This document shows positions 1 to 64,000 of a stretch of DNA of 64,000 nt, one piece after another. The notes beneath the pieces were generated by a model. It made no database searches. It saw only the letters and a list, made by a program, of their open reading frames with translations, and had not been told where the DNA came from. Every line of letters starts with the position of its first letter. Positions within the stretch are counted from its first letter, which is position 1. The stretch is from Candidatus Saccharimonadota bacterium (lineage in GTDB: Bacteria; Patescibacteriota; Saccharimonadia; CAILAD01; BJGX01): positions 5,557 to 69,556 of the forward strand of contig DAOLHK010000002.1 of assembly GCA_035329105.1 (NCBI GenBank), read 5' to 3'. The translations under genes were made by a program, and so were the position numbers.

Positions 1-232
1 TGCTAAAACAGCAATAACAGCTATAATATCTACTCCAAATTTTTTATGAAGGATATCGTATAAGATATCTTTTATTTCTGGGATTATTCCTACGACACAA
101 ATGACAATTATGAGCCAATGGCTATATTGTATATTGCCAACCAAATAAAACACCCTGGCTACAAATAAACCTACTAATACAAATATAAGCCAACCATATC
201 TAGATACAAATTTGATAAAATTTTTGCCCATT
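1..232 (-). CDS. N-terminal fragment of a membrane protein; the gene runs off the left edge of the window
   Basis: ATG (reverse complement of 'cat' at 230-232) opens a hydrophobic reading frame (MGKNFIKFVSRYGWLIFVLVGLFVARVFYLV...) that continues to position 1. It is too short for the ORF track. The function is unknown. Confidence 0.3.
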
Positions 233-293
233 TATATCTATGATACAACACTCAAGCATAAAAATTATTATCTAAACTTGGGCTTACTACAAA

Positions 294-2669
294 TTAGCTG
301 GTGCGGACACTTTTTTGATGCAAAATATGTTTTATCCAATAAACTAAAGCATCTGATAGTTTAAAGTGAACGGCTGCTTTTTGTGCAACTGCACCAGCAA
401 GGGCAAATACTATGGCGAAGATAATGTATTTGATAGGTAAGGGCGATATACCGAAAAATCTAGCTATACTTTCATTACTATTAAAGAATATAAGTATCAG
501 AGCTATCACTCCAAATGATCCCAATATAAACATGCTCTGCAGTCGATCCTTTATAACCCCCATAGCTTCTGGTATGAGATATATCGTAAAAATACTCATT
601 ATGACAAAAACACTATATGCAACCATAGCAAGTTGTACTGTACCATTATTAATCACTATGCTTCCGGTATAGTATGTGACTAAAGTAGTAAGTGCGATGA
701 TAGCAGCATTTACTATTGAAAAGGGTAAAGTTCTTTGGAGGAATGGCTTGTCATATATACTTCTGATTCTATTGCGCGGCCAAGCACCCCAAAGTATTAT
801 TGGAAAACCAATAATAAAGAGATTTAGAAGAGTAATATTGCGTGGAGTGAATGGATAATTAATGCCCATCAGTAGAGTACCGAAGATCAAAAAAACACCT
901 GTCCAAACTCTACTAAAAAATAAACTGGCTATCATCTCTAGAGTAGTAATAATACTATCTGACAATTCTATAGCTTTGGGAATAGTTGTAAATGAGTTAT
1001 CTAAAAGCACAATGTCTGCTATTTGCCTGCTTGCAGAAGAGCCAGAAAACATCGCAATACCCACATCTGCCATTTTGATAGCCAATGCATCGTTTGCGCC
1101 ATCTCCCACCATAGCAGTCAAACCTATACTTTGAGATGCTTTTACAATCCTTTCTTTTTGACTAGGAAGTATTCTAGCGAATAAGGGCTGTTTTCGAATG
1201 GCTAGTTTTAGCTCGGATTCTGTCATAGCCTCTACTTGTCCTCCTGTAATCACCTTGTTGCTATGATTGATGCTGGCCCTATCCGCAATTGCACTCACAG
1301 TCTTTGAGCTATCTCCCGAGACGACCAATAGCTGCAAGCCTCTTTTTTGAAGAAATCTTACTACTTCTTTACTAGATTCCTTGAGTGGATTGTCCATTAC
1401 AATGAGCCCTCTTACCTCCATATCTTTTAGGCTTGCAGGATTGTCTAAACTTCCGAGTTTAGCGATAACTACCAACAACACTCTTTGGGCTTGCTTGCTA
1501 TAGAACTTTACCTTGGCTTGGGTCCAATCTTTTTGGCTTTTACTAAGACCAGACAAAAAATATTCACTAGCTCCAATGAATACTTTTTCCTTAGTATCTC
1601 TTACTTCAAAAGCAGCATATTTACGCTCAGAAGAAAATGGTAAGAAATCTGCAATTTTTATGGAATTAGATTTTTTAAATTCTGCCCTGAGCGCTTTGAT
1701 TACTGCAGTTGCTGCTGATTCTTTATAAATATAGGTAGATATTAGATTGACTAGATTGTTTATACCATCTGGATTGTCATGATAGCACTCTAGCTTATCA
1801 AAAATAGGCTTATCCTCAGTAAGCGTACCGGTCTTGTCTAGACAAACAATCGACGCTCTACCTATGTTTTCTATGGCATTGATTTGCTGCAATAATACTT
1901 TTTTTCTACTCATTCTTATAGCTCCATAAGTGAAGAAAACTGTACTGGCTAAGATTAGTCCTTCGGCTATGATAGTAGCTGCAATAGCGGCTATTTGCTT
2001 GATGGCGCTGACTAATGTTTCGGAATTGATAAATGACCTCACCAAGATGATTAGTGCAATTACCACCAGTACTATTGCCATGAGCTGGATAAATTTCAAC
2101 ATACTTTTCTGAATAGGCGATAAGTTGCGTTGATACCTCTTCAAGCTTTGAGTCATAACAGTTATATAGCTTTCACTCTTAGGTTTACGCGCAACTAGTT
2201 TGGCGCTACCAGCCACAATAATGCTCCCGGCTAGCAATGTGTCTCCTACTCGCTTAGATATATTATTAGATTCTCCGCTCAACAAAGCTTCATTGCATTC
2301 GCACATTTCTGAATTTCGAATCACTCCATCTACTGGTACTTGATCACCGAGATTTAGCTGTATTATGTCTCCAGGTTTAATGTCTTCAGAATATACTGTA
2401 TAACTTTTCTTACCTCTTGATATCTTGTACTTCGAAGCTGTTGAGATTTGCAGTTTTTCTAAAGCAATTTTTGAACGAATCTCTTGGATAATCCCGATAA
2501 AAATATTCACAATTATAACTACTGCTAAAAATAGGCCATCTCTTAGATCCCCCAGTATAATTAGAAGTATTGAAAGACCGCCAATTATTACAACGACAAG
2601 TGAGAATATATTGCGCCACAAAATCGGTCCCAGATCTTTTAATAATGACCTAAATAAAGATTTTTTCAT
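294..2669 (-). CDS. cation-transporting P-type ATPase
   Basis: 791 aa. Carries the phosphorylation motif DKTGTLT (CLDKTGTLTEDKP) and the hinge motif GDGANDA (MVGDGANDALAIKMADVGIAM). About 8-10 hydrophobic segments. Confidence 0.85.
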   Translation of the reverse strand: MKKSLFRSLLKDLGPILWRNIFSLVVVIIGGLSILLIILGDLRDGLFLAVVIIVNIFIGIIQEIRSKIALEKLQISTASKYKISRGKKSYTVYSEDIKPGDIIQLNLGDQVPVDGVIRNSEMCECNEALLSGESNNISKRVGDTLLAGSIIVAGSAKLVARKPKSESYITVMTQSLKRYQRNLSPIQKSMLKFIQLMAIVLVVIALIILVRSFINSETLVSAIKQIAAIAATIIAEGLILASTVFFTYGAIRMSRKKVLLQQINAIENIGRASIVCLDKTGTLTEDKPIFDKLECYHDNPDGINNLVNLISTYIYKESAATAVIKALRAEFKKSNSIKIADFLPFSSERKYAAFEVRDTKEKVFIGASEYFLSGLSKSQKDWTQAKVKFYSKQAQRVLLVVIAKLGSLDNPASLKDMEVRGLIVMDNPLKESSKEVVRFLQKRGLQLLVVSGDSSKTVSAIADRASINHSNKVITGGQVEAMTESELKLAIRKQPLFARILPSQKERIVKASQSIGLTAMVGDGANDALAIKMADVGIAMFSGSSASRQIADIVLLDNSFTTIPKAIELSDSIITTLEMIASLFFSRVWTGVFLIFGTLLMGINYPFTPRNITLLNLFIIGFPIILWGAWPRNRIRSIYDKPFLQRTLPFSIVNAAIIALTTLVTYYTGSIVINNGTVQLAMVAYSVFVIMSIFTIYLIPEAMGVIKDRLQSMFILGSFGVIALILIFFNSNESIARFFGISPLPIKYIIFAIVFALAGAVAQKAAVHFKLSDALVYWIKHILHQKSVRTS

Positions 2670-2797
2670 TATGTTTATTATACTACCCTATCATCATAGC
2701 GTTGTTATTTTAATACCTATACTGTGATTTAGATAAATACAGTAAAAGAATCTAAATTTAAAATAAAAACAGATACTGTGTGCAAATGAACCTAGTC

Positions 2798-3349
2798 TTA
2801 AATTTTATTCTCTATCTCCTTACAAAGTATTTCAACAGACTTAAAATACCTTTTTGGTGTAAGTGTCTTTGCTACATCAAAAAGTGGTAGTACTTTGTCT
2901 TTGGTCTCCTGAATCTTTCGTTTGCGCTTCTCTGATGTTACATCTTCTAAGGTTCTAAGATTGTGTAATCTATCTGCCAGCTTACATACCACTGCTCTCC
3001 AAGAGTTGACAGTTGCAAATCTTTGCCAATAATCATCGTCACTCAGACCCTTTTCTTTGCTCATATACTTCACATCCATCGCTACTTCATAACCAAAGTT
3101 GAGTTCTAGTCTTTTGACTCGCATGATAAATGAATCTTCGATAATATCATGCAATAAAGCTGTGCAAATTAATTGCCAATCATAGATATGCAACTCAGAA
3201 AACAAAATCCACGCTACTGCACGTGGATGTTCAAAATATCTTCGACCATCGGCTCTGTTTTGACCTCTATGAGCGTACTTGCTAAAAAAATATGCGGCTT
3301 CTATCTGCTCCATCTCATAATCAGAAAAGTAAGGTTGCATTTGAGCCAT
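2798..3349 (-). CDS. stand-alone HD-domain (p)ppGpp hydrolase (SpoT/RelA-type small alarmone hydrolase)
   Basis: 183 aa. Shows the HRGQ...R..G.PY..HP and LLHDIIED motifs and the LADRLHNLRTL motif typical of the RelA/SpoT hydrolase domain. Confidence 0.7.
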   Translation of the reverse strand: MAQMQPYFSDYEMEQIEAAYFFSKYAHRGQNRADGRRYFEHPRAVAWILFSELHIYDWQLICTALLHDIIEDSFIMRVKRLELNFGYEVAMDVKYMSKEKGLSDDDYWQRFATVNSWRAVVCKLADRLHNLRTLEDVTSEKRKRKIQETKDKVLPLFDVAKTLTPKRYFKSVEILCKEIENKI

Positions 3350-3430
3350 GAACTCATCTCTATTTATTACTAGATAAGGATTGTTATTAGCCAGATAGAC
3401 TCCTCTCTTAATATTGATTGTACAATTATT

Positions 3431-4636
3431 CTACTTATAATATCTACCAATAAAGTCTTTTTTGTACTTATAGAACGACTGATCTTCGATAGATTTACGG
3501 ATATTGTCTACTATGTTGTTGATAAAGAACAGATTATGTATAGTTAGAAGTGTAGCAAATAATATCTCAGATGACTTAATAAGGTGGTGAAGATAAGCTA
3601 GTGAGAAATTCTGGCAGGTGTAGCATTTACAATCTTTATCTATAGGCTCGAACATAGTCCGATAGGAGCTGGTCGAGATATTCTTGCGACCTTCGGGTGT
3701 ATATACAGAACCATTGCGTGCAATGCGTGTTGGACTTACACAGTCAAATGTATCTATCCCATTCTCTATCCCGTCGAAGAGATCAGATGGCTCTCCGATG
3801 CCCAACAAATGTCTAGGCTTTTCTTCAGGCAATTCTTCGCAGACCCACTTTACTGCCGTACCCATATCTGATTTGTTAAAACTTCCCCCTATACCAAATC
3901 CATCAAAATCTAGTTTGGCCAATTCTCTTGCACTAAGCCTTCGTAAATCTTCATGCCTGCCACCCTGCACAACACCAAAAAGACTAATATATGACTTATC
4001 TTTTTTTGATAACTTCTGATGCTCACTTAAACATCTTTTGGCCCATTCATAAGTGCGCCCCCAAGCTCTTCGTTGATATTCATAATCTGCTAGAGGAGAT
4101 GTGCATTCGTCGAATGCAAATATAATATCGGCACCAAGCTTGTGTTGTATTTGCATCGATTTCTCAGGCGTTAGCCGAAGATGTCTACCGTCAATATGCG
4201 AGTAGAAGCTTACACCATCATCATCTATCTTGGCTTTTTTGGCATTGCTTATCCTCTGATCTTGACTATCTTCAAGCATGGCTTCTCCGCTAGTAACTTT
4301 TCCAACTCCCTTACCGAAAGCCGCGCCAAGACTAAATACTTGAAATCCGCCCGAATCAGTATATATAGGACCCTGCCAGTTCATAAACTCATGCAGTCCT
4401 TTTGACTGATATACGATATCTTCACCTGGTCTAAGATACAGATGATAAGTATTTGCTAAGACTGCTTGTGATTTGGTGCTCTTTACTTGCTCCGGTGAGA
4501 GCGCCTTGACTGTGGCAGCTGTACCTACAGTAATAAATGCAGGGGTATTAATGACGCCATGAGGTGTACTTAATATCCCGGTTCTGGCTAATGTACCGTC
4601 TAGTCTTTGATTTAACTTAAAAGTCATTTTTTTCAT
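3431..4636 (-). CDS. tgt: queuine tRNA-ribosyltransferase
   Basis: Canonical TGT N-terminus MKKMTFKLNQRLDGTLARTGILSTPHGVINTPAFI, the DSGGFQ motif, and the C-terminal zinc site CKCYTCQNFSLAYLHHL. The track ORF extends to 4927, but that 97-aa extension overlaps the plus-strand gene at 4737 and has no homology signal. I chose the internal ATG. Confidence 0.8.
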   Translation of the reverse strand: MKKMTFKLNQRLDGTLARTGILSTPHGVINTPAFITVGTAATVKALSPEQVKSTKSQAVLANTYHLYLRPGEDIVYQSKGLHEFMNWQGPIYTDSGGFQVFSLGAAFGKGVGKVTSGEAMLEDSQDQRISNAKKAKIDDDGVSFYSHIDGRHLRLTPEKSMQIQHKLGADIIFAFDECTSPLADYEYQRRAWGRTYEWAKRCLSEHQKLSKKDKSYISLFGVVQGGRHEDLRRLSARELAKLDFDGFGIGGSFNKSDMGTAVKWVCEELPEEKPRHLLGIGEPSDLFDGIENGIDTFDCVSPTRIARNGSVYTPEGRKNISTSSYRTMFEPIDKDCKCYTCQNFSLAYLHHLIKSSEILFATLLTIHNLFFINNIVDNIRKSIEDQSFYKYKKDFIGRYYK

Positions 4637-4736
4637 ATAAGGTATTATATAGTATCCTAGTTCAATAATATTTGCAGCATAACAATCTTTTGGTTTATAC
4701 TTAAAACAAATAACTAATTTAGGAGTTTTAAGTAAG

Positions 4737-5276
4737 ATGGATTCAAGCGTAGTATCAATTAGTAGAAGTTCACTATTATTAAGGGGCCTGGTAAATGTAA
4801 TCTTTGGAGCAATAGTATTTTCGTGGCCAGGATTGACGGTATACCTTCTTGTCATATTATTTGCAATTAATATTATTGTCATCGGAGCCATGGAATTGTT
4901 TAAGCCATTCGTCCAAAAAAATACCAATCACGCAATTTTAACTTTCTTACTAGGATTACTTGGTATGGTAGTTGGATTTTACTTACTAGGCAGACCAGAA
5001 CTTACAGTAGAAGTACTAAGTCTAGTTATTGCATTCTGGGCAGTCCTGTTTGGTATAAGTGACTTGTTTGTCGGATTTGCAGACTCTAAGACTAGCGGTG
5101 GCTATAGATTTTTATTCGTAATCGTAGGTATACTTTCACTGATGTTCGGTGGATATCTCATATTTTACCCAGTTGCTACCTTAGTATCATTTGTATGGAT
5201 ACTTGGTCTGTACGCAATAATTACTGGTGCTATGTATATAGTCGGTAGTTTTTTCATGCCAAAAGCAAAGAAATAG
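4737..5276 (+). CDS. HdeD/DUF308-like integral membrane protein (paralog 1)
   Basis: 179 aa, 6 TM segments, with the repeated W-P-G-L-T-V-Y motif pattern. Tandem paralog of the next gene. Confidence 0.5.
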   Translation: MDSSVVSISRSSLLLRGLVNVIFGAIVFSWPGLTVYLLVILFAINIIVIGAMELFKPFVQKNTNHAILTFLLGLLGMVVGFYLLGRPELTVEVLSLVIAFWAVLFGISDLFVGFADSKTSGGYRFLFVIVGILSLMFGGYLIFYPVATLVSFVWILGLYAIITGAMYIVGSFFMPKAKK

Positions 5277-5295
5277 CAACTATTTATCCTAAGCT

Positions 5296-5856
5296 ATGGA
5301 ACTACTACTTACACCTTCAAGGAGTGCTTTGGCATGGAGAGGCTTGTCGAATGCATTGCTTGGAATAATACTACTGGCCTGGCCACAAATCACTGTTTAT
5401 GTAGTAATCCTATTCTTTTCTTTAAACCTTATTATTGTCGGGTTGTACTCAGTAATTGAACCACTTTTCAATAAGCGTAATCCTCATGCTATTATGTCTA
5501 TAGCGCTAGGCATACTAGGAGTGACTTTTGGTGTCTACTTGATAATCAGGCCTGAGTTCGCAGCTGGGCTAGTTGGTTTGCTACTTTCTTTCTGGGCATT
5601 GTTGTTTGGTATATTTGACATATCTGTTAGTGTCAAAGCCTTGAAGCTCAAGCTCCACTTTGCTTGGGTCTATCTGCTTATAGGTATTGTATCTGTATTG
5701 TTCGGCCTATTCATGCTATTAAACCCCGTGAGTGGAGTACTTACAATAGTATGGTTGTTTGGTCTGTATGCTATGATTATAGGTATCACACTTCTTCTAA
5801 TGGGTATTCTCATGAGGCCTGTGAGTATAAAAGCTAAATCAGGAGTAAAAAAATGA
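5296..5856 (+). CDS. HdeD/DUF308-like integral membrane protein (paralog 2)
   Basis: 186 aa. Clearly alignable with the 4737 gene (LAWRGLSNALLGIILLAWPQITVYVVILF versus LLLRGLVNVIFGAIVFSWPGLTVYLLVILF). Confidence 0.5.
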   Translation: MELLLTPSRSALAWRGLSNALLGIILLAWPQITVYVVILFFSLNLIIVGLYSVIEPLFNKRNPHAIMSIALGILGVTFGVYLIIRPEFAAGLVGLLLSFWALLFGIFDISVSVKALKLKLHFAWVYLLIGIVSVLFGLFMLLNPVSGVLTIVWLFGLYAMIIGITLLLMGILMRPVSIKAKSGVKK

Positions 5857-6821
5857 GTCCAACTAAGTCACGCAATACTCAACCAAATAAATGGTTAGTA
5901 AGAATAGCTATAATACTACTGTGTATAAGTATTTTTTTACTACCATATCTAACTGTTACTAAGTCTCTGATAACAAATGCGCAAAATACCATCAATCTGC
6001 TCAAGAAAGCCAAAACATTTGAGTACACCGCAGAAATTGCAAAAAGCGAAATTCAAAGTAGACTACCTGAGAAAGTCAAACAAAACCTGATAGAACAATC
6101 TATTATCAATAAGATAGTGGATGTCATCATTACCCCCCAATTGATTCAAAATATCTCAGAACCAGCTATCAAACTAGCAATAAAACAACTACAAGAAGAC
6201 CCCAAGCTGAGCTTAGATAATCAAAAGATTGAACTCGATGTAGTGCCTTACAAGCAAAATCTCGGTAATTATGTATCTTCTCTAGGATTGCCGGATGGTA
6301 TCAAGGAATCTGCCAATAATTTCTCCCAATCTCTGCCTGACAAAATAGCAATAGTAGATATAGACAAGAACCCTAATAACCCATTGTTAATACTTATAAA
6401 GCTAAGAAGGCTGTACAACAACATCTTGCTTGCAAACAATATACTCTGGGTAGTTCTAGCGATTAGTGCCCTCTCACTGGTGGCGCTGTTGTATAAAAAT
6501 GTCTTGCGACTAGGTAAGCTAGTAGGCAAATCCTTGGTAGTAGTAGGTATTATAGTGATAATTTTTAGCTATTTAACACCACCTGCATTGAGCTTATTTG
6601 TACCAAATAACCTCACAGAATCAAGTGGCTCAGAGGTAGCAGCACTAATCAACGAGCTTGATACGCAATACTTTGCTATGACACAAGTATATGGCTGGTG
6701 GTATATTGGAATTGGCGCAATCATACTACTGATAGTCTGGTATATCAGAAACTTTGGTTTCAAATTTGACATCAAAGAACTAAAGCATTACTTCAAGATC
6801 AAATTTAAACAAAATAAATAG
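5853..6821 (+). CDS. hypothetical membrane protein
   Basis: 322 aa. N-terminal signal anchor and C-terminal TM segments. Shares an ATGA overlap with the upstream gene. Confidence 0.4.
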   Translation: MSPTKSRNTQPNKWLVRIAIILLCISIFLLPYLTVTKSLITNAQNTINLLKKAKTFEYTAEIAKSEIQSRLPEKVKQNLIEQSIINKIVDVIITPQLIQNISEPAIKLAIKQLQEDPKLSLDNQKIELDVVPYKQNLGNYVSSLGLPDGIKESANNFSQSLPDKIAIVDIDKNPNNPLLILIKLRRLYNNILLANNILWVVLAISALSLVALLYKNVLRLGKLVGKSLVVVGIIVIIFSYLTPPALSLFVPNNLTESSGSEVAALINELDTQYFAMTQVYGWWYIGIGAIILLIVWYIRNFGFKFDIKELKHYFKIKFKQNK

Positions 6822-6878
6822 AAATTTGATTTCATGGTATAATATAGATAAGTAAAAAATAAGTAAAGGAGTCAAAAA

Positions 6879-7277
6879 ATGGCAAAAAATAATAACGTAT
6901 CAAGTATGGTGGGTTGGTCCGTTTTTGCCGGAGTACTGATGGTACTTGGCGGTATGTTCCAAGCAATCGTGGGACTCATGGCAATCGCCAAAGATCAAGT
7001 CTACTTTGTAGGACCCTATACAATTGCATCATTAGACATTACACAATGGGGATGGGTGCATCTTATTGTAGCTCTACTCGTAATGTTGGCTGGATTTTCA
7101 GTACTTAAAGGCAATATGTATGGTCGAGTAGTCGGTGTATTGCTAGCTATGATCAGCGCAGTAGTAAATATGCTATTCTTGCCTGCATATCCCATATGGT
7201 CGTTGATAGTAATCGTAATTGATATAGTCATCATCTACTCACTAATAGTTTATGGGGGCGAGCTCAAAGAAGCCTAA
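6879..7277 (+). CDS. small 4-TM membrane protein
   Basis: 132 aa and hydrophobic. A rho-independent terminator follows it. Confidence 0.4.
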   Translation: MAKNNNVSSMVGWSVFAGVLMVLGGMFQAIVGLMAIAKDQVYFVGPYTIASLDITQWGWVHLIVALLVMLAGFSVLKGNMYGRVVGVLLAMISAVVNMLFLPAYPIWSLIVIVIDIVIIYSLIVYGGELKEA

Positions 7278-7298
7278 TGCTGTAGCCTATCTTCTAGA

Positions 7299-7327
7299 AA
7301 CACCTCTTATCAAAGAGGTGTTTTTTG
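7299..7327 (+). terminator. rho-independent terminator
   Basis: aaacacctctt-atca-aagaggtgtttttt: a 9-bp GC-containing stem followed by a T-run. Confidence 0.6.
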
Positions 7328-7385
7328 TTTGCTAAAATTCATTGCTGTATATATTTATGCCCTTAAAAGAGTTATAATTGTCCAC

Positions 7386-8522
7386 ATGACATTAACAAGT
7401 AAAATTTTTGCTACTATCAATAGAATAATGCCAAAAAGAAATAAGGGAATTGTTCCACCTGAGGCAGAGAAAGAGGTAGGATACATACTAGAAGATATGA
7501 GATCTAAGGTGTTTTTTGGTATTGTATTTTTCATACTTGGGGTCTTGCTTTTTATCACCCTAAGACCATATCTGAGTGCCGTTGTACTAGCTATACTCGT
7601 AGCTGCACTTATCCACCCTATATATGTACGCATGCAACGTAAACTCAAATGGTCGCCAAGAATTATCACTGGCATAATTGTAGTAGTATTATTGTTGATA
7701 GCCATAGGTCTAGTGTTTTTCATCGGTCGTACTCTAGTGCAAGAGGCAATATCATTGAGTAGCTCAATCAATGAATACATCAATAGTGGCCAGGTGGTAG
7801 AATTGCAAAATAAGATACAAGAGTCACTCAAACTCAATGGAGTTGAAGGACAAGATATCGGTAGATTTACTACCTCTATCTTGCAACAGGCTAGCGGACA
7901 ACTTGCAAATTTTGCTGCGGGATTTATTCAGAATAGTTTTGCATTCTTTGTCAGTGTGACTATATTTTTGGCAGGACTAGTGCTTCTAATCCCTCGAATG
8001 AGCAGTATCAAGAAGATGGCTGTAGATATTTCTCCGCTCGGACCAACGATTACTAGAGACTATATTGATAAGACTAGATTGCTACTAAGAGGAGCTGTAG
8101 TGGGGTCATTCTTTATCAGCCTCACAGCGTCTACGCTTATGGGCATTACATTTTGGCTCCTTGGGGTTGAGAATGCAATGTTATTTACTGTACTGGCTTT
8201 CTTCCTGGGCTTTATTCCCTACTTAGGTACTACAATATTTACATTTGGTGCAGCAATAATTTTTGCACTTATGGGTGATTATACTAGTGCAATTATTATA
8301 CTTCTCTTGCAGCTTCTGATCCTAAATCAGCTAGATTTAGTCTTCCGACCGATTTCTATGCCCAAAAAGGTACGCATTCACCCAGCTCTCATGATAATTG
8401 CAGTACTTGCGGGGATAGCGAGTTTTGGTATGATAGGTATAATCTTCGGACCAACTATACTGGTGCTATTTATTAGTTCAATTCAAATATATCAACAAAA
8501 TTACGGCAATGATGTAAGCTAA
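7386..8522 (+). CDS. AI-2E family (PerM/UPF0118) transporter
   Basis: About 8 TM segments and the conserved GFIPYLGTTIF motif region. The track start at 7329 would overlap the terminator, so the true start is uncertain; 7386 and 7428 are alternatives. Confidence 0.6.
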   Translation: MTLTSKIFATINRIMPKRNKGIVPPEAEKEVGYILEDMRSKVFFGIVFFILGVLLFITLRPYLSAVVLAILVAALIHPIYVRMQRKLKWSPRIITGIIVVVLLLIAIGLVFFIGRTLVQEAISLSSSINEYINSGQVVELQNKIQESLKLNGVEGQDIGRFTTSILQQASGQLANFAAGFIQNSFAFFVSVTIFLAGLVLLIPRMSSIKKMAVDISPLGPTITRDYIDKTRLLLRGAVVGSFFISLTASTLMGITFWLLGVENAMLFTVLAFFLGFIPYLGTTIFTFGAAIIFALMGDYTSAIIILLLQLLILNQLDLVFRPISMPKKVRIHPALMIIAVLAGIASFGMIGIIFGPTILVLFISSIQIYQQNYGNDVS

Positions 8523-8542
8523 ATCGCTGCATGATTATGGCC

Positions 8543-9223
8543 TCAGGCTTTGATGCCAAAAACCCCAAATCCTCTTATCAGTAAATAAACACCAAATACT
8601 ATCAGTAGTGATAGCGTAATTTCTCTCATGTGTCGGTTGATAAATAGCTTGAGTGATTTAAGAATAGATTCTGATTTTTTTGGTAGCAAGAGGTAGATTA
8701 CTAGAGGTGTGACAATCATCAGTAGAGTAATTATTATTGATATTAAAAGCAGTAACAACTTTTCTGCAGATTCCAGGCTCGAATCAGCTATATCTTTGAT
8801 AGATGGTACAAAAAGTACCAGGGTAGAGAAGTTGGTAATCATTAGTGCTATTCCTAAACCTACGATTTTACCAAATCCTTCAGTGTGTTTTATATCATCT
8901 TTTACTGGTCTGGTGGTTTTTTGCTTGGGCTTGAGTATTAGATGCACCGCTAGTCCCAACAACACAATGCCTGCTAATAAGTCTATCCAAGAAGTTATGA
9001 TATTGTTCTTGGGCATAATATCTATTTTGGAAAATAAAAATATTCCTGGTATCCCTAAGACTAATAATGGAATTGTAGTACCTATTAGGTATATGAATCC
9101 TCTAGTTCTAGTTTTAGTAGTACTAGTGGCTAGGACTGTAATCATACCTGTAGTAGCTACTGGACTGATAGCTGCACCAAGTAGAAGTGGTAGTATCTGC
9201 AAAAACACTGTGTACATATTCAT
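8543..9223 (-). CDS. integral membrane protein (6 TM; possibly a LysE/Sap-like exporter)
   Basis: 226 aa, hydrophobic, with no diagnostic motif. Confidence 0.4.
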   Translation of the reverse strand: MNMYTVFLQILPLLLGAAISPVATTGMITVLATSTTKTRTRGFIYLIGTTIPLLVLGIPGIFLFSKIDIMPKNNIITSWIDLLAGIVLLGLAVHLILKPKQKTTRPVKDDIKHTEGFGKIVGLGIALMITNFSTLVLFVPSIKDIADSSLESAEKLLLLLISIIITLLMIVTPLVIYLLLPKKSESILKSLKLFINRHMREITLSLLIVFGVYLLIRGFGVFGIKA

Positions 9224-9292
9224 AGTGCTTATAATAACATTTTATTGACAAAAGCTTAAGCTTAATAGGCCATACTTTGCATTTATAAATCA

Positions 9293-9321
9293 TTGACATT
9301 AACGGCATAAGCGTGTATCAT
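9293..9321 (+). promoter_or_regulatory. sigma-70-like promoter (TTGACA - 17 nt - TATCAT)
   Basis: Consensus -35 hexamer at 9293-9298, a 17-nt spacer, and a -10 hexamer at 9316-9321. It points toward the GNAT gene. Confidence 0.45.
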
Positions 9322-9461
9322 ACGATGTGCTATGAATCAAATTAGCCATACAACTCCAAATTCATCAAACCATTATCTTGTACGTAAACAAGGTTGGTTT
9401 ATGTTTGCTATGGCTCATTTGCACTCTCGATAGTTTTTTAATTTTTTATTATACGCAATGA

Positions 9462-9488
9462 GCCTCCGAAACGGAGGCATTTTTGATT
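9462..9488 (+). terminator. intrinsic-terminator-like hairpin inside the GNAT leader (possible attenuator or sRNA 3' end)
   Basis: gcctccg-aaac-cggaggc followed by atttttgatt. Confidence 0.45.
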
Positions 9489-9551
9489 CAAAAAACGCAC
9501 ATTTTACATTGTTGTAAACCTGTTTCTGAGGCTCTTTGGGTGTAATAACCC

Positions 9552-9572
9552 CTAGACAATGACCTTGTCTAG
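9552..9572 (+). promoter_or_regulatory. perfect 8-bp inverted repeat (ctagacaa-N5-ttgtctag), operator-like, 25 nt upstream of the GNAT start
   Basis: The palindrome is visible directly in the sequence. Confidence 0.35.
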
Positions 9573-9596
9573 CCCTCTACAGAAAAGAGTGAGACC

Positions 9597-10262
9597 ATGT
9601 TTGGTTTCCCCATGCGCACCATCACAGATAAGGGTGCTCACATCGTCATGAGGCCTTATCGGCCGGATGAGATGGAGCAAGTTGCAAAACTCATCTCTAG
9701 CTACAGGATAGCTCGTACACTCAGCTTGACCGGCTCACAAACTGTTCAGCAAGAACAGGGCTGGTTCGAGCATATCAGTACATCGCAAGATAGTGTGCAT
9801 TGGGCTATCTGCTGGGCAACTGATGAGCGTGATACGACTGGTATTCCTATCGGCACCTCTGTGCTCGAAAATGTGCGAGGCTTGAGAGCCACAAGCGGAG
9901 TGGTGATTTATGACCCCACCGCTTGGAGCCAAGGTATTGCAACGGCTGCGCATAAAGCTCGTTGTTACTATGCAGACCATGTAATGGGTCTCAATGCTAT
10001 TGATAGCGATGCACTACGCAGTAATCGGGGTAGCATCAATGCACTGTGTCGAGTCGGCTACCAGATCGTAGGCACTCGATACGGCATGCACCACCTGGAT
10101 GGCCATACTGAACACCTCGAGCTACTCTTGTGGGTAAACCCAAATGAACGCAACTGGAACTACTTCTGGGGTGACAGCGATGTTCCTCAAAAGTTCATTG
10201 GTAGCCGTAAGCTCGCTCGCAAGGCTCTTGACTGGGCTGCTGAGAATGTAACGCTTCTGTAG
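9597..10262 (+). CDS. GNAT family N-acetyltransferase (foreign, moderately GC-rich gene)
   Basis: 221 aa. The GNAT motif A region reads WSQGIATAAHKARCYYADHVMGLNAIDSDALRSNRGSINALCRVGYQIVG. GC is visibly higher than the flanks. Confidence 0.7.
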   Translation: MFGFPMRTITDKGAHIVMRPYRPDEMEQVAKLISSYRIARTLSLTGSQTVQQEQGWFEHISTSQDSVHWAICWATDERDTTGIPIGTSVLENVRGLRATSGVVIYDPTAWSQGIATAAHKARCYYADHVMGLNAIDSDALRSNRGSINALCRVGYQIVGTRYGMHHLDGHTEHLELLLWVNPNERNWNYFWGDSDVPQKFIGSRKLARKALDWAAENVTLL

Positions 10263-10394
10263 AGAATTGGCTCTTTGACTTCGGAAATTTCTGAAGTTAA
10301 GGAGCCTTTCTCATATTAATCAATCGCTTAAGAGTCTAGGATTAATGTCATCATATTTTCCAAGAATAATAATACTATTTATATTAATAAAATA

Positions 10395-11069
10395 TTAGAA
10401 ATCTATTAAATCGGGTCTATTGGCTTTGGTCTTTATGATAGCCTGTTCTTTGCGCCATTGATTGATTTGGGCATGGTTACCACTTCTTAATACATCAGGT
10501 ACTTTTTTACCTCTGAAATCTTCAGGTCGAGTGTACTGGGGATATTCTAGTAACCCAGCTGAGAATGACTCGTCTTTATTAGACTGATCATCACCTAGCA
10601 CACCTGGAATGAGTCGTACTACACTATCTACGATAGCCATGGCAGGTATCTCACCACCAGTTAGTACGAAGTCACCCAAAGATATCTCGTGGTCAACAAT
10701 ACTCATTATACGCTCGTCGAATCCTTCATAATGACCACATAGTATTATTAAGCACTCTTCTTTGACTAAGTTTTTTGCCATTGTTTGGTTGTATTTCTTA
10801 CCCCTCGGAGTAGTGATAATGACTTTACTGTTTTTCTCTTTTTTCTGGATTGACTCAACAGCATCAAAGATCGGCTCAGGCTTTAGCACCATCCCAGCAC
10901 CTCCACCATACGGCGTGTCATCCACTGTATTTCTTGGTCCAATGCCAAACTCTCGCAAATCAACCAACTCATACTCAACCAGCTTTTGATCTTGAGCCTT
11001 TGCAAGCATAGACATACCAATCACTGGCCTAAACATGTCCGAAAATAATGTAACTATATAAATTTTCAT
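10395..11069 (-). CDS. trmD: tRNA (guanine37-N1)-methyltransferase
   Basis: N-terminus MKIYIVTLFSDMF, the YGGGAGMVLKPEPI motif, and a SPOUT-class fold. Confidence 0.9.
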   Translation of the reverse strand: MKIYIVTLFSDMFRPVIGMSMLAKAQDQKLVEYELVDLREFGIGPRNTVDDTPYGGGAGMVLKPEPIFDAVESIQKKEKNSKVIITTPRGKKYNQTMAKNLVKEECLIILCGHYEGFDERIMSIVDHEISLGDFVLTGGEIPAMAIVDSVVRLIPGVLGDDQSNKDESFSAGLLEYPQYTRPEDFRGKKVPDVLRSGNHAQINQWRKEQAIIKTKANRPDLIDF

Positions 11070-11108
11070 AAAATTAGCAAACAGAATATGAGGATAAGAT
11101 ACTGTATA

Positions 11109-11537
11109 CTAGATGTCTGTATCTAGATCTTCAATACCTTCCCTGGCCTTTGCTTTGATATCAGCAACTCTGTTGTCAGTATCGTTTTCAGAAGTCTCTT
11201 CTTCACTATCTTCTGATAATTGACTAGATTCATCGTGATCGCTAGGTTCTTTGTTGCTGCTCTCTGAGTGGTTTCTATCCGAACCCTCTGGCTCTGCAAT
11301 CTTGAGATTGTATCGGGCATCGTCTTTCGCGCCAAGTACTCTTAGCAGAGTTCGTATCGACTTCGCTGTAGCACCACCCTTACCAATTATCTTACCCATA
11401 TCGCTTGGATCGACACTCAATTCCAACAATACACCCCTATCGTCTACTGTTCTGGTTATGACAACTTTGTCTGGATTGTCTACTAGTTCTTTGACAACAT
11501 ATTCAACAAATTCTTGATCTTTATGTGTTTCACTCAT
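11109..11537 (-). CDS. KH-domain RNA-binding protein (YlqC/UPF0109 family) with an acidic C-terminal tail
   Basis: IGKGGATAKSIRTLL is a KH GXXG loop. The gene sits in the conserved position between rpsP and trmD. Confidence 0.75.
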   Translation of the reverse strand: MSETHKDQEFVEYVVKELVDNPDKVVITRTVDDRGVLLELSVDPSDMGKIIGKGGATAKSIRTLLRVLGAKDDARYNLKIAEPEGSDRNHSESSNKEPSDHDESSQLSEDSEEETSENDTDNRVADIKAKAREGIEDLDTDI

Positions 11538-11632
11538 TTCAGAATCTCCTTTGATATTAACTTAATAATTACATTATACAATCACAATGTGTTTTTAGCA
11601 AAATATTTTCAAAGTCTGATATTTTGGCTTTA

Positions 11633-12145
11633 CTATTCTTTTGATTGAGATTCTAAAGTTTTTTCAACAGCATCGGCTACTTTCTCGGTAACCTCAGCTT
11701 GTTCTTTTAGGTCTTCGGCTTCTTTTTGAGTACCTACATCATTTTTGATCTGCTCAGCTTTGTCCTGAGATTTATCAGTACTTGCTTGTGCAACTTCATC
11801 AGTAGCTTCTGGTGTTTCTTCTGTAGTTTCTGAAGAATCTGCTTTTTCTGAAGATTCATCTACTTCTTTTTTGGTCTTTTTAAACCGATCGTGGGTCTTC
11901 GCCCACTTTGGAAGATCGATGCCTTCTTTGATAAATATCCTAAGAACTCTATCAGAAGCTTGGGCTCCGTTGTCTAAATACTTTTGAATCTCTTCTTTTT
12001 TTAGGTTCACCTGTTTGGTATGTGGATTGTAAGTCCCAAGTATTGCTAAGAATTTAGAAGTAACTGCACGTCTTTTATCTGCAGCTACTATTCTGTATGT
12101 TGGATATTTATGACGACCGTGTCTGGCCAAACGAATTACTACCAT
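11633..12145 (-). CDS. rpsP: 30S ribosomal protein S16 with a charged C-terminal extension
   Basis: N-terminus MVVIRLARHGRHKYPTYRIVAADKRRAVTSKFLAILGTYNPHT. Confidence 0.9.
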   Translation of the reverse strand: MVVIRLARHGRHKYPTYRIVAADKRRAVTSKFLAILGTYNPHTKQVNLKKEEIQKYLDNGAQASDRVLRIFIKEGIDLPKWAKTHDRFKKTKKEVDESSEKADSSETTEETPEATDEVAQASTDKSQDKAEQIKNDVGTQKEAEDLKEQAEVTEKVADAVEKTLESQSKE

Positions 12146-12213
12146 TTAGTTCCTGATTAAAGTTAATATTTATCTTAATTTGACTTTTGTACAAATCAAT
12201 ACGAATACAGACT

Positions 12214-12243
12214 ATTTTACCTGTAAATTAGCATATTTGTCAA
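12214..12243 (-). promoter_or_regulatory. putative sigma-70 promoter of the rpsP-KH-trmD operon
   Basis: On the minus strand: TTGACA - 18 nt - TAAAAT, about 60 nt upstream of the rpsP ATG. Confidence 0.4.
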
Positions 12244-12245
12244 TA

Positions 12246-14696
12246 CTAATTGGTCAACGTATATTCTTTGGCTGCTTGTAAATCAAGACCTAGTATCTCT
12301 GTACTATTGTTCTTTGAGCTTGTGATTCCAAACAGACTATTGGCGGTCTGCATCGTTTCTTGATTATGAGTAATAAGAATCACTTGAGAATGCTTTGCTA
12401 TTTCTGATAAAACCTTGGTAAACCTTTGAGAGTTTTCGTCATCTAGTGCTGCATCTACTTCATCCAGTACTATAAACGGACTTGGGTTATTAACTATAAT
12501 AGCTGATAGAAGCGCTATGGCGGCAAGAGCCTTTTCTCCGCCAGACAATGTATTGATATATCTGCTGCGCTTTCCAGGGGGGCTGACACGTATCTCGATG
12601 CCATAATCGCCCTCTAGGCTTTCGAGCTCCAATGCAGCATGGCCACCGCCAAATAAAGTCTTGAAATACATTTCAAAGGATTGATTGATCTTCTTAAATG
12701 ATTTTTCAAACTGTTTCTTTATATCATCTTGGAGTGATTCTATAAGGTTATTGGTATCTTTTATGGCATTCTGGAGATCTTTTTGCTGTTCTTTTAAAAA
12801 TTCTATTCTTGCACTAGACTCTCTGGCTTTGTCAATTATAGTTGGGTCCATCTCTTCTATAGATCTAAGTTCTACTGTGAGATTCTCTATGTCGCTAAGC
12901 GAATAAATTTTGCTCGTGGTAGGCATATATTTATCATAGTTTCTGATAGTCCAGTTATTTGCTTTCTCATCTAGATTTAATAAATTAATATTATTTTCTT
13001 CCAAATCTTTATTGAGCTGTTCAATGCCAAAATCCAATCTAGCTTTGGAGCTAATAAGACCTTCCAGCTCAGTTCCGTTTTGTAAATGTTTGTTTTTATT
13101 TTCATTGGAGCTATATAAGTTCTTACGCAACTCTTCTGTCTGAATGTTTACTCTTGCAAGTTCTTTTTCTATCTTACTTACATTGGATTGATATTTTTTT
13201 ATGTCTGAGTTGAGTTTATTTATTCTATTTGACTGTTCATTTAGATCGTCAAGTGTTTTGGTTAAGTCCTCTTGCAAACTTTTGTTTGCACTCAGATCCA
13301 ATTCCAAAGATCTCAAAAGTATTATATCCCTGGTCTGCTTTTCAATAATTTCTTCACGTCTGGACATGGTGCGTCCGATGGTATTTTGTAACTTACTAAA
13401 ACTAAGCGCCATTTCCGCAGCATCATCTTGTTCTGCTAAATCCAATATCTTTGTTATTTTTAGAATTATATCGTCAATCACTTTCCTTGATTTGCTCTGT
13501 CTGAGCTGTACTCGCGCTTCTTTAGCTAAACTTAAGGCGTGTAAGATATATTCCTTCTTTTGGCTTTTGCTTATTTGGAGTTGTAAAAAATCTAAATTTT
13601 TATTCAACCCCGAAAGCGAATCAGTAAGCTTATCGACTAATTTTTGTAGTTTTTTTATTTCACTATTTCTAGTATTAATTTCATAATCCAAACGAATTTT
13701 AGCAGCACTCAGTTTTTTGATTTCATTCTCAATAGATTTTTTTCTATTTAGATTTGGCTGAATAGATTCTTTTTCAGTTATCAGCTGCTCTAATTCACTC
13801 TTGTTTTCATACAGTTTTTTGGTAAGTTCATCTCTTCTGTTTTCAAGTACTTTTAGTTTATCAGCCTTATTGCTTATCGTATTACTATCTTTTTGAGAGA
13901 TATTTGAAGCCGCTTTAATATTTGATATTTTCTTTTCTATATCAGTCAATTCTGCTGAGCTAGTTTTTATTTGTTCGATAATAGTTTTTTTGTTTTTCTG
14001 GAGCATATCATACTGATGCTTGAGAAATGATTTTCGTGCAGTATAGAGCTTGTCTTTGATATCTTTTGCCCTTGACTGTGTTTCACTTTGTTTTTTTAGT
14101 ATCGATACAGCTGGACTTAGCTCGGATATGATAGTATTGACACTATCTAGATTGGTAATGGCTGACTTTAAGACCCTATATGCTTCCTCACGTCTTATAT
14201 CATACTGTCTTATACCGCTAGCTTCATCAAAAAGCATTTTCCTTTCAGATCCTGTGGAGGTCAGTATCTTATCTATCATGCCCTGGGCCACTACTGTGTA
14301 TGTTTTTGTACCAAATCCATTTTTTGCCAATAGCTCTTCTACGACCGAATAACGTACTTTTTTACCATTAAGAGTAAGTTCACTTTCACCTGACCTATAA
14401 AGCTTGCGTGATATTACAATATCATCTGAACCATCACCTTCGGTAAGTACAATACTTACTTGGGCCATACTGGCCTTGCGGCTATTCTTGGTACCGTGAA
14501 AAATCACATCTTCTGCCTTAGCCACCCTTAGCTTGGTAGGCTTTTGTTCACCCAAGACCCACTTGATGGCATCAGCTATATTACTTTTACCAGAGCCATT
14601 TGGTCCAATGATAGCTGTGATGCCTGGCTTAAATTGAAGCTGATTCTTATTCTCAAATGACTTAAATCCTGCAACTTCTAGTTTGCCTATTCGCAC
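12246..14696 (-). CDS. smc: SMC-family chromosome segregation ATPase (short, no obvious hinge)
   Basis: N-terminus FKSFENKNQLQFKPGITAIIGPNGSGKSNIADAIKWVLGEQ with a Walker A. C-terminus LSGGEKALAAIALLSAIIVNNPSPFIVLDEVDAALD carries the signature and Walker B. Long coiled-coil between them. Only 816 aa. Confidence 0.75.
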   Translation of the reverse strand: MRIGKLEVAGFKSFENKNQLQFKPGITAIIGPNGSGKSNIADAIKWVLGEQKPTKLRVAKAEDVIFHGTKNSRKASMAQVSIVLTEGDGSDDIVISRKLYRSGESELTLNGKKVRYSVVEELLAKNGFGTKTYTVVAQGMIDKILTSTGSERKMLFDEASGIRQYDIRREEAYRVLKSAITNLDSVNTIISELSPAVSILKKQSETQSRAKDIKDKLYTARKSFLKHQYDMLQKNKKTIIEQIKTSSAELTDIEKKISNIKAASNISQKDSNTISNKADKLKVLENRRDELTKKLYENKSELEQLITEKESIQPNLNRKKSIENEIKKLSAAKIRLDYEINTRNSEIKKLQKLVDKLTDSLSGLNKNLDFLQLQISKSQKKEYILHALSLAKEARVQLRQSKSRKVIDDIILKITKILDLAEQDDAAEMALSFSKLQNTIGRTMSRREEIIEKQTRDIILLRSLELDLSANKSLQEDLTKTLDDLNEQSNRINKLNSDIKKYQSNVSKIEKELARVNIQTEELRKNLYSSNENKNKHLQNGTELEGLISSKARLDFGIEQLNKDLEENNINLLNLDEKANNWTIRNYDKYMPTTSKIYSLSDIENLTVELRSIEEMDPTIIDKARESSARIEFLKEQQKDLQNAIKDTNNLIESLQDDIKKQFEKSFKKINQSFEMYFKTLFGGGHAALELESLEGDYGIEIRVSPPGKRSRYINTLSGGEKALAAIALLSAIIVNNPSPFIVLDEVDAALDDENSQRFTKVLSEIAKHSQVILITHNQETMQTANSLFGITSSKNNSTEILGLDLQAAKEYTLTN

Positions 14697-14793
14697 TAGA
14701 ATCTCCTTACATTAGTTATTACATATTGTAGCTTAGAGCAGTTATGTTTAGCAATTATTGGATAAAATAAAACAACTCAAGTAAATATTGAAA

Positions 14794-15573
14794 TTATCTT
14801 GAGTTGCTCTGAAGCACTTCAGAGTTGATGATATTTTTGATTAGCTCCAGCACACCAATATCATTGACCATCAACACATGACCAGCCTTGAAAGCCAATA
14901 GCTCAATTTCTTCTGGTATTCTACCGTGTAGATGGTGATGAATGTTTGGGTGTGCTGCAAGGTATTTATGGACCATTGGCCCATTTGGATGAGCTGAACG
15001 GCTCGGGATGACGAATCTGTCATCCGTTGCGATGATGGAGTGAGTCGTAGGTCCAGAGTTCTGTGCTTCAAGATATCTACTCAGCCGTCTAAGAATCTCA
15101 CTATCACTAGACAAGTCCCGCACAACAGGTACAAAACTACCTACTAGCTTGGACAATCTAGACCTTGGTAGATTAGGCTTGAGCTGTACTACCCCTCTTG
15201 TGAACTGTCCTATGCCCTCAATAGCCAGTTTTATGGCCATACTTTGGGGATCAGTCCATGCCGTACCCTTGTAGGGTCCTGCAAGAGCAATTACAGTCAA
15301 TACTCTTTCTGGATATCTCATCGCCAATAGACCGGCGATAATTGCTCCCTGTGAATGACCAATCAATATTCTTGGCCCATGGCTTTTATCGAAATAAGTT
15401 GTGGCAATTTTATCAGTAGCCACCTCGATATCGCCTAGACCTAGATGTTGTATTGAGGTATATTGCGTATCAATACCCATGCTCTCCGGTACTGATATGA
15501 TGTTGCCATAATAGGGGCGCTCGCAAATCCAAGCTGCTAGCGTCCCGCCGATTACAAGGCATTCAATGCTCAT
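14794..15573 (-). CDS. alpha/beta-hydrolase (esterase/lipase-like)
   Basis: GHSQG nucleophile elbow (ILIGHSQGAIIAGLLAMRYPERV). Start taken at the internal M (MSIECLVIGG). Confidence 0.6.
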   Translation of the reverse strand: MSIECLVIGGTLAAWICERPYYGNIISVPESMGIDTQYTSIQHLGLGDIEVATDKIATTYFDKSHGPRILIGHSQGAIIAGLLAMRYPERVLTVIALAGPYKGTAWTDPQSMAIKLAIEGIGQFTRGVVQLKPNLPRSRLSKLVGSFVPVVRDLSSDSEILRRLSRYLEAQNSGPTTHSIIATDDRFVIPSRSAHPNGPMVHKYLAAHPNIHHHLHGRIPEEIELLAFKAGHVLMVNDIGVLELIKNIINSEVLQSNSR

Positions 15574-15674
15574 CGTTACTCCTAAGAGCTCGTAGGAACG
15601 CAGCACTTTAAGCTGTTACCTATTATCTTACTCTACTTCACGAGTATTTTGTACAAATCGTAACAATAATTACC

Positions 15675-16394
15675 CTACTTCTTAATTGGTTTCTTGAGTT
15701 TTTTTAGACCACTTAGTGCTGCTGCTTGTTGAGCAGTTTGCTTACTATTACCAGAGCCTTCACCAAATTTTTCTTTACCTAGATATACTCCCATGATAAA
15801 AGTTTTGTCGTGATCTGGTCCACTTTCATCGAGCACCTTGTATATGGGTGTAATACCTTTCTTTTCTTGAGCCAATTCTTGAAAATTACTCTTAGCATCA
15901 ATATATGCGCCGGTCTTTATGATTTCTACTAGATTAGTGATCAAATTGGTTTCAATAAATTCTTTGGCGGTATCATATCCTTTATCTAGATATATTGCAC
16001 CAATATTTGCTTCTACTAAATTCGCGAGTAATGCTTGTCGGGTTCTGCCGCCAGTTTTTGCCTCCCCTCTACTCATCAGCAAGAACTGTCCAATATTTAG
16101 CTTGTCTGCAAGCTCTGCCAAAGACTCTGTTTTTACCAGTGCCGATCGCCAGGCAGTCAATTCGCCCTCTGGATTGGTATAGTTACGGTACAGATAATCT
16201 GTTACTACTAGTTCCAACACTGCATCACCTAAAAACTCTAGTCGTTCATTGTGCTCAAGCTTTGCCTTTCGATGCTCATTGATATAGCTCCTATGTGTGT
16301 AAGCTGTTTTTAGTAATTCTCTATTTTCAAACTTGACCTTGAGAATTTCTTCGATTTTTACCTGATCAAAAACCATTTTTAAATCTTGTACCAC
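15675..16394 (-). CDS. rnc: ribonuclease III
   Basis: ERLEFLGDAVLELVVTDYLY signature plus a C-terminal dsRBD. Confidence 0.9.
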   Translation of the reverse strand: MVQDLKMVFDQVKIEEILKVKFENRELLKTAYTHRSYINEHRKAKLEHNERLEFLGDAVLELVVTDYLYRNYTNPEGELTAWRSALVKTESLAELADKLNIGQFLLMSRGEAKTGGRTRQALLANLVEANIGAIYLDKGYDTAKEFIETNLITNLVEIIKTGAYIDAKSNFQELAQEKKGITPIYKVLDESGPDHDKTFIMGVYLGKEKFGEGSGNSKQTAQQAAALSGLKKLKKPIKK

Positions 16395-17059
16395 TTTTTA
16401 ATTCTATTGATTGCTTCGCGCATAATTACTTTGGTAGCCTTATACTCTAGAATATCATAAGCTTGCTCAGCTTCAAACCACTGGACATCTACTATCCAAG
16501 GTACATCTTCCTCAGTTTGCATTTTTTCACTCAGATCAGTGGACTCTATTAAAAATATGAAATTCGTCATAAATATCAGCTTACCGTTGAGTCGATAAAA
16601 AAAATGGATTTTATCAAGTTGAGATATAATCTTTAAGCTCTTGAGATTGGTCTCTTCACTTACTTCACGTATGGCTGTTTGCTTGGCTGTTTCGCCAGAC
16701 TCAATGTGTCCTTTAGGTAGACTCCATCTAGCTTTCAAATCTTGTAAGAGAGCAATCTCAATAGTTTTGTCTTTGACGATTCTAAACACTATACCGCCGC
16801 TGGTATATTCTCTGACAGCTTTAGCCCTTGGTGGTCGCTGGGCTCCATGTCGTTTTTTCTTGTTACTTTTCTTATGTACTGACTTATTTGTCTGATTCGG
16901 TTGATTCAGACTTGGACTTTCCTTTTGACTTTGGTTTGTCGCTTGAGGATTCTTGTTCAGCTTGTAGTTTTTTGTCTTCTTTTGGTTCATAAAATTCACT
17001 ATTTCTATATATTGTACCAAGCACACCATTAATGAATTTGCTTGAGTTTTCTCCCCCAA
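16379..17059 (-). CDS. NUDIX hydrolase with a basic low-complexity N-terminal extension
   Basis: Nudix box GHIESGETAKQTAIREVSEETNL. The start is uncertain: the N-terminal extension overlaps the 3' end of nusB by up to 175 nt. Confidence 0.65.
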   Translation of the reverse strand: MGEKTQANSLMVCLVQYIEIVNFMNQKKTKNYKLNKNPQATNQSQKESPSLNQPNQTNKSVHKKSNKKKRHGAQRPPRAKAVREYTSGGIVFRIVKDKTIEIALLQDLKARWSLPKGHIESGETAKQTAIREVSEETNLKSLKIISQLDKIHFFYRLNGKLIFMTNFIFLIESTDLSEKMQTEEDVPWIVDVQWFEAEQAYDILEYKATKVIMREAINRIKKWYKI

Positions 17060-17423
17060 ATGACTTAGCCAGCTCGACTGCTTCGTTGATGGCTACTTTG
17101 GGCGGAACTTCTTTGGCAAACATTAGCTCATATACAGCCAATCGCAATATAGTCTTGTCGACTTTGGCAATTTGTTCGATTGGCCATTCAGGAGCTGCCG
17201 GTGCTATTATGTCATCTATCTTTTCTTTTTCTTTCAGTGTGTTCTTGACCAAACCTACTGTAAAGTCTGTTTCCTCCAACGAATCTGCATAAACCGCCAA
17301 ATTACGATTGAGTATCTCATCGATATCCGTTTTCAAATCAGCCATTTCTAAGCTGATTCGGAAATCGTATTCGTATAGTGTTTGTAATGCAATAATACGT
17401 GCTAGGTGTCTGTTAGATGCCAT
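16884..17423 (-). CDS. nusB: transcription antitermination factor NusB with a basic C-terminal tail
   Basis: ARIIALQTLYEYDF with NusB helical-bundle conservation. Confidence 0.8.
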   Translation of the reverse strand: MASNRHLARIIALQTLYEYDFRISLEMADLKTDIDEILNRNLAVYADSLEETDFTVGLVKNTLKEKEKIDDIIAPAAPEWPIEQIAKVDKTILRLAVYELMFAKEVPPKVAINEAVELAKSFGGENSSKFINGVLGTIYRNSEFYEPKEDKKLQAEQESSSDKPKSKGKSKSESTESDK

Positions 17424-17479
17424 AATGATTACCTGTTAATGTAATTGTAACGTACTTTTTTCAACTATTGTTGAAATAA

Positions 17480-17650
17480 TTAAATGTTTTTTCTAATTCG
17501 TGCGATGTTTAGGGATGCTGCACGATGTAGTCTGCGGGGTAGATTGAGCTTTGAATTCTTTTCATACATCAATTGTAACGGTTTGACACTATCATGGCTT
17601 CGTCTTTGGCCACGAGTACTAGAAGTACGACGTTTTTTTGGTACTGGCAT
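17480..17650 (-). CDS. rpmF: 50S ribosomal protein L32
   Basis: MPVPKKRRTSSTRGQRRSHDSVKP. I used the internal ATG at 17650; the track ORF extends to 17728. Confidence 0.8.
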   Translation of the reverse strand: MPVPKKRRTSSTRGQRRSHDSVKPLQLMYEKNSKLNLPRRLHRAASLNIARIRKNI

Positions 17651-17663
17651 AAGTATGTCCTTT

Positions 17664-18056
17664 CTATAGTTTGTTTGATTTGATACCGGAGCATTTTTCA
17701 GAACATATCTGTTGCAATGGTAGTCCAAAAAGTATCTCTTGCCTTATGGTTTCTTCGACATCTATATCATTTTTGTCGATTGGCCACTCATCTTCGCTAG
17801 GATCATCACTATATAGTGCATGAAAATTGAGCTTTATGAGGCTTTGATATTTTTTGAGACATCGATTACAGTTCAACAAAATTACTACATTTCCAGTAAC
17901 GTGAGCATCGAATGATTCGTGACTAATTTTTGTTAATTTTACATCAAACGTGACTGGATTTAAAAGTTCAATATCATCTAGTTGAGAGATATCTAGCTTT
18001 AGCGTCTTTTGTGACCCATCGTTTTGACGGGAGAGTCCTAGAATGCTAATCGGCAT
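17664..18056 (-). CDS. yceD: YceD/DUF177 family protein
   Basis: C-terminal CNRC...C...C pattern, and the conserved position immediately upstream of rpmF. Confidence 0.7.
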   Translation of the reverse strand: MPISILGLSRQNDGSQKTLKLDISQLDDIELLNPVTFDVKLTKISHESFDAHVTGNVVILLNCNRCLKKYQSLIKLNFHALYSDDPSEDEWPIDKNDIDVEETIRQEILFGLPLQQICSEKCSGIKSNKL

Positions 18057-18098
18057 TTCACATATAACTGTAGCATAATATTGGCCTAATTACAAGTA

Positions 18099-20525
18099 CT
18101 AATTCTGTTGTTTGACGACGAAGTTTACAAGTCTTCCGGGTACTACAATCGTTTTTAATACTTCTAGATCTTTGGTGTAATTATTCTGGGTATTGAGTTC
18201 TATAGCTTTTTTCTCTAATATTTCTTTACTTGTGCCAGACTCTATGACAAATTCGCCACGTAATTTACCATTCACCTGTATCACAATAGTTTCTACATCA
18301 TCTTTTATAAGCTGTGGGTCGTATTTGGGCCAAGACTGGATGTGAACACTCTCCGTATTGCCTTGGTATTCCCATAGTTCTTCGCATAGATGAGGAGCAA
18401 ATGGCGCAAGAATTGTAGTAAACACTATCATCATATCTTGCCAAGCTCGTTTTGAAACAACTCCATCTTGCTTGAGTTTTCCCGCATAATTCACAAATTC
18501 CATCATTGCAGATATAGCAGTGTTGAATTTTACGTCTTTTAAATCTTCACTTACTTTTTTGATAAGTTTGTGCAATCTACTCTGTAGTTCTGCTTCTAGA
18601 ATAGAATCTACATCAACTTCTTGATATTCAATTGTGACCATATCCCATACCTTACCAATAAATCGATATGTTCCTTCAAATCTACCACTGTCCCAAGGAC
18701 CACCCTCTTCGTATGGACCCATGAACATCAAATATAGACGCAGCGCATCCGAACCATATTTATCTACGTACTCAGCCGGATCTATGACATTGCCCTTGGA
18801 CTTGCTCATCTTATTGCCATCAGGTCCTAATATCAGACCCTGATTGATTAGTTGTGTAAATGGTTCGGTAAAGTCGACAAGTTTTTGTTCATGCAAGAAT
18901 TTGGTAATAAATCGAGAATACAAAAGATGCAAAATAGCATGCTCTACTCCACCCATATACCTATTTACCGGAAGCCAAGTCTTAACTGCCTCGGGATCAA
19001 ATGCAGCCTTATCATAATTTACATTTGGATAGCGTAAATAATACCAGCTACTGTCTACAAAAGTATCCATAGTATCAGTCTCGCGTTTGGCATCAGCACG
19101 ACATTCTGGGCATGTTGTATGCAAGAATTCCTCATTAGTAAGCAATGGACTTCTTCCAGATTCGTCCATCTTTTGATTAAGTGGCAATAGTACCGGCAAA
19201 TCAGACTCAGGTACAGGCACTGTGCCACACTTATCACAATAGATAATAGGAATAGGTGCGCCCCAGTAACGTTGGCGTGATATTAGCCAGTCACGCAATC
19301 GGTAGTTGGTAACTTTTTGAGCTAAGCCTTTTTTTGAGAGGTCGTTCACTATTTTTTCTTTGGCAGTTTCTATATCTAAACCGTTGTAGTCTTGAGAATT
19401 TACTATCTTTCCTTCGCCGGTAAATGGGGATTCGGATACATCACCGCCACTGATAACTTCTACGATATTTAGTTTGAATTTTTTGGCAAAGGCATAGTCT
19501 CTATCATCATGCGCGGGAACTGCCATTATAGCTCCAGTACCGTAGCCCATGAGTACATAATCAGCCACCCAAATAGGTATCTTCTCATCATTGACAGGAT
19601 TGATGGCATACGAGCCTGTGAATACTCCTGTCTTATCTGCTTGGGACATACGGTCTATATCGGTCATTTTGCTAGCGCTATCTTTGTATTGCTGCACTTC
19701 TTCTTGCTGGTCTTTGGTAGTAATCTTTGTGACCAATGGATGCTCTGGCGCCATCACCATAAATGTCGCACCGAAGAGAGTATCAGCGCGAGTGGTGAAT
19801 ACTTCTAGTGTGTCTTTGTGGCCGTCAATACCGAATTGTATACTTGCTCCTTTACTTTTTCCTATCCAATTGCGCTGTTGCTGCTTGACTTGCTCTGGCC
19901 AGTCAAGCGAGTCCAGATCATTTAGCAAGGCATCGGCATAGTCAGTAATAGTAAAAAACCATTGCTTGAGTAGCTTGCGCTCTACTGTAGCGCCGCTACG
20001 ATCAGCCTTGCCATTTATCACTTGCTCATTGGCTAGTACAGTCTTGTCTACAGGGTCCCAATTGACAAAAGCTTCTTTTTGCACAGCTTTACCAGCCTTA
20101 AATAATTGCAAGAAAAGCCACTGTGTCCATTTATAATACTCAGGCTTTGAGGTATCTAGGTCTTTTTCCATATCATACATACCGCCGAGTCGTAAATATT
20201 GACGACGAAATGCTGCAACATTTTGAGCGGTCCATTCGTCGGCTGGTATTTTGCGCTTGATAGCTGCATTCTCAGCAGGCAATCCAAAGGCGTCATAACC
20301 TAGTGGCTGCAACACATCATATCCTTGCATACGAGCAAATCTACCAAGAGTATCTGCGGGTGCGAAATTGTACCAATGGCCTACATGGAGATCTCCGGAT
20401 GGATAAGGAAACATCACTAGGTTATAAAAAGGCTTTTTTGGATCCTCTGGAGTTTTGTATATTTTACTTTCTTCCCATATAGCTTGCCATTTGGGTTCTA
20501 TTTCTTTTGGATTGTATTTATTCAT
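18099..20525 (-). CDS. leuS: leucyl-tRNA synthetase
   Basis: Canonical LeuS N-terminus FYNLVMFPYPSGDLHVGHWYNFAPADTLGRFARMQGYDVLQPLGYDAFGLPAENAA, and the KMSKS motif. 808 aa. Confidence 0.95.
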   Translation of the reverse strand: MNKYNPKEIEPKWQAIWEESKIYKTPEDPKKPFYNLVMFPYPSGDLHVGHWYNFAPADTLGRFARMQGYDVLQPLGYDAFGLPAENAAIKRKIPADEWTAQNVAAFRRQYLRLGGMYDMEKDLDTSKPEYYKWTQWLFLQLFKAGKAVQKEAFVNWDPVDKTVLANEQVINGKADRSGATVERKLLKQWFFTITDYADALLNDLDSLDWPEQVKQQQRNWIGKSKGASIQFGIDGHKDTLEVFTTRADTLFGATFMVMAPEHPLVTKITTKDQQEEVQQYKDSASKMTDIDRMSQADKTGVFTGSYAINPVNDEKIPIWVADYVLMGYGTGAIMAVPAHDDRDYAFAKKFKLNIVEVISGGDVSESPFTGEGKIVNSQDYNGLDIETAKEKIVNDLSKKGLAQKVTNYRLRDWLISRQRYWGAPIPIIYCDKCGTVPVPESDLPVLLPLNQKMDESGRSPLLTNEEFLHTTCPECRADAKRETDTMDTFVDSSWYYLRYPNVNYDKAAFDPEAVKTWLPVNRYMGGVEHAILHLLYSRFITKFLHEQKLVDFTEPFTQLINQGLILGPDGNKMSKSKGNVIDPAEYVDKYGSDALRLYLMFMGPYEEGGPWDSGRFEGTYRFIGKVWDMVTIEYQEVDVDSILEAELQSRLHKLIKKVSEDLKDVKFNTAISAMMEFVNYAGKLKQDGVVSKRAWQDMMIVFTTILAPFAPHLCEELWEYQGNTESVHIQSWPKYDPQLIKDDVETIVIQVNGKLRGEFVIESGTSKEILEKKAIELNTQNNYTKDLEVLKTIVVPGRLVNFVVKQQN

Positions 20526-20580
20526 ATCTATATTGTACCGATTTTTTGTGATTATTCATATTGTATTGGGTCCGAGCGCG

Positions 20581-20618
20581 CCCCGGACTACAGCGATGTG
20601 CGGCGCTGTAGTCCGGGG
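20581..20618 (-). promoter_or_regulatory. perfect 15-bp GC-rich hairpin (ccccggactacagcg-N8-cgctgtagtccgggg) in the leuS 5' leader
   Basis: The perfect palindrome is visible in the sequence. It lies about 55 nt upstream of the leuS ATG and has no following U-run. Confidence 0.5.
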
Positions 20619-20694
20619 CAGTGCCCGCAAGGGAACTTGATAGATAAAAGTCTTGGGATCGCCTCAACTCTTATCTAGCTTCTTTGTCTACACC

Positions 20695-20859
20695 TCAGGC
20701 GTAAGGGATGGCGCCGTCGGGATGAGACGAAGAGGGGTAAGTCGAAGGGACCGGCTTGTCACCACCAACCTTCGAGGTGACAGTGCCTGCTTGATCAATC
20801 ATCACCGTGATGACTGGCTCGGCATCCGGGTAGACATCTTTTACTTGGTCTTGGGCCAT
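20695..20859 (-). CDS. small GC-rich ORF (54 aa) with a consensus AGGAGG Shine-Dalgarno
   Basis: Minus strand reads aagcAGGAGGcaccATGgcc. Product: MAQDQVKDVYPDAEPVITVMIDQAGTVTSKVGGDKPVPSTYPSSSHPDGAIPYA. Confidence 0.35.
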   Translation of the reverse strand: MAQDQVKDVYPDAEPVITVMIDQAGTVTSKVGGDKPVPSTYPSSSHPDGAIPYA

Positions 20860-20950
20860 GGTGCCTCCTGCTTGGTTCCGGATGTTGTGGTACGGATTGT
20901 TCCCCATTTCGGCCTTATACTCTTGTAGGAGTTCAAGACCGATTTCGGAC

Positions 20951-20979
20951 AACAAAAAACCGCCGATTGATTTCGACGG
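20951..20979 (-). terminator. rho-independent terminator (minus strand) ending the upstream transcript
   Basis: Minus-strand RNA: ccgucga-aaucaa-ucggcgg followed by uuuuuuguug. Confidence 0.5.
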
Positions 20980-21108
20980 TTGAGTTTACGTATATTGGTT
21001 ATTTTAACGTAGCGAAATCCCAACCGTCTTCGGCAATAGTAGTACGAGCAGGTTGAGGATGTTTCGTTTCATAGTGTTAATCTACACTTGTTGTATATAC
21101 TTGTCAAA

Positions 21109-22056
21109 TTATTTCCATTGCCAGTGATCTAAAATAGTATCTGTTGTGGTTTTTACATATCTACCGTTTTCATTTCTATTACCATATCCAGATACTATCA
21201 ACTCAAAACCATTTACCTGCACTCCATTTATTACATAAGGGTTATCTATGTATATATGCAACACTTTTGATGTCTCGGGAAAGCTCGGATTCCTGCGAAC
21301 TAAGAATATTGCTTGCTTGCCACCTAAGCTGAAATTGGGGTTATTGGTGACTATTTGCTCTCCTAATTGTTGGCTGCTCGCAATCTGATTATTTGCAACA
21401 TCTTGAGCCGTTACATTAAATCTAGAACCCAAGACCAGTGGATTGATAGACATTGATCCAACCCCAGAAGATCCTACATTGTTTGCTGATTCTTCATAAG
21501 TTTTTCTTTGGAGACAATTATTCGGTGCGCCACCTACTTGGAAAACACTTGGTGTAGTCTGTACGCCCCTTGGGAAGAAAGTCTTGAAGCATTCAGATTC
21601 TACTTTGACGAATCCACTAGGTCTGTTATTGGGAGGATTGTTTGGTTGCTGTCCTGTGGGTAGATCCGTGGGATCATCTGGTGGCAAAGGGACGTCAGTT
21701 GAACTATTGCCTTTCAAACATATCCATTGAGTACCTGCAGCTTGTTTTCTAGTAGATTCTTTTTTGAGTATCCATTCCTTGCCGGTAGATGCACAAGCAG
21801 GCCTATTGGTGTCTCTTACCAATGCCTTTAGAGGTGCTCTCTGAGTGCCTTCGACTCGAGTGGCAAAACAATTGCCTTGATTACAATACAGTGTTTTCTC
21901 TACAGGCTGGTCACCTACGGCAGCATTGCTATAGAGCACTACTCCGATTCCTATCAGTGCTATCAGGGCTACTCCCAGAGCTATCTTACGCTTAGTGAAG
22001 AAACTACTTTTCTTATTTAGACTAGATTTGCTTTTTGAGGTTCGTTTTTTGGCCAT
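21109..22056 (-). CDS. hypothetical secreted or membrane-anchored protein
   Basis: 315 aa. Basic N-terminus plus one TM segment (IALGVALIALIGIGVVLY), and a Cys-, Asn- and Pro-rich ectodomain. Confidence 0.5.
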   Translation of the reverse strand: MAKKRTSKSKSSLNKKSSFFTKRKIALGVALIALIGIGVVLYSNAAVGDQPVEKTLYCNQGNCFATRVEGTQRAPLKALVRDTNRPACASTGKEWILKKESTRKQAAGTQWICLKGNSSTDVPLPPDDPTDLPTGQQPNNPPNNRPSGFVKVESECFKTFFPRGVQTTPSVFQVGGAPNNCLQRKTYEESANNVGSSGVGSMSINPLVLGSRFNVTAQDVANNQIASSQQLGEQIVTNNPNFSLGGKQAIFLVRRNPSFPETSKVLHIYIDNPYVINGVQVNGFELIVSGYGNRNENGRYVKTTTDTILDHWQWK

Positions 22057-22117
22057 GAATTTTGTAGTACTCTATGATTAGTAATTTGTTTTTATAATAA
22101 TACTTAAGCTTTGATGA

Positions 22118-22155
22118 GTCAAATAAAATAAACCCGATAACTATATTGCTATCGG
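22118..22155 (-). terminator. rho-independent terminator (minus strand)
   Basis: Minus strand: cccgata-gcaatatagt-tatcggg followed by tttattttattt. Confidence 0.5.
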
Positions 22156-22160
22156 GCTTC

Positions 22161-22340
22161 TTAGTCGGACTCATACTGCTCATCAGGCCTAAAGATCATG
22201 GCGTGCTTGGCTCTAGTTAATTCATCTCGAGATAGTGGCTTTCCATCTGATGATTCTGGTCTCAATCTCAGGCGATTGAGCTGCAAGAAAAAAGCAAATG
22301 CCGATGGATGACCGGTACTGGGGCGCGGTGCATCACTCAT
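22161..22340 (-). CDS. small ORF (59 aa) translationally coupled to the upstream gene through an ATGA overlap
   Basis: Product MSDAPRPSTGHPSAFAFFLQLNRLRLRPESSDGKPLSRDELTRAKHAMIFRPDEQYESD. Absent from the track because it is under 60 aa. Confidence 0.35.
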   Translation of the reverse strand: MSDAPRPSTGHPSAFAFFLQLNRLRLRPESSDGKPLSRDELTRAKHAMIFRPDEQYESD

Positions 22341-22620
22341 GATTTACTATCTCCCTCTGGTCGCATTCGGATAGTTACATCCAATCTCACTGTCTGGGTG
22401 CTCTGCTCTACATCTTTTGGTTCTTCTTCAGAAGCCCATTTCCTTGCTAGTTCTGCCAGCGACTCAGCAGCTTCTGCGAAAGCCAAAAGCTCTGCGCGCT
22501 TGTCTGGGTCCTTTGGTAGCCCTACGACTACTTGATATTGCCCAGACACTGATCCAGGATCGGTTCCGTTTGCTGCTACGCAACGGCTGGGGTTATCGGG
22601 AGTCGGTGTTTTCTTCACCA
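22337..22620 (-). CDS. hypothetical small protein (first gene of a two-gene module)
   Basis: Start taken at the ATG at 22620 (MVKKTPTPDN...); the track start at 22648 is a TTG. Sits in a moderately GC-rich patch. Confidence 0.4.
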
Positions 22621-22705
22621 TGATGTTGTCCTGTCTTGTTTTGTCCAAGGTGCGATTGTTTGACTTTTCGATCCACTATACTAGTCAATGGATCGATTTA
22701 GTAAA

Positions 22706-22736
22706 ACAAAAAACTGCCGATTGTGCGGCAGTTTTA
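22706..22736 (-). terminator. rho-independent terminator for the murF/C39 operon (bidirectional shape)
   Basis: aaaaaa-ctgccg-attgtg-cggcag-tttt. Confidence 0.5.
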
Positions 22737-22847
22737 TTATATTATCTATAGACTAAATCTACCGCGTAATACCTCGGTCTATAATGATAATGTTGTTATG
22801 AGCTGATAAGTTCATAGGCAATAGTATGGCAAATCGATAGTAATTTG

Positions 22848-23522
22848 TCAATCTGCTTGTTGTGTGGGCAATGCAAATATGGCGGTGTTGTTGAAGAATC
22901 GAAAGAATTTTTCGATTTCTATTTTATTTTGACGTGAATTCTGCTCATTACTGAGCATTGGATCACTAATGTAAAAATACTCTCCGCTTTGATCTTTGAT
23001 ATAGCCATTGACTACTACTTGGTGAAAGTCACCATCTGATTTGAATCCAGTTCTCACACTTGCTATTACCGCTGATTTTTTGCGAAATATCTCTATAAAA
23101 TCCCGAATAACTAAATCGATCTTATTGGTGCTATTCTTTTCAAATTCCAGTTGCGCATTGAACTGTTCGATCTGAACTTTGTCATATCCTTCATTGTCTT
23201 CTAACCACTTCACATCATTCTGTGTAAGATTCCAATTCCTGCGCCAGCTAATATAGCCTAGAAGTTTGAGATACTCGACTTGCTTACTGTGTATCCAATT
23301 GCCACTTTCGTTTTGACCATTTCTTGCAAGTAACCAGTCTCTTATCTCTGATAACTTGATGGTATTATCACTTTTGGGTGGCAAGTAATCTATCAACATC
23401 TTCATACAAGCAATTGCGCAAATTTCCTTACCTATCTTGAGTGGCAATTCGTTTTCTGGGTCGAGCTGCCAGACATGATTGATATCGATGTATAAATCTA
23501 TGTTGTTTTCTTGACTGCTCAT
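22848..23522 (-). CDS. putative papain-like (C39/BtrH-like) cysteine peptidase
   Basis: 224 aa. Cys within KEICAIACMKMLIDY and a downstream His in GDFHQVVVNGY are arranged like a Cys-His peptidase. ATGA overlap with murF. Confidence 0.4.
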   Translation of the reverse strand: MSSQENNIDLYIDINHVWQLDPENELPLKIGKEICAIACMKMLIDYLPPKSDNTIKLSEIRDWLLARNGQNESGNWIHSKQVEYLKLLGYISWRRNWNLTQNDVKWLEDNEGYDKVQIEQFNAQLEFEKNSTNKIDLVIRDFIEIFRKKSAVIASVRTGFKSDGDFHQVVVNGYIKDQSGEYFYISDPMLSNEQNSRQNKIEIEKFFRFFNNTAIFALPTQQAD

Positions 23523-24790
23523 TGGGCAAATGACTTCTTCTTGCGTTTCTTCCAGACTTTGGATTGTCTTACTAAGCAGTCTGCTGGATTCTTCTTGGGA
23601 TCCAGCAATATTCTAGACGCTTCTTCGGTAAATACACCGGCTTGACTACCTTTGACAAGCACCACATCACCTTTTTTAATTATATTTTTGACATAATGTC
23701 CGGCTTCATACGGAGTCCTAAATACCTTGATCTTATCGGAGTCTAGACCAGCCCTTTGTGCAGCAGGTGCCAATATATCACCAGCCGACTTGCCAACAGT
23801 CACCAAGAGATCTACGACTTTTGCGGCTGCTTCACCTACTTCTTGGTGGCCAGAGTCCGTATGACTACCCAGTTCGTTCATACTCCCGAGTATAGCGATC
23901 TTGGTGTCTGAGAAACTCTTGAGCGTTTTGAGTGCAGCGATCACTGCATCAGGGCTAGAGTTGTAACTATCATCTATTATCTTGCCTCCATTGATGGCTG
24001 GGAGTAGATTCATACGACCTGCTACGGTCTCTACTTGAGACAATTCAAAACATATAGCGCCAAAAGGTATATCTAGCTCACGCGCTACAGCCGCAGCCGC
24101 AAGAAGTGCATATAGATTTTGTTCACCAATCATTTTGGTGTGTACTATCCTTTTGTGTTTGCCAATGTGTAGCTCGGCCTTCAGATGTGAATTACTTGTT
24201 CTAGAAATTTTGCTAAATTTAACCTGACCATGCTTGAGACCAAATCCTATAGTATCATTCCTGTAGGCCTTCTTACGCAAAAGTTCGTTATCAGCATTGT
24301 ATATGATCTTCTTGGCACCAGAGGCTATCACCCAATTGTCATGTACTACTGTCTTGATATCTTTGAGCCTTTCCATATGCACTGGTGCGATAGCTGATAC
24401 TACACTAATATCAGGCTCAATGATTTGTAGTACTTTGCGCATCATCATCAGTTCATCATCGGCCATTTCAAGTACTACAGTATCATACTTGTAGTCTGCC
24501 AGTTCTTGATCGATTTCTTTAAATATCTTCTGCCAAGAGCGTGGATCCCACAACTTACTAGGCACCTTCTGTCCAAAAATACTCAGTGGTATTCCTATAT
24601 CGGTATTGTAACTATCTTGGCTATACCGTACTTTTCGGGTAGAATCGAGTACTTTGCCTATAGCATGCTTGGTAGTGGTCTTACCAATGCTACCGGTGAC
24701 AGTCACGATAGTAATATCATGTGTATCAAGCAGATTGCGAAGCTTAGAGTTGAGTCTAGAAACTATTACTTTTTTGGCTAAGTTTTTCAT
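23519..24790 (-). CDS. murF: UDP-N-acetylmuramoyl-tripeptide--D-alanyl-D-alanine ligase
   Basis: Mur ligase P-loop TVTGSIGKTTTKHAIGKVL. Three-domain length of 423 aa. Confidence 0.75.
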   Translation of the reverse strand: MKNLAKKVIVSRLNSKLRNLLDTHDITIVTVTGSIGKTTTKHAIGKVLDSTRKVRYSQDSYNTDIGIPLSIFGQKVPSKLWDPRSWQKIFKEIDQELADYKYDTVVLEMADDELMMMRKVLQIIEPDISVVSAIAPVHMERLKDIKTVVHDNWVIASGAKKIIYNADNELLRKKAYRNDTIGFGLKHGQVKFSKISRTSNSHLKAELHIGKHKRIVHTKMIGEQNLYALLAAAAVARELDIPFGAICFELSQVETVAGRMNLLPAINGGKIIDDSYNSSPDAVIAALKTLKSFSDTKIAILGSMNELGSHTDSGHQEVGEAAAKVVDLLVTVGKSAGDILAPAAQRAGLDSDKIKVFRTPYEAGHYVKNIIKKGDVVLVKGSQAGVFTEEASRILLDPKKNPADCLVRQSKVWKKRKKKSFAQ

Positions 24791-24823
24791 AGTATATAGT
24801 CTAGCAGAAATACTTAGACAATT

Positions 24824-25279
24824 TTACTTTTTTGATTTAGTACTAGCTGATTTTTCAGCTTTTTCTTCTTTTTTGGCTTCAACTTCAGCTTCTTTCTCGC
24901 GCTTCTTCTTGTCAATGTCTATCCGATCTAGCCGCAAGAATTTAAATCCAAAGTACACTACCGCAGCTATTACGAAGAAATCTATAAGTGCTGATACGAA
25001 ATTACCCCATGAAATAGTGGCCGTACCGAGCTTGAAAGTTGCTGTAGTGAGATTGACCTTGCCTAGGAGTAGGCCCAGTATGGGGTTGATGACATCCACT
25101 ACAAAGGAGTTGACTAGCTTAGTGACCGCACCACCAATGATAAAACCAACGGCTAGAGTAACTACTCCTTGTTCGCGAATAAAGTCCAAAAATCCGCTAG
25201 TCTGTTTGCTGGCAGTTTCTCTAGCTTTTTGGGCGGCAGTTTTGCTTGTTTTGGCTATTTTATCCATTTTTTCTTTCAT
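24824..25279 (-). CDS. mscL: large-conductance mechanosensitive channel
   Basis: FIREQGVVTLAVGFIIGGAVTKLVNSFVVDVINPILGLLLG aligns with MscL TM1. Charged C-terminal tail. Confidence 0.85.
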   Translation of the reverse strand: MKEKMDKIAKTSKTAAQKARETASKQTSGFLDFIREQGVVTLAVGFIIGGAVTKLVNSFVVDVINPILGLLLGKVNLTTATFKLGTATISWGNFVSALIDFFVIAAVVYFGFKFLRLDRIDIDKKKREKEAEVEAKKEEKAEKSASTKSKK

Positions 25280-25382
25280 CTGGTTAGTAAACGTACATTT
25301 ACCACCTGCGTGACCTTATTTATCAGATTGAATTATACCACATTTGCTGTTAAAATAAAGCAGTTAATCCTTATATCAGTAG

Positions 25383-25459
<77 letters not shown>

Positions 25460-25514
25460 GAATGTCTACAAAATACTCCTTCACGGGAGTCTTTTTGTTT
25501 GGTATAATTACCGG

Positions 25515-25919
25515 ATGAAAATTTTTTGTGCATATGCCTTCACGGGAGAAAATCTAGATATTGTTACAGATAGGATGAAGATGGTAGTTGATACGCTCGA
25601 CTCCAATGGTCACGAGGCTTATTGTAATCGATTTGACCCTGTTGTAGAGGAAATACAAAAAACAGATGATATTAATGCAATATTCAAAAGGGCATTTGAA
25701 GTCCTAGAGCAAAACGAAGCACTTGTTGCAATAGTATCGTCACCAAATAAAAGCGTAGGACAGATTATGGAGATTGGTGTGGCAATGAGTCAGGGTAAAC
25801 CCGTTTATTTATTTGAACATGTAACTGCAAAAGGCTCTACTTATTTGCCAAAACTATCAACAAAAAATTTTGTATGGAAGACTGAAGAAGATCTAGAGAA
25901 AGTGCTTAAAAAAATATAG
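25515..25919 (+). CDS. nucleoside 2-deoxyribosyltransferase-like protein
   Basis: 134 aa. Rossmann-like pattern MKIFCAY...SPNKSVGQIMEIGVAMSQGKPVYLF, typical of that family. The preceding TGGTATAAT extended -10 lies only 6 nt before the ATG. Confidence 0.4.
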   Translation: MKIFCAYAFTGENLDIVTDRMKMVVDTLDSNGHEAYCNRFDPVVEEIQKTDDINAIFKRAFEVLEQNEALVAIVSSPNKSVGQIMEIGVAMSQGKPVYLFEHVTAKGSTYLPKLSTKNFVWKTEEDLEKVLKKI

Positions 25920-25921
25920 TA

Positions 25922-26134
25922 CTAGAATAATCCAACAATAAAATTAAATAAGTACGTGACGGCTATAATAACTACCGTGCCGGCCAAAAATCCTATAAAT
26001 ATACCGAGACCCAGCCGAAATCCGTCTCTATAAGTATAGTGAGCGGCTTTGGTAATATCGCTGGAGCTAATCTCTTTTTTGAAAAAGTCGTCATCCCTAC
26101 TAGACCTGCTTGAACTATCTGGCTTCATAAGCAC
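25922..26134 (-). CDS. small tail-anchored membrane protein (hypothetical)
   Basis: 70 aa with a C-terminal TM segment. Weak support. Confidence 0.25.
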   Translation of the reverse strand: MLMKPDSSSRSSRDDDFFKKEISSSDITKAAHYTYRDGFRLGLGIFIGFLAGTVVIIAVTYLFNFIVGLF

Positions 26135-26144
26135 TATTGTAGCA

Positions 26145-26705
26145 CTATTGAGATACTTTTGCAGATGATAACACTACGTGCTTGTTGCTACGAGATACTA
26201 TCTTGTAGTCTCCAAATATCTTGTTGAGCTGCTTAGATACCCATGGCTTGAGCCTAGCCTCTACCACTATCAATATAACTCCATCTTTTTGGAGCTTATC
26301 AAAACTCTGAGCTATCATGTCCTCTACGACCTCTCGACCTCTGTGAGTAGGTGGATTGGACACTATTAGATCAAACTGAGTATTCTTGTCGATTTGATCA
26401 AATCCGTGACTTATCACTACTCTAAGATTGTCTGTGCCATTTAGCTTGGCATTGGCAGTTGTGGTGCTGGTGGCTGCTATATCTGAGTCTATAGCCAGCA
26501 CATCTGAGTCGGGTTGATTCTTTGCTAAATATATTGCAAGTGACCCCCATCCGCAGCCCCAATCCAATGCCCTATGATAATCAGGCTTGATGTCTCGAAC
26601 TGTATCAATAAGCAATCTAGTTCCATTATCGAGCTTCTTGGGTGAAAAAAGATCAGGCAGAGTCTCGAATTTGAGCTCTAATCCATTGATATTTTCTACT
26701 ACCAT
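26145..26705 (-). CDS. class I SAM-dependent methyltransferase (RsmC/RlmG-type small MTase domain)
   Basis: SAM motif I ALDWGCGWGSLAIYLA, and NPPTH in place of the NPPFH of motif IV. Confidence 0.7.
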   Translation of the reverse strand: MVVENINGLELKFETLPDLFSPKKLDNGTRLLIDTVRDIKPDYHRALDWGCGWGSLAIYLAKNQPDSDVLAIDSDIAATSTTTANAKLNGTDNLRVVISHGFDQIDKNTQFDLIVSNPPTHRGREVVEDMIAQSFDKLQKDGVILIVVEARLKPWVSKQLNKIFGDYKIVSRSNKHVVLSSAKVSQ

Positions 26706-27982
26706 GTCAGTTCCTTACCAGCTATCTTGATTTTGTCACCTCTTTCTGCACCTTTTGCGCCAAGCTCTTTAAATACACCTTTCTTCTTCAGGATGTCTTT
26801 GAGCCGCCTAACTCCGTCTGGTTGTTCTAAGTTGGTCTTGCGAGCAAATCTCTCGATGTCTTCACCAACCACCAGATAATACCCGGTCTTTTTCTCTACC
26901 TCAAAGCCTATCTCATCACCAATAGTTATGACTTTGAGTTCGTCTTTGACTATACTTGTTTGCTTGGCCGATTGTTTCTGGGCTTTTTGAAGCATCTTGT
27001 TGGTGTCTTGCATGAGTGTCTGCAAGCCCATAGTAGTAACTGATGAGATAGTATGTATCTTATCTGGTGAAACACTTATATGATTAGCTAATGTTTCACG
27101 AATAGTGTGCAATTTGGACTCTTCAACAGTCTCAGATTTGGTCAAAACTACTATAAATGGCCTGTCACTTAGATCCACGGAGTAGCTGTGCAACTCGGCT
27201 CTGATGGTTTCATAGTCTTTGACTATATCTGTAGAATTGACATCTATAAGCTGCAAAAGCACGTTGCAGCGTTCTACATGACGCAAGAAGTCTACTCCTA
27301 GACCCTTACCCTTACTAGCTCCCTCTATAAGACCTGGGATGTCAGCTATCAGAAAGCTCTCATCGTGCACATCTACTACACCTAGATTGGGCGAAAGAGT
27401 AGTAAAAGCATAGTCGGCTATATCTGGCTTGGCATTACTGACCATAGAGAGCAATGTGCTCTTACCAGCATTAGGTAGTCCTACTAGTCCTACGTCTGCT
27501 ATTAACTTGAGCTCCAAGGTGATTTCCTTGGATTCGCCATCTTCACCTAGCTCGGCCATCTTGGGAGCTTGTCTGATAGAGCTCTTGAAGTGGGCATTAC
27601 CAAATCCACCACTTCCACCGCGGGCCAGTATCTCTTCCTGGCCTTCCTCGGTAAGATCAGCAATCTGTACGCCATCTTCAGATATAACAGTACCGTTTGG
27701 CACTGTTAGCACAGTGTCTTGGCCGTTCTTACCATGACGCTGGTTGGTACCACCAGGCATACCATCTTCGGCAGTCCAAAGTCTATTGATGCGATAATTA
27801 CTGAGAGTATTGGTATTGTGACTAACTCTGAATATGATATTGCCACCGTGACCACCGTCACCACCGTCTGGGCCACCTTTGGGGTTGCCGCGACTGCTAC
27901 GAAAGCTCACTCGTCCATCGCCACCTTTACCGGCTTGTAATTTGACTGTTGCTACATCTGTAAACATCACTAGATTATACAA
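26699..27982 (-). CDS. obg: GTPase Obg
   Basis: N-terminus MFTDVATVKLQAGKGGDGRVSFR with glycine-rich Obg fold. G1 motif GLPNAGKST. C-terminal OCT-like domain. Confidence 0.9.
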   Translation of the reverse strand: MYNLVMFTDVATVKLQAGKGGDGRVSFRSSRGNPKGGPDGGDGGHGGNIIFRVSHNTNTLSNYRINRLWTAEDGMPGGTNQRHGKNGQDTVLTVPNGTVISEDGVQIADLTEEGQEEILARGGSGGFGNAHFKSSIRQAPKMAELGEDGESKEITLELKLIADVGLVGLPNAGKSTLLSMVSNAKPDIADYAFTTLSPNLGVVDVHDESFLIADIPGLIEGASKGKGLGVDFLRHVERCNVLLQLIDVNSTDIVKDYETIRAELHSYSVDLSDRPFIVVLTKSETVEESKLHTIRETLANHISVSPDKIHTISSVTTMGLQTLMQDTNKMLQKAQKQSAKQTSIVKDELKVITIGDEIGFEVEKKTGYYLVVGEDIERFARKTNLEQPDGVRRLKDILKKKGVFKELGAKGAERGDKIKIAGKELTW

Positions 27983-28058
27983 TACATAGGTGTTTTTGTC
28001 TATAATACCAAAAATCCCGGCTGTTTTAGCCGGGATTGTTTTATGTTTGTTTTACAAA

Positions 28059-29231
28059 TTAATAGATGTACATAAATGTCGAAGCAGAAGTTGTACGGTA
28101 GCTACGTCGGCCCCATCCACCGCCGCCACCCCAGTAATTCATTTCTGAGACAGTTACGGTATCGCCATTGACGCTCTCTACATAAGCTACGTGATTGCCA
28201 CGTTCCCAAGCTACAGCACCTACTCTAGGAGTTGACCCTGTACCGTATCCAGCAGCTCTGGCAGCACTTAGCCAAGTGTATGCATTACCCCAGTTACCAG
28301 GTATAGCACGTCTACTAGCCACATACCAAGTACAGTATCCGTATGCATAGGTATTGCCGATAGATCCAGCGCCCTGTAGACCCTTGATACTATAGGCAGT
28401 AGTTCCGCCTGAAGTACTTGGAGCAGTTGCAAGATTTACAGTAGGAGCTGGTACTTCTGGTGGTTTTACACCTTCAGGAATTATGATCTTTTGACCATTG
28501 AGAGGTGACTTTCCATCTAGGCCGTTGAAGCTATCTATAAGACCAGCGTTAGCATTGTAAGTCTCAGCTAGCTTAGTGATGTCATCATTACCAGTACCTG
28601 TGTAGAGTACACCAGAAATAGGAAGTATTGTAAGCTGTACGCCTGGCTTGATGCTATTCTCATCAGTAATATCGTTGGCCCACTTGATAGTATCAGTGGT
28701 GATATTGAATTTCTGAGATAGCGAGCTAAGAGTATCGCCTTCTTTTACAGTATATTGCAAGATATCACGGCTTGGAGCACCGGCAGTGATTACAGGTTGC
28801 TTTTTGGCCAAGAAGTTGTCTCCAGCAGTCGTAAGGACTGTAAGAGAGTTGATATCTCGTGCCTTTTGGCTGATATCACTACTAATCGGTGAAGCGGCGC
28901 CTTCAGAAAGAACTGCACCTGTAGTGATGAGTGTAGTTCTATCAGTTTTGCTCGAATCAGCTTTATTTGATACTAGATTTGATTGAGAATTGACTTGACC
29001 AATACTAACTGCCACGACAGCACAGGCAATCACTGAGGCATGAATAAGATATCGACCAAATAGCGACTTTGAAGATTTGCTTGATACATTAGTCTTCTTT
29101 GAGTCTTTGAATATTCGATTTTGAGATCGGGAACTTTCTATATTTTTAGAAAGCGTGTTTGTTTTGTTAAAAGTTTCTGGTTGTCCCACGCCCGAGAAAA
29201 TTTCTCGACGCACTTGAAGGGGCAAGCCCAT
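28059..29231 (-). CDS. peptidoglycan hydrolase with LysM and a C-terminal CHAP domain
   Basis: LysM: YTVKEGDTLSSLSQKFNITTDTIKWAN. CHAP: Cys in GYCTWYVA and His in GNHVAYVESV. Confidence 0.8.
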   Translation of the reverse strand: MGLPLQVRREIFSGVGQPETFNKTNTLSKNIESSRSQNRIFKDSKKTNVSSKSSKSLFGRYLIHASVIACAVVAVSIGQVNSQSNLVSNKADSSKTDRTTLITTGAVLSEGAASPISSDISQKARDINSLTVLTTAGDNFLAKKQPVITAGAPSRDILQYTVKEGDTLSSLSQKFNITTDTIKWANDITDENSIKPGVQLTILPISGVLYTGTGNDDITKLAETYNANAGLIDSFNGLDGKSPLNGQKIIIPEGVKPPEVPAPTVNLATAPSTSGGTTAYSIKGLQGAGSIGNTYAYGYCTWYVASRRAIPGNWGNAYTWLSAARAAGYGTGSTPRVGAVAWERGNHVAYVESVNGDTVTVSEMNYWGGGGGWGRRSYRTTSASTFMYIY

Positions 29232-29520
29232 AATCTTTTTACTAATACAGTTCTCCCTCCGTCATATGACGGACATCTACGGCTTATCTGTCTCTCGATA
29301 TAAATATCGAGACAAGGAACTTCGACCTGAAGTTATTATTAATATTCCCTAATCTGATAAGTTTGTCGTAGGAACTCTTACTTAAATAAATTTCAATTTA
29401 CCAGGTCAAAAACAGCCTGATTGGTATTTATTAAAGTAAGTGTACGCCCCATATAGTAGCACGTGGAAAAATCGTGGTCAAGGAGGTAATTTTGCTTATA
29501 TACAGGTAAAATATAGTGTT

Positions 29521-30585
29521 TTACAGGTGATTTTTGATATTTTCGTTATGTTCTTGTAGTGTATTTGCGTAATATACCTTACCATCGTTACCGGCCAGGA
29601 AGAATAAATATTCTGAATCTGTAGGCTCTAAAGTAGCCTTGATAGCATCCGTACTAGGATTGTTAATAGGGGTAGGAGGAAGACCTTTGTAAAAATATGA
29701 ATTGTAAGCAGTATCTATCTTTAAATCTTCTGCTAAAGTCTTAGCTCTACCTGTAATGTAATTGACCGTAACATCACTCTCTAACTTCATCCCCACTGCA
29801 AGGCGGTTGAGAAATACTCCTGCTACCAACTTTCGATCGGTAACCGTAAGTGCCTCTTTTTCTACAATAGAAGCAAGGGTGAGAGTTTCATACTGATCCA
29901 ATCCTCCTGGAAGATTTCCCTCCAACAATGGTAAAGCATTGTCCCTATATGCCTCATACTGTTTTCGCACCAACACTTCAGCGGGGCTATTTACAGGAAA
30001 GACATAGGTGGCAGGAAAAAGGAATCCTTCCGGATTACCAAGAGCCTGTACAGGTATAAAATCAAATTCAGGGGCTACGGCTTTGACAGCATCTTGATAC
30101 TGCTGTTTTGTGCCGTATCCAGCAGCTTGATAGCGCTTGGCCATATCCTCTATAGTAATGCCTTCTGGATATGTTATTTTATTGATTGCAGTCTTGCCGG
30201 CAGCCATCGAATCCACTATTTGCTTAATGCTGCTGGTTGGTTTTATCAGGTAAGGTCCGGGCTTGAGTTGGCCTCTCGCGGGACCTAACCTAGCATAGAG
30301 TACAAACACAAGTTTATTGGATATCAGATTTTTCTCGGAAAGATTATTGGCTATGGAGTCTATACCGCTGTTGGGCTCAACAACCACTACCTGGCCATCT
30401 ACTGATATATCTGATCTTATAGAACTAAGCCCCATCAAGAACCATAGCATTGATGAAAGAATCACTATTAATAACACTAGTCCTGCCACACCTGTGATCT
30501 TCAACCATAGTTTGGACTTGTGTGCCTTGGGTTCAATCTCAGGTGCTTCTTCGTTGGATGGTGTTTTGTTAGTACTGGGATTCAT
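29521..30585 (-). CDS. mltG: endolytic murein transglycosylase MltG (YceG family)
   Basis: N-terminal TM segment and the EGFLFPATYVF signature. Confidence 0.8.
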   Translation of the reverse strand: MNPSTNKTPSNEEAPEIEPKAHKSKLWLKITGVAGLVLLIVILSSMLWFLMGLSSIRSDISVDGQVVVVEPNSGIDSIANNLSEKNLISNKLVFVLYARLGPARGQLKPGPYLIKPTSSIKQIVDSMAAGKTAINKITYPEGITIEDMAKRYQAAGYGTKQQYQDAVKAVAPEFDFIPVQALGNPEGFLFPATYVFPVNSPAEVLVRKQYEAYRDNALPLLEGNLPGGLDQYETLTLASIVEKEALTVTDRKLVAGVFLNRLAVGMKLESDVTVNYITGRAKTLAEDLKIDTAYNSYFYKGLPPTPINNPSTDAIKATLEPTDSEYLFFLAGNDGKVYYANTLQEHNENIKNHL

Positions 30586-30968
30586 TTGAGATAATCCTCC
30601 AGTATAATTTGAGCCGATATCTGGTCGAGCATTTTTTTCCTAGTAGCGATTGGTGTATTCTGGCCTATTCTTTGAAGTGCTCTTTCAGAGCTTAGAGCCT
30701 CATCTTGATATTTTACAGGTAATCCAGAAGTCCTAGCCAGATTCTCCCCAAATTGCCTAGCGAGCTTGGTCTGAGCAGTGTCTTCACCTTCTAGATTGCG
30801 CGGAATACCTACTACAAGCTCTGCGGGATGATATTTTTCAATAAGATTGTTGATATTTGATTCTAATGCATCAGCATCAAGTGTGGCCAGTGGCTCAGCA
30901 ATGTTGTCTTTAGCGATTGCTACACCTGTTCTTTTCAAACCAAAATCAAACCCCAAAATAACGGTCAT
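30582..30968 (-). CDS. ruvX: YqgF/RuvX putative pre-16S rRNA nuclease (Holliday junction resolvase-like)
   Basis: MTVILGFDFGLKRTGVAIA. Confidence 0.85.
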   Translation of the reverse strand: MTVILGFDFGLKRTGVAIAKDNIAEPLATLDADALESNINNLIEKYHPAELVVGIPRNLEGEDTAQTKLARQFGENLARTSGLPVKYQDEALSSERALQRIGQNTPIATRKKMLDQISAQIILEDYLK

Positions 30969-32635
30969 TATTCGGTTTTTACCTTTATCTCTACTTTGAT
31001 GCGATTGGCAAAAAATGGTAAGTAAGGCATAAGGGCTGGATTGGATTCTACTTGTACTGATTCTACTTGTGGATTATTGGGCTGTATGACATCAGCTGCA
31101 CTTTTCTTACTTTTGCCGGCTACTTCTTTGCTAACTGTTTCGGTGTCGATAATCTTTCCATAAAAAGCATTGCCTACAGCCTGCATCTGAGCACTTGCTC
31201 CAGTCAATTTTGCAACAGTATAGATGGCGTCTGAAGAGCCAGTCTGATAAAGCTGATTGTTGGCAGGAACTTGAGTCTTGAGCTGTATCTCAAATACTTT
31301 ATCGATATCACTCTTTGCAGCTGCTAGCTCGCTATATTTGACTCTAGCACTCACTGTCCCACCAGCACTCTCGCTACCCTCAGGTGAAGTAGCGTTGATA
31401 TTGCTGATCTCGGTAGAAAAGGTATCTGCAAACACTTTCTGATCATCATTACCTTTCTTGGACAATTCTTGCTTGGCTCCTTCGGTAGCATTTGCTATCA
31501 TGTCGGCTTTAGCCTTATCTATGTCTGCCTGAGTCACTACTGTTACTACCTTGCTACTACCGCCCGTGGTCGATCCGCTACCTGTAACTTTTGAGTCATA
31601 ACCGGCGATACTAAAAGTACCGCTACTAATATTGAAGCTATCGCCATTTGCAGCAGCGGTGATGCTTCCGCTGGCAGTGCCTGCTTTTGTACAGCTACCT
31701 CCACTAAACTTAGCTCCTGGTATAGCTACGCTAGAATTGAGGCTAAATTTTTGACCAGATGAGGCAAGAACTGTACCGGCGGGTATAGTAAAGTCATCTG
31801 AATTGGAGCAATTACTAATGGTAATAGTGCCGCTGGCTTTGGTGCCGACATCTTTTTTGCCACTGGCATTGTACTGAGCACTTAAGTCTTTGGTAGTAGA
31901 AATCTGATCAGCCGCAACTATTGCTGCTTCGGGATCTGATTTCTTGGTGCCCGAGTCAAGCGTGAACTGTACATTGATAGGTGTCTTTTGAGCTTTGGCA
32001 TTTAATATCACCTTAGCAGTCGGCAAGAATATATAGGCCAATGCAAGCATTATGAATCCCGCAAGTATCGCTACAAATATAGCAATCTTCTTATTGAGAC
32101 CCATGAAATTGGGTACTTTGGGTTCGTTGGGGTTTCTCTGGCTTTTGTTGACTTCTTCTCTCTTGGAGGCTTTTGACTTTTTGTTGGTATCCTTGAGTGA
32201 TATGTGCTTTTTCTCAAAGCTACCACTGTTTTTAGAACCTGAGCTATCTCGAGATCCTGCTTTGGAATTTTCTGGACTATAATCATCAAAATCTGATTGA
32301 TCAATTACTACTGGCTCGTTTCTGCCCTCTATTGGTAGGTTGCTAGCTTGTGGCACGGACGATTCGGCTTTGACGTTTTTGGCGATAAGTATTCCTAGAC
32401 CACCCGCCATACTTACCGTAGCTTTGTCACCGCTAACTATTACCAGCTTCTTATGCGCTGAGGTAGCTGTTTTTTTGAGTAACTTCAAATTGATAGCACT
32501 CTGAAGCATTGTGCTTCGAGCGGGTACTGCTATACGTACCTCATCAGAGCTACTGGCTTTGAGCTTGTCTATAGCTTCAGTTATCTCTGAATCTGATTCT
32601 AGATATATTACATCTGGGTTGGGATTTTCAGGCAT
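30968..32635 (-). CDS. hypothetical bitopic membrane protein (cytoplasmic N-terminal domain, one TM segment, Ser/Thr/Gly-rich ectodomain)
   Basis: 555 aa. TM segment IAIFVAILAGFIMLALAYIF. Lies immediately downstream of the ftsA-like gene. Confidence 0.5.
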   Translation of the reverse strand: MPENPNPDVIYLESDSEITEAIDKLKASSSDEVRIAVPARSTMLQSAINLKLLKKTATSAHKKLVIVSGDKATVSMAGGLGILIAKNVKAESSVPQASNLPIEGRNEPVVIDQSDFDDYSPENSKAGSRDSSGSKNSGSFEKKHISLKDTNKKSKASKREEVNKSQRNPNEPKVPNFMGLNKKIAIFVAILAGFIMLALAYIFLPTAKVILNAKAQKTPINVQFTLDSGTKKSDPEAAIVAADQISTTKDLSAQYNASGKKDVGTKASGTITISNCSNSDDFTIPAGTVLASSGQKFSLNSSVAIPGAKFSGGSCTKAGTASGSITAAANGDSFNISSGTFSIAGYDSKVTGSGSTTGGSSKVVTVVTQADIDKAKADMIANATEGAKQELSKKGNDDQKVFADTFSTEISNINATSPEGSESAGGTVSARVKYSELAAAKSDIDKVFEIQLKTQVPANNQLYQTGSSDAIYTVAKLTGASAQMQAVGNAFYGKIIDTETVSKEVAGKSKKSAADVIQPNNPQVESVQVESNPALMPYLPFFANRIKVEIKVKTE

Positions 32636-32743
32636 AGTTGTTATATATTATAGCGCAATCTTGCTATGCTTGCAGTATTGTACTGCATCTAATAACCATC
32701 ATGAGCATTTTGTTGTGACCAAATAATTACGTTTCCAGCAGCA

Positions 32744-34024
32744 TCATAGAGATAGCGTGCGACTGAGCCGTTGAAGCATATTTTCGCCCGCACTTTGTGA
32801 ACCAATTATATCAAGTCCTAGATTGGCAAGACCCATAGGAGTAATGTCTTGAGGACTATTGAGCTGATTGGTCTTATCTATTACTCTATTGACTTCGGTA
32901 GGCTTTACAAAGTCAATTGTGGGTTTGCGAGTAAAAGGCAGATTTTTGTACCAGTCAGTATTGGACAGAGCATGTTTTATTTCCGGCAATGCAGATCCGC
33001 CACCACAGAGCAATATTCTATTGGGCAAGTGTTCTATACCTTCAAATTCTCCTAGTCCTAGCTCTACACCTGATATCCATGTCTCTATATCACTCTTAAG
33101 TGCATCGGAAACAGCTTTGTCGTCTTCAGCACTCAGCTTGCCAGCCGAATGATCTAACTTCATCTCTTCAGCCTGATCAAAATTGACTCCAAGTGATGTA
33201 CTTATACGCTTCGTAAAACTCCGGCCACCTATAGCAAACATCTGAGTACCTTCGACACCACCATTATTTACTACTGCTATATCGGATGTACCGCCACCAA
33301 TATCTATAAATACAGCCGAAAACTCAGTACTATCATCGGCACCGACACTCTTGGCTACAGCAAAAGGTTCAGCAGCGATATTAATCAGATTGAGATCAAG
33401 ATCAGCAGCCACAGTCTGCAATGCTCCCAAATGAACCATCGGTGCAAAAGCATTGAATATCTGGATAGTCACATCTCTGCCTTGGAATCCAATAGGATTG
33501 GTCACTCTATACCCATCAATATGTACATCTACGACTGCCGCGTTGACAAGTTTGACCTCTAGCTCTTGCTTGCCTGTCTCCCAGCTGAGCTGCTTCTTGA
33601 CATTATCAAATGCTTGTTTTTGGATGCGTTTGATGATGTCCATCAACTCAGCTTGATCAATCTTGACGTCTGGTCTGGCTCTACGATAGCTCACACTGGT
33701 AGTACCACCTTTGACTAGCTCGCCGGCGATACCAATGACTGAATCTTTTGCTACTACTTCAGCCATTTCCTCGGCGCGGCGCAGGGCCGCATCGCAGTTC
33801 TCTACTACACCAGCAATATCCGTGACTGCTCCTCCAGCCATGTCGGTCAGTCTTTGGCGCTGTCTTCCTACGCCAATAATCTCAATGACTTGGTTCTGTT
33901 TACCAGCGGAGTCGGTATGATTTACTACCTTACCAATAAGTGCTTTGGCGTACTCTGTACCAATATCTAGGGATACTAGGTATTGGCCGGTTTTTTTCTT
34001 CTTTGTAAATCCAGGAATTTTCAT
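32744..34024 (-). CDS. ftsA: actin-like ATPase of the FtsA/PilM family (probable cell-division protein FtsA)
   Basis: Phosphate-1 motif LVSLDIGTEYAKALIG, the FIDIGGGTSDIAV motif, and the C-terminal ILLCGGGSALP motif. Confidence 0.7.
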   Translation of the reverse strand: MKIPGFTKKKKTGQYLVSLDIGTEYAKALIGKVVNHTDSAGKQNQVIEIIGVGRQRQRLTDMAGGAVTDIAGVVENCDAALRRAEEMAEVVAKDSVIGIAGELVKGGTTSVSYRRARPDVKIDQAELMDIIKRIQKQAFDNVKKQLSWETGKQELEVKLVNAAVVDVHIDGYRVTNPIGFQGRDVTIQIFNAFAPMVHLGALQTVAADLDLNLINIAAEPFAVAKSVGADDSTEFSAVFIDIGGGTSDIAVVNNGGVEGTQMFAIGGRSFTKRISTSLGVNFDQAEEMKLDHSAGKLSAEDDKAVSDALKSDIETWISGVELGLGEFEGIEHLPNRILLCGGGSALPEIKHALSNTDWYKNLPFTRKPTIDFVKPTEVNRVIDKTNQLNSPQDITPMGLANLGLDIIGSQSAGENMLQRLSRTLSL

Positions 34025-34144
34025 ATTATTTTACTTATGATTATTATAGCAAAATTTTTGCGTCAGAGTCTTGTAGCTGGGTAGATATTGGGATATTATA
34101 GTCGCAATTCGTATCTGTTATCGAGAGATCCAGGGGATGACAAC

Positions 34145-34834
34145 ATGAGCATCATCGATGGAATTGCTACAGCACCACGAACGTTCTTTCAAGAAATAGC
34201 TAAACCTGTAGTGCATCGCTACAAGCGAGAAGATACATCGGAATATACTTGGTATGAGCGTAACCTAGCGAATGCATTCACTGTCTTTCGTATAGTCTTT
34301 GGGTTTATTGTAAGTATTGCGCTTTATACGGCATACGATAGTCCATGGCGAGGCTTCTGGTTCTTCATGACCGGAATAGTCATGATGAGCGATGGAGTAG
34401 ATGGTGAAGTTGCTCGTAAAATGGGTATAGAAAGTACGGTCGGTAAAGCGCTTGACCCAATTGCCGACAAGTTGCTATTGCTAGGACTCACAGTAAGTCT
34501 TATCTGTAACTTTTCTCAAGAATTTGGCTACTTTCCCGAATGGTTCTTTGTGGCTGCGATGGGTACGCTCTTCTTTGAGCTAAGTGTCCTGATCTCTGGA
34601 GCGCAAGTTGGTGCGAGATCTCGAGCACTCAATATCACTCCAATCGGCTCAAATGCCTATGGCAAGATCAAGTTTGGTATTCAATGCCTGGCTATGATCC
34701 TGGGTTGGACCATCCCAAATAGAGAAGTGGCTTGTGTAGCCGTTACCTTGCTACTTTTCTTGGCCATGCCATTCTCATTGCTCAGCAACCGCGGCTATAG
34801 GCAAGAGTTACGACGAATCCAAAGAATCCATTGA
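34145..34834 (+). CDS. CDP-alcohol phosphatidyltransferase (PgsA-like)
   Basis: Motif DGVDGEVARKMGIESTVGKALDPIADK. Start taken at the ATG at 34145, which has an AGGGGA RBS; the track start at 34088 is a TTG. Confidence 0.7.
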   Translation: MSIIDGIATAPRTFFQEIAKPVVHRYKREDTSEYTWYERNLANAFTVFRIVFGFIVSIALYTAYDSPWRGFWFFMTGIVMMSDGVDGEVARKMGIESTVGKALDPIADKLLLLGLTVSLICNFSQEFGYFPEWFFVAAMGTLFFELSVLISGAQVGARSRALNITPIGSNAYGKIKFGIQCLAMILGWTIPNREVACVAVTLLLFLAMPFSLLSNRGYRQELRRIQRIH

Positions 34835-35041
34835 ATGAAGGTCTGAAAGCCTTCAATCCCGAACCTCTGAAAGGAGGTTTTTTTATTAATTATTGTGTGT
34901 CAGTATATTTTGACAATTTTTCGCGAAAGTTTTCCACAGGCTGTTGTCAACTATTACTGACAAACTACAAACTACATATTCTTAACATGCACAAACGCAG
35001 TGGGTTTAAACCTTTAAAATACTTATGGTATAATTGCATTA

Positions 35042-36544
35042 ATGACAATTAAGCAGATTATCCCCTACCAAATACTTGATTCGCGTGGCGAGCCTACCCT
35101 AATGATCATAATGATCTCTGACAGCGGCAAGAAGGCTAAATTCGCTGTACCCTCTGGATCTAGCTTTGGCAATGATGAGGCGCATGAAAAAAGAGATGGA
35201 CAAGGTCCATTTGATGGTAAAGGAGTACTAGGTTGCATAGAAAGCATCAACAATACCATAGCACCCAAGTTCATAGGCTATCCCCTAGACCAACAAGAAG
35301 ACTTTGACGAGCTTCTAGTGGCCTTGGATGGTTCTGAGAAAAAAGACAATCTTGGTGCCAACACACTACTTGCTTTATCTGGAGCATATCTGAAACTTTC
35401 TGCAATCGAAAAAGAACAACCATTGTGGCAGTACATAGCTGAACACAACAATACTAGCCCAGAATTTCCACAATTGTTTGCTAGTATCATAGGTGGCGGA
35501 ACGCATGCACCTGGATTAGATATACAAGAATTTATGATAGTACCCCAAAGCACATCACCAAGTGCTGCAACTCAACTAATCTATGAGGTATATCACAAGG
35601 TTCGCACCATCATGGAAAGCCTGTATGGCCCATCAGCTCAGCTCGTCGGAGACGAGGGCGGCCTAGCTCCGGTTGGTACCAACACCGAAGTAATACTTGA
35701 AGCCTTATCGCAGCTTAATAGCAAGATGAGTGTCAAATACGAAATAGCACTTGATGCATCGGCCAACAATCTGTACAAAGACGGATTGTACAGCATGGAG
35801 TCACAAAAGCTACATTCATCTGACTTATTCAAGCTTTATCAAGACTGGGACAACAAATTTAATCTTTATTCTATAGAAGATCCATTTGCAGAAAATGACC
35901 TTGAGGGAAAAGAAATTATTAAAGGTATGGCCGGCAAGCCCAAGCCATTCCTAGTGCTATCTGATGACTTTACAGTTACCAATAAATCTAAGATAGAAAG
36001 TATACAGCAAGATATGGTGTTTGATGGAATCGTCATAAAACCCAACCAAGTAGGTACATTTACTGAGACATTCCAGGCAATCCGAGCGGCTAGAGATAGT
36101 AAGGCCAAGGTCATCATAAGTCAACGTATCGGTGAAACTACCGACTCATTACTGGCAGATCTAGCTTATGGAATTGGTGCTATGGGTATCAAGATAGGAG
36201 CACCCGCTAGAGGCGAGAGAATCGCCAAATACAATCGATTGCTAGAGATAGAAGCAGATCTTGATACCAATCAGAAATTAGCCGGCCGGGACAATAACGT
36301 TATCCCGCCTTCTTCCACAGAACGAGGTGGAGCTAGTCCAGTCCAGCAAGACAATATGGCGCAGAATACTCCCAATCAAACTGCCGACAAAGTACCAGCA
36401 GCTACTACAGCTACCAATAGTTTTCAACAGCCAGCTTCACCATTATCGCAAACCTCCACTTCTACACCACCCTCTGTAGTACCGAGCAGCAATCAGATTC
36501 CTAACAACACACCCCCTGCAACTCCACCTAAATTGACTTTATAA
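35042..36544 (+). CDS. eno: enolase with a roughly 90-aa Pro/Thr/Ser/Gln-rich C-terminal tail
   Basis: N-terminus ILDSRGEPTL. Motifs SIEDPFAEND, SDDFTVTN, IKPNQVGTFTE, and SQRIGETTDS (in place of the canonical SHRSGETED). Confidence 0.85.
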   Translation: MTIKQIIPYQILDSRGEPTLMIIMISDSGKKAKFAVPSGSSFGNDEAHEKRDGQGPFDGKGVLGCIESINNTIAPKFIGYPLDQQEDFDELLVALDGSEKKDNLGANTLLALSGAYLKLSAIEKEQPLWQYIAEHNNTSPEFPQLFASIIGGGTHAPGLDIQEFMIVPQSTSPSAATQLIYEVYHKVRTIMESLYGPSAQLVGDEGGLAPVGTNTEVILEALSQLNSKMSVKYEIALDASANNLYKDGLYSMESQKLHSSDLFKLYQDWDNKFNLYSIEDPFAENDLEGKEIIKGMAGKPKPFLVLSDDFTVTNKSKIESIQQDMVFDGIVIKPNQVGTFTETFQAIRAARDSKAKVIISQRIGETTDSLLADLAYGIGAMGIKIGAPARGERIAKYNRLLEIEADLDTNQKLAGRDNNVIPPSSTERGGASPVQQDNMAQNTPNQTADKVPAATTATNSFQQPASPLSQTSTSTPPSVVPSSNQIPNNTPPATPPKLTL

Positions 36545-36558
36545 TATCTTTATCCAGT

Positions 36559-37311
36559 CTATGGCTGGAAAGTATTGTGTATAACATCAAAGGCATCTGA
36601 ATACTTTTCGTAGTTCTCTTCTGGAGATTGAGTAACTATGGTGTACACGGAATTGTCTTTGTTGAGTATCACTGTGACTTTGGCTTTGATTTTGCCGTTT
36701 TCGCCATTGTAAACAATAATGAATTTGAGCGCATCTAATCCTTTGAAGGTTTCGCGAGATTCATAGACTATCGTAGAACCATTGTATTTTTCTTTGATAC
36801 TATCTCTAATTGCGTTGAGAACATCCTTGCTATAGCCATTGGCTGGTGGTGGAAGATATATAATCTCGCTTTGACCATATACTTTTCCGGTATTGTTCTT
36901 GAGCTCATCTTTAAATATATAGCCTTGGGCGCCATCTTGGTTTTCGACTTCTTTGACCCAGCCTTTTGGAAACTTAATGGTATAGCTAGGGTTTGTATTG
37001 GAGAAAGTATCTAGTGTTACTCTTGGATTGGCTAAAGCAACAAAAATTATTATTAATATCACAAATTGGAATATACCGTTGAGTACCGAGATGATTATTC
37101 CTGCTATTGCTAGGCCTTTACCTTTTTCATTGCGTTTTGAAGCTTGTGAAATACCTACGATTGAGCAAATCAAACCGACTAGGGGTATAAAAAACGCTGA
37201 TATTAGACCTATTATCGATAAAGTATTAGTCTTTTGAGATTTGAGTGTATCTACCGCTTTGGGTTCGGTTTTAGTATTTTTGCTATTATCGACTTTTTGT
37301 TCTTCTGGCAT
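36559..37311 (-). CDS. hypothetical membrane-anchored protein
   Basis: 250 aa. N-terminal two-TM hairpin followed by a soluble beta-rich domain. Confidence 0.5.
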   Translation of the reverse strand: MPEEQKVDNSKNTKTEPKAVDTLKSQKTNTLSIIGLISAFFIPLVGLICSIVGISQASKRNEKGKGLAIAGIIISVLNGIFQFVILIIIFVALANPRVTLDTFSNTNPSYTIKFPKGWVKEVENQDGAQGYIFKDELKNNTGKVYGQSEIIYLPPPANGYSKDVLNAIRDSIKEKYNGSTIVYESRETFKGLDALKFIIVYNGENGKIKAKVTVILNKDNSVYTIVTQSPEENYEKYSDAFDVIHNTFQP

Positions 37312-37479
37312 GACTCTCCTGGTTAATGTTAGTTAATATTATATACTCTAAAATTAGCCTTTTCTAGTTATGTAGATTATGTTGTATAGCATTAATTCCT
37401 GACAGGTTTAATATTTACCGAGCTATATAGGTATGATAATATACCTAAGATTATCGCACCCAAGAGGAGCTTAGACACC

Positions 37480-38004
37480 ATGCCACTTTCCACCCAATTG
37501 CTTGATCAGCATCAAGCTGAAGTTGCTAAGTTTGAACAAGAACATTACAATTCTTCGAGAGAACGCAGAAAGCGTAGTCGGCAAAAAAATAAGCAAATCA
37601 ATAAAGAAGTTATTTTACAACTTTATAGAGATGTTTTACCGGCCAGTATTGCCCAGAGATTCAGTCTCGATCTTAATCAAATTACTGAGGTCAAAAGTTC
37701 TAAACCATTTCTTTCTGCTAATTATGACTTAATTTATCGAGTAGATGATATCTTTATTGGTATCAAATTTAGAAGTCGTAAGAAGTGGTTGATTAGGACC
37801 TTAACATCTTCAGCAATTAGTGGATATGTAATCTACTGTGGTCAATTCAATGGATTTACCATTCAAAATTGCCACATATTCCCATTTAACCGTAATGGCC
37901 TAATGCAAGCGCTTTTAAAAATTAAGAGTAGTAAACTAGGTAGTTTGAAGTTTCAAGACTCTGATACGATTCGTGATTTGCTTAGATTAGAAATTCAAGA
38001 CTAG
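37480..38004 (+). CDS. hypothetical protein with a basic N-terminal segment that may be HTH-like
   Basis: 174 aa. No recognisable catalytic motif. Confidence 0.4.
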   Translation: MPLSTQLLDQHQAEVAKFEQEHYNSSRERRKRSRQKNKQINKEVILQLYRDVLPASIAQRFSLDLNQITEVKSSKPFLSANYDLIYRVDDIFIGIKFRSRKKWLIRTLTSSAISGYVIYCGQFNGFTIQNCHIFPFNRNGLMQALLKIKSSKLGSLKFQDSDTIRDLLRLEIQD

Positions 38005-38036
38005 AGCTTAGCCCCAAAGAAAATTTGGGGTTTTAT

Positions 38037-39857
38037 TTATTCTATTACAGCTTTTATACGCCTTACACCTGCCGAGCTAGACTCTTCTTTGGTTATCTTG
38101 AACTTTCCTATCTCGCCAGTGTGAGATACATGCGGTCCACCACATATCTCTTTGCTATAATATTCACCCTTCGGGTCTCCGACAGTATAGACCTTGACTA
38201 TCTCAGGGTATTTTTCGCCAAATGCTCCTAGGGCTCCTTGGGCAAATGCATCGTCTTTGGACTTTTCCATAAAACTTACTGGCATGTCCTTGGCAATCAC
38301 TTCATTGACTATCTTCTCGACTTGAGCAATCTGTTCGGGTGTCATCTTTTCACCGTGTGAAAAATCAAATCGCATACGTTCTGCAGTAATATTACTACCT
38401 CTTTGCATCACGTGATCACCTAGTACTTGGCGTAATGCCTTGTACATCAAGTGTGTTGCGGTGTGATAGCGAGTTGCTATTTCTGAGCTATCCGACAGAC
38501 CTCCCTTGAATTGTCCAGCAGTTGCGCTTCTGCTGCGTTGTTTTTGAGCCTCCATTGATTTGGTGAATTCAATTTCAATGTCTTTGGCAATTGGTATATC
38601 CTTGCGTCTGGCCTCTTCTATGCTGAGCTCTTTGGGAAATCCATAGGTATCATATAGAGTAAATGCATCTGACCCGGTTAGGTCTTTTTTGTCTCTTAAT
38701 AATTTTCCAAATTCTTTTAGGCCTCTTGTGAGGGTTTGACGGAAGATGTTTTCCTCTCTTCTTAATACTGTCATTATTTCTGAAGGGTTTTGTAGCTCAG
38801 GATACACATCTTCATATAGAGAGATTACTCTAGGGGCAATTCTTTCGAAGAGCCCTTGGTGTATACCTAGCACCAATGCTTCACGAATAGCTCTACGGGC
38901 CAATCTTCTCATCACATAGCCCTGGTCTTTGTTACTAGGCTCTACGCCATCCGCTGCCATGAATGTAATAGCTCTAGTATGGTCTGTGATGATTCTGACT
39001 GCACGCAAACTACTATCTGGATTGGATTCTTTGAATATTTCTTTGTGTGTTTCTAGGGCATATTGCTCAACTGATTCTTTGATCTGAGCAAGCACGTCCG
39101 TGTCATATACATTGTCTACTCCTTGCAAAACAGCTGCTATTCTCTCCATACCCATACCAGTATCGACATTCTTATTTTGCAATTCCGAGTAGCTACCGTC
39201 CTCTTGCTTTTGATATGCCATAAATACGTTGTTCCATATTTCTACAAAATCAGAACTTTCGGTATCGAACTTGGGGTCTTTTTCTTTGCCAAGATAGTAG
39301 AAAATCTCTGTATCTGGACCTGCTGGACCCGTAGCTACTCCACCTTGTTCCCACCAATTGTCTTCTCGACCCATAGCAAGAATGCGTTCGCCTTCTTTTG
39401 CATCTATGCCTACGCTCTTAAATTGTTCTCGCCAGAGCTCAATAGACTCTATATCTTTTGGAACTTCTCCATCTCCCTCATAGACAGTCACATATAACTT
39501 GTGAGGATCTATTGCTAGCCATTTATCACTCGTCAAGAATTCCCAGCTCCATGGGATAGATTCGGCTTTGAAGTAATCTCCAAGGCTCCAATTACCAAGC
39601 ATCTCAAAAAATGTTAGATGAGATCCATCACCTACTTCTTCAATGTCAGTGGTACGTACACACTTTTGCGAGTCTGCTAGACGCTTGCCCAAAGGATGTG
39701 GCTCACCCAACAGATAAGGTACCAATGGGTGCATACCTGCAGTAGTAAATAACACTGTAGGATCATGCTCTGGCACGACTGGTGCACTGGGTATGATAGC
39801 ATGATCTTTGGATTTGAAGAATTCCAGGAATTTAGAACGAATTTCTGATGTAGTCAT
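38037..39857 (-). CDS. alaS: alanyl-tRNA synthetase, short form lacking the C-Ala domain
   Basis: N-terminus MTTSEIRSKFLEFFKSKDHAIIPSAPVVP...DPTVLFTTAGM. Editing-domain HxxxH (HTATHLMYKALRQVLGDHV) and the C-terminal Cys/His cluster. Only 606 aa. Confidence 0.85.
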   Translation of the reverse strand: MTTSEIRSKFLEFFKSKDHAIIPSAPVVPEHDPTVLFTTAGMHPLVPYLLGEPHPLGKRLADSQKCVRTTDIEEVGDGSHLTFFEMLGNWSLGDYFKAESIPWSWEFLTSDKWLAIDPHKLYVTVYEGDGEVPKDIESIELWREQFKSVGIDAKEGERILAMGREDNWWEQGGVATGPAGPDTEIFYYLGKEKDPKFDTESSDFVEIWNNVFMAYQKQEDGSYSELQNKNVDTGMGMERIAAVLQGVDNVYDTDVLAQIKESVEQYALETHKEIFKESNPDSSLRAVRIITDHTRAITFMAADGVEPSNKDQGYVMRRLARRAIREALVLGIHQGLFERIAPRVISLYEDVYPELQNPSEIMTVLRREENIFRQTLTRGLKEFGKLLRDKKDLTGSDAFTLYDTYGFPKELSIEEARRKDIPIAKDIEIEFTKSMEAQKQRSRSATAGQFKGGLSDSSEIATRYHTATHLMYKALRQVLGDHVMQRGSNITAERMRFDFSHGEKMTPEQIAQVEKIVNEVIAKDMPVSFMEKSKDDAFAQGALGAFGEKYPEIVKVYTVGDPKGEYYSKEICGGPHVSHTGEIGKFKITKEESSSAGVRRIKAVIE

Positions 39858-39912
39858 AGCAGAAATTATATCATTTTTCAGATAATGCTTCTAGCTAGAG
39901 GACTAATATGAG

Positions 39913-40509
39913 CTAGTTCGTAGGTGTAGTAGGATTTGTAGTTGTAGGAGTTGTGGTAGTGGTCGGTGTAGCTGATTGATACCAAGCGGTAGGTAAGCTA
40001 AACTTCTCACCCTCTACCTTTGTGATGGTTGATGCGGTAGTAAATACAAGAGCCCAAGTACCATTGACCTTCTTGAAAACATAAGTTTTTGAACTTCCTG
40101 GCACCGCAGTCGTACCGCTCTGACAACTTGCAACCAATCGTGCCGAATTAGTTTCGTCTGATACCTCTACCTGTTCTTTAGTAGTTCCTACTGTACCTAC
40201 AATAAGTGCAAGCCCCTTCTGGCTTTCACAATTTGCTTTTGCGATATTTAATACTACATTCTTGTCACTATTAGCGGCTTGCTGTTCTGCAATCCGAGCA
40301 TTTAAGGCATTGACATCAGCGCTGAGGCTACCCACCTTGGTAAGATATTGTTGTCTTTTGTAATAACCAAATCCACAAACAACCAAGAGGGCTATGATAG
40401 ATAGTATTGCCAATATCATCCATACTCTTGAGGATTTTGGAGGAGGTGGTGGCATGATATTGTCCGGAGCTTGATTGGTAATTGGCATTTGGGGGTCTTG
40501 TGGCTGCAT
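39913..40509 (-). CDS. hypothetical membrane-anchored protein with a Thr/Pro-rich C-terminus
   Basis: 198 aa with a single TM segment. Confidence 0.45.
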   Translation of the reverse strand: MQPQDPQMPITNQAPDNIMPPPPPKSSRVWMILAILSIIALLVVCGFGYYKRQQYLTKVGSLSADVNALNARIAEQQAANSDKNVVLNIAKANCESQKGLALIVGTVGTTKEQVEVSDETNSARLVASCQSGTTAVPGSSKTYVFKKVNGTWALVFTTASTITKVEGEKFSLPTAWYQSATPTTTTTPTTTNPTTPTN

Positions 40510-40829
40510 AATTTATTCCTATTATTAGTTATGCTTATAATGATACCCGAAGTATTGTCCAGATACAAATTGAAGATTTATTGGCTCAAACTCAGCTTGC
40601 GATGATAGATAGATGTTCTAGATGTAAGTGCTTGATTAGAGACAGGCCTTTTAGTTAGTTTGTACAAATTATAATTGAAGTCTTTTTGCTGCAATACCAG
40701 TTTTGATTGTTTGACAATATGCCTAATGTCATAAGGATGACGTGTAGGGCTATATATGTATGCGCTTTGACTTGTGGTTTGATGCAAACTTCTAGTATTC
40801 ATAGTCTAATTATACCAAACTTGTAAAGC

Positions 40830-41870
40830 TTACAGTTTAATAATTCCGCCGCCGACTACCATGTCTCCGTCATAAAACACTGCTGATTGACCAGGCGCGA
40901 TGGCTCTTTCTGGATTTTCCAGTTCCACTTTGCATTCATTATTGCTACTAGGGTTGATATATGCAGGTTTTAGTTCGCTACGATATCGTACACGAACCAT
41001 GTATTTGGTATTCTCCTTTGGCTCTATCCACCACTTACAATCAGTGATTGTGAATTCTTTCTTGCATAGCAAAGATGAATTTTCATCATTTGTTACTCGA
41101 ACGATATTTTTGTCTATATCGATTTGGTATACAAAATAAGGCTTGCCTCCACCGATTCCTAGGCCATGTCTTTGTCCAATTGTATAATAAAATGCCCCGT
41201 TGTGTTCAGAAAGTTCTTTGTTGTGTTCATCTACAATCTTTCCTTTCTGAGGTTTGATAAACTCACTCAAGAAGTCACGCATAGGAATATTACCCACGAA
41301 GCATAAGCCCTGTGAGTCCGGGCGATCGAAGTTGGGTAATTCAATCTTTTTGGCGATACTGCGTACTTTTTTCTTGTCCAAATCCGAAAGAGGAAAAATA
41401 ACTCTATCGATGACTTTAGGATCAATACGATAAAGAAAGTAGGTCTGATCTTTTGATTTATCAGTAGCTATAGCTAGATTACCAGAGACGATCTTGGCGT
41501 AATGCCCAGTAGCAATATAGTCTGCACCTTGATTGATGCATTTGTTATAAAAAACATCAAACTTGATCTTTTCATTACACATGATATCAGGATTGGGGGT
41601 TTGGCCTTTTTTGTAAGTATCTATCATATACTTTGCGACATGATCAAAGTATTCTTTTTCAAAATCAAATATATGAAGAGGTATTTGAAGATAGGCTGAT
41701 ACTATCCTCGCACTAGACAAATCTTCTTGCCAAGGGCAGGTGTGCCCACCGATGTCCTTACTCCAGTTCTTCATGTATACCCCTATGACATCATAGCCCT
41801 GCTCTTTGAGTAAGTATGCTGAGACAGCACTATCTACCCCTCCTGATAAACCTACATAGACCGTTTTCAT
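40830..41870 (-). CDS. mnmA: tRNA-specific 2-thiouridylase
   Basis: PP-loop VGLSGGVDSAV and catalytic cysteines. 346 aa. Confidence 0.9.
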   Translation of the reverse strand: MKTVYVGLSGGVDSAVSAYLLKEQGYDVIGVYMKNWSKDIGGHTCPWQEDLSSARIVSAYLQIPLHIFDFEKEYFDHVAKYMIDTYKKGQTPNPDIMCNEKIKFDVFYNKCINQGADYIATGHYAKIVSGNLAIATDKSKDQTYFLYRIDPKVIDRVIFPLSDLDKKKVRSIAKKIELPNFDRPDSQGLCFVGNIPMRDFLSEFIKPQKGKIVDEHNKELSEHNGAFYYTIGQRHGLGIGGGKPYFVYQIDIDKNIVRVTNDENSSLLCKKEFTITDCKWWIEPKENTKYMVRVRYRSELKPAYINPSSNNECKVELENPERAIAPGQSAVFYDGDMVVGGGIIKL

Positions 41871-42466
41871 TGATAGTTGCCTGTTACATATATATAAAGT
41901 AGTTTTTGTAATTCACTGATTGATATATTTCGTCCAAATTCAGTATTCCACCACTGAGCCTTACTCCATCTATTATCAAAAGAACTGACATTTTGTATCT
42001 GATAATCCTTGCCTAGTACTTTGGAGAAAGTTTCACTAGTACGTCTTTGATGGTAGGGACTTGTCACTAGTATGATGTTCTTGGCTCCAATCTCCTCAAG
42101 CAATCTTTTTGAGTTAGTAGCATTTTGAAAAGTGTTTTGAGAGTCCGAATCTATCAGTATAGTTCTCACTGGTACTCCTGCTTCGATGGCCTGATTACGC
42201 ATTGCTATCGCGTTACTTGGGCCGTCATCAAGAGCTGCTCCTGAGAAAATAATATTTTTTGCCAAACCTTCTTTATAAAGCTCTATGCCTTTTTCTGCCC
42301 GAGTTGTAGTCTGTCCACCACTTACAACTACTATTGCGTCAGCATTCTTTGGTTCAGATTGGGGGCTCAAGAAAAAACCCAATCCAAAAAATGCCACAGC
42401 GAATAAAGCAAGTGCTATGCCTAGTATGATTGATATCGTGATAAGAAAATTTTTAAATCCTTCCAT
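41867..42466 (-). CDS. DUF218 (YdcF/SanA/ElyC-like) domain protein with an N-terminal TM segment
   Basis: DUF218 pattern VVVSGGQTTTRAEKG...IFSGAA...ENAIAMRNQAIEAGVP...NTFQNATNS...LVTSPYHQRR. Confidence 0.65.
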   Translation of the reverse strand: MEGFKNFLITISIILGIALALFAVAFFGLGFFLSPQSEPKNADAIVVVSGGQTTTRAEKGIELYKEGLAKNIIFSGAALDDGPSNAIAMRNQAIEAGVPVRTILIDSDSQNTFQNATNSKRLLEEIGAKNIILVTSPYHQRRTSETFSKVLGKDYQIQNVSSFDNRWSKAQWWNTEFGRNISISELQKLLYIYVTGNYQ

Positions 42467-42467
42467 C

Positions 42468-43613
42468 TTATACCCTTAGCTTATTAACTGACTGTTGAAG
42501 CGCACCTACTAGTATATCTATATCTTCAATTGTAGTAGACCTACCAAATGATACTCTGATACTGCCTTGAGCCAAAGATTCTTCAACCCCCATTGCTAGT
42601 AATATCCTTGTAGGTTTTTCATTATTTGCCAGGCAGGCAGCTCCAGTTGATAACTCTATACCCATCGCGTCTAGATATGCCACTAAGTCTTCGCCATTGA
42701 CATTGTCGATTCCGATATTTGCAATATTATATATCCGTTCTTTTGGATGGCCAAATATACTGATATCAAGCTTTTCAGAAAGTCGATCCAAAAAGTAATG
42801 ATACAATTTCTGATAATGCTCTGCATCTCGGGCACGATTGCTATCAAGTATTTCTACAGCTTTGGCAAAACCCACAATAGAAGCTAAGTCCTGAGTACCA
42901 GCACGAATTCCAGATTCTTGTTTACCTCCATACAACATTGGCTCCAATTCTACCCCACGGCGGACATAGAGAAGTCCCGAAGCAGGTCCGTATATTTTTG
43001 ATGAACTCAATGTCATCAGATCTACTCCGAGTCGATCTACTGAGATATGAAGAGTGGAAAATGCCCCCGTTGCATCAATATGTAAAATAGGCTTCACAAT
43101 TCCTTGAGTTTTAATATCATCTATCACCTTTCGAATTTTAGAGATTTGCTGAATAGTTCCCGTTGTAGAATTGGCATATTGGATAGTGACTAGGATAGTA
43201 TCTGCCTTGATGAGTTTTTTGAAGTGCTCTAGATCGATACGTCCATATTTATCAACATTGCACCAATCGAGCTTGAATCCTTCTTTTTCTAAACGCACTA
43301 AAGGCTCATATACTGAAGGGTGTTCTGTGCCAAGAGATATTATTCTACCTGCTTGATATTTTCTTGATATACCAAATATTGCTAGATTATTTGATTCAGT
43401 TGAGCTACTAGTAAATACTATTTCATCCTTATTGCAATTGAGTGATATCGCAATCTGTTTTCTCGAATGCTCCAAGATTTTCTTGGCTTCTCTGGCGCTT
43501 GCATAACGTGCTGATGGATTCGAGAAGTAACTTCTATGATTATCAATTGCTTCAGCAACCTGCTGGTCCAGTGGTGTAGCTGCAGCATAATCAAAATACA
43601 ATCTTGTTTTCAT
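42468..43613 (-). CDS. cysteine desulfurase (IscS/NifS-like class V aminotransferase)
   Basis: PLP-lysine region SSSKIYGPASGLLYVRRG and a C-terminal active-site Cys loop. Adjacent to mnmA. Confidence 0.8.
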   Translation of the reverse strand: MKTRLYFDYAAATPLDQQVAEAIDNHRSYFSNPSARYASAREAKKILEHSRKQIAISLNCNKDEIVFTSSSTESNNLAIFGISRKYQAGRIISLGTEHPSVYEPLVRLEKEGFKLDWCNVDKYGRIDLEHFKKLIKADTILVTIQYANSTTGTIQQISKIRKVIDDIKTQGIVKPILHIDATGAFSTLHISVDRLGVDLMTLSSSKIYGPASGLLYVRRGVELEPMLYGGKQESGIRAGTQDLASIVGFAKAVEILDSNRARDAEHYQKLYHYFLDRLSEKLDISIFGHPKERIYNIANIGIDNVNGEDLVAYLDAMGIELSTGAACLANNEKPTRILLAMGVEESLAQGSIRVSFGRSTTIEDIDILVGALQQSVNKLRV

Positions 43614-44401
43614 ATTGCAAATAATTCCTTAGCATTTTGTGTAGTCACGCTAGATATATCATCAATATCACGATATGAAATAGTAGCTATAAATTTTGCA
43701 ATCTCATTTATATATCCAGGCTGATTGAGTTTACCTCGAAACGGCACAGGTGCAAGATACGGACAATCTGTCTCTAGCAACAACAGATTTTTAGGTATAG
43801 CCTGGAGTGCATCGAGTTGCTTCTGGTCTTTTGTAAAGGTCATTATGCCATTGATACCAAAGTATAGTCCGTTGCTAGAAGCAATTTCAACATGCTCTGG
43901 ATGACCAGTAAAGCTATGAATGACACCCTTGGTGCCAGGATGGTTTTTTAGTATTGCAAAGAAATCATCCCATGCATCACGTACATGAAATACGACCGGC
44001 AAATCAAGTTGTCGAGCAAGCTCAAGCTGAGATTCTAGTGTCTTGAATTGATCAGTTTTGGATGAATGATTTTTAAAATAATCAAGTCCACACTCTCCAA
44101 CAGCTTTGATAGATTTTTTATGTTTACTTACTGTTATTAATTCTTTCAATTTTTCTAATCCCCTGGTGTCACTATTGGCATCATGAGGATGAATACCAGC
44201 TGTAGTATATAATCTAATATCATTTGCAAGAGATAAAACTGTAGGATCATTTACAAATTCGAGTGCTTTTTGAGAATCTTCTTCATTGGTGCCTACCGTA
44301 ATTATTGACTCGACTCTGTTTGATGCTGCTGTTTCAAAAATCGATTCTAGTATATTGCTAAACTCATCAAAATGAATATGTGCATGAGTATCAATAATCA
44401 T
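43610..44401 (-). CDS. tatD: TatD family metal-dependent hydrolase
   Basis: MIIDTHAHIHFDEF with conserved His and Glu residues along the length. Confidence 0.85.
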   Translation of the reverse strand: MIIDTHAHIHFDEFSNILESIFETAASNRVESIITVGTNEEDSQKALEFVNDPTVLSLANDIRLYTTAGIHPHDANSDTRGLEKLKELITVSKHKKSIKAVGECGLDYFKNHSSKTDQFKTLESQLELARQLDLPVVFHVRDAWDDFFAILKNHPGTKGVIHSFTGHPEHVEIASSNGLYFGINGIMTFTKDQKQLDALQAIPKNLLLLETDCPYLAPVPFRGKLNQPGYINEIAKFIATISYRDIDDISSVTTQNAKELFAI

Positions 44402-44822
44402 CTAGATGATCCTCAAATATTTCTACAGGCACAGTAGAGTAATTGGTATATCTTACCCATACAGGGGTAATAGCTACAAAGCATGCACCAGGATCGTCCT
44501 TGTGTTGCGATAATATGGGGTGTTTTTGGTAATGGTTCTTAGAATATTCCCCTGCATCTTCAAGATTGACTAATCTAGCTGTACCTTCTATTTGTAAGGT
44601 AGTCAGATGCTCACCGCCCAAGCCTATCACAACAGATACATTTGGATTGAGTAAGATATTCTTTACTTTTCTAGAGTCTTTGTTGGTAGCAAATATTATC
44701 TCTAGTTTTTTATTTTCAGAAAATGCCACCAGGGCTGATTCTGGTTGACCTGCTCTATTTGCACTAGAAACCACAGCATATTTTTCAGACTTTATAAAAT
44801 CATATAATTTTTGATCTTTCAT
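44391..44822 (-). CDS. pyridoxamine 5'-phosphate oxidase-like FMN-binding protein
   Basis: Start at the ATG at 44822, preceded by AAAGGAG (MKDQKLYDFIKSEKYAVVSSANRAGQPESALVAF). Confidence 0.5.
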   Translation of the reverse strand: MKDQKLYDFIKSEKYAVVSSANRAGQPESALVAFSENKKLEIIFATNKDSRKVKNILLNPNVSVVIGLGGEHLTTLQIEGTARLVNLEDAGEYSKNHYQKHPILSQHKDDPGACFVAITPVWVRYTNYSTVPVEIFEDHLDDY

Positions 44823-44835
44823 ATAATACTCCTTT

Positions 44836-46281
44836 TTAATCAATTCTTGGAAACAATACCTCTGAATTTTTAGATACAGTACCATTTTCAAATGTTGCGA
44901 GTATCTTGTCAGAGCTATCTACTAAGATAGGCTTGAGAGACTCTGCAAGCTTCACAATCTCACATGCTATAGAGCTGAGGACTTGCTTGGTCTTGACTTG
45001 GTCAGTTTTGTATAGCTCCCAGGGCTTGGTTTCTTCCAGTAGAGTGTTGAGCTCCTCGACTCTAGAGATAATAATAGTCAAGAACTTATCAAATTGGAGA
45101 TCCTCTATAAATGTATCGTAATCTTCTATATCGGATAATTTTATCTCGTCATATTTTGATGCGCAGTATTTGTCGAGCATCGTAGCTACTCTAGAGACTA
45201 GATTACCCAATTTGTTGCCAAGCTCTGTATTGTATACGACCTTGAGACGCTGTTCGCTAAAATCACCATCTGCGCCAAACGGAATTTCACGGAGTAAGAA
45301 ATAACGAATTGCATCGTTGCCGTATTTCTCTACCAGTCCTACCGGATCTATGGCATTACCAAGGCTCTTGCTGATTTTTTCACCATCGATGGTAAAGAAA
45401 CCATGAGCGAATACTTGTCTTGGTAGGTCCAACCCGGCACTCATAAGCATTGCCGGCCAGTAAATACAGTGAAACTTGATGATATCTTTACCGACAATGT
45501 GCACATCGGCTGGCCACCACTTATCGAATTGTGCTGTATCATAGCCTGCTGCTGTTACATAATTGAGCAGAGCATCAAACCACACATATGCCACCTGACT
45601 ATTATCAAAAGGCAATCTTATACCCCAATCTTGACTTTCTCTGCTTATACTAAAGTCTTCTAGACCTTTGTTTTTGATAAATGACAAAATCTCATTGCGC
45701 CTAGATTGTGGATGAATAAAATCAGGATTATTCTCAATATGATTTAAGAGCCGATCTTGGTATTTTGAAAGCTTAAAAAACCAATTATCTTCCTTGATGT
45801 GCTCCGGCTCTCTTTTGTGATCAGGGCATAGACCATCGACCAGATCTTCTGGCTTCATAAATGCTTCGTGTCCCACACAGTACAAGCCCTCATAGACACC
45901 TTTGTAAATGTCACCATTGTCATACACTTTTTGTAGTACATCCTGTACGGTGCGAACATGATCTTCATCGGTGGTGCGTATGAATCGGTCATAAGAAATG
46001 TGTAGCTTATCAAAAATTGTTTGCCATTTTTTGGCGGTCTTTGACGTATAGACATCTATGTCTTCGCTATTCTTACTCGCTGCCTCTACAGTTTTTTGGG
46101 AATTCTCATCTGTACCTGTTACGAACAATACGTTGTCTTTACCTATCTTTTCTCGATAATACCGTGCCAATACATCTGCGGCAATAGTGCTGTAAGCATG
46201 CCCTATATGCGGGATGTCATTGATGTAGTATATGGGTGTTGTGACATAGAATTTTTTATTCTGAGTATTGTTAGTGTTCAT
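44836..46281 (-). CDS. metG: methionyl-tRNA synthetase (short, core only)
   Basis: HIGH motif PHIGHAYSTIAADVLARY and KMSKS as KISKSLGN. 481 aa. Confidence 0.9.
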   Translation of the reverse strand: MNTNNTQNKKFYVTTPIYYINDIPHIGHAYSTIAADVLARYYREKIGKDNVLFVTGTDENSQKTVEAASKNSEDIDVYTSKTAKKWQTIFDKLHISYDRFIRTTDEDHVRTVQDVLQKVYDNGDIYKGVYEGLYCVGHEAFMKPEDLVDGLCPDHKREPEHIKEDNWFFKLSKYQDRLLNHIENNPDFIHPQSRRNEILSFIKNKGLEDFSISRESQDWGIRLPFDNSQVAYVWFDALLNYVTAAGYDTAQFDKWWPADVHIVGKDIIKFHCIYWPAMLMSAGLDLPRQVFAHGFFTIDGEKISKSLGNAIDPVGLVEKYGNDAIRYFLLREIPFGADGDFSEQRLKVVYNTELGNKLGNLVSRVATMLDKYCASKYDEIKLSDIEDYDTFIEDLQFDKFLTIIISRVEELNTLLEETKPWELYKTDQVKTKQVLSSIACEIVKLAESLKPILVDSSDKILATFENGTVSKNSEVLFPRID

Positions 46282-48268
46282 TTTTTTTACTACCTGTCTT
46301 ATCCAGTGTGGGAATTGGTTTGGTATTCTTAGTCCTGGCTAATTTGTCTTTAGTAAGCTTGGATTTTATCACCAACATGATAAATATTCCAGCAAATATG
46401 GCGATAATCAACCACATCGGCCATAGTTGTGCACTGGACTTGGCACTTGCTATTATCATGTTGGCGTCACTATTTTGTGTAAAATCCACATTTACCATAC
46501 CCCAAGCCGTCGGTCCAAATACTATGGCTAGTCGACTACTCTTTTGCTTTGGCGCTAGAGATCCAATATTGAATTCATCTATCTTGGTACCCTGTCTTAC
46601 TCTTAGCATATAATTATCACCTGCCGTATTGGTTGGTGCAACAACGTCCAATTTATTGATAGCTACAAATGGAAGGAGCAACCATTTCTCTGCCTTCACG
46701 CTGCCGCTAGGCTGCAATACTGGAGGAATTGATTTGTACTCGATGGTAGTATTTTCGTATTGATAATTGATATCTTTGCCGTTTTGAGTGACCGCTACTG
46801 GACTATTGTCACTGACGCCCCATATGGCAAAAGCAAAATGATCTAGGTCTGAAGATCCAAAATTATTAAATTTCTCACCCCATGTAGGATCCATATTGAT
46901 CCATCCTACATTGGGTATGTATGCTTGCACCCATGAATGCAAAGAGTCTGTGACAGAGTTTGATTGCTTTAGACTACCCGAATACCCATATCCTACTGGC
47001 ATTCTGGCTGGAATACCTGCAGACCTTAGTAAGCTAATGGTAAGATCCGAGTATTCCAAACAAATTGCATTGTCTGGGTTTTGTATAGCCTTACTGCCAC
47101 CTTGTCTGATATTGTATTTTATTTTTTCATTGTTATAGCTGAGCTTGGATACTACATAGTCATTGATTGCTCTGACTTGTTCGGCAACGCTTGTTTTGCC
47201 GTTAGTTAGTTCTTTGGCTTTGGTGCTTATTTCAGGATCATTTGTAGGCCAATACTGTTGACTTCCAGTATATTTAGCCACCAATTCACGTGGTATCTGG
47301 TCTTTTGTCCCGCTTGCAGCTAGATTGTATTCTACATAACTCGCTACCGCTACTACATTGGTCTTAACAGTAATATTCGTCTTGGGAGCAACGCTATAAT
47401 CCGCCAAGATATTGCCATCAACATCCAATCTAGTTGAGGCTGGTTCTGGATCAAGTTTTGCAACTGTTACTTGTTGGCCAGAAGTATTTGGCGGCAATGT
47501 CACTGTAAAGGTAGCAGGAAGTGAAGAGGTGTTATTTAGCGGAAAATTAAAATTGACTTCATAAATAGTACTGTCGCCAAAAACAAGTGACGCAGTTTTT
47601 TCTAGACTCTTTTTATCTTTGAAGCGATATCCTGTCTCACCATTTTTAGTACCGAGCTTTTCCGGGGCCACTCCTGTTGTACGAAGAGTGCCAAAGTTTT
47701 CTGGTACAAACAAATCTACTGAGTATTGGTTGTCACCCTCTTGTGGTAAAGCAGGAACACTAACTGTATGTGCGCTACCTTTGGTCTCGACAAGATTTGC
47801 GGTGTCATAGGTGACTATAAATTGCCATCTAGAATTGCGACCTACTGTATTACGAGTAAACTGGATGTCTATCTCTATATAACTATATTCATAGCCTTGT
47901 TGGGACGATTTCTTGATAGATGTAGTAAAAGGGATGCTGGTACCATCTGCATATTCCACCGATATATTCTTGGCATCCTCAGCCGGCGTTGATATCTGAA
48001 TTTTATCTAGATATTTATCACTGGTGAAGTTTGATACAGTATAGCTGTCTTCAACTCTAGTGTTATTATCAGATGTGACTCGATAAACAGATGATACATT
48101 GTAGCTAAACTCACTAGACGCAAGAACGGATCTAGGCACTATTGTAATGACCGTAATCAGCACAATTAGCACTACAGACAGAAATCTTATATATCTATTC
48201 AATTTTAGTTTTGAAAACATACTATTTATTTTAGCATAGGCTCTATCTGATGGTATAATCTCTGCCAT
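46271..48268 (-). CDS. transglutaminase-like domain membrane protein
   Basis: Cys-His-Asp core: CLEYSDLTISLLRSAGIPARM...HSWVQAYIPNVGWINMDPTWG. TM segments at both ends. Start uncertain: 48268 overlaps ksgA, and 48220 is an alternative. Confidence 0.7.
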   Translation of the reverse strand: MAEIIPSDRAYAKINSMFSKLKLNRYIRFLSVVLIVLITVITIVPRSVLASSEFSYNVSSVYRVTSDNNTRVEDSYTVSNFTSDKYLDKIQISTPAEDAKNISVEYADGTSIPFTTSIKKSSQQGYEYSYIEIDIQFTRNTVGRNSRWQFIVTYDTANLVETKGSAHTVSVPALPQEGDNQYSVDLFVPENFGTLRTTGVAPEKLGTKNGETGYRFKDKKSLEKTASLVFGDSTIYEVNFNFPLNNTSSLPATFTVTLPPNTSGQQVTVAKLDPEPASTRLDVDGNILADYSVAPKTNITVKTNVVAVASYVEYNLAASGTKDQIPRELVAKYTGSQQYWPTNDPEISTKAKELTNGKTSVAEQVRAINDYVVSKLSYNNEKIKYNIRQGGSKAIQNPDNAICLEYSDLTISLLRSAGIPARMPVGYGYSGSLKQSNSVTDSLHSWVQAYIPNVGWINMDPTWGEKFNNFGSSDLDHFAFAIWGVSDNSPVAVTQNGKDINYQYENTTIEYKSIPPVLQPSGSVKAEKWLLLPFVAINKLDVVAPTNTAGDNYMLRVRQGTKIDEFNIGSLAPKQKSSRLAIVFGPTAWGMVNVDFTQNSDANMIIASAKSSAQLWPMWLIIAIFAGIFIMLVIKSKLTKDKLARTKNTKPIPTLDKTGSKKNEH

Positions 48269-49008
48269 TGCTCAAAATCTAGCTCTTGAGCACGCGAATT
48301 TTGAGATATTTGACACTTATTTAGTACATCGACTATAACTGATTGGTCGATAAGCAGAGCAGAAGATAGGCTATTCTTGAGCATCTTTCGCTTATTGCCA
48401 AATCCTGCCTTCACTATCCGAAACAATATCTTATTATCAGCATCAAATCTTGGCTTATCTCGTATGATGAATTTAATAATGCTCGAATCCACATTGGGTA
48501 CAGGCTCAAATAATTCTCTTGATACATCTGCTATAATTTCTGGGTCAGCATAGTATTGTACTGAAAAAGCCAATATCGACATGCGCCCAGGAACAGCAAC
48601 TATCCTTTGAGCTACTTCTTTTTGTACTAGTAGCACCATAGACTGAGGCTTGTTAGTAGATTCCAACAACATTCTTACGAGTGCACTGGTCAGATAGTAT
48701 GGGATATTCGCTACTACCTTGTAGCTCTTGTCTATATTATTTAGGTTGAATCTCAGGATATCTTCATTGATTATCCGGATGTTTTTTGCATCTATATACT
48801 TTTGCCGTAGTGGGAATATCAGATCTTTATCAGACTCTACAGCGATTACTCGAGCTCCCGTAGATAGTAGCTTATCAGTCAGATAGCCAAGCCCTGGACC
48901 TATCTCAAGCACCGCATCCGACTCGGCAATATTTGCAGATTCAATGATAGTATCCAGTGTATGCTCATCTTTGAGCCAGTTTTGACCAAATGATTTCTTT
49001 GCTTTCAT
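48226..49008 (-). CDS. rsmA: 16S rRNA (adenine1518/1519-N6)-dimethyltransferase
   Basis: KKSFGQNWL and EIGPGLGYLT motifs. Start taken at the internal M. Confidence 0.85.
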   Translation of the reverse strand: MKAKKSFGQNWLKDEHTLDTIIESANIAESDAVLEIGPGLGYLTDKLLSTGARVIAVESDKDLIFPLRQKYIDAKNIRIINEDILRFNLNNIDKSYKVVANIPYYLTSALVRMLLESTNKPQSMVLLVQKEVAQRIVAVPGRMSILAFSVQYYADPEIIADVSRELFEPVPNVDSSIIKFIIRDKPRFDADNKILFRIVKAGFGNKRKMLKNSLSSALLIDQSVIVDVLNKCQISQNSRAQELDFEQWQRLYHQIEPMLK

Positions 49009-49072
49009 ACAGTAAGTATCTGGTATCTTGCGCCTTGAAGCAAGCTTCAATATTAATTACACAGATTGAAAA

Positions 49073-50251
49073 CTAACGTAGGTATCGACCGCAGTTGGGC
49101 CAGGGGCTAGCGCCACGACGTCTATATGTATCGAGTGCTTTGGCGTCTTGTACGCTAGGTGGTGCATCAGCAGGATCTCTGTAGCCACCGTAATTATTCC
49201 AGGTAGCAAAGTCAAACTGATATGCTCCTCTATATAGCGGGTTGCGTTTGCTAGCATAATCACCACCTGATTCACAGAAGCGTAGCTTGACCCAGCCCTC
49301 TGAACTAGTGATGTTGGTAGGACCTACTACTACCACCTTGGATACTGGAGCTACTATCTCTTTTTCTTCTAGAACTGCTCTAGATTGCTCTACACCATCT
49401 TGAGTTGTCACGAGATATTTCTTGATTCTTTTACCAGGAGTGCCTGGATTTTGAACTTCACTGAATCCAACTGGCTTGGTGTAGTCTACATTTTGCACTA
49501 CTGACGGTTCGATAGCTATTTCTTCTGTGATGATCTCTTGAGAGAGTCTGCTGACTACTATTCGCATGTTCTTTTGAAGCGGAGTATCGAGTGAAGTACT
49601 AGTAATATCTTGAGGCTTGATATCCAACTTCTTCTCTTCGAAAAGTTGTCCGACTGTTTTTTGATGTGTTCTAAACTCAAACACTTGACCCGCCAAGACT
49701 ACAGTAACTGGAGTAGCTCTCTGGATGATTAGTCTTTGACCTACTGACTTATCCTCTATAAATTCATCAACTCTATCTGAGCTTACTATATCTTCTGGAT
49801 ATAGCTCTATACCAGCTTGTTCAATAACTTTCTTGGGGCTTCTGTAGCCAGATGTAGTAGAAATCCTTTCATCTCCGTCTACTACCAGATAACTAAATGA
49901 TCTATATACATTGATATTGGTCACGCCTCTTGCGATCTGGGTATCTAGCGATGGCTCCACTACATCACCTTTTTGGAGCACTACCCCCATCTTATCTAAG
50001 GCTTCTTGTACGGTTGTAGCACTAGTAGCTACTGTTTTGTTCTGCCCGTCATAGTATACACTGACTAGATTTTGACCATCAGCTATAGCAGTAGTTTTGG
50101 TGGTAAACTGATCATTTGACCAAGATATACTGCTCAAAATAAACAAAAAAACCACTACTAGTACTATCATGCCCCTCTTGATAGTGTATGGTTTTGGTTT
50201 ACTTAGTATTCTATTTTTATTATTTACTCGGTTATTTGCCGAGCTATGCAA
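49073..50251 (-). CDS. RpfB-architecture protein: DUF348 repeats, a G5 domain, and a resuscitation-promoting-factor-type transglycosylase-like domain
   Basis: C-terminal domain RFCESGGDYASKRNPLYRGAYQFDFATWNNYGG...PWPNC. G5-like central region. N-terminal signal anchor. Confidence 0.65.
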   Translation of the reverse strand: MHSSANNRVNNKNRILSKPKPYTIKRGMIVLVVVFLFILSSISWSNDQFTTKTTAIADGQNLVSVYYDGQNKTVATSATTVQEALDKMGVVLQKGDVVEPSLDTQIARGVTNINVYRSFSYLVVDGDERISTTSGYRSPKKVIEQAGIELYPEDIVSSDRVDEFIEDKSVGQRLIIQRATPVTVVLAGQVFEFRTHQKTVGQLFEEKKLDIKPQDITSTSLDTPLQKNMRIVVSRLSQEIITEEIAIEPSVVQNVDYTKPVGFSEVQNPGTPGKRIKKYLVTTQDGVEQSRAVLEEKEIVAPVSKVVVVGPTNITSSEGWVKLRFCESGGDYASKRNPLYRGAYQFDFATWNNYGGYRDPADAPPSVQDAKALDTYRRRGASPWPNCGRYLR

Positions 50252-50392
50252 CTTTGGTAAAATATCTGCCCCACTTATTTAATTACTAAAGCAAGTGATT
50301 TTGTTTTTGTTTTACCTTAACTCAATTCTAATAGTTATGCTTGGGGCTGTCAATCTTGACTCGAACAAATATTGTGCTCATATATAGGTGAT

Positions 50393-52543
50393 TTATATTT
50401 TTCTGATTTGAGCGAAGTTGAGGTTGAGTGTTTTTGAACCTACTTTTTCAAAATCTATCACAGCCTCTAGTTCATCGAGCTGGCTCACTATGCCATTCCC
50501 AAAACTTGGATGAGACACTTTGTCACCAATATTGAGTCGAGGTATATCTTCGAAAGGCTCAAATTCTGGATCTTTTATGGACTGGCTGAATGCCGTGTCA
50601 TTGTAACCAGAATTGAGACCAGAGTGACTCACTAGCTCAGCCGGAATCTCAGCCAGAAATCGTGAAGCCACATTGTGCTGGGTATTGCCGTAGAGCAACC
50701 TAGCATTGGCGCTTAGCATATATAGACGCTGTTTGGCGCGAGTCATACCTACATAGCACAATCGACGCTCTTCTTCGAGTTCGCCCGGTTCAAAAAAAGT
50801 ACGGCTATGTGGAAAAATTCCTTCCTCCAAGCCTGTAATAAATACTGTATCAAATTCCAGTCCCTTGGCAGCATGCATCGTCATAAGAGTCACTGCTCCA
50901 CTACTATCTCGTAAATTGTCCAGATCGGATATTAGTGAAATTTCGGTCAAGAATTCTTCCAAGCTCAGATTGTTGTATTCTTTGGCTACACTCAATAGCT
51001 CCCGGACATTTTCCACCCGCTCACTGGAGCTAATACTACCGTCGTCTAGATAGTCTATATAACCGGATCTATTGATGACCAGCTCTATGAGGTCACTTAC
51101 TACTAGTGTTTTGGAAGCTTCTTGTAGTTCATTGATCAATCTCGCAAAGCTAGCAAAACTATTGGCAGCCTTAGAGCTCAAGCCATCTATGACGCTTGCT
51201 TGAGCTAGACACTCTAGGATAGGTATCTCATATTTGGCGCTATAGTCAGTAAATATTTGCAAACTTTTCTGACCCAACCCTCGTGGAGGTAGATTGACTA
51301 TACGATTGAATGACACCAAGTCGTTGGGCTGAAAAATAAATCTCAGATACGCCAAAGTATCCTTAATCTCTTTGCGTTCATAGAACCTCACCCCACCGAT
51401 GATTTGATAGGCTACCCCATAGCGCAGGAATGATTCTTCCAGTGTACGTGATTGCGCATTGGTACGATACAATACTGCAAAATCGTGCAAAGACAATCTC
51501 GAGTCTTTCTTGATAAGTTCTTGAATAGTTTGAATAATATACCGACCTTCCTCGAGCTCGTCTCTGACATGTACTATTTGCACAGGATCACCCTGCTGGG
51601 CATTGGTCCACAGCTTCTTATCGCTTCTAGCAGTATTTCTACTAATCACTGCTCCTGCTGCATCTAGTATGATTTGAGTACTGCGATAATTCCGTTCGAG
51701 CTTGACTATCTTGGCTTCCGGATAATCTTTCTCGAAGTTGAGGATATTCTCATAATTGGCACCGCGCCAAGAGTAAATACTTTGCCAGTCATCGCCTACT
51801 ACGCAGATATTTTGATGCTTTTTTGCCAGGAGCTGTATAAGTCTATATTGAGCGTGATTGGTATCTTGATACTCATCGACCATGATGTATTTGAATTGAT
51901 TTTGGTATTTCTGTCGAATATCATCTTTCTCGGCCAGTAAAAGTGTAAGCCTCATGATGAGATCATCGAAGTCTAGTGCACCAGCCTTTTGCAGCTCGAG
52001 CTGATAAGTAGGGTATATCTCAGCTGCAATCTCTTGCATGCGTCCAGTTGCAAATTGCTTGTATTCACCTGGACCGATAAGTTCATTTTTGGCACCTGAT
52101 ATGACATTGGCGATACCGCTTGGAGTGACTTGCTTCTCATCTAGATGCATTTTCTTGATAATAGTCTTGATAAGCGCATGGCTATCCCCCGAATCATATA
52201 TCAAGAAATTACTGCTAAAGCCTATTTCGGCAGCTTCACGACGTAGTATCCTATTGGCGATGGAGTGAAAAGTCCCCAAAAAAGGCATGTACTGAGTGTT
52301 GTCTTCATCGAATTTGAGTAGTCGTGCAACTCTGCGGCGCATCTCTCCTGCAGCTTTGTTGGTAAATGTAACTGCCAATATGTTGGCAGGGTCAATCTTT
52401 TTCTCTTGCACAAGATACGCCAAGCGATGCGTGAGAGTCTTGGTCTTACCACTACCTGCCCCAGCTAACATCAGTACTGGCCCGTCGGTGGCTAGCACTG
52501 CTTCACGTTGCTCGGTATTTAGATCTTCTAATACTTTTAGCAT
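50393..52543 (-). CDS. pcrA: ATP-dependent DNA helicase PcrA/UvrD
   Basis: Motif I EQREAVLATDGPVLMLAGAGSGKTKTL. Full-length SF1 helicase at 716 aa. Confidence 0.9.
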   Translation of the reverse strand: MLKVLEDLNTEQREAVLATDGPVLMLAGAGSGKTKTLTHRLAYLVQEKKIDPANILAVTFTNKAAGEMRRRVARLLKFDEDNTQYMPFLGTFHSIANRILRREAAEIGFSSNFLIYDSGDSHALIKTIIKKMHLDEKQVTPSGIANVISGAKNELIGPGEYKQFATGRMQEIAAEIYPTYQLELQKAGALDFDDLIMRLTLLLAEKDDIRQKYQNQFKYIMVDEYQDTNHAQYRLIQLLAKKHQNICVVGDDWQSIYSWRGANYENILNFEKDYPEAKIVKLERNYRSTQIILDAAGAVISRNTARSDKKLWTNAQQGDPVQIVHVRDELEEGRYIIQTIQELIKKDSRLSLHDFAVLYRTNAQSRTLEESFLRYGVAYQIIGGVRFYERKEIKDTLAYLRFIFQPNDLVSFNRIVNLPPRGLGQKSLQIFTDYSAKYEIPILECLAQASVIDGLSSKAANSFASFARLINELQEASKTLVVSDLIELVINRSGYIDYLDDGSISSSERVENVRELLSVAKEYNNLSLEEFLTEISLISDLDNLRDSSGAVTLMTMHAAKGLEFDTVFITGLEEGIFPHSRTFFEPGELEEERRLCYVGMTRAKQRLYMLSANARLLYGNTQHNVASRFLAEIPAELVSHSGLNSGYNDTAFSQSIKDPEFEPFEDIPRLNIGDKVSHPSFGNGIVSQLDELEAVIDFEKVGSKTLNLNFAQIRKI

Positions 52544-52650
52544 TGTTCTATTGTACTATACCCTCTAACCATGCGGCTCAAGGCATCCATATTGCTTAAG
52601 TTTTGAATATTGTATAAAATATCAAGTAACAACTAAGCAAGGAGAAATAA

Positions 52651-53349
52651 ATGCCAGAGCCAACTGGACCAACAGAACCAATAAGTGATGACCCTTCGGT
52701 AGTGCATGAGATGCTGAATAAAGACTATAGAATGCCCGGTGATGGAAATCCAGTATCCGACGATCAAGCAGCAGAATTCGTGCAAGACCCTACTAAGGCT
52801 CATGCAATGGCTATTGCCGAAGACCCCTACAGAACTATGGAGTCCGACCTAAGAATAAAAGGAGAAAACAGATTAGCTGACATTCAGGCTGGATGGGTAA
52901 AAAGAGAAGGTGTAGCTGCGGGTGAACAATATGAAAAAGAAAAGAATGAGATATATAGCAGATATGAGGCAATGTTTAGTGAGGTATCAGATGCTATATC
53001 AATAATGCGAAGATATAAAAAAGATGCTGTCAATCTTCATGATGGTCGTATTCAAGAAAGTATTCAAGAAACAGAAATACCTGATACACTACAAATAGCA
53101 TTTGAAGAGTTTTTGGATGCGTTATTCACACCTGAAGATAAGCAAATATTTAAAGCCAATCTAAGAAAACTTCACAAAAATGGTGGCATGGGTTTTCCAA
53201 AATTTATAAGAGGAAGTTTTGAGGTACCTACTAAGCTTGGTTATAACATCAAGGTAGCTAGATTTGTACCTGATAATGACGATCCTAATATTTACAGCCT
53301 AACAAAGCCAACCTATGCTATTGCATTGGTCAATCGAGAAAAGAAATAA
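52651..53349 (+). CDS. hypothetical soluble protein
   Basis: 232 aa with no recognisable motif. Confidence 0.4.
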   Translation: MPEPTGPTEPISDDPSVVHEMLNKDYRMPGDGNPVSDDQAAEFVQDPTKAHAMAIAEDPYRTMESDLRIKGENRLADIQAGWVKREGVAAGEQYEKEKNEIYSRYEAMFSEVSDAISIMRRYKKDAVNLHDGRIQESIQETEIPDTLQIAFEEFLDALFTPEDKQIFKANLRKLHKNGGMGFPKFIRGSFEVPTKLGYNIKVARFVPDNDDPNIYSLTKPTYAIALVNREKK

Positions 53350-53390
53350 TACTTTTCTAAAATTCCTAGTTTTCGAGCTCAATTTTGAGT

Positions 53391-53912
53391 CTAATTTGAA
53401 GTAAGTTTTGTATCTTGCAGTATCATATCTACAGTTTGATCCAAAGAATATTCTTCAGGAATGATCTTTTCAAAGCTATGTCCATAAGATGGAGTCTCAA
53501 AATACCATTCCTTCATCTCATCAGAGCCAAACTCATGCTTTTTGTCACGAGTTTTGTGCCTGTGAAGTGATTCCTCGAATGATATATTGTAATAATACAT
53601 AAAGTTGTTGGATGGATGTTGTTTGAATAATTCTTCAAACATAGTCTGATATACACTATTACTAAAATTACCTTCTACGATACAGTCATATCCCTGACCT
53701 AGTAATTCTAGAGTATTAGAAGCAATCATTTTCATCTGCAAACTTTTTCGTGTGCTCGACTCTATATCTATATTTGGGCTTATTAGTTCATTCTTATAAT
53801 AATCTTGCTCCACGATAAATAATGGCTTTTGCACTATTTTTTGCAGCCTTTTGGCAACTGTACTTTTGCCGGAACCAGATTGACCTCTTAAGACTATAAG
53901 TTTAGTTTTCAT
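53391..53912 (-). CDS. P-loop NTPase, putative nucleotide/nucleoside kinase (AAA_33/zeta-like)
   Basis: Walker A LRGQSGSGKSTVA. 173 aa. Confidence 0.5.
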   Translation of the reverse strand: MKTKLIVLRGQSGSGKSTVAKRLQKIVQKPLFIVEQDYYKNELISPNIDIESSTRKSLQMKMIASNTLELLGQGYDCIVEGNFSNSVYQTMFEELFKQHPSNNFMYYYNISFEESLHRHKTRDKKHEFGSDEMKEWYFETPSYGHSFEKIIPEEYSLDQTVDMILQDTKLTSN

Positions 53913-54029
53913 TTTGTGCTATTTATTGATTATTTAATAGGGTGTTCTACATAATATTCAGGAGTGAGCTTGGAATTATACTTACTATATATTATTGTAC
54001 TATGATTTTTTAGAGCAAGGGACTAGATA

Positions 54030-54635
54030 TTATGGCTTCCTAAATGTAATTGTAAAAGTGTGCCAATGTTTTGGACTACCATTGGCAAGTGTACCGTTTG
54101 GGTTATCTTCTTCATCAAATTCTATAATATCCATGCCTTCAACAAGTTGCATTGCTTCTTGCTTGGTGTGAAAAGTCATTTTACTAGTAGGGACATTCCA
54201 TTCATCGTGATCCCCGAATAGTTGACCTACAAATATACCCCCTGGCTTGAGTGACTCTCTAATGCTTAGAAATACTTTATTAAAAGTATGAGGAGGGTTA
54301 AACGGCAATGCGAATTGAGCATTTACAATATCAAAATAATTCTTTGGGTACTCATACATATCGAATGCTGAACATACGAATTCAATATTTCCTGCAGTTT
54401 TGAGTTTTTGTATAAACTCTTCTGATGATTTTTCACCATCTAGAGCAATTACCCTGAACCCTTTTGACAATAAATACCTACTATCTCTACCTGCTCCACA
54501 GTCCAGATCTAATGCATTGCCACTGCGGCCAAGAATTTCAACCGCTGCTTTGAGACAATTGGCGGGCTTGAGGTCAGTAGTATTTTCATAATATATTTCC
54601 CAGGGGTCTTTGCTGCCCGGCTTCGGTTCTGGCAT
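54030..54635 (-). CDS. class I SAM-dependent methyltransferase (TehB/TPMT-like)
   Basis: Motif I ALDLDCGAGRDSRYL. Confidence 0.65.
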   Translation of the reverse strand: MPEPKPGSKDPWEIYYENTTDLKPANCLKAAVEILGRSGNALDLDCGAGRDSRYLLSKGFRVIALDGEKSSEEFIQKLKTAGNIEFVCSAFDMYEYPKNYFDIVNAQFALPFNPPHTFNKVFLSIRESLKPGGIFVGQLFGDHDEWNVPTSKMTFHTKQEAMQLVEGMDIIEFDEEDNPNGTLANGSPKHWHTFTITFRKP

Positions 54636-54642
54636 AGTAGAA

Positions 54643-55170
54643 TTATTTCTTAAATTCTTTATCGTAGCGCTCTACGCATTCTTCGAAAATAACTTTGGCT
54701 TCGTCAAATCCAGCGAATCCTTTGATCTCTACAATGTCGCCTTTCAAGTCTTTGTAGTGTTCGAAATAGTGTTTGACAGCGTGCTTCCAGTGCTCAGCAA
54801 CATCATCTAGTGATTTGATATCATCATAGTGTTTGTCATCGGCTGGTACACCGATCAGCTTATTATCTACCTCCCCACTATCTACCATGTACATCACGCC
54901 TATCACTCGCGTAGGAACAATCAAGCCCATTGGCATAGGGTCGTCTGAGATGAGCAACATATCTAGCGCATCACCGTCTTCATCAAGCGTAGATGGCACA
55001 AATCCATAATCGCTCGGACTACCGAGGTGGGTTTGGTGCACTCTGTCTAGTACAAAATTACTAAGCTCCCGATCATACTCTATCTTGAGTCTACTCCCCT
55101 TGGGATTCTCAATGACTGTATTGACTACTTCGGGGGCCTTATAGCCGTATGGGATATCTAACAATGACAT
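54643..55170 (-). CDS. ppa: inorganic pyrophosphatase
   Basis: DGDALDMLLISD, equivalent to the DGDPLDVLV signature. Confidence 0.9.
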   Translation of the reverse strand: MSLLDIPYGYKAPEVVNTVIENPKGSRLKIEYDRELSNFVLDRVHQTHLGSPSDYGFVPSTLDEDGDALDMLLISDDPMPMGLIVPTRVIGVMYMVDSGEVDNKLIGVPADDKHYDDIKSLDDVAEHWKHAVKHYFEHYKDLKGDIVEIKGFAGFDEAKVIFEECVERYDKEFKK

Positions 55171-55227
55171 ATATTCTCCTTAATAATAGGTTGTATTATA
55201 CCTTAAAGTTTCAAAATATTTAATAGT

Positions 55228-56004
55228 CTAGGCGCTGGCTCGTACTATTTTGGCAAATTGCTTGTAATTGAGGCTTGCACCGCCTACCAATAGGCCATCT
55301 ACACCTTTGATATTGAGATATGATCTAGCATTCTCAGCATCGACACTTCCGCCATACAATGCTCGCACTTTTGATCCTGCCAGCTTGCCAAATTGCTCTA
55401 TGATATTGTTGTGGATCAACCATACCATCTCTTCTACTAAGGCAGGTTTGGCAAAGTTGCCAGTACCTATAGACCATATAGGCTCATAAGCGATTGTTAC
55501 ATTTTTGATCTCTTGACTGGTGATATGAGAAAGTCCGGTATTGAGCTGATCAAGAACTTTCTGCTTGGCGTGACCGTCACTGCGCTCTTGTTTATTTTCG
55601 CCAACACACAAGATGGGCTTGAGATGGTGTCGCACAGCTATTTGCAATTTCTTGGCATCAACAGTATCTGTCTCACTAGCATACTTGCGTCTCTCAGAAT
55701 GTCCTACTATGACATATTTGGCAATATTGCGTAGCATTGTAGCTGATATTTCACCTGTATATGCACCCTCTTCATGCTCTGAGATATTTTGTGCTCCTAG
55801 CTCGATATTGAGTGGACCTTTTGATTTTTCGAGTTCCTTAGCAAAAGCATATAGATGAGTAGCTGGTGGGCAGATAACAAGTTCTGGATATGTGAAGTTG
55901 GTGAGCTCTTTGATGATTCTCTCGAGCAACAAAGATCCTTCTGGCAAAGTAGTGTTCATCTTCCAGTTGCCTACGATAAGTTTTTGGGGGGTATTCATAA
56001 GCAT
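55228..56004 (-). CDS. tpiA: triosephosphate isomerase
   Basis: Motifs IVGNWKMN, YEPIWSIGTG and GGSV. Confidence 0.9.
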   Translation of the reverse strand: MLMNTPQKLIVGNWKMNTTLPEGSLLLERIIKELTNFTYPELVICPPATHLYAFAKELEKSKGPLNIELGAQNISEHEEGAYTGEISATMLRNIAKYVIVGHSERRKYASETDTVDAKKLQIAVRHHLKPILCVGENKQERSDGHAKQKVLDQLNTGLSHITSQEIKNVTIAYEPIWSIGTGNFAKPALVEEMVWLIHNNIIEQFGKLAGSKVRALYGGSVDAENARSYLNIKGVDGLLVGGASLNYKQFAKIVRASA

Positions 56005-56011
56005 TATTATA

Positions 56012-57559
56012 CTATATCTCTAATAGCCTTACAGTGTCTGTACCACCCACTACATTAGATTGAGTACCAAAAGCTTGTACCACCCAATCCCCGTGCTTGA
56101 GTTTTTTTTGAGCTATGAGTTTCTTGATAATACCTGAGCTGACATGTTGTTTCTTGGAAACCAAATACGGCTTGCCGCCCCACACTAACGCCATTTGATT
56201 GCACACTGTTTTGTTTGGACTAGCTATGATTACCGGTACGGGTGGGCGTAGTGCTGCTATCGATAATGCAGTAGAGCCGGTGAGAGTCTCGGCGAGTATG
56301 ATTTTGGCACCAACTTGTTCGGCTAGAGTGATTGCAGCCATACTCACACTAGTCTGTGCATCTGTAGTAGCTAGTTTGCCAGCCGATATAGGCTTACCCA
56401 GCAATTTACGTGAGCTAGTCACCATCCTTTTGACTATGCCGACTTGTTGTGAATAATCTACAGGTAGTTCTGCTGAGCCCTTGCCATTTTCTGGTATAAA
56501 ATCTATCTCAAGACGATTTTGAGCATAATAGCTTTCGGTCTTAAGTATTACTCGCTTCATGAGCTGAACTGTCTGAAGAGGATACTGGCCGGCAGCTGTT
56601 TCTCCAGAGAGCATTACGCAACTCACACCCAAACTCACGGCGCTTGCAATGTCATTGACTTCGGCACGAGTGGGCTGAGGACTAGATATCATACTCTCTA
56701 GCATTTGAGTGGCCATGATGACAGGCTTCTTGTATGTACGAGCCAGCTGGATGATTTCTCTACCAATGAGTGGCACATCTTCATTGCTAGTCTCTACAGC
56801 GAGATCGCCTCTAGCTATCATGACTGCATCCGTAGCTGCAACTATCTCCTCTAGATTCTTAGTGGCTGTTCTAGTCTCTATTTTGGCAATTATCTTGGCT
56901 TGAGATTTGTTGTTAGCTAGTAATGTCCTAAGGTGCTTTATGTCGTTGGCAGTTTGCACAAAGCTAAGTGCCACATAATCCACATCATTTTGATACACAA
57001 ATTCAAGATCTGTCATGTCTTTTGGAGTCAGTATCTCCTTGGAGTCAAATACTGTGTCGGGTAGATTGATACCGTGATTGCTAGAAACTTTACCAGAATT
57101 GAGAACTTCGGCTGTTATTTGTTTGTTGGCGGTAGATATCACCCTAGATTCGATAGTGCCATCGCGCAGCATGATGCTATCGCCTTTTTTCACCAAATGA
57201 GTGAAGTCGTATTGGATAGGTAGATGTCCATCGGCACATTTATTATCAGTGCAGAATACTATCTTTTGCCCAGCCTGAAGCTCTACAGTCTTGGAGCTCA
57301 AAACACCCAATCTTATCTTGGGGCCTTGTAAGTCAGCTATTACTGCTACTGACCTATCTAGCTTCTTGGCAGCTTCTCGAGACTTCTTTATCACATTGGC
57401 ATGCCATGCGTGAGTATTGTGACTTAGATTGAGCCTTACGCCATTGACTCCAGCACCCAATAACGACTCTAGCTTCTCTTCAGAAGCTGGTCCAATAGTG
57501 GCTATTATCTTGGTGCGCTTAAAAGTAGATGCATCTGTGCTCATATATCTATGATACAT
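56012..57559 (-). CDS. pyk: pyruvate kinase
   Basis: N-terminus RTKIIATIGPASE. Full barrel plus C-terminal domain. Confidence 0.9.
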   Translation of the reverse strand: MYHRYMSTDASTFKRTKIIATIGPASEEKLESLLGAGVNGVRLNLSHNTHAWHANVIKKSREAAKKLDRSVAVIADLQGPKIRLGVLSSKTVELQAGQKIVFCTDNKCADGHLPIQYDFTHLVKKGDSIMLRDGTIESRVISTANKQITAEVLNSGKVSSNHGINLPDTVFDSKEILTPKDMTDLEFVYQNDVDYVALSFVQTANDIKHLRTLLANNKSQAKIIAKIETRTATKNLEEIVAATDAVMIARGDLAVETSNEDVPLIGREIIQLARTYKKPVIMATQMLESMISSPQPTRAEVNDIASAVSLGVSCVMLSGETAAGQYPLQTVQLMKRVILKTESYYAQNRLEIDFIPENGKGSAELPVDYSQQVGIVKRMVTSSRKLLGKPISAGKLATTDAQTSVSMAAITLAEQVGAKIILAETLTGSTALSIAALRPPVPVIIASPNKTVCNQMALVWGGKPYLVSKKQHVSSGIIKKLIAQKKLKHGDWVVQAFGTQSNVVGGTDTVRLLEI

Positions 57560-57599
57560 CAGACCACAAGCATTATTCTAGATATTGTAATATGTATTA

Positions 57600-58265
57600 T
57601 TATAGACCCACAGCGGTGGCAACAGTTTTTTCTTGTCCATCTTCAGTCTGAGCAAATATGCCTAGGTCAGTAGTCCGAGTCACAACTACTGTTTCTGTGT
57701 TATCACCGTCTACTTGCACTTCTACTCCATTGTCTACTAAGGCCGCGATATTGACGTAGAATTTCTGTCCATCCTCATCTACAAAACATATATAATCGCC
57801 ATTGGCATCTTCACCCGGTACTATACTACCGCCAAGTATAGTAATGTTCTGGCTTCCAATATCTGGAGTGTTGACCTTATTGGATTCACCATCAGTACCT
57901 TCTATCCTTTGTGGGCTTGTGCGTATGTTGACCTGAGTAGCATCGAACTGAACAGGATTTCTGAGTACTCTGAGCAATGTGCCAGGTCTGATATCTTCTA
58001 TTTCAATATTGTTTGGTTGTTCACCTGTATTGTTCTGTTGTTCTACTGGATCTATAGCGCTCTCTTTGGCATTATCATAGACCAATTTACCACCACCCAG
58101 TGCAAGTCCTGCAGCAGCCAGCAAATACAATGCTCTTCTACCTCTTGACACTTTTGGTGCTGGAGGCCTTGACCTACGAGAGTCTAGTCTTGGCTCTGTT
58201 ACTCCGTGCACTTGGATATGGTCTGGGTTTGTTGGGTCAAATCGCTCATCTGGTCTTCTTGTCAT
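57600..58265 (-). CDS. hypothetical membrane-anchored or secreted protein
   Basis: 221 aa with the signal anchor ALYLLAAAGLALGGG. Confidence 0.45.
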   Translation of the reverse strand: MTRRPDERFDPTNPDHIQVHGVTEPRLDSRRSRPPAPKVSRGRRALYLLAAAGLALGGGKLVYDNAKESAIDPVEQQNNTGEQPNNIEIEDIRPGTLLRVLRNPVQFDATQVNIRTSPQRIEGTDGESNKVNTPDIGSQNITILGGSIVPGEDANGDYICFVDEDGQKFYVNIAALVDNGVEVQVDGDNTETVVVTRTTDLGIFAQTEDGQEKTVATAVGL

Positions 58266-58279
58266 ATTACTCCTTTTTA

Positions 58280-58576
58280 TTATGCTGATAATCTGGTGCC
58301 GCCGCGGGGTCCCGGGGGAGGCTTCGGACCATCTGCTTTAGCTTCTTTTTTGGCTTTAAAATCTTCAATTGAAGTCACTTTAGCCTTTTTTTTATCACTT
58401 TCTTCCACGGTACTAACTGGTTTACCACCAGTATTTGTAGCTTGGTCATAGGGCTTTTCGTCGGTAAGATCTGGGTCAACTTTAGCCCAATCATAGGGCT
58501 TAGCGCCTGCTTCAGCCAATGTTAATCTTTCGTCATTATCCACATCTCTTGATGGTGGTCCTTCGGTTGGTGGCAT
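58280..58576 (-). CDS. hypothetical Lys/Asp/Pro-rich small protein
   Basis: 98 aa and low complexity. The 3' end is GC-rich. Confidence 0.3.
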   Translation of the reverse strand: MPPTEGPPSRDVDNDERLTLAEAGAKPYDWAKVDPDLTDEKPYDQATNTGGKPVSTVEESDKKKAKVTSIEDFKAKKEAKADGPKPPPGPRGGTRLSA

Positions 58577-58716
58577 TTTTCCCCTCTAAAGTTATTTATA
58601 ATATATACTATACAATAATTGTTATGTTGGCAGCAAGCAAATGTTGAGTAATACCTGATATTGTGATATTATGCTATCTGTTAAACGCCTACAATAGGCC
58701 AATAAACTCAGCTGAT

Positions 58717-58791
58717 GGTCCCATCGTCTAGTGGTTAGGACACCAGGTTTTCATCCTGGCAACAGGGGTTCGACTCCCCTTGGGATCACCA
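58717..58791 (+). tRNA. tRNA-Glu (anticodon TTC), CCA encoded
   Basis: Folds by hand. Acceptor GGTCCCA/TGGGATC. Anticodon loop TTTTCAT. T-loop TTCGACT. Confidence 0.9.
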
Positions 58792-58811
58792 ACTGAGTTT
58801 ATCTACGTTTT

Positions 58812-58888
58812 GGCCCCGTCGTCTAGTGGCCTAGGACATCAGGTTCTCATCCTGAAGATCGCGGGTTCGAATCCCGCCGGGGTCACCA
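58812..58888 (+). tRNA. tRNA-Glu (anticodon CTC), CCA encoded
   Basis: Acceptor GGCCCCG/CGGGGTC. Anticodon loop TTCTCAT. T-loop TTCGAAT. Confidence 0.85.
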
Positions 58889-59005
58889 ATAGGATTTATT
58901 GTTTCACATAGTTATGTCAATAACTATTGATTATTTGTTACAATTGTGCTATTATATAGCCCTTGGTCGCAACCGCGACCTTGTACCCGAATAGAAAGAG
59001 CAATC

Positions 59006-59581
59006 ATGGACCTCAAGAAAGTCCACGGCGTGAACGTCCTCCGGATGTTCATGGACTGGTTCGAAGATGAGTTTTACGAAGAGTTCTACCAGCGCTTCCC
59101 CGACAAGGGGATGACGCTCGTCGTACTCGACTCGGACAACCTCATCGATCTCCAGCAGAACTGGCGCCACCCACAGGGCTTCGAGATGATCGTCGCCCAC
59201 ATCGGCGATGAGGCGATCGCCATCGCCGCGAACGGCACCTACGAGAACGTGAAGGGCAAGTTGCGCTTCGTGCTCCGCACCGGCATGGACTCGGTGATGG
59301 CCGAGACTCGGCAGGACTTCGTGCGACCGGGCGATTTCCCGTGGGAAGGTGCTGGCGAGCACGAGGGCTACATCGGTGGTGTCTCCGGACTCGCCAAGGA
59401 AGAAGACTGGGAGATGTACTGCAAGTGCGTCGACAAGCTCATCGAGCTGCTCAAGAAGGTCATCTCCAGGGCGATGGAGCGAAGCAACCAGCTGCGCAAG
59501 CTCCCCGACTGCCCCCACGGAGCCAAGTACATGTACGCCATCGATGTGTCGGATATGTTCCCCGACTACTCCGCCGCCTGA
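59006..59581 (+). CDS. hypothetical protein encoded by a strongly GC-rich (about 60%) foreign gene
   Basis: 191 aa starting at ATG 59006 (MDLKKVHGVNVLRMFMDWFEDEF...). Third-position G/C codon bias throughout. An intrinsic terminator follows immediately. Confidence 0.6.
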   Translation: MDLKKVHGVNVLRMFMDWFEDEFYEEFYQRFPDKGMTLVVLDSDNLIDLQQNWRHPQGFEMIVAHIGDEAIAIAANGTYENVKGKLRFVLRTGMDSVMAETRQDFVRPGDFPWEGAGEHEGYIGGVSGLAKEEDWEMYCKCVDKLIELLKKVISRAMERSNQLRKLPDCPHGAKYMYAIDVSDMFPDYSAA

Positions 59582-59601
59582 TCCTCGATCCACTGGGCCT
59601 C

Positions 59602-59647
59602 GAGCCCCGACTAGAGTCCCCGACTCTGGTCGGGGCTCTTTTCGTTT
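59602..59647 (+). terminator. rho-independent terminator
   Basis: gagccccgac-N17-gtcggggctc followed by ttttcgttt. Confidence 0.7.
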
Positions 59648-59690
59648 ATCACTATTATATATATGCACATTATTTTGCTAAAATAGTCCT

Positions 59691-60299
59691 ATGACCAACA
59701 AAAACAACTATGCATTTTTAGATAAGATATTTCCTTGGGTACTTACGATAGGTGGATCTATTGGCCTACTAGTATCTTTTGTATTGACCCTAGAAAAGAT
59801 ACAATTACTTATCAAACCCGCATATGTAGCTAGTTGCAATCTCAGCCCCATACTTAGTTGTACGAGTATCATGAAGTCCACTCAAGCAGGACTGTTTGGA
59901 TTTCCCAATCCGCTGATAGGCATTGCAGGATTTGCGGTGGTCATCACTATCGGTGTAGGTATGTTAGCTGGTGCCAAATACAAGCGATGGTTCATGCTTG
60001 GACTATTGCTCGGTAGTTTGCTAGGTGTGGTGTTTGTACATTGGCTATTCTATGAGAGTGTATTTGTGATAGGTGCTTTGTGTGCTTATTGTATGGTGGT
60101 ATGGACTGTGACCATCCCGATATTTCTCTACACTACTTTGTACAATTTGAGAAATGACAATATTCGATATCCAAAACAATGCAGCAAATTTGTAGAGTTC
60201 TTGCAACGCCAACACTTCAATATATTATTCGTGTGGTATGGCATACTCTTTGCGACAATAGTCGCTAAATTCTGGAGTTATTTCAAAACTTTGATATAA
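59691..60299 (+). CDS. vitamin K epoxide reductase (VKOR) family membrane protein
   Basis: Loop cysteines SCNLSPILSC and a TM CxxC (CAYC). Four to five TM segments. Confidence 0.65.
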   Translation: MTNKNNYAFLDKIFPWVLTIGGSIGLLVSFVLTLEKIQLLIKPAYVASCNLSPILSCTSIMKSTQAGLFGFPNPLIGIAGFAVVITIGVGMLAGAKYKRWFMLGLLLGSLLGVVFVHWLFYESVFVIGALCAYCMVVWTVTIPIFLYTTLYNLRNDNIRYPKQCSKFVEFLQRQHFNILFVWYGILFATIVAKFWSYFKTLI

Positions 60300-60330
60300 T
60301 TTCCTACTCCTATCGTGCTAAAATAAATAC

Positions 60331-61530
60331 ATGAGCAAACTACTTACGCTTAAAGATATTGATGTTACTAACAAACGGGTGTTTTTGCGCGTGGATTACA
60401 ATGTAGTAGCGGATGGAAAGATTATCGATGAATTTCGAGTGCGGGCTAGTCTGCCTACTATCAATTATTTACTAGAGCAAAACTGCTCCATCATCTTGGC
60501 AAGCCACAATGGCAGACCCGATGGCAAGGTAGTAGAGAGTCTGAGCCTACGTCCAGTTGCCAAGCTATTGCCAAGACTACTAGGTAGAGATGTCATATTC
60601 TTAGATGATTGCGTTGGTGAGGATGTGCGCAAAGAAGCCGAGTACTTGCGGGCGGGAGATATTATGCTACTCGAAAACTTGCGCTTTCACCCCGAAGAAG
60701 AAAAGAACGACTCTACTTTTGCATCCCAATTGGCCGATCTTGCCGAAGTATACGTAGATGATGCTTTTGCTGCTATTCACCGTGCTCATGCCAGTACTGT
60801 TGGCGTAGCGCAATTGCTACCACACGCTGCAGGTAGATTGGTACAAATAGAATATGAGACTATCGAGATGCTTATGCACAAACCCAAGAGACCATACACT
60901 GCCGTCATTGGAGGAGCCAAGATATCTGACAAGATAGAAGTATTGGTAGAGCTGCTAAAGCATGTAGATGCACTACTGATAGGTGGCGCCATGGCCAATA
61001 CATTCTTGGCAGCACTGGGTACCAACATGCGCTCATCAAAGCTAGAAAAAAGTAGTTTTGCCGACGCCAAGAAGATCATAAGCTTGGCCAAGAAAAACAA
61101 AGTAAGATTAGTACTACCTTCTGACGTAGTAGTTGCCAAAGAAGCCAAGGCCAACCATCATGGTAGAGTCGTAGAAATCGACAAACTCAAAGCGGGAGAT
61201 ATGGCACTCGACATAGGCCCAGCTACTATGGAGATGTTTGATGCAGTATTGCAAGATAGTAAAACGATATTTTGGAATGGCACACTAGGCATTGCGGAGT
61301 TACCTGTATTTGCTGTGGCAAGCCGAGATCTGGCACACGCCATGATAAGCTCGCACGCTCAGACAATTGTTGGCGGTGGAGACACAGCGGCTTTTGTAGA
61401 TCAGCAAAACTTAGCCGAGCATTTTGGCTTTGTATCCACTGGTGGTGGTGCTAGCCTAGAACTGCTGGCTGGTAAAAAACTGCCAGGCTTAGAAATACTC
61501 AAGACCAGAGCACTCAAGATCTCAGCCTAA
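60331..61530 (+). CDS. pgk: phosphoglycerate kinase
   Basis: N-terminus KRVFLRVDYNV. Full length, 399 aa. Confidence 0.95.
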   Translation: MSKLLTLKDIDVTNKRVFLRVDYNVVADGKIIDEFRVRASLPTINYLLEQNCSIILASHNGRPDGKVVESLSLRPVAKLLPRLLGRDVIFLDDCVGEDVRKEAEYLRAGDIMLLENLRFHPEEEKNDSTFASQLADLAEVYVDDAFAAIHRAHASTVGVAQLLPHAAGRLVQIEYETIEMLMHKPKRPYTAVIGGAKISDKIEVLVELLKHVDALLIGGAMANTFLAALGTNMRSSKLEKSSFADAKKIISLAKKNKVRLVLPSDVVVAKEAKANHHGRVVEIDKLKAGDMALDIGPATMEMFDAVLQDSKTIFWNGTLGIAELPVFAVASRDLAHAMISSHAQTIVGGGDTAAFVDQQNLAEHFGFVSTGGGASLELLAGKKLPGLEILKTRALKISA

Positions 61531-61539
61531 TAGATATAT

Positions 61540-61830
61540 TTATGATTGTTGTTCTTTTAATAGTTTTAAGTTGGCTTTTACCAATTGCCATTGAGCATCA
61601 CGAAAGTATTGTGGCGTATCTCTACGGTCAATTTGTACCAGCATATCAAAAATATCTGAAAATATTTTACTATATTCATCCCCTTCATTGTATTTACCAA
61701 AGTTGGGGCTAGAAGAAGCTCTTATCATATCTGCAGATATTTTTGATTCATTCTTAGAGTTTAAATCTTTTATCAAATCTTGCCAGTATTTTATAAAGTC
61801 GTTTAGTGTTTTTAATTCTTTAGGTTTCAT
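61540..61830 (-). CDS. hypothetical small cytoplasmic protein
   Basis: 96 aa. Member of a tandem trio of small genes. Confidence 0.4.
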   Translation of the reverse strand: MKPKELKTLNDFIKYWQDLIKDLNSKNESKISADMIRASSSPNFGKYNEGDEYSKIFSDIFDMLVQIDRRDTPQYFRDAQWQLVKANLKLLKEQQS

Positions 61831-61872
61831 ATTATTTTCTTATATGGTTGCTAGTACTGAAAGTTGATTTAT

Positions 61873-62175
61873 TTATAAATACCTCGTTTGGAGAGTGTGT
61901 AGTAAGTCATCGATTTTAGCCCAATCTTCTTCTCTTTGTGTCATAGTACCATTTGGTATTTCCAGCCCTCCAGCAATGCTTATCAGATTATCAAGCTCTT
62001 TATCCTTGCAAAGATCATCACTATTTTCTAATGAGTAAATAGTTACAATTTGATAAGCAACTTTAGAATCTTGCTCTATAGAAGCGTCTGGTTTGCGACT
62101 TTTTATAAGATTAGATATAAAAGCAATTACTTCTTTTATATTTGGTGTATTTGAATTGAGAGTGTAATTTTTCAT
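61873..62175 (-). CDS. hypothetical small cytoplasmic protein
   Basis: 100 aa. Confidence 0.4.
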   Translation of the reverse strand: MKNYTLNSNTPNIKEVIAFISNLIKSRKPDASIEQDSKVAYQIVTIYSLENSDDLCKDKELDNLISIAGGLEIPNGTMTQREEDWAKIDDLLHTLQTRYL

Positions 62176-62268
62176 TTTTACATATTAGACTAGTTTCTGT
62201 TTCTTGAGTGATATTAATAACTATCAATTTTTGCACAAAACAGTGCCTATATATATTTCCTTAGCTCA

Positions 62269-62610
62269 TTATTCATATTTTTCTTTTTCTTCTTCAATCC
62301 AGGTATTCAATCTTTGCCATCTATAATCCAATTCATCATCTTCAAACCTATCTGGCAATTCAAGCTCACCAGCATCAAGCGAAATTGATTCAATTCCTGG
62401 ATTTGTATCTACCGACTTGTACCACATAGTGTCAGCAATCAAAAAGGCTGCTTCTTGTCGTGTTATAGTACCCTTGTCTGCTAGATTAATTAGTTCGGTG
62501 TAATACTCAAGAACAGAGCTGGGATCTTCGGCTAGTTGGGTTTCAGAAAATCTATCCCTTACAATTCTAGACCTTTCAATTGCACCTTGAAAGTCTTCTG
62601 TCATTATCAA
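62269..62610 (-). CDS. hypothetical small acidic protein
   Basis: 113 aa. Confidence 0.4.
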   Translation of the reverse strand: MIMTEDFQGAIERSRIVRDRFSETQLAEDPSSVLEYYTELINLADKGTITRQEAAFLIADTMWYKSVDTNPGIESISLDAGELELPDRFEDDELDYRWQRLNTWIEEEKEKYE

Positions 62611-62699
62611 TTCTCCTTTAAGATATGATTGCTGAAGAGCCAGTTTTACTACATGGCTCAGGTTATTGTTAGATCAAGTAGCGCAGGTTTGCAGCCCTG

Positions 62700-62885
62700 T
62701 TACTTGATCTGGTCAGTGGTGATCTCGCTGCCGTCCGTGTCTCGGCCGTAGACAAAGTTGCCGTCTTCATCATGGGCGATGTGCCCATGTGGAGCACCCT
62801 TGTCGGTTGAACCGAAGTAGGTATCGGTCTGTGCCTTGCCGGTGTCTTTGCTCTCACTGGAGTTGGTATTGGTAAACCATCCCAT
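62700..62885 (-). CDS. small hydrophilic protein (61 aa) in a GC-elevated patch, with a strong RBS
   Basis: AAAGGAG lies 6-7 nt before the ATG. Product MGWFTNTNSSESKDTGKAQTDTYFGSTDKGAPHGHIAHDEDGNFVYGRDTDGSEITTDQIK. A hairpin follows the stop. Confidence 0.4.
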   Translation of the reverse strand: MGWFTNTNSSESKDTGKAQTDTYFGSTDKGAPHGHIAHDEDGNFVYGRDTDGSEITTDQIK

Positions 62886-63086
62886 GGCTTTCTCCTTTCG
62901 AGTCTGCCATTTGTCAGGTCTTTGGGCTTTGGATAGGTGCATCGTGGTTAATTTGGTTTATCGTACTTGCCAAATACGAGTTTGCCAAAAAGCAAAAGCA
63001 CCTCTTAAGATATAACTTACATATCTCTCAAGGTACGGTTGCTCCAGATACTAGGAGTATAGGTTAAACACGAGTTTTTGTAAAGC

Positions 63087-64000
63087 TCAGGACTTTGAAG
63101 TAGCAGCAACCTTAGCGCCTATCTTGCGGCTTTGTGCTTCTACAGTCTTGGGTACACCGCTGATAGGTAGAGTAAATCCAAATGTACTTCCCTTGCCCTC
63201 TACACTCTCAAATATCAATTTGCCACCCTCATCTTGTACGACTCTTTTTACTAGGTATAGACCCAGCCCAGTACCATCGGGGCGGAGTTCTTTGGCGTTG
63301 TTGGCTCGAAACATCTTGGTAAAAAGTTTATTTTGTACTTTGACTGGTACACCTATACCATTGTCTTTGACGATGAAGACCACATGGTCCCCGTCTAGCT
63401 CAAAGCTTACATTTACCTCACCTCCGCCTTTTGGTGGCTGAGAGTAGTGGATGGCATTGTCTACAAGATTCATGATGACTTGTCGAGTCTTGTTTTCATC
63501 CAATCTTATCTCGGGTATCTTTTCTTTGGGCGATATATAGTTGAGCTTCACATCTTTGCTCTCGGCTATACTTTGTAGTTGAGTTATTTCTTCTGCCACT
63601 ACTTTTGTCATATCGACATCAGCTACTTCTAAGAAAAACCTGTTGGCATCCATACGACTGACATTGAGTAGATCATCGATAAGGCGTGCCATACGATTGG
63701 CACCATCCAGAGCAAGCTGCACTGGTTCTCTCTGCTCTTTGGAGAGCTTACCAAAATCACCTTCATCGAGCATACTAGCATATCCCTTGACTGTGGTGAG
63801 CGGTGTACGGAGCTGATGAGATGCCATAGATATGAATTCGTCCTTGGCTTGATCTAGTATTTTGAGTTGATCATTGGCATTCTTGAGCTGAGCGGTACGC
63901 TGACGAACTCTTTCAGCTAGGGTCTCACTGAATAGCTGTATTTCTTTATAGCTCAAGGCATTTTGCACTGCCACACTCAACTCACTACCGATGACCTCTA
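63087..64000 (-). CDS. sensor histidine kinase (HisKA plus HATPase_c); the 5' end lies beyond the window
   Basis: H-box SHQLRTPLTTVKGYASML, G1 box DNGIGVP, G2 box GTGLGLYLVKRVV. The frame stays open to position 64000. Confidence 0.8.
   Translation of the reverse strand, partial: EVIGSELSVAVQNALSYKEIQLFSETLAERVRQRTAQLKNANDQLKILDQAKDEFISMASHQLRTPLTTVKGYASMLDEGDFGKLSKEQREPVQLALDGANRMARLIDDLLNVSRMDANRFFLEVADVDMTKVVAEEITQLQSIAESKDVKLNYISPKEKIPEIRLDENKTRQVIMNLVDNAIHYSQPPKGGGEVNVSFELDGDHVVFIVKDNGIGVPVKVQNKLFTKMFRANNAKELRPDGTGLGLYLVKRVVQDEGGKLIFESVEGKGSTFGFTLPISGVPKTVEAQSRKIGAKVAATSKS

Follow-up and report, generated by a model that had tools for sequence, protein, structure and literature searches.

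The window, by which we mean the whole stretch of 64,000 nucleotides analysed here, is part of a Candidatus Saccharibacteria MAG contig and has a GC content of 40.2%. Along it lie five GC-rich patches, P1 to P5 (Table 1): a GNAT acetyltransferase gene preceded by a leader ORF (P1), a short orphan ORF also preceded by one (P2), two overlapping small genes (P3), a single gene of an unnamed family (P4) and a second orphan ORF (P5). In 300-nt sliding windows (mean GC 0.403, sd 0.050 across the window), all five exceed the mean by more than 2 sd. An earlier note on this DNA had set these patches apart from a backbone described as uniformly AT-rich. The uniformity was overstated: the genome has about 40% GC, and the genes of the window range from 0.30 to 0.46. 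Three further stretches, equally above mean + 2 sd and absent from the earlier list, lie inside core genes (obg, a LysM/CHAP protein gene and an ftsA-like gene). In these the surplus sits at first and second codon positions, GC3 being 0.33-0.46, and mirrors amino-acid content.

Table 1. Coordinates of the patches, their genes and their signals in the window.
Feature	Position	Strand	Details
P1 GC-rich stretch	9561-10310		GC 0.50, sliding windows
P1 promoter-like site	9293..9321	+	TTGACA-17-TATCAT, 11/12 matches
P1 leader ORF	9332..9433	+	33 aa, MNQISHTTPNSSNHYLVRKQGWFMFAMAHLHSR, conserved
P1 attenuator segment 1	9344-9350	+	AGCCATA, inside leader ORF
P1 attenuator segment 2	9409-9422	+	TATGGCTCATTTGC, inside leader ORF
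P1 attenuator segment 3	9455-9464	+	GCAATGAGCC, overlaps terminator
P1 leader intrinsic terminator	9462-9478 (unit 9455..9484)	+	GCCTCCG-AAA-CGGAGGC + T-run
P1 GNAT acetyltransferase	9597..10262	+	221 aa, GC 0.51, GC3 0.51
Intrinsic terminator 3' of P1 GNAT gene	10269..10306	+	
P2 GC-rich stretch	20511-21010		GC 0.49, sliding windows
P2 promoter-like site	21107-21079	-	TTGACA-17-TAGATT
P2 leader ORF	21072-21004	-	22 aa, MKRNILNLLVLLLPKTVGISLR
P2 leader intrinsic terminator	20981-20958	-	
P2 orphan ORF	20695..20859	-	54 aa, Shine-Dalgarno AGGAGG, GC3 0.61
Perfect 16-bp GC-rich hairpin	20580..20619	.	no T-run; between P2 stop codon and leuS start codon
P3 GC-rich stretch	22261-22660		GC 0.505, sliding windows
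P3 gene pair	22161..22621	-	two overlapping small genes
P3a	22337-22621	-	94 aa, GC3 0.40
P3b	22161-22340	-	59 aa, GC3 0.43
obg stretch	27481-27920		unlisted, in core gene
LysM/CHAP protein stretch	28071-28410		unlisted, in core gene
ftsA-like stretch	33531-33990		unlisted, in core gene
tRNA-Glu(UUC) + tRNA-Glu(CUC)	58717..58888	+	immediately 5' of P4 cassette
P4 GC-rich stretch	58911-59740		GC 0.54, sliding windows
P4 promoter	58927-58955	+	TTGATT-17-TATTAT, upstream TG (extended -10)
P4 cassette	58959-59651		
P4 5'-proximal hairpin	58965-58980	+	GGTCGC-AACC-GCGACC
P4 gene	59006..59581	+	191 aa, unnamed family, GC 0.60, GC3 0.87
P4 intrinsic terminator	59602..59648	+	17 bp, GAGCCCCGACTAGAGTC-CCC-GACTCTGGTCGGGGCTC + T-run
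P5 GC-rich stretch	62611-63010		GC 0.48, sliding windows
P5 promoter-like site	62988-62960	-	
P5 orphan ORF	62700..62885	-	61 aa (80 aa from start 62942), GC3 0.68

Third codon positions separate the patches from one another. Against 50 backbone genes (GC3 0.352±0.051, maximum 0.466), GC3 was 0.870 in P4 (z 10.1), 0.677 in P5 (z 6.4), 0.607 in P2 (z 5.0) and 0.514 in P1 (z 3.2); after correction for the sampling error of short genes, the last three scores are 4.1, 3.1 and 2.7. P3a and P3b, at 0.400 and 0.433, have z of about 1, which is not significant. The tetranucleotide distance, for which each patch was scored against windows of the same size, gave z 12.1 for P4 (rank 1 of 168), 3.9 for P2, 3.7 for P1, 2.0 for P5 and 1.4 for P3. 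By dinucleotide signature P4 also ranks first, and P1 is native-like. The claim of five distinct patches therefore stands for all five by GC windows, but by codon usage for four, with P4 a strong outlier, P1, P2 and P5 moderate ones, and P3 typical at synonymous sites. In the four atypical patches G/(G+A) at purine-ending codons is 0.57-0.84, versus 0.335±0.06 in the backbone. Both G- and C-ending codons are raised in them, unlike in the glycolytic genes, where only C/(C+T) is raised; this pattern speaks for a GC-rich source and against translational selection of the ordinary kind. The rpsP gene of the same genome has AT-rich third positions (GC3 0.25), indicating that GC-rich codons are not a general expression signal in this genome.

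Each patch had also been credited with expression signals of its own. Promoter-like sites were found at P1, P2, P4 and P5 and intrinsic terminators at P1 to P4, the one of P4 being strong, but promoter-like counts in the patch regions show no clear excess over shuffles. A candidate leader-peptide transcription attenuator probably governs expression of the P1 gene. The -35 hexamer is kept in a three-genome alignment, and the leader ORF is in frame in the window and in the related loci L072, L019 and L073. In these four sequences helix 1:2 is 96% paired, and the pairing of segments 2 and 3, which would act as the antiterminator, comprises 10 pairs with 97.5% of cells paired and 2 compensatory pairs, versus 27-50% in slid controls. 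Of 1000 shuffles, 5 equalled the 2:3 duplex (-15.6 kcal/mol). Genomes with no more than 53% identity between their GNAT proteins still share 81% identity in the leader region; syntenic orthologues of P1 are present in L019 (53% identity) and L072 (74%).

P2 appears to be built in the same manner, with a candidate leader-peptide transcription attenuator in which AGACGGTTGGG, a stretch of the leader, has complementarity to the terminator's 5' arm (duplex -17.5 kcal/mol, matched by none of 1000 shuffles of this single sequence). Its ORF is annotated as hypothetical protein HMS91921.1. The arrangement is identical in all strain contigs, and the recurrence of its junctions in 17 independent contigs excludes a chimera; P2 is absent from L019. 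For P5, a search of 5.8 billion proteins found no relatives beyond its own cluster. P2 and P5 are short lineage-specific orphans with GC-rich codons. Together with the unnamed family of P4 and the narrow GNAT subfamily of P1, they confirm the expectation that the patches hold lineage-specific genes. P3 is a conserved small-gene pair that owes its GC to amino-acid content and is not compositionally foreign. Its GC surplus is confined to codon positions 1 and 2, and the syntenic P3a homologue in L019 (34% identity) has normal GC; the short ORF that follows it there ends in a similar C-terminal tail.

The P4 cassette looks strongly foreign (GC3 0.87 vs 0.35±0.05), with CTC, GCC, GGC, AAG, GAG and ATC as dominant codons. 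No integrase and no att-type repeats were found in it; the 10-nt direct repeat that flanks it consists simply of two -10 boxes. The locus was found in 24 independent contigs, and identical junctions in all of them exclude an assembly chimera. Syntenic cassettes keep both the 5' hairpin and the extended terminator. In the distant locus L083 the hairpin arms are identical despite 43% protein identity, with one base changed in the loop. The terminator is nearly invariant among related cassettes, and a near-identical one also lies 3' of the homologues in the non-syntenic L056 and L064, the latter retaining a hairpin variant. A short 5'-proximal hairpin is predicted in most of the eleven 5'UTRs, in some from different sequence. 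The P4 coding region shows no more structure than its shuffled versions (z -1.6); an effect on stability, if any, would have to arise solely from GC content and the hairpins at the ends.

Relatives of the window were located via LeuS. The order PK-TIM-PPase...tRNA-Glu-P4-VKOR-PGK recurs in L059, L060 and L065, and also in L083, where PK, PGK and P4 are 71%, 60% and 43% identical and P4 has a GC3 of 0.82 versus 0.40 in its neighbours. A tRNA-Glu gene adjoins the P4 relative in L065, L083 and L057. P4 has occupied the same locus since before the split of Saccharibacteria lineages whose glycolytic enzymes are only 60-71% identical. Syntenic copies have a GC3 of 0.74-0.87, beside neighbouring genes of 0.33-0.40 with saturated synonymous sites; between the window and L059, flank dS is 1.7-1.9 and P4 dS 0.39, both P4 copies having a GC3 of at least 0.83. 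Over twelve contexts with a background GC3 of 0.33-0.68, P4 relatives range from 0.62 to 0.93 (relative/neighbour 0.93/0.62, 0.92/0.67, 0.86/0.59, 0.88/0.58, 0.83/0.34, 0.83/0.40, 0.74/0.37 and 0.66/0.33); they are not clear outliers in L057 (0.62/0.67) and L064 (0.79/0.68). Richness across such varied backgrounds indicates that it is maintained and not fading. The family comprises 72 clusters among 1.84 billion representatives, and its few named members are all from Saccharibacteria or Patescibacteria; for most P4-bearing contigs the assignment draws on gene content plus two names in databases and not on a marker phylogeny.

Allele identity at P4 departs from that of its flanks. The window and L060 are 76% identical in P4 and 95-96% in the flanks; for L059 the values are 82% and 88%. 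Relative to the flanks, P4 dS is lower against L059 and higher against L060. The identity profile with L060 runs from 79-87% over P4 through about 91% over VKOR and PGK to 99-100% at 62.1-63.0 kb, a tract that includes P5 and has flanks of about 91%. Read as recombination tracts, these segments show gene flow among Saccharibacteria lineages. Immediately upstream of P4 in L060 and L061 sits an integrated island with a serine recombinase, type I R-M and HTH_17, and in L069 a P4 relative sits inside a GC-rich island immediately after the tmRNA gene.

If these patches are neither uniform nor recent, what are they? The four atypical ones are mostly long-resident accessory cassettes common to related Saccharibacteria. 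The explanation that we favour, at roughly even chances, is that small accessory transcription units of mixed kinds make up the patches, on the ordinary chromosome of an uncultured TM7 (Saccharibacteria) bacterium, that they are not fresh imports from a host, and that the composition of P4 is kept by selection on its transcript. That composition was probably foreign at first and would now be held by selection for mRNA stability or expression. We infer selection on the transcript because the GC-rich block runs, with abrupt edges, from transcription start to terminator and because amelioration is lacking. A gene that stays GC-rich where synonymous sites of the flanks are saturated is not accounted for by a single fading import. 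Homologous recombination through conserved flanks may occasionally exchange P4 alleles among Saccharibacteria lineages.

The incongruence with L060 shows that replacement happens, and repeated re-import could alone keep the GC of P4 high. We hold it possible, though at clearly less than even chances, that an unsampled, very GC-rich pool repeatedly supplies new copies of P4, and perhaps of P1, P2 and P5, which are guided to the same landing place by homologous recombination through the conserved tRNA-Glu, promoter and terminator, so that GC decay never gets time and selection on composition need not be invoked. The dS contrasts, the islands of L060, L061 and L069, the shared terminator of L056 and L064 and the tract around P5 are all consistent with such traffic, and a joint rise of G- and C-ending codons is expected of GC mutational bias. 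However, no sampled host background is as GC-rich as the gene (at most 0.68 vs 0.86-0.93), the family is tiny, with no named member outside Saccharibacteria and Patescibacteria, the cassette has no integrase, and no P4 homologues were found in the viral contigs, phage and plasmid collections searched. P4 protein divergence also broadly follows the flanks (82%, 71% and 43% identity as PGK has 88%, 84% and 60%).

The earlier note had suggested ongoing acquisition, plausibly from a high-GC partner. Such a partner could be, for instance, the actinobacterial host of the epibiont, but we consider this reading improbable. Cultured Saccharibacteria live on Actinobacteria, P4 has codons resembling those of high-GC bacteria and adjoins tRNA genes, the nearest other species lacks P2, the 315-aa gene beside it and P5, and the best structural match of the P1 GNAT is an actinomycete enzyme, with only 17% identity. 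Against this, P1, P3 and P4 keep their positions in other Saccharibacteria species, at a divergence where flank dS is saturated, which largely refutes recent import for these three. No donor was found: in searches that covered 5.8 billion and 1.84 billion proteins, P4, P1 and P5 had no actinobacterial or other non-CPR homologue. All named homologues of the patches belong to Saccharibacteria or Patescibacteria, and the phage and plasmid collections yielded none. The native-like dinucleotides of P1 and the ordinary synonymous sites of P3 also speak against it. That nothing is foreign, the bumps being amino-acid composition, short-gene sampling noise or chimeric assembly, holds for P3 as for obg, LysM/CHAP and ftsA-like, and would suit the short P5 with its low tetranucleotide score, but as a general account it is very improbable, being refuted for P4 by both its z-scores and contradicted by the corrected GC3 of P1, P2 and P5 and by the recurrent junctions of P4 and P2.

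P4 resembles the classical horizontally acquired islands next to tRNA or tmRNA genes: it is a sharp outlier in GC, codons and oligonucleotides after tRNA-Glu, its L069 relative follows tmRNA, and L060 and L061 carry an integrative element at the same spot. It differs in being a single gene without integrase or att-type repeats, in keeping one locus across deep Saccharibacteria divergence, in not having ameliorated beside saturated flanks, and in having no visible donor lineage.

The leaders of P1 and, apparently, P2 have the order of the trp/his-type and erm/cat-type attenuators, namely promoter, short ORF, terminator and gene; they share with them mutually exclusive 1:2/3:4 and 2:3 helices, with segment 2 in the leader ORF. 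Attenuators of the erm/cat type are induced by ribosome stalling. Unlike known attenuators, the P1 and P2 leaders have no run of regulatory codons and match no Rfam family; in P1, about 115 conserved nt separate the terminator from the GNAT start codon, and the controlled gene, unlike in trp/his, is not a biosynthetic operon. P1 itself is a long-resident GNAT of the RimJ/SpeG type. It matches Pfam Acetyltransf_3 (E 1e-13, 52.5 bits vs a cutoff of 25.4), and Foldseek aligns its model with RimJ, SpeG and lasso-peptide acetyltransferases (E about 1e-9), but it has 11-18% identity to any solved enzyme, a C-terminal extension and only about 10 known subfamily members, none named outside Saccharibacteria-type contigs.

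Finally, the P4 product is a cytoplasmic protein whose AlphaFold model (pLDDT 95) has a fold like that of HbpS/GlcG (DUF336), a likeness that is weak at the sequence level (hhalign E 0.069; no family member reaches the Pfam threshold). The HbpS-like/GlcG/DUF336 family (PF03928), which includes the haem-binding C-terminal domain of PduO, the formaldehyde sensor EfgA and yeast Ybr137w, gave the best structural matches (Foldseek probability 0.69-1.0, TM 0.38-0.56), among them PduO C-terminal domain, EfgA, Ybr137w and DUF336 proteins. One distant representative touches PF03928 (E 0.004), and GVSGL of E. coli GlcG aligns with the invariant GGVSGL motif of the P4 family. P4 differs from those proteins by an additional helix and strand at its N terminus and a long helix at its C terminus.

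The GC content of the window is 40.2% overall, which makes the genome no more than moderately AT-rich. The backbone genes reported in the earlier note are real: Pfam and ARAGORN confirmed leuS, alaS and metG, the genes for enolase, pyruvate kinase, triose-phosphate isomerase, PGK and pyrophosphatase, rpsP-KH-trmD, SMC, obg, an ftsA-like gene and tgt, together with three tRNAs. Within the genome collection, the closest other species are Saccharibacteria, with LeuS identities of 81% (contig L019) and 63-65% (L001-L003). GC content was scanned in 300-nt windows (mean 0.403, sd 0.050), and the outlier line was set at the mean plus 2 sd. This line was exceeded by all five named GC-rich patches, P1 to P5, and also by three unlisted stretches inside obg, the LysM/CHAP gene and the ftsA-like gene. 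In these three, third-position GC is normal (0.33-0.46), and their GC-richness reflects Gly/Ala/Arg-rich protein segments. The Rfam lysM-TM7 RNA is weakly matched immediately 5' of the LysM/CHAP gene (32 bits against a gathering score of 61.5, E 0.054), a position that fits the known context of that family.

The patch genes were compared with 50 backbone genes, in which third-codon-position GC (GC3) is 0.352±0.051 with a maximum of 0.466. In tetranucleotide distance, z was 12.1 for P4, 3.9 for P2, 3.7 for P1, 2.0 for P5 and 1.4 for P3, and the dinucleotide signature was deviant in P4 only. Third-position G/(G+A) was 0.84 in P4, 0.63 in P2, 0.59 in P5 and 0.57 in P1, against 0.335±0.06 in the backbone; in the glycolytic genes C/(C+T) is raised and nothing else. 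The rise of G-ending purine codons in the patch genes thus points to a bias of GC type rather than to ordinary translational selection. The claim of five patches of foreign composition stands dramatically for P4, a cassette encoding a 191-aa protein, and moderately for P1 (a GNAT gene) and the short orphan ORFs P2 and P5, but fails for the P3 gene pair, which is no outlier in codon or tetranucleotide tests. As a general statement, a mosaic genome with small accessory cassettes is ordinary.

Positions of the features discussed, in the window unless another contig is named, with GC3 and its z-score against the backbone genes (in brackets, corrected for short-gene sampling error)
Feature	Contig	Position	GC3	z
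P1 near-consensus promoter (predicted)		9293-9321		
P1 leader segment GGCTCATTTGC, inside leader ORF		9412-9422		
P1 leader intrinsic terminator		9462-9478		
Block between P1 leader terminator and GNAT start		9479-9596		
P1 gene		9597-10262	0.514	3.2 (2.7)
GC hairpin, P2 stop to leuS start		20580-20619		
P2 gene		20695-20859	0.607	5.0 (3.1)
P2 leader terminator (minus strand)		20981-20958		
P3a, P3b		22161-22621	0.40, 0.43	about 1
LysM/CHAP gene		28059-29231		
lysM-TM7 RNA match, weak (minus strand)		29253-29373		
P4 promoter TTGATT-17-TATTAT, TG upstream (predicted)		58927-58955		
P4 5'-proximal hairpin GGTCGC-AACC-GCGACC		58965-58980		
P4 gene (191-aa ORF)		59006-59581	0.870	10
P4 terminator, 17-bp		59602-59638		
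Three small AT-rich genes (minus strand)		61540-62610	0.22-0.27	
113-aa gene among these		about 62152-62627		
Tract highly identical to L060		61950-63000		
Drop in identity to L060		62997-63146		
P5 gene		62700-62885	0.677	6.4 (4.1)
GC-rich accessory gene, 196 aa	L059	5711-6301		
Integrated element	L060, L061	1-7900		
GC-rich islet	L069	3974-7700		
Second extended P4-type terminator (AAGCCCTGATATGAGTCCCCGACTCCGGTCGGGGCTTCTTTC)	L083	10195-10260		

The GC-rich block of P4 begins at the predicted start of transcription and extends as far as the terminator, and tRNA-Glu(UUC) and tRNA-Glu(CUC) lie 118 nt upstream of the cassette. The cassette was found at the same locus in contigs L059, L060/L061 and L065, after tRNA-Glu (where recovered) and before VKOR-PGK, with P4 identities of 82%, 76% and 71% and PGK identities of 88%, 96% and 84%, respectively. 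The distant L083 also has P4 there and keeps the order UvrD...PPase-TIM-PK-two small genes-tRNA-Glu-P4 (PK 71%, TIM 66%, PGK 60% and P4 43% identical). GC3 of P4 in these four lineages is 0.83, 0.74, 0.83 and 0.82, against 0.34-0.40 in the neighbouring genes. Between the window and L059, dS of the flanking genes is 1.7-1.9, that is, saturated, so a neutral foreign signature in P4 should have decayed; GC3 of P4 is at least 0.83 in both copies. P4 is old at its locus, yet without amelioration. Among nine strain contigs P4 has no SNPs by which amelioration could be polarised within the species.

The ends of the cassette are conserved as well. In L083, even at that level of P4 protein identity, the stem arms of the hairpin are unchanged and the terminator core is identical. 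The extended 42-nt version, which is the only cassette-specific form of the terminator, is also found behind the P4 homologues of L056 and L064, two contexts that are non-syntenic and higher in GC. Most of eleven 5'UTRs of the P4 family fold a short 5'-proximal hairpin, partly from different sequence. In five further contexts the gene lies above its host in GC3 (0.93/0.62, 0.92/0.67, 0.86/0.59, 0.88/0.58 and 0.66/0.33, gene/neighbours), while the homologue is no clear outlier in L057 (0.62/0.67; also directly after tRNA-Glu) and L064 (0.79/0.68). Contig L069, from a genome of about 50% GC, has a GC-rich islet immediately after the tmRNA gene, comprising a 375-aa ORF (GC3 0.78), a 206-aa ORF (GC3 0.92) and a P4 homologue (GC3 0.88). 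L083 carries a second extended P4-type terminator 3' of a neighbouring 143-aa gene; this terminator may be reused or spread locally.

P1, P3 and P4 occupy the same loci in other species, at odds with the patchy presence of a recent island, and the next species lacks only P5 and the pair of P2 and its 315-aa neighbour. Mobility signatures were sought as an integrase or transposase, flanking direct repeats and tRNA-end duplication: no integrase or transposase gene was found in or next to any patch within the window, and P4 alone among the patches is adjacent to a tRNA. No donor lineage with this composition as its native one was found: homologues come only from Saccharibacteria- or Patescibacteria-type contigs, a weak negative with most matches being without a taxon name. 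P4 and its flanks are incongruent, the flanks being closest to L060 (95-96%) and P4 closest to L059 (82% vs 76%); between the window and L060, dN is 0.14 for P4 and 0.02 for the flanks, and the identity profile gives 79-87% for P4, about 91% for VKOR and PGK and 99-100% for 62.1-63.0 kb, the part with P5. In L060 and L061 the P4 orthologue is immediately preceded by an integrated element with a serine recombinase, type I restriction-modification genes and an HTH_17/MerR excisionase-like gene; no tRNA-Glu was found in this stretch. In addition, a tract of about 1 kb that includes P5 is 97-100% identical to L060, against about 91% in the surrounding core genes, and at its end identity drops abruptly to 79%. 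From its identity pattern, this looks like a recent recombination tract between lineages. Together, the incongruent P4 identities, the element and the tract indicate that gene flow is ongoing and that its visible partners are other Saccharibacteria. The earlier note had proposed ongoing acquisition from a high-GC partner; the synteny of P1, P3 and P4 and the failure to find a donor speak against this.

We give roughly even odds to the patches being long-resident accessory cassettes in which the GC-richness of P4 is maintained. Maintenance would most likely act on the mRNA, since the GC block has the same extent as the transcript, with conserved stabilising hairpins at both ends, and occasional exchange of P4 alleles between lineages would add to it. 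More tentatively, the extreme GC-richness of P4 (GC3 0.74-0.93) could be a conserved, selected trait, retained over very long times in Saccharibacteria genomes with a GC3 of their own of 0.33-0.68 and delimited exactly by the conserved 5' stem-loop and terminator; this would be an mRNA-level "composition island" and no transfer footprint. The main rival, perpetual replacement of P4 from an unsampled GC-rich pool, would account for the incongruence of P4 and its flanks and for the islet contexts, but there is no visible GC-rich reservoir, and we regard it as rather unlikely. Recent, repeated imports from a high-GC host fit the codon signature but not the history; recent transfer from the host is improbable, and would concern mainly P2 and P5. 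The view that the patches are not of foreign origin is right for P3 and the unlisted GC-rich stretches only. An assembly chimera is excluded, as the same junctions recur in many independent assemblies. It is routine to take compositional outliers for recent horizontal transfer, yet P4, with its full foreign signature, stays at one locus in deeply diverged Saccharibacteria and has not ameliorated. This implies either gene-specific selection on composition or a hidden GC-rich pool that refreshes it, and either would be informative for hard-to-culture epibionts. If the GC of P4 is truly selected, it cautions against reading every compositional outlier as recent transfer.

The P4 protein has no match in Pfam, NCBIfam or PHROGs. 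Its family is small, with 31 matches in a word-indexed search of 5.8 billion proteins and 72 clusters among 1.84 billion representatives, and the only names on record are "Candidatus Saccharibacteria" and "Patescibacteria group", with no name or taxon for the distant relatives. An AlphaFold model built from the family alignment was very confident (pLDDT 95.3). Its best PDB matches in Foldseek were Ybr137w, the haem-binding C-terminal domain of PduO, the formaldehyde sensor EfgA and a DUF336 protein (4clc, 5cx7, 6bws and 2a2l; E 3e-3 to 0.3, TM 0.38-0.56). With hhalign, the invariant GGVSGL of P4 lies opposite GVSGL of E. coli GlcG, at a weak E of 0.069. None of 30 family members matches PF03928 (HbpS-like/GlcG/DUF336) at E up to 1, and one distant representative touches it below the cutoff of 25 bits (E 0.004, 17.6 bits). 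Based on the Foldseek matches, the GGVSGL alignment and this distant match, P4 is predicted to be a divergent HbpS/GlcG-like small ligand-binding protein. A confident structural model is available for a family with no named member beyond Saccharibacteria or Patescibacteria.

Several other identities for the cassette were rejected. A phage or plasmid origin of P4 and P1 found no matches, those of P4 being zero in viral contigs, phage genomes and plasmids. P4 is not an integron gene cassette: its 3' hairpin lacks the R''/R' core sites of attC (RYYYAAC ... GTTRRRY) and is followed by a T-run, as a terminator is, and the cassette comes with a promoter of its own. Around P4, the 10-nt direct repeat CTATTATATA is not a target-site duplication; it represents two promoter -10 boxes kept in all lineages. 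The short hairpin CCCCGACTYYGGTCGGGGCT is a generic terminator, present in 19 unrelated viral contigs, and no specific mobile element. The P4 coding region has no excess of RNA structure (z -1.6); over the whole transcript z reaches -5, an effect of the hairpins at its ends.

P2, P3a, P3b and P5 belong to no family in Pfam, NCBIfam or PHROGs. P3 consists of two overlapping small genes; P3a has a syntenic homologue of normal GC in L019, and the short ORF that comes next there has a similar C-terminal tail. The 61-aa P5 protein is hydrophilic and an orphan, its own cluster being its sole relative. The three small genes next to it (96, 100 and 113 aa; GC 0.30-0.37) form the lowest-GC stretch of the window; the 113-aa gene is missing from the strain contigs L047 and L050, and for the 96-aa gene L059 holds a homologue at 46%. 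Just past the region matching the window end, L059 carries a 196-aa gene with a weak FeeM-like match and a local GC of 0.51-0.56 vs 0.41, indicating that GC-rich accessory genes recur in the clade of the window genome. P2 is a 54-aa orphan that, with the adjacent 315-aa gene, is absent from L019. Its 90%-identity cluster (P0045, P0046) also lists an unrelated 465-aa membrane protein, apparently an artefact of how the protein collection was clustered. Between P2 and leuS there is a perfect 16-bp GC hairpin (GCCCCGGACTACAGCG / CGCTGTAGTCCGGGGC) without a T-run; it has an arm similar to that of the P4 terminator (GCCCCGACTAGAG), and several short public contigs end near it.

P1 encodes a 221-aa GNAT (Acetyltransf_3 in Pfam, 52.5 bits vs a cutoff of 25.4). 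Its model matches many GNATs with a Foldseek probability of 1.0 and superposes on RimJ, SpeG and a lasso-peptide acetyltransferase; PHROGs gave nothing beyond a generic acetyltransferase match. Only about ten relatives were found, every one of 221 aa. The gene is an old resident, being syntenic (SfLAP-GNAT-...-trmD-KH-rpsP) in L019 (53% identity) and L072 (74%) and moderately GC-rich there too. The 370-nt spacer 5' of it has a mean identity of 81% with long invariant blocks, a conservation well above that of the surrounding proteins. It contains a leader ORF of 33 aa that stays in frame in four genomes, the non-syntenic L073 among them. A segment inside this ORF has two alternative pairings, one with an upstream segment (AGCCATA/TATGGCT) and the other with GCAATGAGCC, a segment that runs into the terminator's 5' arm; this second pairing would form an antiterminator. 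Across four sequences, the antiterminator helix of 10 pairs is 97.5% paired with 2 compensatory changes (slid controls 27-50%); this pairing value was reached by 27/500 shuffles, and its energy was matched by 5/1000. The region has the anatomy of a candidate leader-peptide transcription attenuator, with modest covariation support. The following block of about 115 nt is almost invariant in three genomes and contains a hairpin (CTAGACAA-TGACC-TTGTCTAG) near the ribosome-binding site; it may be a second, translational control element.

On the minus strand, P2 is preceded by a promoter-like site, then a hydrophobic ORF of 22 aa, then a terminator whose 5' arm is complementary to a leader segment (-17.5 kcal/mol, reached by 0/1000 shuffles). 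Judged from this single sequence, the P2 leader appears to be of the same design as that of P1. No regulatory codon run is evident in either leader peptide, and Rfam, at E up to 1, gave no T-box or other known RNA upstream of the GNAT gene or in the P2-leuS spacer. To our knowledge, almost no regulatory RNA is known in the Saccharibacteria phylum. P1 and P2 provide two candidate leader-peptide attenuators before accessory genes, the comparative support coming from P1 alone, and with them a direct way into regulation in this phylum. At both loci the order of elements is that of leader-peptide attenuators: promoter, short ORF, intrinsic terminator and gene.

Follow-up and report, generated by a model that had tools for sequence, protein, structure and literature searches.

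The classical amino-acid leader attenuators are those of Escherichia coli trpL, hisL, pheL and thrL. The trp attenuation model has been summarised in PMC4007540 and PMC4191407. In Bacillus subtilis, bmrB-bmrCD relies on three alternative stem-loops and is induced by several ribosome-targeting antibiotics (PMC4191407), while the toiL uORF of E. coli topAI-yjhQP senses at least five classes of antibiotics (PMC12121999). Leader peptides of resistance genes, among them those of ermC/ermK, cat, cmlA and mefAL/msrDL, are tabulated in PMC5418344 and also treated in PMC10314930. Finally, leaderless leader peptides have been predicted in Deinococcus deserti (PMC4007540).

The locus described here lies in a 64,000-nucleotide stretch of a Candidatus Saccharimonadota genome (contig DAOLHK010000002.1), referred to below as the window. 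Patescibacteria (Candidate Phyla Radiation) are mostly uncultured episymbionts with reduced genomes and little-studied gene regulation; in the literature searched, neither attenuators nor leader peptides were found for them. In the window, a gene for a GNAT acetyltransferase of 221 aa (9597-10262; this and all further features lie on the + strand) is preceded by a leader that probably acts as a ribosome-dependent (leader-peptide) transcription attenuator, by which the gene would be kept off by default. Counterparts were gathered upstream of GNAT homologues in Patescibacteria, giving 13 distinct complete leaders in addition to partial ones. The GNAT proteins behind the 13 share 40-74% identity with that of the window, and their genes stand in at least five genomic contexts. 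Promoter, open reading frame (ORF) and terminator follow one another in identical order in 13/13 leaders, while the sequence diverges. The parts of the leader, their conservation, their covariation and their geometry can be read directly from this set.

The leader is headed by a sigma-70-type promoter (9293-9321), with TTGACA as -35 element (9293-9298), a 17-nt spacer and TATCAT as -10 element (9316-9321). It matches 11 of 12 consensus positions and is the top-scoring site within 8500-11200. Among the 11 related loci whose upstream region is complete, 10 repeat the combination of TTGACA, 17-nt spacer and -10-like hexamer, and locus L029 carries the variant TTGATA-17-TAAAAT. The near-perfect promoter noticed in an earlier, sequence-only reading of this DNA is hence borne out.

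What that reading overlooked is the defining element of the mechanism, a 33-codon leader ORF closed by TAG (MNQISHTTPNSSNHYLVRKQGWFMFAMAHLHSR; 9332-9433) with an open-frame counterpart in 13/13 leaders. It has no Shine-Dalgarno sequence, and its ATG lies 10 nt past the -10 hexamer; at the equivalent place, all 13 leaders carry an ORF of 30-36 codons, likewise without Shine-Dalgarno sequence, whose ATG is found 6-10 nt past the -10 element. The transcription start, which we infer from the position of the -10 hexamer alone, points to an mRNA that is probably leaderless or nearly so. The leaders fall into three groups (A, B and C), and those of group A would have a 5' UTR of some 3-4 nt, not zero. 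Several features make the ORF look real. Its frame is open in 13/13 leaders, with the alternative frames interrupted by stops in 25 of 26 cases, and the product of the chance probabilities of this openness is 2e-5 for six representatives. In addition, the AGC codon in the first paired segment of the ORF (region 1, see below) and the codon before GCU in the second (region 2) are 66, 69, 66, 69 or 60 nt apart, so that all indels are multiples of 3. A second small ORF starting from UUG 9483, behind the GGAGG of the terminator 3' arm, was also considered and rejected, because a 1-nt deletion in L012 and a 1-nt insertion in L018 break its frame.

The leader peptides diverge strongly between relatives. 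Codons 9-22, which lie outside the RNA-paired segments, show 40-64% nucleotide identity within groups, and where the peptide is conserved, at its N- and C-terminal parts, the encoding RNA is itself paired, for which reason peptide conservation is not independent evidence. Amino-acid sensing was rejected, as no residue is consistently enriched in the 13 leader peptides; the codon run for a cognate amino acid that marks trp-, his-, leu- or thr-type attenuators is absent from them, and the sole recurrent tandem, Thr-Thr, is limited to group A. The peptides match no known leader-peptide or small-protein family in NCBIfam or Pfam at E<=0.01, no known arrest motif was recognised in them, and no +x+ motif, judged by eye, is common to them. 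These properties also bear on an alternative in which the locus consists of two separate genes without a switch. With promoter, ORF and terminator, the upstream part has everything a small transcription unit needs and could yield an sRNA or a 33-aa protein, and the GNAT would then be expressed by constitutive leaky read-through, with the small product acting in trans or serving as GNAT substrate. Functions in trans are reported for a terminated attenuator RNA and a leader peptide (rnTrpL and peTrpL). A peptide that is so poorly conserved outside the paired segments and that belongs to no matched family makes this arrangement quite unlikely, and the RNA pairings described below count against it as well. 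The independent small RNA proposed in the sequence-only reading survives in part, since a terminated leader of ~155 nt may arise as a by-product, but the GNAT gene has no promoter-like site of its own between terminator and start codon in a pattern scan.

The pairings that would constitute the attenuator involve segments of the ORF and of the terminator, and the pairing fractions given here were scored on a MAFFT alignment fitted to no structure. Region 1 (9338-9350), which covers leader codons 3-7, pairs with 9409-9421 and thereby contributes the 5' arm to the ORF hairpin, the putative anti-antiterminator. This 1:2 pairing of 13 nt is 92% complementary, its core is 95% paired in the alignment, and its mean z against shuffles is -3.7 over the 13 leaders. 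Enclosed by it is an inner hairpin (9367-9400; AAACCA..UCUUGU-loop-ACAAGG..UGGUUU) that appears in both the MFE and the centroid structure; its sequence is variable among relatives, with L011 and L012 keeping the pairing by different sequences. Region 2 (9409-9422; codons 26-31, AMAHL) pairs either with region 1 or, as antiterminator, with part of region 3 (9412-9422 with 9455-9464). The eight core pairs of this 2:3 pairing are 100% paired in 11 sequences, and group C forms it with an entirely different sequence (GGAGGUC with GGCCUCC). Against shuffles, which 1:2, 2:3 and 3:5 outperform in nearly all of the 13 leaders, 2:3 reaches a mean z of -2.9, with p<=0.03 in 12/13 leaders and p=0.10 in L033. 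Its covariation comprises two compensatory columns that for the most part follow one division, that of group A from group B, and hence represent few independent events; the shuffle control of such covariation counts ignores relatedness. Without a switch, a pairing with compensatory changes that spans the ORF end and a terminator arm would be purposeless, which speaks against two separate genes.

Region 3 (9446-9472) is shared between structures: the antiterminator takes its 3' strand from 9455-9464 and the terminator its 5' arm from 9462-9468, while the whole segment serves as 5' arm of a helix with 9522-9548. The intrinsic-terminator-like hairpin 3:4 (9462-9484, GCCUCCG-AAA-CGGAGGC followed by A and U5) is composed of the arms GCCTCCG (9462-9468) and CGGAGGC (9472-9478), followed by A and T5 (9480-9484). 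The sequence-only reading, which placed it at 9462-9488, was right about this hairpin except for the loop, which is AAA, not AAAC. At the pattern level, a CCUCC...GGAG(G/U) hairpin with a U run occurs 23-32 nt past the leader stop in 13/13 leaders; 3:4 is 91% paired, and its stem hardly varies. As bare patterns, neither terminator-like sites (2 vs 1.9+/-1.3 in shuffles) nor promoter-like sites (10 vs 7.4+/-3.3) are above chance, and it is conservation at related loci, not site counts, that raises promoter and terminator above it. Over the 13 leaders, the ORF hairpin has energies of -22 to -39, the antiterminator of -12 to -24 and the terminator of -9 to -15 kcal/mol, and the ORF hairpin is stabler than the antiterminator in 13/13. 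The order of stability, ORF hairpin over antiterminator over terminator, is as needed for an attenuator. The geometry is equally regular. In 13/13 leaders, the distance between the 3' boundary of region 2 and the leader stop codon is -2 to 9 nt, so that a terminating ribosome would occlude region 2; the terminator, starting 23-32 nt past the stop, is beyond the reach of that ribosome. Taken together, the locus combines a leader ORF, an intrinsic terminator between ORF and gene, an antiterminator that shares bases with both the ORF and a terminator arm, and an anti-antiterminator.

From these parts we predict where transcription starts, that the ORF is translated and the hairpin terminates transcription, and in which direction and upon which signal the switch works. 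The promoter would give rise to an RNA that begins at or nearly at ATG 9332, whose leader ORF is translated without Shine-Dalgarno sequence and in which the pairings 1:2, 2:3 and 3:4 would be mutually exclusive. In a leader without ribosome, 1:2 would form, leaving region 3 free for the terminator. A ribosome that has arrived at the stop codon would cover region 2, again with region 3 free and the terminator as outcome, and termination near 9484 would release an RNA of ~155 nt. If, however, the ribosome is delayed within the first ~20 codons, region 1 would be covered and region 2 free, so that 2:3 could form in place of the terminator and transcription would read through into the GNAT gene. 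The likeliest input may be a general slowing of translation, as caused by translation-inhibiting antibiotics, toxins or other translation stress. Such slowing is favoured over shortage of a single amino acid because the leader peptides lack an amino-acid run and are highly divergent, and by analogy with bmrB or toiL it is a likely signal. In the read-through RNA, region 3 could then change partners and form a 27-nt helix with region 5 (9522-9548), behind which a hairpin lies at 9552-9572.

The RNA is very stably folded, with -79.1 kcal/mol for 9328-9600 compared to -51.7+/-4.7 kcal/mol for shuffled sequences (z=-5.8) and z=-5.5 against shuffles for 9328-9490, which agrees with the structured leader of ~270 nt described in the sequence-only reading. 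Such stability would also suit a riboswitch or a factor-driven attenuator, in which a small molecule, a tRNA or an RNA-binding protein sets the choice of terminator and the ORF is incidental. Several conserved helices, among them 3:5 and P1, are superfluous to the leader-peptide model and fit this alternative. P1 joins UGAAUCAAA (9333-9341), which overlaps the leader start codon, to UUUGAUUCA (9482-9490), which overlaps the end of the U-tract; the strands are 9/9 complementary, 92% of cells are paired in 11 sequences, and two pairs show compensatory changes. Group A, moreover, contains well-conserved unpaired stretches such as AAAAAACGCACAUUUUAC at 9491-9508. Groups A, B and C, in contrast, share no unpaired core, and what is conserved among them is confined to the mutually pairing segments and the promoter. 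Rfam 15, searched over 8500-11200 at E<=10, returned nothing beyond chance matches to microRNAs and sRNAs, far below gathering scores, and at the gathering threshold the whole window contains only three tRNAs elsewhere; the covariance-model check of the leader suggested along with the earlier reading was thus run and found no family, even at E<=10. An incidental ORF would also turn the open frame in 13/13 leaders, the fixed distance between ATG and -10 element and the fixed position of the stop relative to region 2 into three coincidences. Control by a ligand or factor is hence unlikely. Of the earlier proposal of a riboswitch, an attenuator or an sRNA, the promoter, the premature terminator, the structured leader controlling the GNAT and the attenuator option hold, whereas the riboswitch finds neither an Rfam match nor a conserved unpaired core.

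The best-supported structure of the leader, and the one with the strongest covariation, is the 3:5 helix, in which region 5 (9522-9548) forms the 3' arm to 9446-9472 with 85% complementarity over 27 nt. It is the RNAalifold consensus structure, with nine pairs changed on both sides and a covariation of 0.263, compared to 0.135 in shuffles (0/500) and 0.03-0.10 in slid controls. Its energy is -27 to -35 kcal/mol in 13/13 leaders, with a mean z of -6.6 against shuffles. Segments past the terminator thus co-evolve with the terminator arm, which ties the small upstream unit to the GNAT mRNA and again disfavours two separate genes. For the leader-peptide attenuator, 3:5 poses a defined puzzle, namely the fate of attenuator RNAs after read-through. 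The helix is able to form in read-through RNA only; transcribed at least 45 nt after the terminator, it comes too late to influence termination, and the classical attenuator model has no place for it and leaves it unexplained. A translational switch for the GNAT was considered and is unsupported, as forcing or blocking the terminator hairpin leaves the unpaired probability of Shine-Dalgarno sequence and start the same (13/13). The helix may lock or stabilise the full-length mRNA, keep Rho or RNases away from the long untranslated spacer, or offer an RNase III site. Further 3' elements include the CUCUACAGAA box (9575-9584), which is complementary to 10255-10264 spanning the GNAT stop codon; for L022 and each of the five group-A loci, this duplex is computed at -19 to -26 kcal/mol (p<=0.003), but not for group B. 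The adjacent purine-rich stretch AAGAGUGAG (9585-9593), read from the sequence, is a weak Shine-Dalgarno-like element of the GNAT gene, replaced in groups B and C by AGGAGG or AAGGAG. Past the GNAT stop codon, a pattern scan located a long hairpin (10269-10306), a likely 3' terminator, whose position is kept in L011, L018 and L030 with different stem sequences.

Upstream of the ribosome-binding site lies the perfect 8-bp repeat that had been described as an operator-like palindrome, made up of CTAGACAA (9552-9559), TGACC and TTGTCTAG (9565-9572) and ending 24 nt (not 25) before ATG 9597. Together with the composition of the gene, it could be taken as the mark of a recently acquired resistance island with a DNA-binding repressor at 9552-9572. 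At a GC content of 0.511, where the window averages 0.402 (sd 0.04, z=2.7), the GNAT gene is the second-highest GC patch of the window behind two tRNA genes; its GC3 is 0.51 against 0.25-0.36 in the neighbours, and in L018 the coding region has been replaced by a group-B-type allele through recombination. Regarding the repressor, the palindrome lacks what a transcription-factor operator calls for, as its sequence is unconserved and it lies ~225 nt downstream of the promoter, past the terminator. Four of its eight pairs are compensatory among five close relatives, with pairing (97.5%) but not sequence kept, and hairpins occupy the equivalent position in 13/13 leaders, with unrelated sequence in groups B and C. 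Because its half-sites covary, the palindrome is best read as an RNA hairpin, not as an operator.

The history of the gene gives no sign of recent insertion. The same neighbours surround the GNAT in five genomes, the GNAT of L011 is about as diverged as its neighbours (74% vs 68-78%), the GC of the leader is host-like, and neither integrase nor tRNA nor long flanking repeat was found at the borders of the gene. The only flanking direct repeat, the 9-bp GGCTCTTTG at 9530 and 10269, was rejected as an insertion footprint, being within chance and partly inside region 5. A recent island under a repressor is thus very unlikely. The GC-rich island of the sequence-only reading keeps its GC excess, which is seen in 10/10 leader-bearing loci examined, but finds no support as a recent insertion; the gene appears to be a long resident whose GC anomaly is real, recombination in L018 notwithstanding. 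Phage origin was rejected likewise, as none of 44 pattern matches in viral contigs fits the leader profile. An nhmmer search for further leader copies with that profile returned the expected site only, in the window and in each locus, and thus gave no sign of a regulon there.

The protein that the attenuator would control belongs to PF13302 (Acetyltransf_3; E=1.1e-13, 52.5 bits vs a cut-off of 25.4) and hence passes the gathering threshold. Its N-terminus MFGFPM is invariant in groups A and B, and it has a C-terminal helical extension. The AlphaFold model (pLDDT 96.7) displays GNAT topology, and the top Foldseek matches in the PDB are all GNATs (E 1e-9 to 1e-12, query TM-score 0.58-0.70); the highest query TM-score, 0.69-0.70 over 223-231 alignment columns, is that of Mycobacterium smegmatis RimJ, while the best PDB match by sequence has E=0.003. 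In structure, the GNAT resembles AAC(6')-Im and AAC(6')-Ie no more closely than it does SpeG or RimJ, and with the AAC(6')-I model (NF033151) it reaches 23.9 bits where the cut-off lies at 400. The comparison with named acetyltransferases that the sequence-only reading called for accordingly ends with best matches far below the family cut-offs. A profile search gave 44 clusters (50% identity) at E<1e-30, in which the proteins with source labels are unnamed. A GNAT identical to that of the window is present in 24 or more assemblies, among them SRR34753049, SRR14932608, SRR31643658 and JGI 3300009873. PADLOC found no anti-phage defence match for three members of the GNAT family, and the only match among plasmid-borne relatives is one with 25% identity from Halocatena. 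A role as resistance or detoxification determinant is a guess at present. Yet the apparent tie of its expression to the state of the ribosome makes the GNAT a concrete candidate for a new enzyme of resistance or of ribosome modification.

If the leader-peptide attenuator is correct, Patescibacteria would use the coupling of transcription and translation for regulation and may translate leaderless mRNAs. One might go further, albeit only tentatively and with some doubt, and imagine a hitherto undescribed, Patescibacteria-specific class of translation-stress sensors. Here, a leaderless uORF attenuator would answer any slowing of the ribosome, for example by antibiotics from the host or neighbouring bacteria, with the 27-nt refolding and the pairing between 5' UTR and 3' end in group A as a second layer without precedent. 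Its output would be a fast-evolving, recombining GNAT from a new family that modifies antibiotics, toxins or the ribosome.

In comparison with the described systems, the locus resembles trp-type attenuators in its short leader ORF and in the pairings 1:2, 2:3 and 3:4, the last being an intrinsic terminator, as well as in the predicted logic by which a ribosome at the stop masks segment 2 and an early stall frees it. It differs in having no cognate codon run and in an ORF that, with 30-36 codons, is longer and itself makes up the whole 1:2 hairpin. This ORF, probably leaderless, lacks a Shine-Dalgarno sequence; what is controlled is a GNAT gene instead of a biosynthetic operon, and a conserved fifth segment would pair with segment 3 once the terminator has been passed. 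With bmrB, it would share ribosome-mediated transcription attenuation with anti-antiterminator, antiterminator and terminator, and bmrB too is induced by antibiotic slowing, not by a codon run. The bmrB terminator, however, lies inside the leader ORF, its 5' UTR is ordinary and its targets are ABC transporter genes, and for the element described here a response to antibiotics is a prediction. As in toiL, where stalls at different positions alter downstream pairing, the putative sensory uORF has no single arrest motif. Yet toiL unmasks a ribosome-binding site and thereby prevents Rho-dependent termination, whereas here the terminator is intrinsic and the computed accessibility of the GNAT ribosome-binding site is unchanged.

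The leader peptides of resistance genes likewise stand upstream of a drug-modifying or protective gene and redirect folding through a stalled ribosome, with ermK, mefAL and msrDL acting on transcription termination. Those peptides are short and have arrest motifs such as +x+, in contrast to the leaders considered here, which have no recognisable motif and precede a GNAT that is not a known resistance enzyme. The leader ORFs of D. deserti likewise occupy the very start of the transcript or adjoin it, and have been proposed to serve transcription attenuation; those peptides, however, are rich in the cognate amino acid, precede genes for tRNA synthetases or biosynthesis and come from a different phylum. 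The GNAT itself shares the common fold of RimJ/RimL/YdaF, SpeG and AAC(6') at 10-20% sequence identity, and is set apart by its own conserved MFG N-terminus and C-terminal extension. While the attenuator principle is well known in bacteria, the form seen in Patescibacteria looks new.

The gene that the sequence-only reading had assigned to a GNAT acetyltransferase is a 221-aa ORF (9597-10262, +) that matches PF13302 with E=1.1e-13, which exceeds the Pfam cut-off. It is preceded by the promoter TTGACA-17-TATCAT at 9293-9321, which agrees with the consensus at 11/12 positions and is the top site of the region in a pattern scan, as had been claimed. On folding, the leader is far more stable than its shuffles (z=-5.8 for 9328-9600; z=-5.5 for 9328-9490). 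The proposed terminator-like hairpin is found as GCCTCCG...CGGAGGC at 9462-9478, followed by A and T5, albeit with the loop AAA rather than AAAC, and the perfect 8-bp inverted repeat is located at 9552-9572, with 24 nt between it and the ATG at 9597. No promoter-like site was detected between terminator and GNAT gene by pattern scan. Judged by pattern alone, sites resembling promoters or terminators are no commoner here than in shuffles, and the case hence depends on comparison with relatives.

These relatives constitute a small family without a name. A word-indexed search returned 7 clusters among 5.8 billion proteins, and a full profile search yielded 173 clusters (at 50% identity) with E below 1e-10, 44 of them below 1e-30. 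Using look-ups and scans, loci for 16 distinct family members were assembled as comparison set; many wastewater-type assemblies, as well as NCBI contig DAOLHA010000001.1, also carry an identical GNAT gene. Fourteen members, 40-74% identical to the window protein, carry an upstream region of 280-380 nt, and 13 of the leaders are complete. By sequence, the leaders sort into three groups, i.e. A (the window and loci L011, L012/L019, L018 and L030/L031), B (L013, L014, L017, L015/L016, L020/L021 and L029) and C (L022, L023, L024 and L033-L035). Two more distant members, L032 and L026 (39% and 25% identity), have neither leader ORF nor terminator: the former features a promoter and a single simple hairpin (L032:2310-2476), the latter a 51-nt intergenic region only (L026:2950-3001). 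The attenuator discussed here is thus confined to part of the GNAT family.

While an attenuator was rightly among the options first considered, the conserved leader ORF on which it would depend had been overlooked. In every complete leader (13/13), an ATG located 6-10 nt past the -10 hexamer begins a reading frame of 30-36 codons. The window ORF occupies 9332-9433, coding for MNQISHTTPNSSNHYLVRKQGWFMFAMAHLHSR, and has no Shine-Dalgarno sequence ahead of it; the usual distance from -10 hexamer to start places the beginning of the RNA 0-4 nt before the ATG. We infer that this mini-gene is leaderless, or almost so. All 13 leaders keep the frame open, with stops in the other two frames in 25/26 cases, and from composition an open frame would be expected with a probability of 0.09-0.28 in each sequence, or 2e-5 for six representatives combined. 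Mid-ORF nucleotide identity within groups is just 40-64%, and the spacing from the conserved codons of region 1 to those of region 2 is 66, 69, 66, 69 and 60 nt, all shifts being multiples of three. The leader peptides gave no match to known families, and no amino acid is enriched in them.

Five leader segments (regions 1-5) can engage in mutually exclusive pairings. When region 1 (codons 3-7, 9338-9350) and region 2 (9409-9421) pair, the whole ORF becomes one long hairpin (1:2). Region 2 (9412-9422) can also pair with 9455-9464, forming an antiterminator (2:3) that overlaps the 5' arm of the terminator (3:4), and the entire region 3 (9446-9472) is complementary to region 5 (9522-9548) across 27 nt (3:5). 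RNAduplex comparison with shuffles in 13 leaders gave mean z values of -3.7 (1:2), -2.9 (2:3) and -6.6 (3:5), and the pairings are significant in nearly every leader, including group C, where 2:3 is built from quite different bases (GGAGGUC with GGCCUCC). In a MAFFT alignment of the 11 group A and B leaders, made without structure fitting, pairing reaches 100% for 2:3 (two compensatory columns), 95% for 1:2 and 85% for 3:5, where nine columns have changed on both sides; for the terminator it is 91%, with an almost invariant sequence. The joint structure of 1:2 and 3:5 reaches a covariation score of 0.263 versus 0.135 in shuffles (0/500 as high) and 0.03-0.10 in slid controls. Much of the covariation mirrors the division into groups A and B and hence reflects few independent events, for which the shuffle control does not correct. 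Unprompted, the RNAalifold consensus is 3:5. An additional helix, P1, connects the ORF start (9333-9341) with the U-tract end (9482-9490) and shows 92% pairing and two compensatory columns in the same 11 leaders; P1 and 3:5 cross topologically, and P1 is probably part of an alternative fold containing the terminator hairpin. Elsewhere in the L029 locus, a second GAGCCUCC...GGAGG-type hairpin (L029:2576-2603) weakly matches the leader profile (E=8e-4), and terminators with a CCUCC/GGAGG stem may be frequent in these genomes.

The calculated energies amount to -22 to -39 kcal/mol for the ORF hairpin, -12 to -24 for the antiterminator and -9 to -15 for the terminator, which is the order that attenuation requires. 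In 13/13 leaders, region 2 ends -2 to 9 nt ahead of the leader stop codon, so that a ribosome at the stop would mask region 2; the terminator begins 23-32 nt past the stop, out of the ribosome's reach. From this we infer the direction of the switch. In the absence of a ribosome, 1:2 and 3:4 would form and transcription would end. A fast ribosome would cover region 2, leaving 3:4 to form with the same outcome. If the ribosome were delayed within roughly the first 20 codons, it would cover region 1, and formation of 2:3 would permit read-through. Among the modes of regulation initially envisaged, sequence comparison favors the attenuator and speaks against a riboswitch or an operator. The operator had been suggested for the palindrome at 9552-9572, which is situated far downstream of the promoter and whose stem is 97.5% paired across five group A leaders, with 4/8 pairs changed on both sides. 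Groups B and C also have a hairpin in the equivalent place, with unrelated sequence. Hence, the palindrome is an RNA hairpin.

The 3:5 helix is unable to decide termination, as it forms only once the polymerase is past the terminator. Conceivably, it locks or stabilizes the read-through mRNA, keeps Rho and RNases off the untranslated 160-nt spacer by folding it, or provides an RNase III site. A function as gate on the GNAT ribosome-binding site found no support, since forcing or blocking the terminator hairpin left the unpaired probability of this site the same (13/13 leaders). Just 5' of this ribosome-binding site, CUCUACAGAA (9575-9584) is perfectly complementary to UUCUGUAGAG (10255-10264), a stretch across the GNAT stop codon that lies 670 nt further downstream. 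When extended, the duplex (-19 to -26 kcal/mol, p<=0.003) is predicted in 5/5 group A loci and L022 but not in group B, and it may represent a 5'-3' interaction of the mRNA. Moreover, a small predicted hairpin (GAGACCA-UGUU-UGGUUUC, 9587-9607) encloses the GNAT start codon; similar ones are predicted in L012 and L020 and missing from some leaders.

The elevated GC content described for the gene was borne out (51.1% versus a window mean of 40.2%, z=2.7), and the only GC-richer patch of the window is a tRNA gene pair. This patch (about 0.59 around 58,700-59,300) is due to the tRNA genes at 58717-58788 and 58812-58885; a third tRNA is located at 25383-25456. In 10/10 leader-bearing loci examined, GNAT GC exceeds that of the surroundings by 1-13 points, which extends to third codon positions (0.51 in the window GNAT versus 0.25-0.36 in neighbors), and leader GC is host-like. 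This excess could stem from recurrent exchange with donors of higher GC or from selection acting on GNAT itself. Synteny and divergence speak against an island in the sense of a recent insertion: in five group A genomes, GNAT resides between SfLAP and the trmD-rpsP cluster, and the L011 GNAT is as diverged as its neighbors (74% versus 68-78% identity). The SfLAP/LysE-like membrane protein gene (8543-9223, -), divergent from the leader promoter, is the upstream neighbor in all group A loci; in the window, an AI-2E family transporter gene (7329-8522, +) lies on the same side. After the GNAT stop codon, a 17-pair hairpin (10269-10306), whose position is kept in L011, L018 and L030 with differing stem sequences, is probably the terminator of GNAT, facing the convergent trmD gene. 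The L018 GNAT (3001-3663) is a mosaic relative to window 9597-10262. While TrmD, KH-domain protein, S16 and SfLAP of this locus are 70-79% identical to their window counterparts, and leader, last ~20 codons and 3' hairpin are of group A type, residues 1-200 are nearest to group B (57-66% identity versus 44-48% to group A). This pattern points to recombination in which the resident leader stayed in place and the coding region was exchanged, perhaps by way of the ATGTTTGG...CC start region, which is conserved between groups A and B.

The AlphaFold model of the enzyme is confident (pLDDT 96.7). Foldseek against the PDB gave generic GNAT matches only, at 10-20% identity, namely a lasso-peptide acetyltransferase, SpeG, YdaF, AAC(6')-Im/Ie and RimJ, the last of which scores best by TM-score on the query (0.69-0.70, alignments of 223-231 columns). 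The top PDB sequence match has E=0.003, and sequence searches fell far short of any named family. A possible kinship with aminoglycoside acetyltransferases found no support, with 23.9 bits for AAC(6')-I against a cut-off of 400; PADLOC gave no match for three family members, and no close plasmid relative was found. An antibiotic-, polyamine-, aminoacyl-nucleotide- or ribosomal-protein-modifying enzyme would each fit a translation-linked switch.

Taken together, the sequence comparisons suggest that the element is best described as a variant of leader-peptide transcription attenuator controlling an unnamed Patescibacteria GNAT family. It would have a leaderless ORF, for which leader peptides of Deinococcus deserti offer a precedent (PMC4007540), and an extra refolding helix that the model does not explain. 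The window leader appears to follow the same logic as trpL. Yet it resembles more closely Bacillus subtilis bmrB, where three alternative stem-loops are combined with a slowed ribosome and several ribosome-targeting antibiotics act as inducers (PMC4191407). With a variable peptide and no regulatory codons, the leader would probably sense translation speed in general, as described for the toiL uORF (PMC12121999).

Follow-up and report, generated by a model that had tools for sequence, protein, structure and literature searches.

A predicted leucine leader-peptide attenuator followed by a conserved small-protein gene and structured RNA upstream of leuS in Saccharibacteria

The closest described counterparts of the locus studied here are the leuS leaders of Streptomyces, which are classical leaderless leader-peptide attenuators (PMC1262725; PMC8079986). 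We compared the region preceding leuS in the window, the whole 64-kb stretch of DNA analyzed in this work, with the Streptomyces leader (leuL2, MRAVRLLLSEPR) and with the pheST attenuator of E. coli. All share a short ORF rich in cognate codons, a synthetase gene downstream, and mutually exclusive antiterminator and terminator helices, the terminator carrying a U-tract; the leaderless start of the S. lividans leuS leader is also found in the window. However, the window belongs to a different phylum (Patescibacteria/Saccharibacteria), shows no sequence similarity to these leaders and has a longer leucine run (5–7 Leu). Moreover, its terminator is separated from the synthetase gene by a conserved protein-coding gene and by structured RNA of about 400 nt, and the synthetase gene carries a promoter-like box of its own. 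The leu operon leader (RF00512) and the Lactococcus leu/phe leader (RF01743) follow the same logic of attenuation at leucine codons, but neither covariance model has a match in the window at E ≤ 10. Both leaders regulate biosynthetic operons, which Saccharibacteria are not known to possess. T-box riboswitches likewise lie upstream of aminoacyl-tRNA synthetase genes and sense tRNA charging; however, they bind the tRNA directly, whereas the window leader would sense it through the translating ribosome. No T-box was found in the window leader with Rfam (at the gathering threshold or at E ≤ 10) or by eye. The first-pass annotation had seen no likeness to tmRNA, RNase P, SRP RNA or T-box elements, and this agrees with the lack of an Rfam family match and of a tmRNA in ARAGORN.

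The spacer comprises 583 bp on the minus strand between the stop codon of a 315-aa ORF (21109) and the leuS ATG (20525), and its GC content rises to 0.59 (20552–20923) against a window mean of 0.40. The first-pass annotation had described it as a mostly GC-rich region of about 580 bp, and every element that it listed is present on the minus strand, at the same place or within a few bases of it (Table 1). The spacer most likely holds a classical leucine-sensing leader-peptide attenuator and, after it, a conserved gene for a small protein that is flanked on both sides by conserved RNA structures. The attenuator is of a known kind, and the embedded small gene and its RNA motif are new. That the elements are more than chance is shown mainly by relatives. 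In the fuller reading, which we favor with modest confidence, leucine starvation would induce the unit, a small disordered protein would be made, and leuS might be reached by read-through. The high GC content reflects the RNA helices and a coding sequence rich in Pro, Gly, Ala and Ser, not a recent foreign origin. The neighbors of the unit are a Mur ligase gene, a C39-like peptidase gene, unknown small ORFs, leuS and yceD; rnc is also present at the locus.

Table 1. Positions of the features in and next to the leuS spacer of the window
Feature	Positions	Strand	Basis
Sigma-70-type promoter: TTGACA (21102–21107), 17-nt spacer, TAGATT (21079–21084)	21079–21107	−	10/12 consensus matches
Leader peptide ORF MKRNILNLLVLLLPKTVGISLR, 22 codons + stop	21004–21072	−	Leu run kept in relatives
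Region 1 CGAAACAUCCUCAACC, within leader ORF; pairs with region 2 as anti-antiterminator	21051–21066	−	MFE folds
Region 2 AGACGGUUGGGAUUUCG; partner is region 1 or region 3	21013–21029	−	Folding, shuffles, covariation
Region 3/4, intrinsic terminator of the attenuator: stem 20958–20981, U-tract 20952–20957	20952–20984	−	Scan, folds
P1 hairpin, small-gene 5′ UTR (UCGGUCUU...AAGGCCGA)	20909–20942	−	Folds
GGGGAAC, small-gene 5′ UTR	20899–20905	−	Folds
Shine–Dalgarno sequence AGGAGG, 4 nt before ATG	20864–20869	−	Present in every lineage
Small protein gene, 54 codons + stop, MAQDQ...HPDGAIPYA	20695–20859	−	Frame kept open in relatives
Hairpin 2, conserved 12-nt loop GAGGCGAUCCCA (20654–20665)	20640–20678	−	Folds, comparison
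Invariant 17-nt block GUUCCCUUGCGGGCACU	20620–20636	−	Comparison
Long hairpin, 16 perfect pairs, 8-nt loop CCGCACAU	20580–20619	−	Covariation
GCGCUCG, conserved 3′ flank of long hairpin	20573–20579	−	Comparison
TACAAT (20532–20537), 6 nt, leuS ATG (20523–20525); candidate proximal promoter	20523–20537	−	Inferred
leuS, leucyl-tRNA synthetase, 808 aa	18099–20525	−	ORF and annotation

The leader begins with a promoter whose TTGACA-17/18-TAnnnT box recurs in all relatives, with a variable spacer sequence and 6–10 nt between the box and the ATG of the mini-ORF. In the window, the leader transcript is predicted to be leaderless because this ATG starts 7 nt past the −10 box. The leader peptide contains seven leucines, six of them inside eight consecutive codons, and 14 sequences preserve the LNLLxLLL run by synonymous CTN/TTR changes that draw on all six leucine codons. 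A leader ORF with 5–7 leucines was found in every examined Saccharibacteria relative having an intergenic leader before leuS; in other phyla, 0–1 of the roughly 30 leuS loci had a leucine-rich leader ORF. The helix between regions 1 and 2 is present in the MFE folds of most lineages. The antiterminator helix between regions 2 and 3 (GACGGUUGGG/CUCAACCGUC) has a predicted energy of −17.5 kcal/mol (z = −6.0), which none of 300 shuffles equaled, and region 3 (20973–20984) is common to this helix and the terminator. The terminator stem has nine pairs and a 6-nt loop followed by TTTTTTG, and it recurs in 14/14 sequences with compensating changes. MAFFT misaligned the terminators of L162, L167 and L168, and so the attenuator helices were scored sequence by sequence. 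The antiterminator is predicted in all 14 sequences; no shuffle out of 300 was as good in ten of them (z of −4.5 to −7.3), 6/300 were as good in L162 (z of −2.5), and in the distant relatives L007–L009 it is not better than shuffles (27–32/300 as good, z of about −1.3). In other lineages the antiterminator covaries with the terminator arm (GGCGGUU/AACCGCC; GCAGACGGUU/AACCGUCUGC). From the last base of region 2 to the end of the leader stop codon there are 14 nt in the window and 6–15 nt across the 14 sequences. Comparison with relatives shows that both the leucine codons and the predicted alternative helices are conserved, and the sequence and structural hallmarks of a classical attenuator are found: a leader ORF rich in cognate codons, an intrinsic terminator, an exclusive antiterminator, a sequestering segment in the leader ORF and a stop codon placed to mask region 2. 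The terminator, which had been taken to end the upstream transcript, is real; however, it belongs to the attenuator, its 5′ arm being able to pair with the 3′ end of the mini-ORF. The suggestion of a leader peptide or attenuator for leuS was right in spirit, but the leader is the leucine-rich mini-ORF and not the 54-aa ORF.

These features suggest that the spacer is one regulated transcription unit ahead of leuS. The strong promoter would start a leaderless RNA that opens with 22 codons rich in leucine. When charged tRNA-Leu is abundant, the ribosome would reach the leader stop codon and cover region 2, so that the terminator forms and transcription stops. When leucine is scarce, the ribosome would stall on the leucine codons and cover region 1; region 2 would pair with the terminator's 5′ arm, and RNA polymerase would read through. 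The read-through RNA would carry a structured 5′ UTR (P1), a gene for a leucine-poor and disordered small protein led by a strong Shine–Dalgarno sequence, and a structured 3′ element composed of the invariant block, the 13–16 bp hairpin and GCGCUCG. Saccharibacteria and other Patescibacteria have tiny genomes, do not synthesize amino acids and live on host bacteria; to our knowledge, almost nothing is known about their gene regulation. The locus indicates textbook ribosome-mediated attenuation from a leaderless RNA that would read the leucine supply in Saccharibacteria, and the attenuator is a concrete candidate for a sensor of nutrient flow from the host.

The first product of the attenuator would be a small protein that is conserved but unannotated and has a strict motif at its C-terminus. 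The AGGAGG sequence and the 54-aa ORF of the first-pass annotation were confirmed. The frame of this ORF is the only one open in all ten lineages examined, and its length differences between the window and L003/L005 are in-frame. The last eight codons have variable third positions in 8/8 cases against four first and three second positions, and the stop codon varies, with TGA, TAA and TAG all used. Comparison thereby shows selection at the protein level, and by this measure the ORF is a real gene. The leuS upstream regions of relatives conserve both the ORF and its Shine–Dalgarno sequence, so the region is not the plain structured UTR that had been the alternative. The protein family consists of at least 20 protein clusters of 45–77 aa, none of them annotated; a search of 1.84 billion representatives gave 17 matches at E ≤ 1e-3, all of 45–77 aa. 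The family motifs are PQAESA and a C-terminal PDGx(L/I)PYA-COOH, and one subfamily also conserves an N-terminal DWDLNS motif. Leucine makes up 3.9% of family residues versus 9.2% in the large ORFs of the window, and Pro, Ser, Thr and Gly are abundant in this hydrophilic protein. Searches of Pfam, NCBIfam and PDB gave no significant profile match and no homologue of known function, AlphaFold with two alignments predicted no fold (pLDDT of 58 and 66, pTM of 0.22–0.23), and the 86-aa extended form of the ORF has no exact match on record.

The RNA on both sides of the small gene is predicted to be structured. In the 5′ UTR, the P1 stem is kept in other lineages by different sequences and G–U pairs. 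Downstream of P1, GGGGAAC has two possible partners, the local GUUGUCC (20947–20953) and the long-range GUUCCCU of the invariant block, and the latter pairing would enclose the ORF. The MFE folds of L161, L162 and L171 contain such a long-range helix joining the two UTRs. L167 and L168 have GCCCGCA/UGCGGGC in its place, and L169 has an 11-bp AGGUAAACAAA/UUUGUUUACCU helix, which was read by eye and is missing from the computed fold of L169. The 7-bp helices are individually within chance expectation, the 11-bp helix of L169 being the only one to exceed it, and unconstrained RNAduplex pairing of the 5′ and 3′ UTRs, which allows large internal loops, is no better than shuffles. The long-range pairing with the invariant block, which rests on whole-module folds and on different sequences occurring at the same place, is suggestive, and such a helix may close the small mRNA on itself. 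On the 3′ side, hairpin 2 keeps its loop on a different stem in L161, L162, L165 and L171, and it is absent in L025 and L166–L170. The block is identical from position 2 (UUCCCUUGCGGGCAC) in nine lineages with LeuRS sequences 66–100% identical, and it is missing in L169 and L170. Such extreme invariance is not accounted for by the role of a mere stabilizer.

The long hairpin next to the block had been reported as a perfect 15-bp stem. It is perfect and exceptional in the window, but it has 16 bp (20580–20619). Of the other perfect hairpins in the 64 kb, the longest has 11 pairs, and in thirty Markov-simulated 64-kb sequences the longest had at most 9–12 pairs. Across lineages the stem covaries at 13–16 bp; changes on both sides occur in 12/16 pairs, and 98.8% of cells are paired. 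As controls, slid stems were 32–46% paired and 0/500 shuffles matched. Comparison shows that this is an RNA structure of the leuS sense, because G–U pairs arise only on that strand. No U-tract follows the hairpin in 10/11 lineages, which do not present a canonical terminator here; the 3′ element may instead be an end-forming, processing or stabilizing structure. Pairing of the 3′-flank GCUCG with the CGGGC in the block could lengthen the long helix; these pairs are invariant, so covariation is neutral on this point. The leuS ATG is 54 nt past the hairpin, in accord with the earlier estimate of about 55 nt. Rfam 15, scanned over the whole window at the gathering threshold and over 20300–22900 at E ≤ 10, gave tRNAs and sub-threshold chance matches to the terminator, and no family match for the 5′ UTR, block or hairpin. 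The RNA motif with its 17-nt invariant block is absent from databases, and the motif and the small protein are each a candidate starvation effector or new regulatory device.

It is possible, though on balance unlikely, that the attenuator controls the small gene only. The long hairpin would then end the transcript, and leuS would be expressed solely from a proximal leaderless promoter, its adjacency to the unit being inherited synteny. A −10-like box, TA(C/A/G)AAT, lies 6–8 nt before the leuS ATG in ten lineages (the window, L161, L162, L166–L168, L171 and L007–L009), mostly without a Shine–Dalgarno sequence, as in the window. In L169 the box lies 19 nt upstream of the leuS ATG and a Shine–Dalgarno sequence follows, and in L025 and L165 the box precedes the start of an uORF. 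The leuS gene of L166 has just a 66-nt upstream region behind a divergent gene, and L169 carries a U5 six nucleotides past the long hairpin. The promoter scan of the window did not detect the leuS-proximal box, which from its sequence and position we regard as a candidate promoter for a leaderless leuS mRNA. From such a box, at leaderless distance from a start codon without a Shine–Dalgarno sequence, leuS could be expressed wholly on its own, and its internal AUG might be poorly translated from read-through RNA. However, the attenuator of L007–L009 has only leuS downstream, leuS attenuators have precedent, and real terminators in these genomes carry the U-tract that the long hairpin mostly lacks. 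Since that tract is missing, transcription probably continues in part into leuS. The favored reading, a leucine-controlled unit with possible read-through, accommodates the proximal box as a second start that leuS would also have.

The small ORF may also be a second cis-acting leader, an arrest or sensor peptide of 45–77 codons that gates leuS read-through, processing or translation, but we find this rather unlikely. Its C-terminal part of about 30 residues would act in the ribosomal exit tunnel at termination, and the ribosome, stalled or translating, would remodel the RNA of the block and hairpin. The family resembles TnaC, SpeFL and SecM-type peptides in its leader location, variable N-terminus, conserved C-terminal stretch of about 30 residues and direct stop. 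Conservation is focused on the C-terminal 29–33 residues with the stop codon immediately after, QAESA lies a fixed 28–29 residues from the C-terminus (counted by hand on family sequences), and the length of the N-terminal part ranges from 15 to 47 residues. The protein has no predicted fold and is never seen as a domain of a larger protein, and the ORF is always in cis with the conserved RNA; in L167 and L168 it stops 13–17 nt before the block. On the other hand, there is no sequence similarity to TnaC, SpeFL or SecM, and the DWDLNS motif of one subfamily would sit outside the tunnel. The window lineage has about 60 nt and an extra hairpin between the stop codon and the block, and the L025 ORF continues 11 codons beyond the C-terminal motif. 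L166 and L170 also speak against it: a convergent prephenate-dehydratase gene lies between the unit and leuS, leaving no co-directional gene downstream, yet the attenuator, the ORF motifs and the hairpin are kept. The same arrangement counts in favor of the favored reading, as a sign that the unit is autonomous.

Another reading, which we hold to be doubtful, makes the RNA the functional core and the small ORF secondary. The block would be the seed of a 3′-UTR-derived small RNA or the operator of a conserved RNA-binding protein, candidate binders including LeuRS, a ribosomal protein and RNase III. Identity of the block in nine lineages whose LeuRS are only 66–82% identical favors this, as does the combination of block and hairpin, since small RNAs usually consist of a conserved single-stranded stretch and a stem-loop. 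RNase III substrates have a helix of about 22 bp (two helical turns), and the CGGGC/GCUCG pairs would bring the long helix to about 22 bp, interrupted by a small internal loop; the rnc gene lies at the same locus. RNase III hairpins, 3′ stabilizers and 3′-UTR small RNAs share with the window a long, near-perfect helix at the end of a cistron, a conserved single-stranded neighbor and no U-tract. However, the stem of 13–16 bp falls short of two helical turns unless the invariant pairs are added, and it has no U-tail after it. L169 and L170 have no block yet keep the ORF and the long hairpin, and protein-level selection on the ORF is clear. The complement of the block has no target in the 64-kb window at up to three mismatches, and 8–9-nt matches to it there are unremarkable. 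Separately, a metagenome scan with the block 18-mer returned 39 loci, none of them true homologues; ten are antisense to the 16S rRNA V6 hairpin (GUGCCCGCAAGGGAAC) of bacteria that, judged against TM7 signature sequences, are presumably not TM7. This V6 match was set aside as a coincidence.

A more speculative and improbable scheme is two-stage control, in which ribosomes would govern leuS twice, at the attenuator and through the small ORF as a nascent-peptide sensor that switches the partners of the invariant block and so decides between processing and read-through. The last 30 or so residues, with QAESA at its fixed 28–29 residues from the PDGxLPYA-stop end, would stall or time the terminating ribosome, and the block would alternate among the 5′-UTR strand, a local CCC/GGG hairpin and GCUCG. 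As a variant, a small RNA made up of the block and hairpin might be released, its seed being invariant. If the scheme is true, ultrasmall episymbiotic bacteria would have a peptide-plus-RNA regulatory device of a new class.

The remaining proposals go back to the first-pass annotation, which had offered a toxin, a RiPP precursor or an acquired element, and they fare poorly. That the small ORF encodes a RiPP or bacteriocin precursor, which the C39-like peptidase nearby would process, is highly unlikely: a Peptidase_C39_2 gene lies upstream at the locus and the window peptide contains VGG, but L007–L009 have the peptidase just as well and lack the ORF, the GG varies among members (AVGR or AVHT in others), the family shows no conserved cleavage motif, no transporter or modification enzyme is found at the locus, and conservation at the extreme C-terminus and QAESA does not fit a leader/core arrangement. 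A type I toxin is not supported: the protein is hydrophilic, and the search for an antisense promoter or terminator gave a chance-level match at most. An origin of the segment as recently acquired foreign DNA or a MITE-like element, with the hairpin as its terminal structure, is barely tenable and largely refuted, for although the GC content is raised and the module is absent in L007–L009, 11 lineages have the module at one and the same position, its sequence diverging in parallel with leuS, it is syntenic and conserved by vertical descent across LeuRS identities of only 66–82%, it occurs once in the 64 kb and once per related locus (with no copy of the 3′ element in control loci), the small ORF of L168 has 41% GC, no terminal repeats or target duplication were seen, and no match beyond chance was found in plasmids and phages (blastn, a 28-nt chance match), in a viral scan with a 15-mer or in metagenome contigs. 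The module is an insert only relative to L007–L009, in which the attenuator lies directly before leuS, and a weak sequence trace suggests that these lineages lost it rather than that the window lineage gained it. The small-protein family and the covariance model R1, derived from alignment A5, are ready for annotating these genomes.

The window derives from a Candidatus Saccharibacteria (TM7) metagenome-assembled genome, and GCA_035329305.1 and many other assemblies carry a LeuRS and a locus identical to those found here. The spacer upstream of leuS was described in the first-pass annotation as GC-rich, and its GC content indeed reaches 0.59 compared with the window mean of 0.40. All of the elements listed there (a terminator, AGGAGG with a 54-codon ORF, a hairpin and leuS) are present on the minus strand, and leuS begins 54 nt past the hairpin, close to the earlier estimate of 55 nt.

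Features of the leuS upstream region (window coordinates unless a relative's locus is named)
Feature	Position	Strand	Description
Spacer upstream of leuS	20525 (leuS ATG) to 21109 (stop of 315-aa ORF)	minus	583 bp
Promoter		minus	TTGACA-17-TAGATT, directly past upstream-gene stop; 10/12 consensus matches
Leader mini-ORF	21004-21072	minus	22 codons, MKRNILNLLVLLLPKTVGISLR; ATG 7 bases past −10 box
Terminator	20958-20981 (stem)	minus	stem followed by U-tract
Small ORF	20695-20859	minus	54 codons; AGGAGG 4 bases before start
Hairpin 2 loop	20654-20665	minus	GAGGCGAUCCCA
Invariant block	20620-20636		antisense match to 16S V6 hairpin GGCAGUGCCCGCAAGGGAA
Long hairpin	20580-20619	minus	16 perfect pairs
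Prephenate-dehydratase gene	L166 2083-2934; L170 880-1017	opposite to unit	

The RNA of the leader mini-ORF region has three mutually competing folds: a predicted 1:2 helix, in which CGAAACAUCCUCAACC pairs with GGUUGGGAUUUCG; an antiterminator between region 2 and the 5′ arm of the terminator (GACGGUUGGG/CUCAACCGUC, −17.5 kcal/mol, z = −6, 0 of 300 shuffles); and the terminator itself. Together, the mini-ORF and the competing helices have the geometry of classical attenuation. The leader stop codon ends 14 nt past region 2, so a ribosome at this codon would cover region 2 and the terminator would form; a ribosome stalled at the leucine codons would leave region 2 free to form the antiterminator. 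It is very probable that the 22-codon leucine-rich ORF and the terminator constitute a leader-peptide attenuator. The earlier proposal of such an element for leuS was right about the attenuator, and the leader is this previously unseen ORF rather than the 54-aa ORF. The terminator, taken earlier as the end of the upstream transcript, is real and belongs to the attenuator; its 5′ arm can pair with region 2.

leuS loci were taken from genomes and from contigs encoding homologues of LeuRS and of the small ORF. The same layout of promoter, leucine leader and terminator occurs in 14 Saccharibacteria sequences (LeuRS 63–100% identical), with the ATG 6–10 nt past the −10 box and a leader run LNLLxLLL containing 5–7 leucines. 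All six leucine codons are used, and the leucine positions are retained despite CTN/TTR switches; this persistence through synonymous codons indicates selection on the codons and not on the RNA sequence. The antiterminator strand covaries with the terminator arm (GACGGUUG/CAACCGUC, GGCGGUU/AACCGCC, GCAGACGGUU/AACCGUCUGC and AGGCGGUUAGGG/CCCUAAACCGCCU). This helix is better than 300 of 300 shuffles in ten of the 14 sequences, is equalled by 6 of 300 in the relative's locus L162, and is weak only in the distant relatives L007–L009. Among roughly 30 leuS loci of other phyla, none has a leucine-rich mini-ORF except for a single chance occurrence within a gene. In Streptomyces, attenuators of the classical type likewise lie upstream of leuS, including one with a leaderless leucine-rich leader peptide (PMC1262725; PMC8079986). 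Since the mechanism has been described there and we found no published report of such leuS attenuation in Patescibacteria, the attenuator is a new case of a known mechanism.

A comparison of the relatives' leuS upstream regions, as had been proposed, finds the small ORF after the attenuator and ahead of leuS in eleven lineages (those of the window and of loci L161, L162, L165, L025, L166 and L167–L171), with a Shine–Dalgarno sequence and start codon in all eleven. Its frame is the only one of six that is always open (ten lineages checked), and the length differences between the window and the related loci L003 and L005 are in-frame. Across the eight codons that precede the stop, encoding PDGx(L/I)PYA, the third position varies in all eight, the first in four and the second in three, and TGA, TAA and TAG are all used as stops. 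The third-position bias and the use of all three stops indicate selection on the protein, and the ORF is assigned as a protein-coding gene with high confidence.

Profile searches retrieved 13 clusters from a 5.8-billion-protein collection and 17 representatives at E ≤ 1e-3 from 1.84 billion. All of the matches are small proteins of 45–77 aa, and none is named or lies within a larger protein. The motif PQAESA(V/I) is fixed at 28–29 residues from the C-terminus (counted by hand), and the family ends in (Y/F/H/M)PDGx(L/I/V)PYA; the first motif is interrupted by a 14–15-residue insertion in the window subfamily, and another subfamily has an extra N-terminal DWDLNS motif. The small protein has no matches in Pfam, NCBIfam or the PDB, and AlphaFold predicts no fold with confidence (pLDDT 58 and 66, pTM 0.22–0.23). 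Leucine makes up 3.9% of the family's residues, compared with 9.2% in the large ORFs of the window. Rather than encoding the leader peptide, the 54-aa ORF is a conserved small-protein gene in its own right. A RiPP precursor, as suggested earlier, or a bacteriocin precursor is rejected: there is no conserved cleavage motif, there are no modification genes, and a C39-like peptidase occurs even where the ORF is missing. The product is hydrophilic, as first described, which rules out a type I form of the suggested toxin.

RNA structures flank the small ORF on both sides. Hairpin P1 follows the terminator, its stem being retained through differing sequences and G–U pairs. The short strand after P1 reads GGGGAAC in the window type, GCCCGCA in L167 and L168, and AGGUAAACAAA in L169, and has a complement just past the ORF (GUUCCCU, UGCGGGC and UUUGUUUACCU, respectively). 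Whole-module folds contain the helices of the window type and of L167/L168; the L169 pairing was recognized by eye and is not in its fold. On their own, the 7-bp helices are within chance expectation, and duplex prediction between the two UTRs without constraints did no better than shuffled sequences; pairing that would close the small mRNA on itself is plausible. In five lineages, hairpin 2 lies past the stop codon with the conserved loop GAGGCGAUCCCA or, in L162, AAGGUGAUCCCA. The loop comes close to full complementarity with the 3′ tail of 16S rRNA, and is also a 7–8-nt complement of attenuator region 2 (UUGGGAU).

Nine lineages share the invariant block UUCCCUUGCGGGCAC without a change; it is missing from L169 and L170, which retain a long hairpin. 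The block is also exactly antisense to a 16S rRNA V6 hairpin that occurs in several non-TM7 bacteria (loci L053, L055, L070–L072, L078, L080, L082, L085 and L090). The long hairpin, first reported as a perfect 15-bp stem, is the longest perfect hairpin in the window, with one more pair than reported (runner-up 11; simulated sequences 9–12). It has 13–16 pairs in all eleven lineages with at least seven distinct stem sequences; 12 of the 16 pairs differ in both arms among lineages, and pairing holds in 98.8% of cells, against 32–46% for slid controls and with 0 of 500 shuffles matching. All of its G–U pairs are compatible with the leuS-sense strand only, so the structure belongs to RNA of that strand. 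Pairing of GCUCG, in the 3′ flank GCGCUCG, with CGGGC in the block would lengthen the predicted helix to about 22 bp, interrupted by a small internal loop; these pairs do not vary across lineages. A covariance model spanning the block, the hairpin and the flank identifies a single copy at each locus and none elsewhere in the window, in L007–L009 or in control loci. The hairpin has no second copy within the 64-kb window, contrary to the idea of a MITE-like repeat. In line with the first-pass annotation, which could place no tmRNA, RNase P, SRP or T-box by eye, the spacer matches no Rfam family, tRNA or tmRNA, and T-box, tmRNA and other known RNAs are rejected. The embedded conserved small gene and undescribed RNA motif form a new combination with the attenuator.

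The unit lies upstream of leuS in the same orientation in all lineages. The two are separated in L166 and L170 by a convergent prephenate-dehydratase gene whose stop codon is just beyond the GCGCUCG flank, and both loci keep the attenuator, ORF motifs and hairpin. Retention despite the intervening gene indicates that the unit has its own function, and a trans-acting small protein is favoured over a purely cis-acting leader. In L007–L009, the attenuator immediately precedes leuS without ORF or hairpin, and the post-terminator sequence CGCCCUCGGCUU resembles the P1 5′ arm of L167 (CGCCUUCGGCUU), a weak hint that the module may have been lost there rather than gained in the window lineage. In most lineages, TA(C/A/G)AAT lies 6–8 nt ahead of the leuS ATG without a Shine–Dalgarno sequence; in L169 it lies 19 nt upstream and is followed by one. 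This arrangement suggests a candidate proximal promoter producing a leaderless leuS mRNA. The long hairpin lacks a U-tract in ten of eleven lineages, which sets it apart from canonical terminators; transcription may continue into leuS. In our best model, leucine limitation would induce the unit, which would express a disordered small protein and possibly contribute to leuS transcription. Confidence is much lower for what the protein and the 3′ RNA element do than for the attenuator and coding assignments. A mobile insertion or recent foreign DNA is rejected, as the unit is single-copy and syntenic, diverges in parallel with leuS, has no matches beyond chance in phage, plasmid, viral or metagenome collections, and its ORF in L168 is only 41% GC.

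Several further observations concern leuS and its neighbours. In L025 (3897-4003) and L165 (3397-3503), the ATG after TACAAT opens a 34-codon uORF and not leuS; the uORF stop and the authentic leuS start overlap (TAATG), that start has the Shine–Dalgarno sequence GAGGTGA, and the leuS 5′ end appears to be duplicated. LeuRS of many related Saccharibacteria is 947–1087 aa long and includes a NUDIX domain (for example proteins P0011 and P0018; loci L162, L166, L168 and L169); in the window, NUDIX is encoded by a gene of its own, three genes downstream. The two independent assemblies L003 and L005 are mosaics: they are 100% identical to L161 from promoter to block (513 nt), and their leuS DNA is 100% identical to that of the window (2427 nt), with L161 leuS only 75% identical. 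The switch point falls within the ~70-nt identical block and hairpin (window 20573-20640), reflecting either recombination or assembly switching.

Immediately upstream of the unit, 21109-22056 (minus strand) encodes a predicted membrane or secreted protein that differs by lineage (315 aa in the window, 426 aa in L003/L005, 388 aa in L161 and 285 aa in L162) and is missing from L025, L167, L168 and L007–L009; this position looks like a variable cassette. Further upstream, 22161-22648 (minus strand, ~52% GC) holds two overlapping small ORFs of 103 and 59 aa, neither matching a known family; their counterparts in relatives (95–122 and 51–59 aa) share the motif AELA(R/E)KWAxEE. Finally, a 714-nt island at 58946-59672 (plus strand, 67% GC compared with 40% for the window) contains a 211-aa ORF that matches no Pfam family above the cut-off. 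The island directly follows two tRNA-Glu genes (58717-58791 and 58812-58888), and from this position it looks like foreign high-GC DNA.
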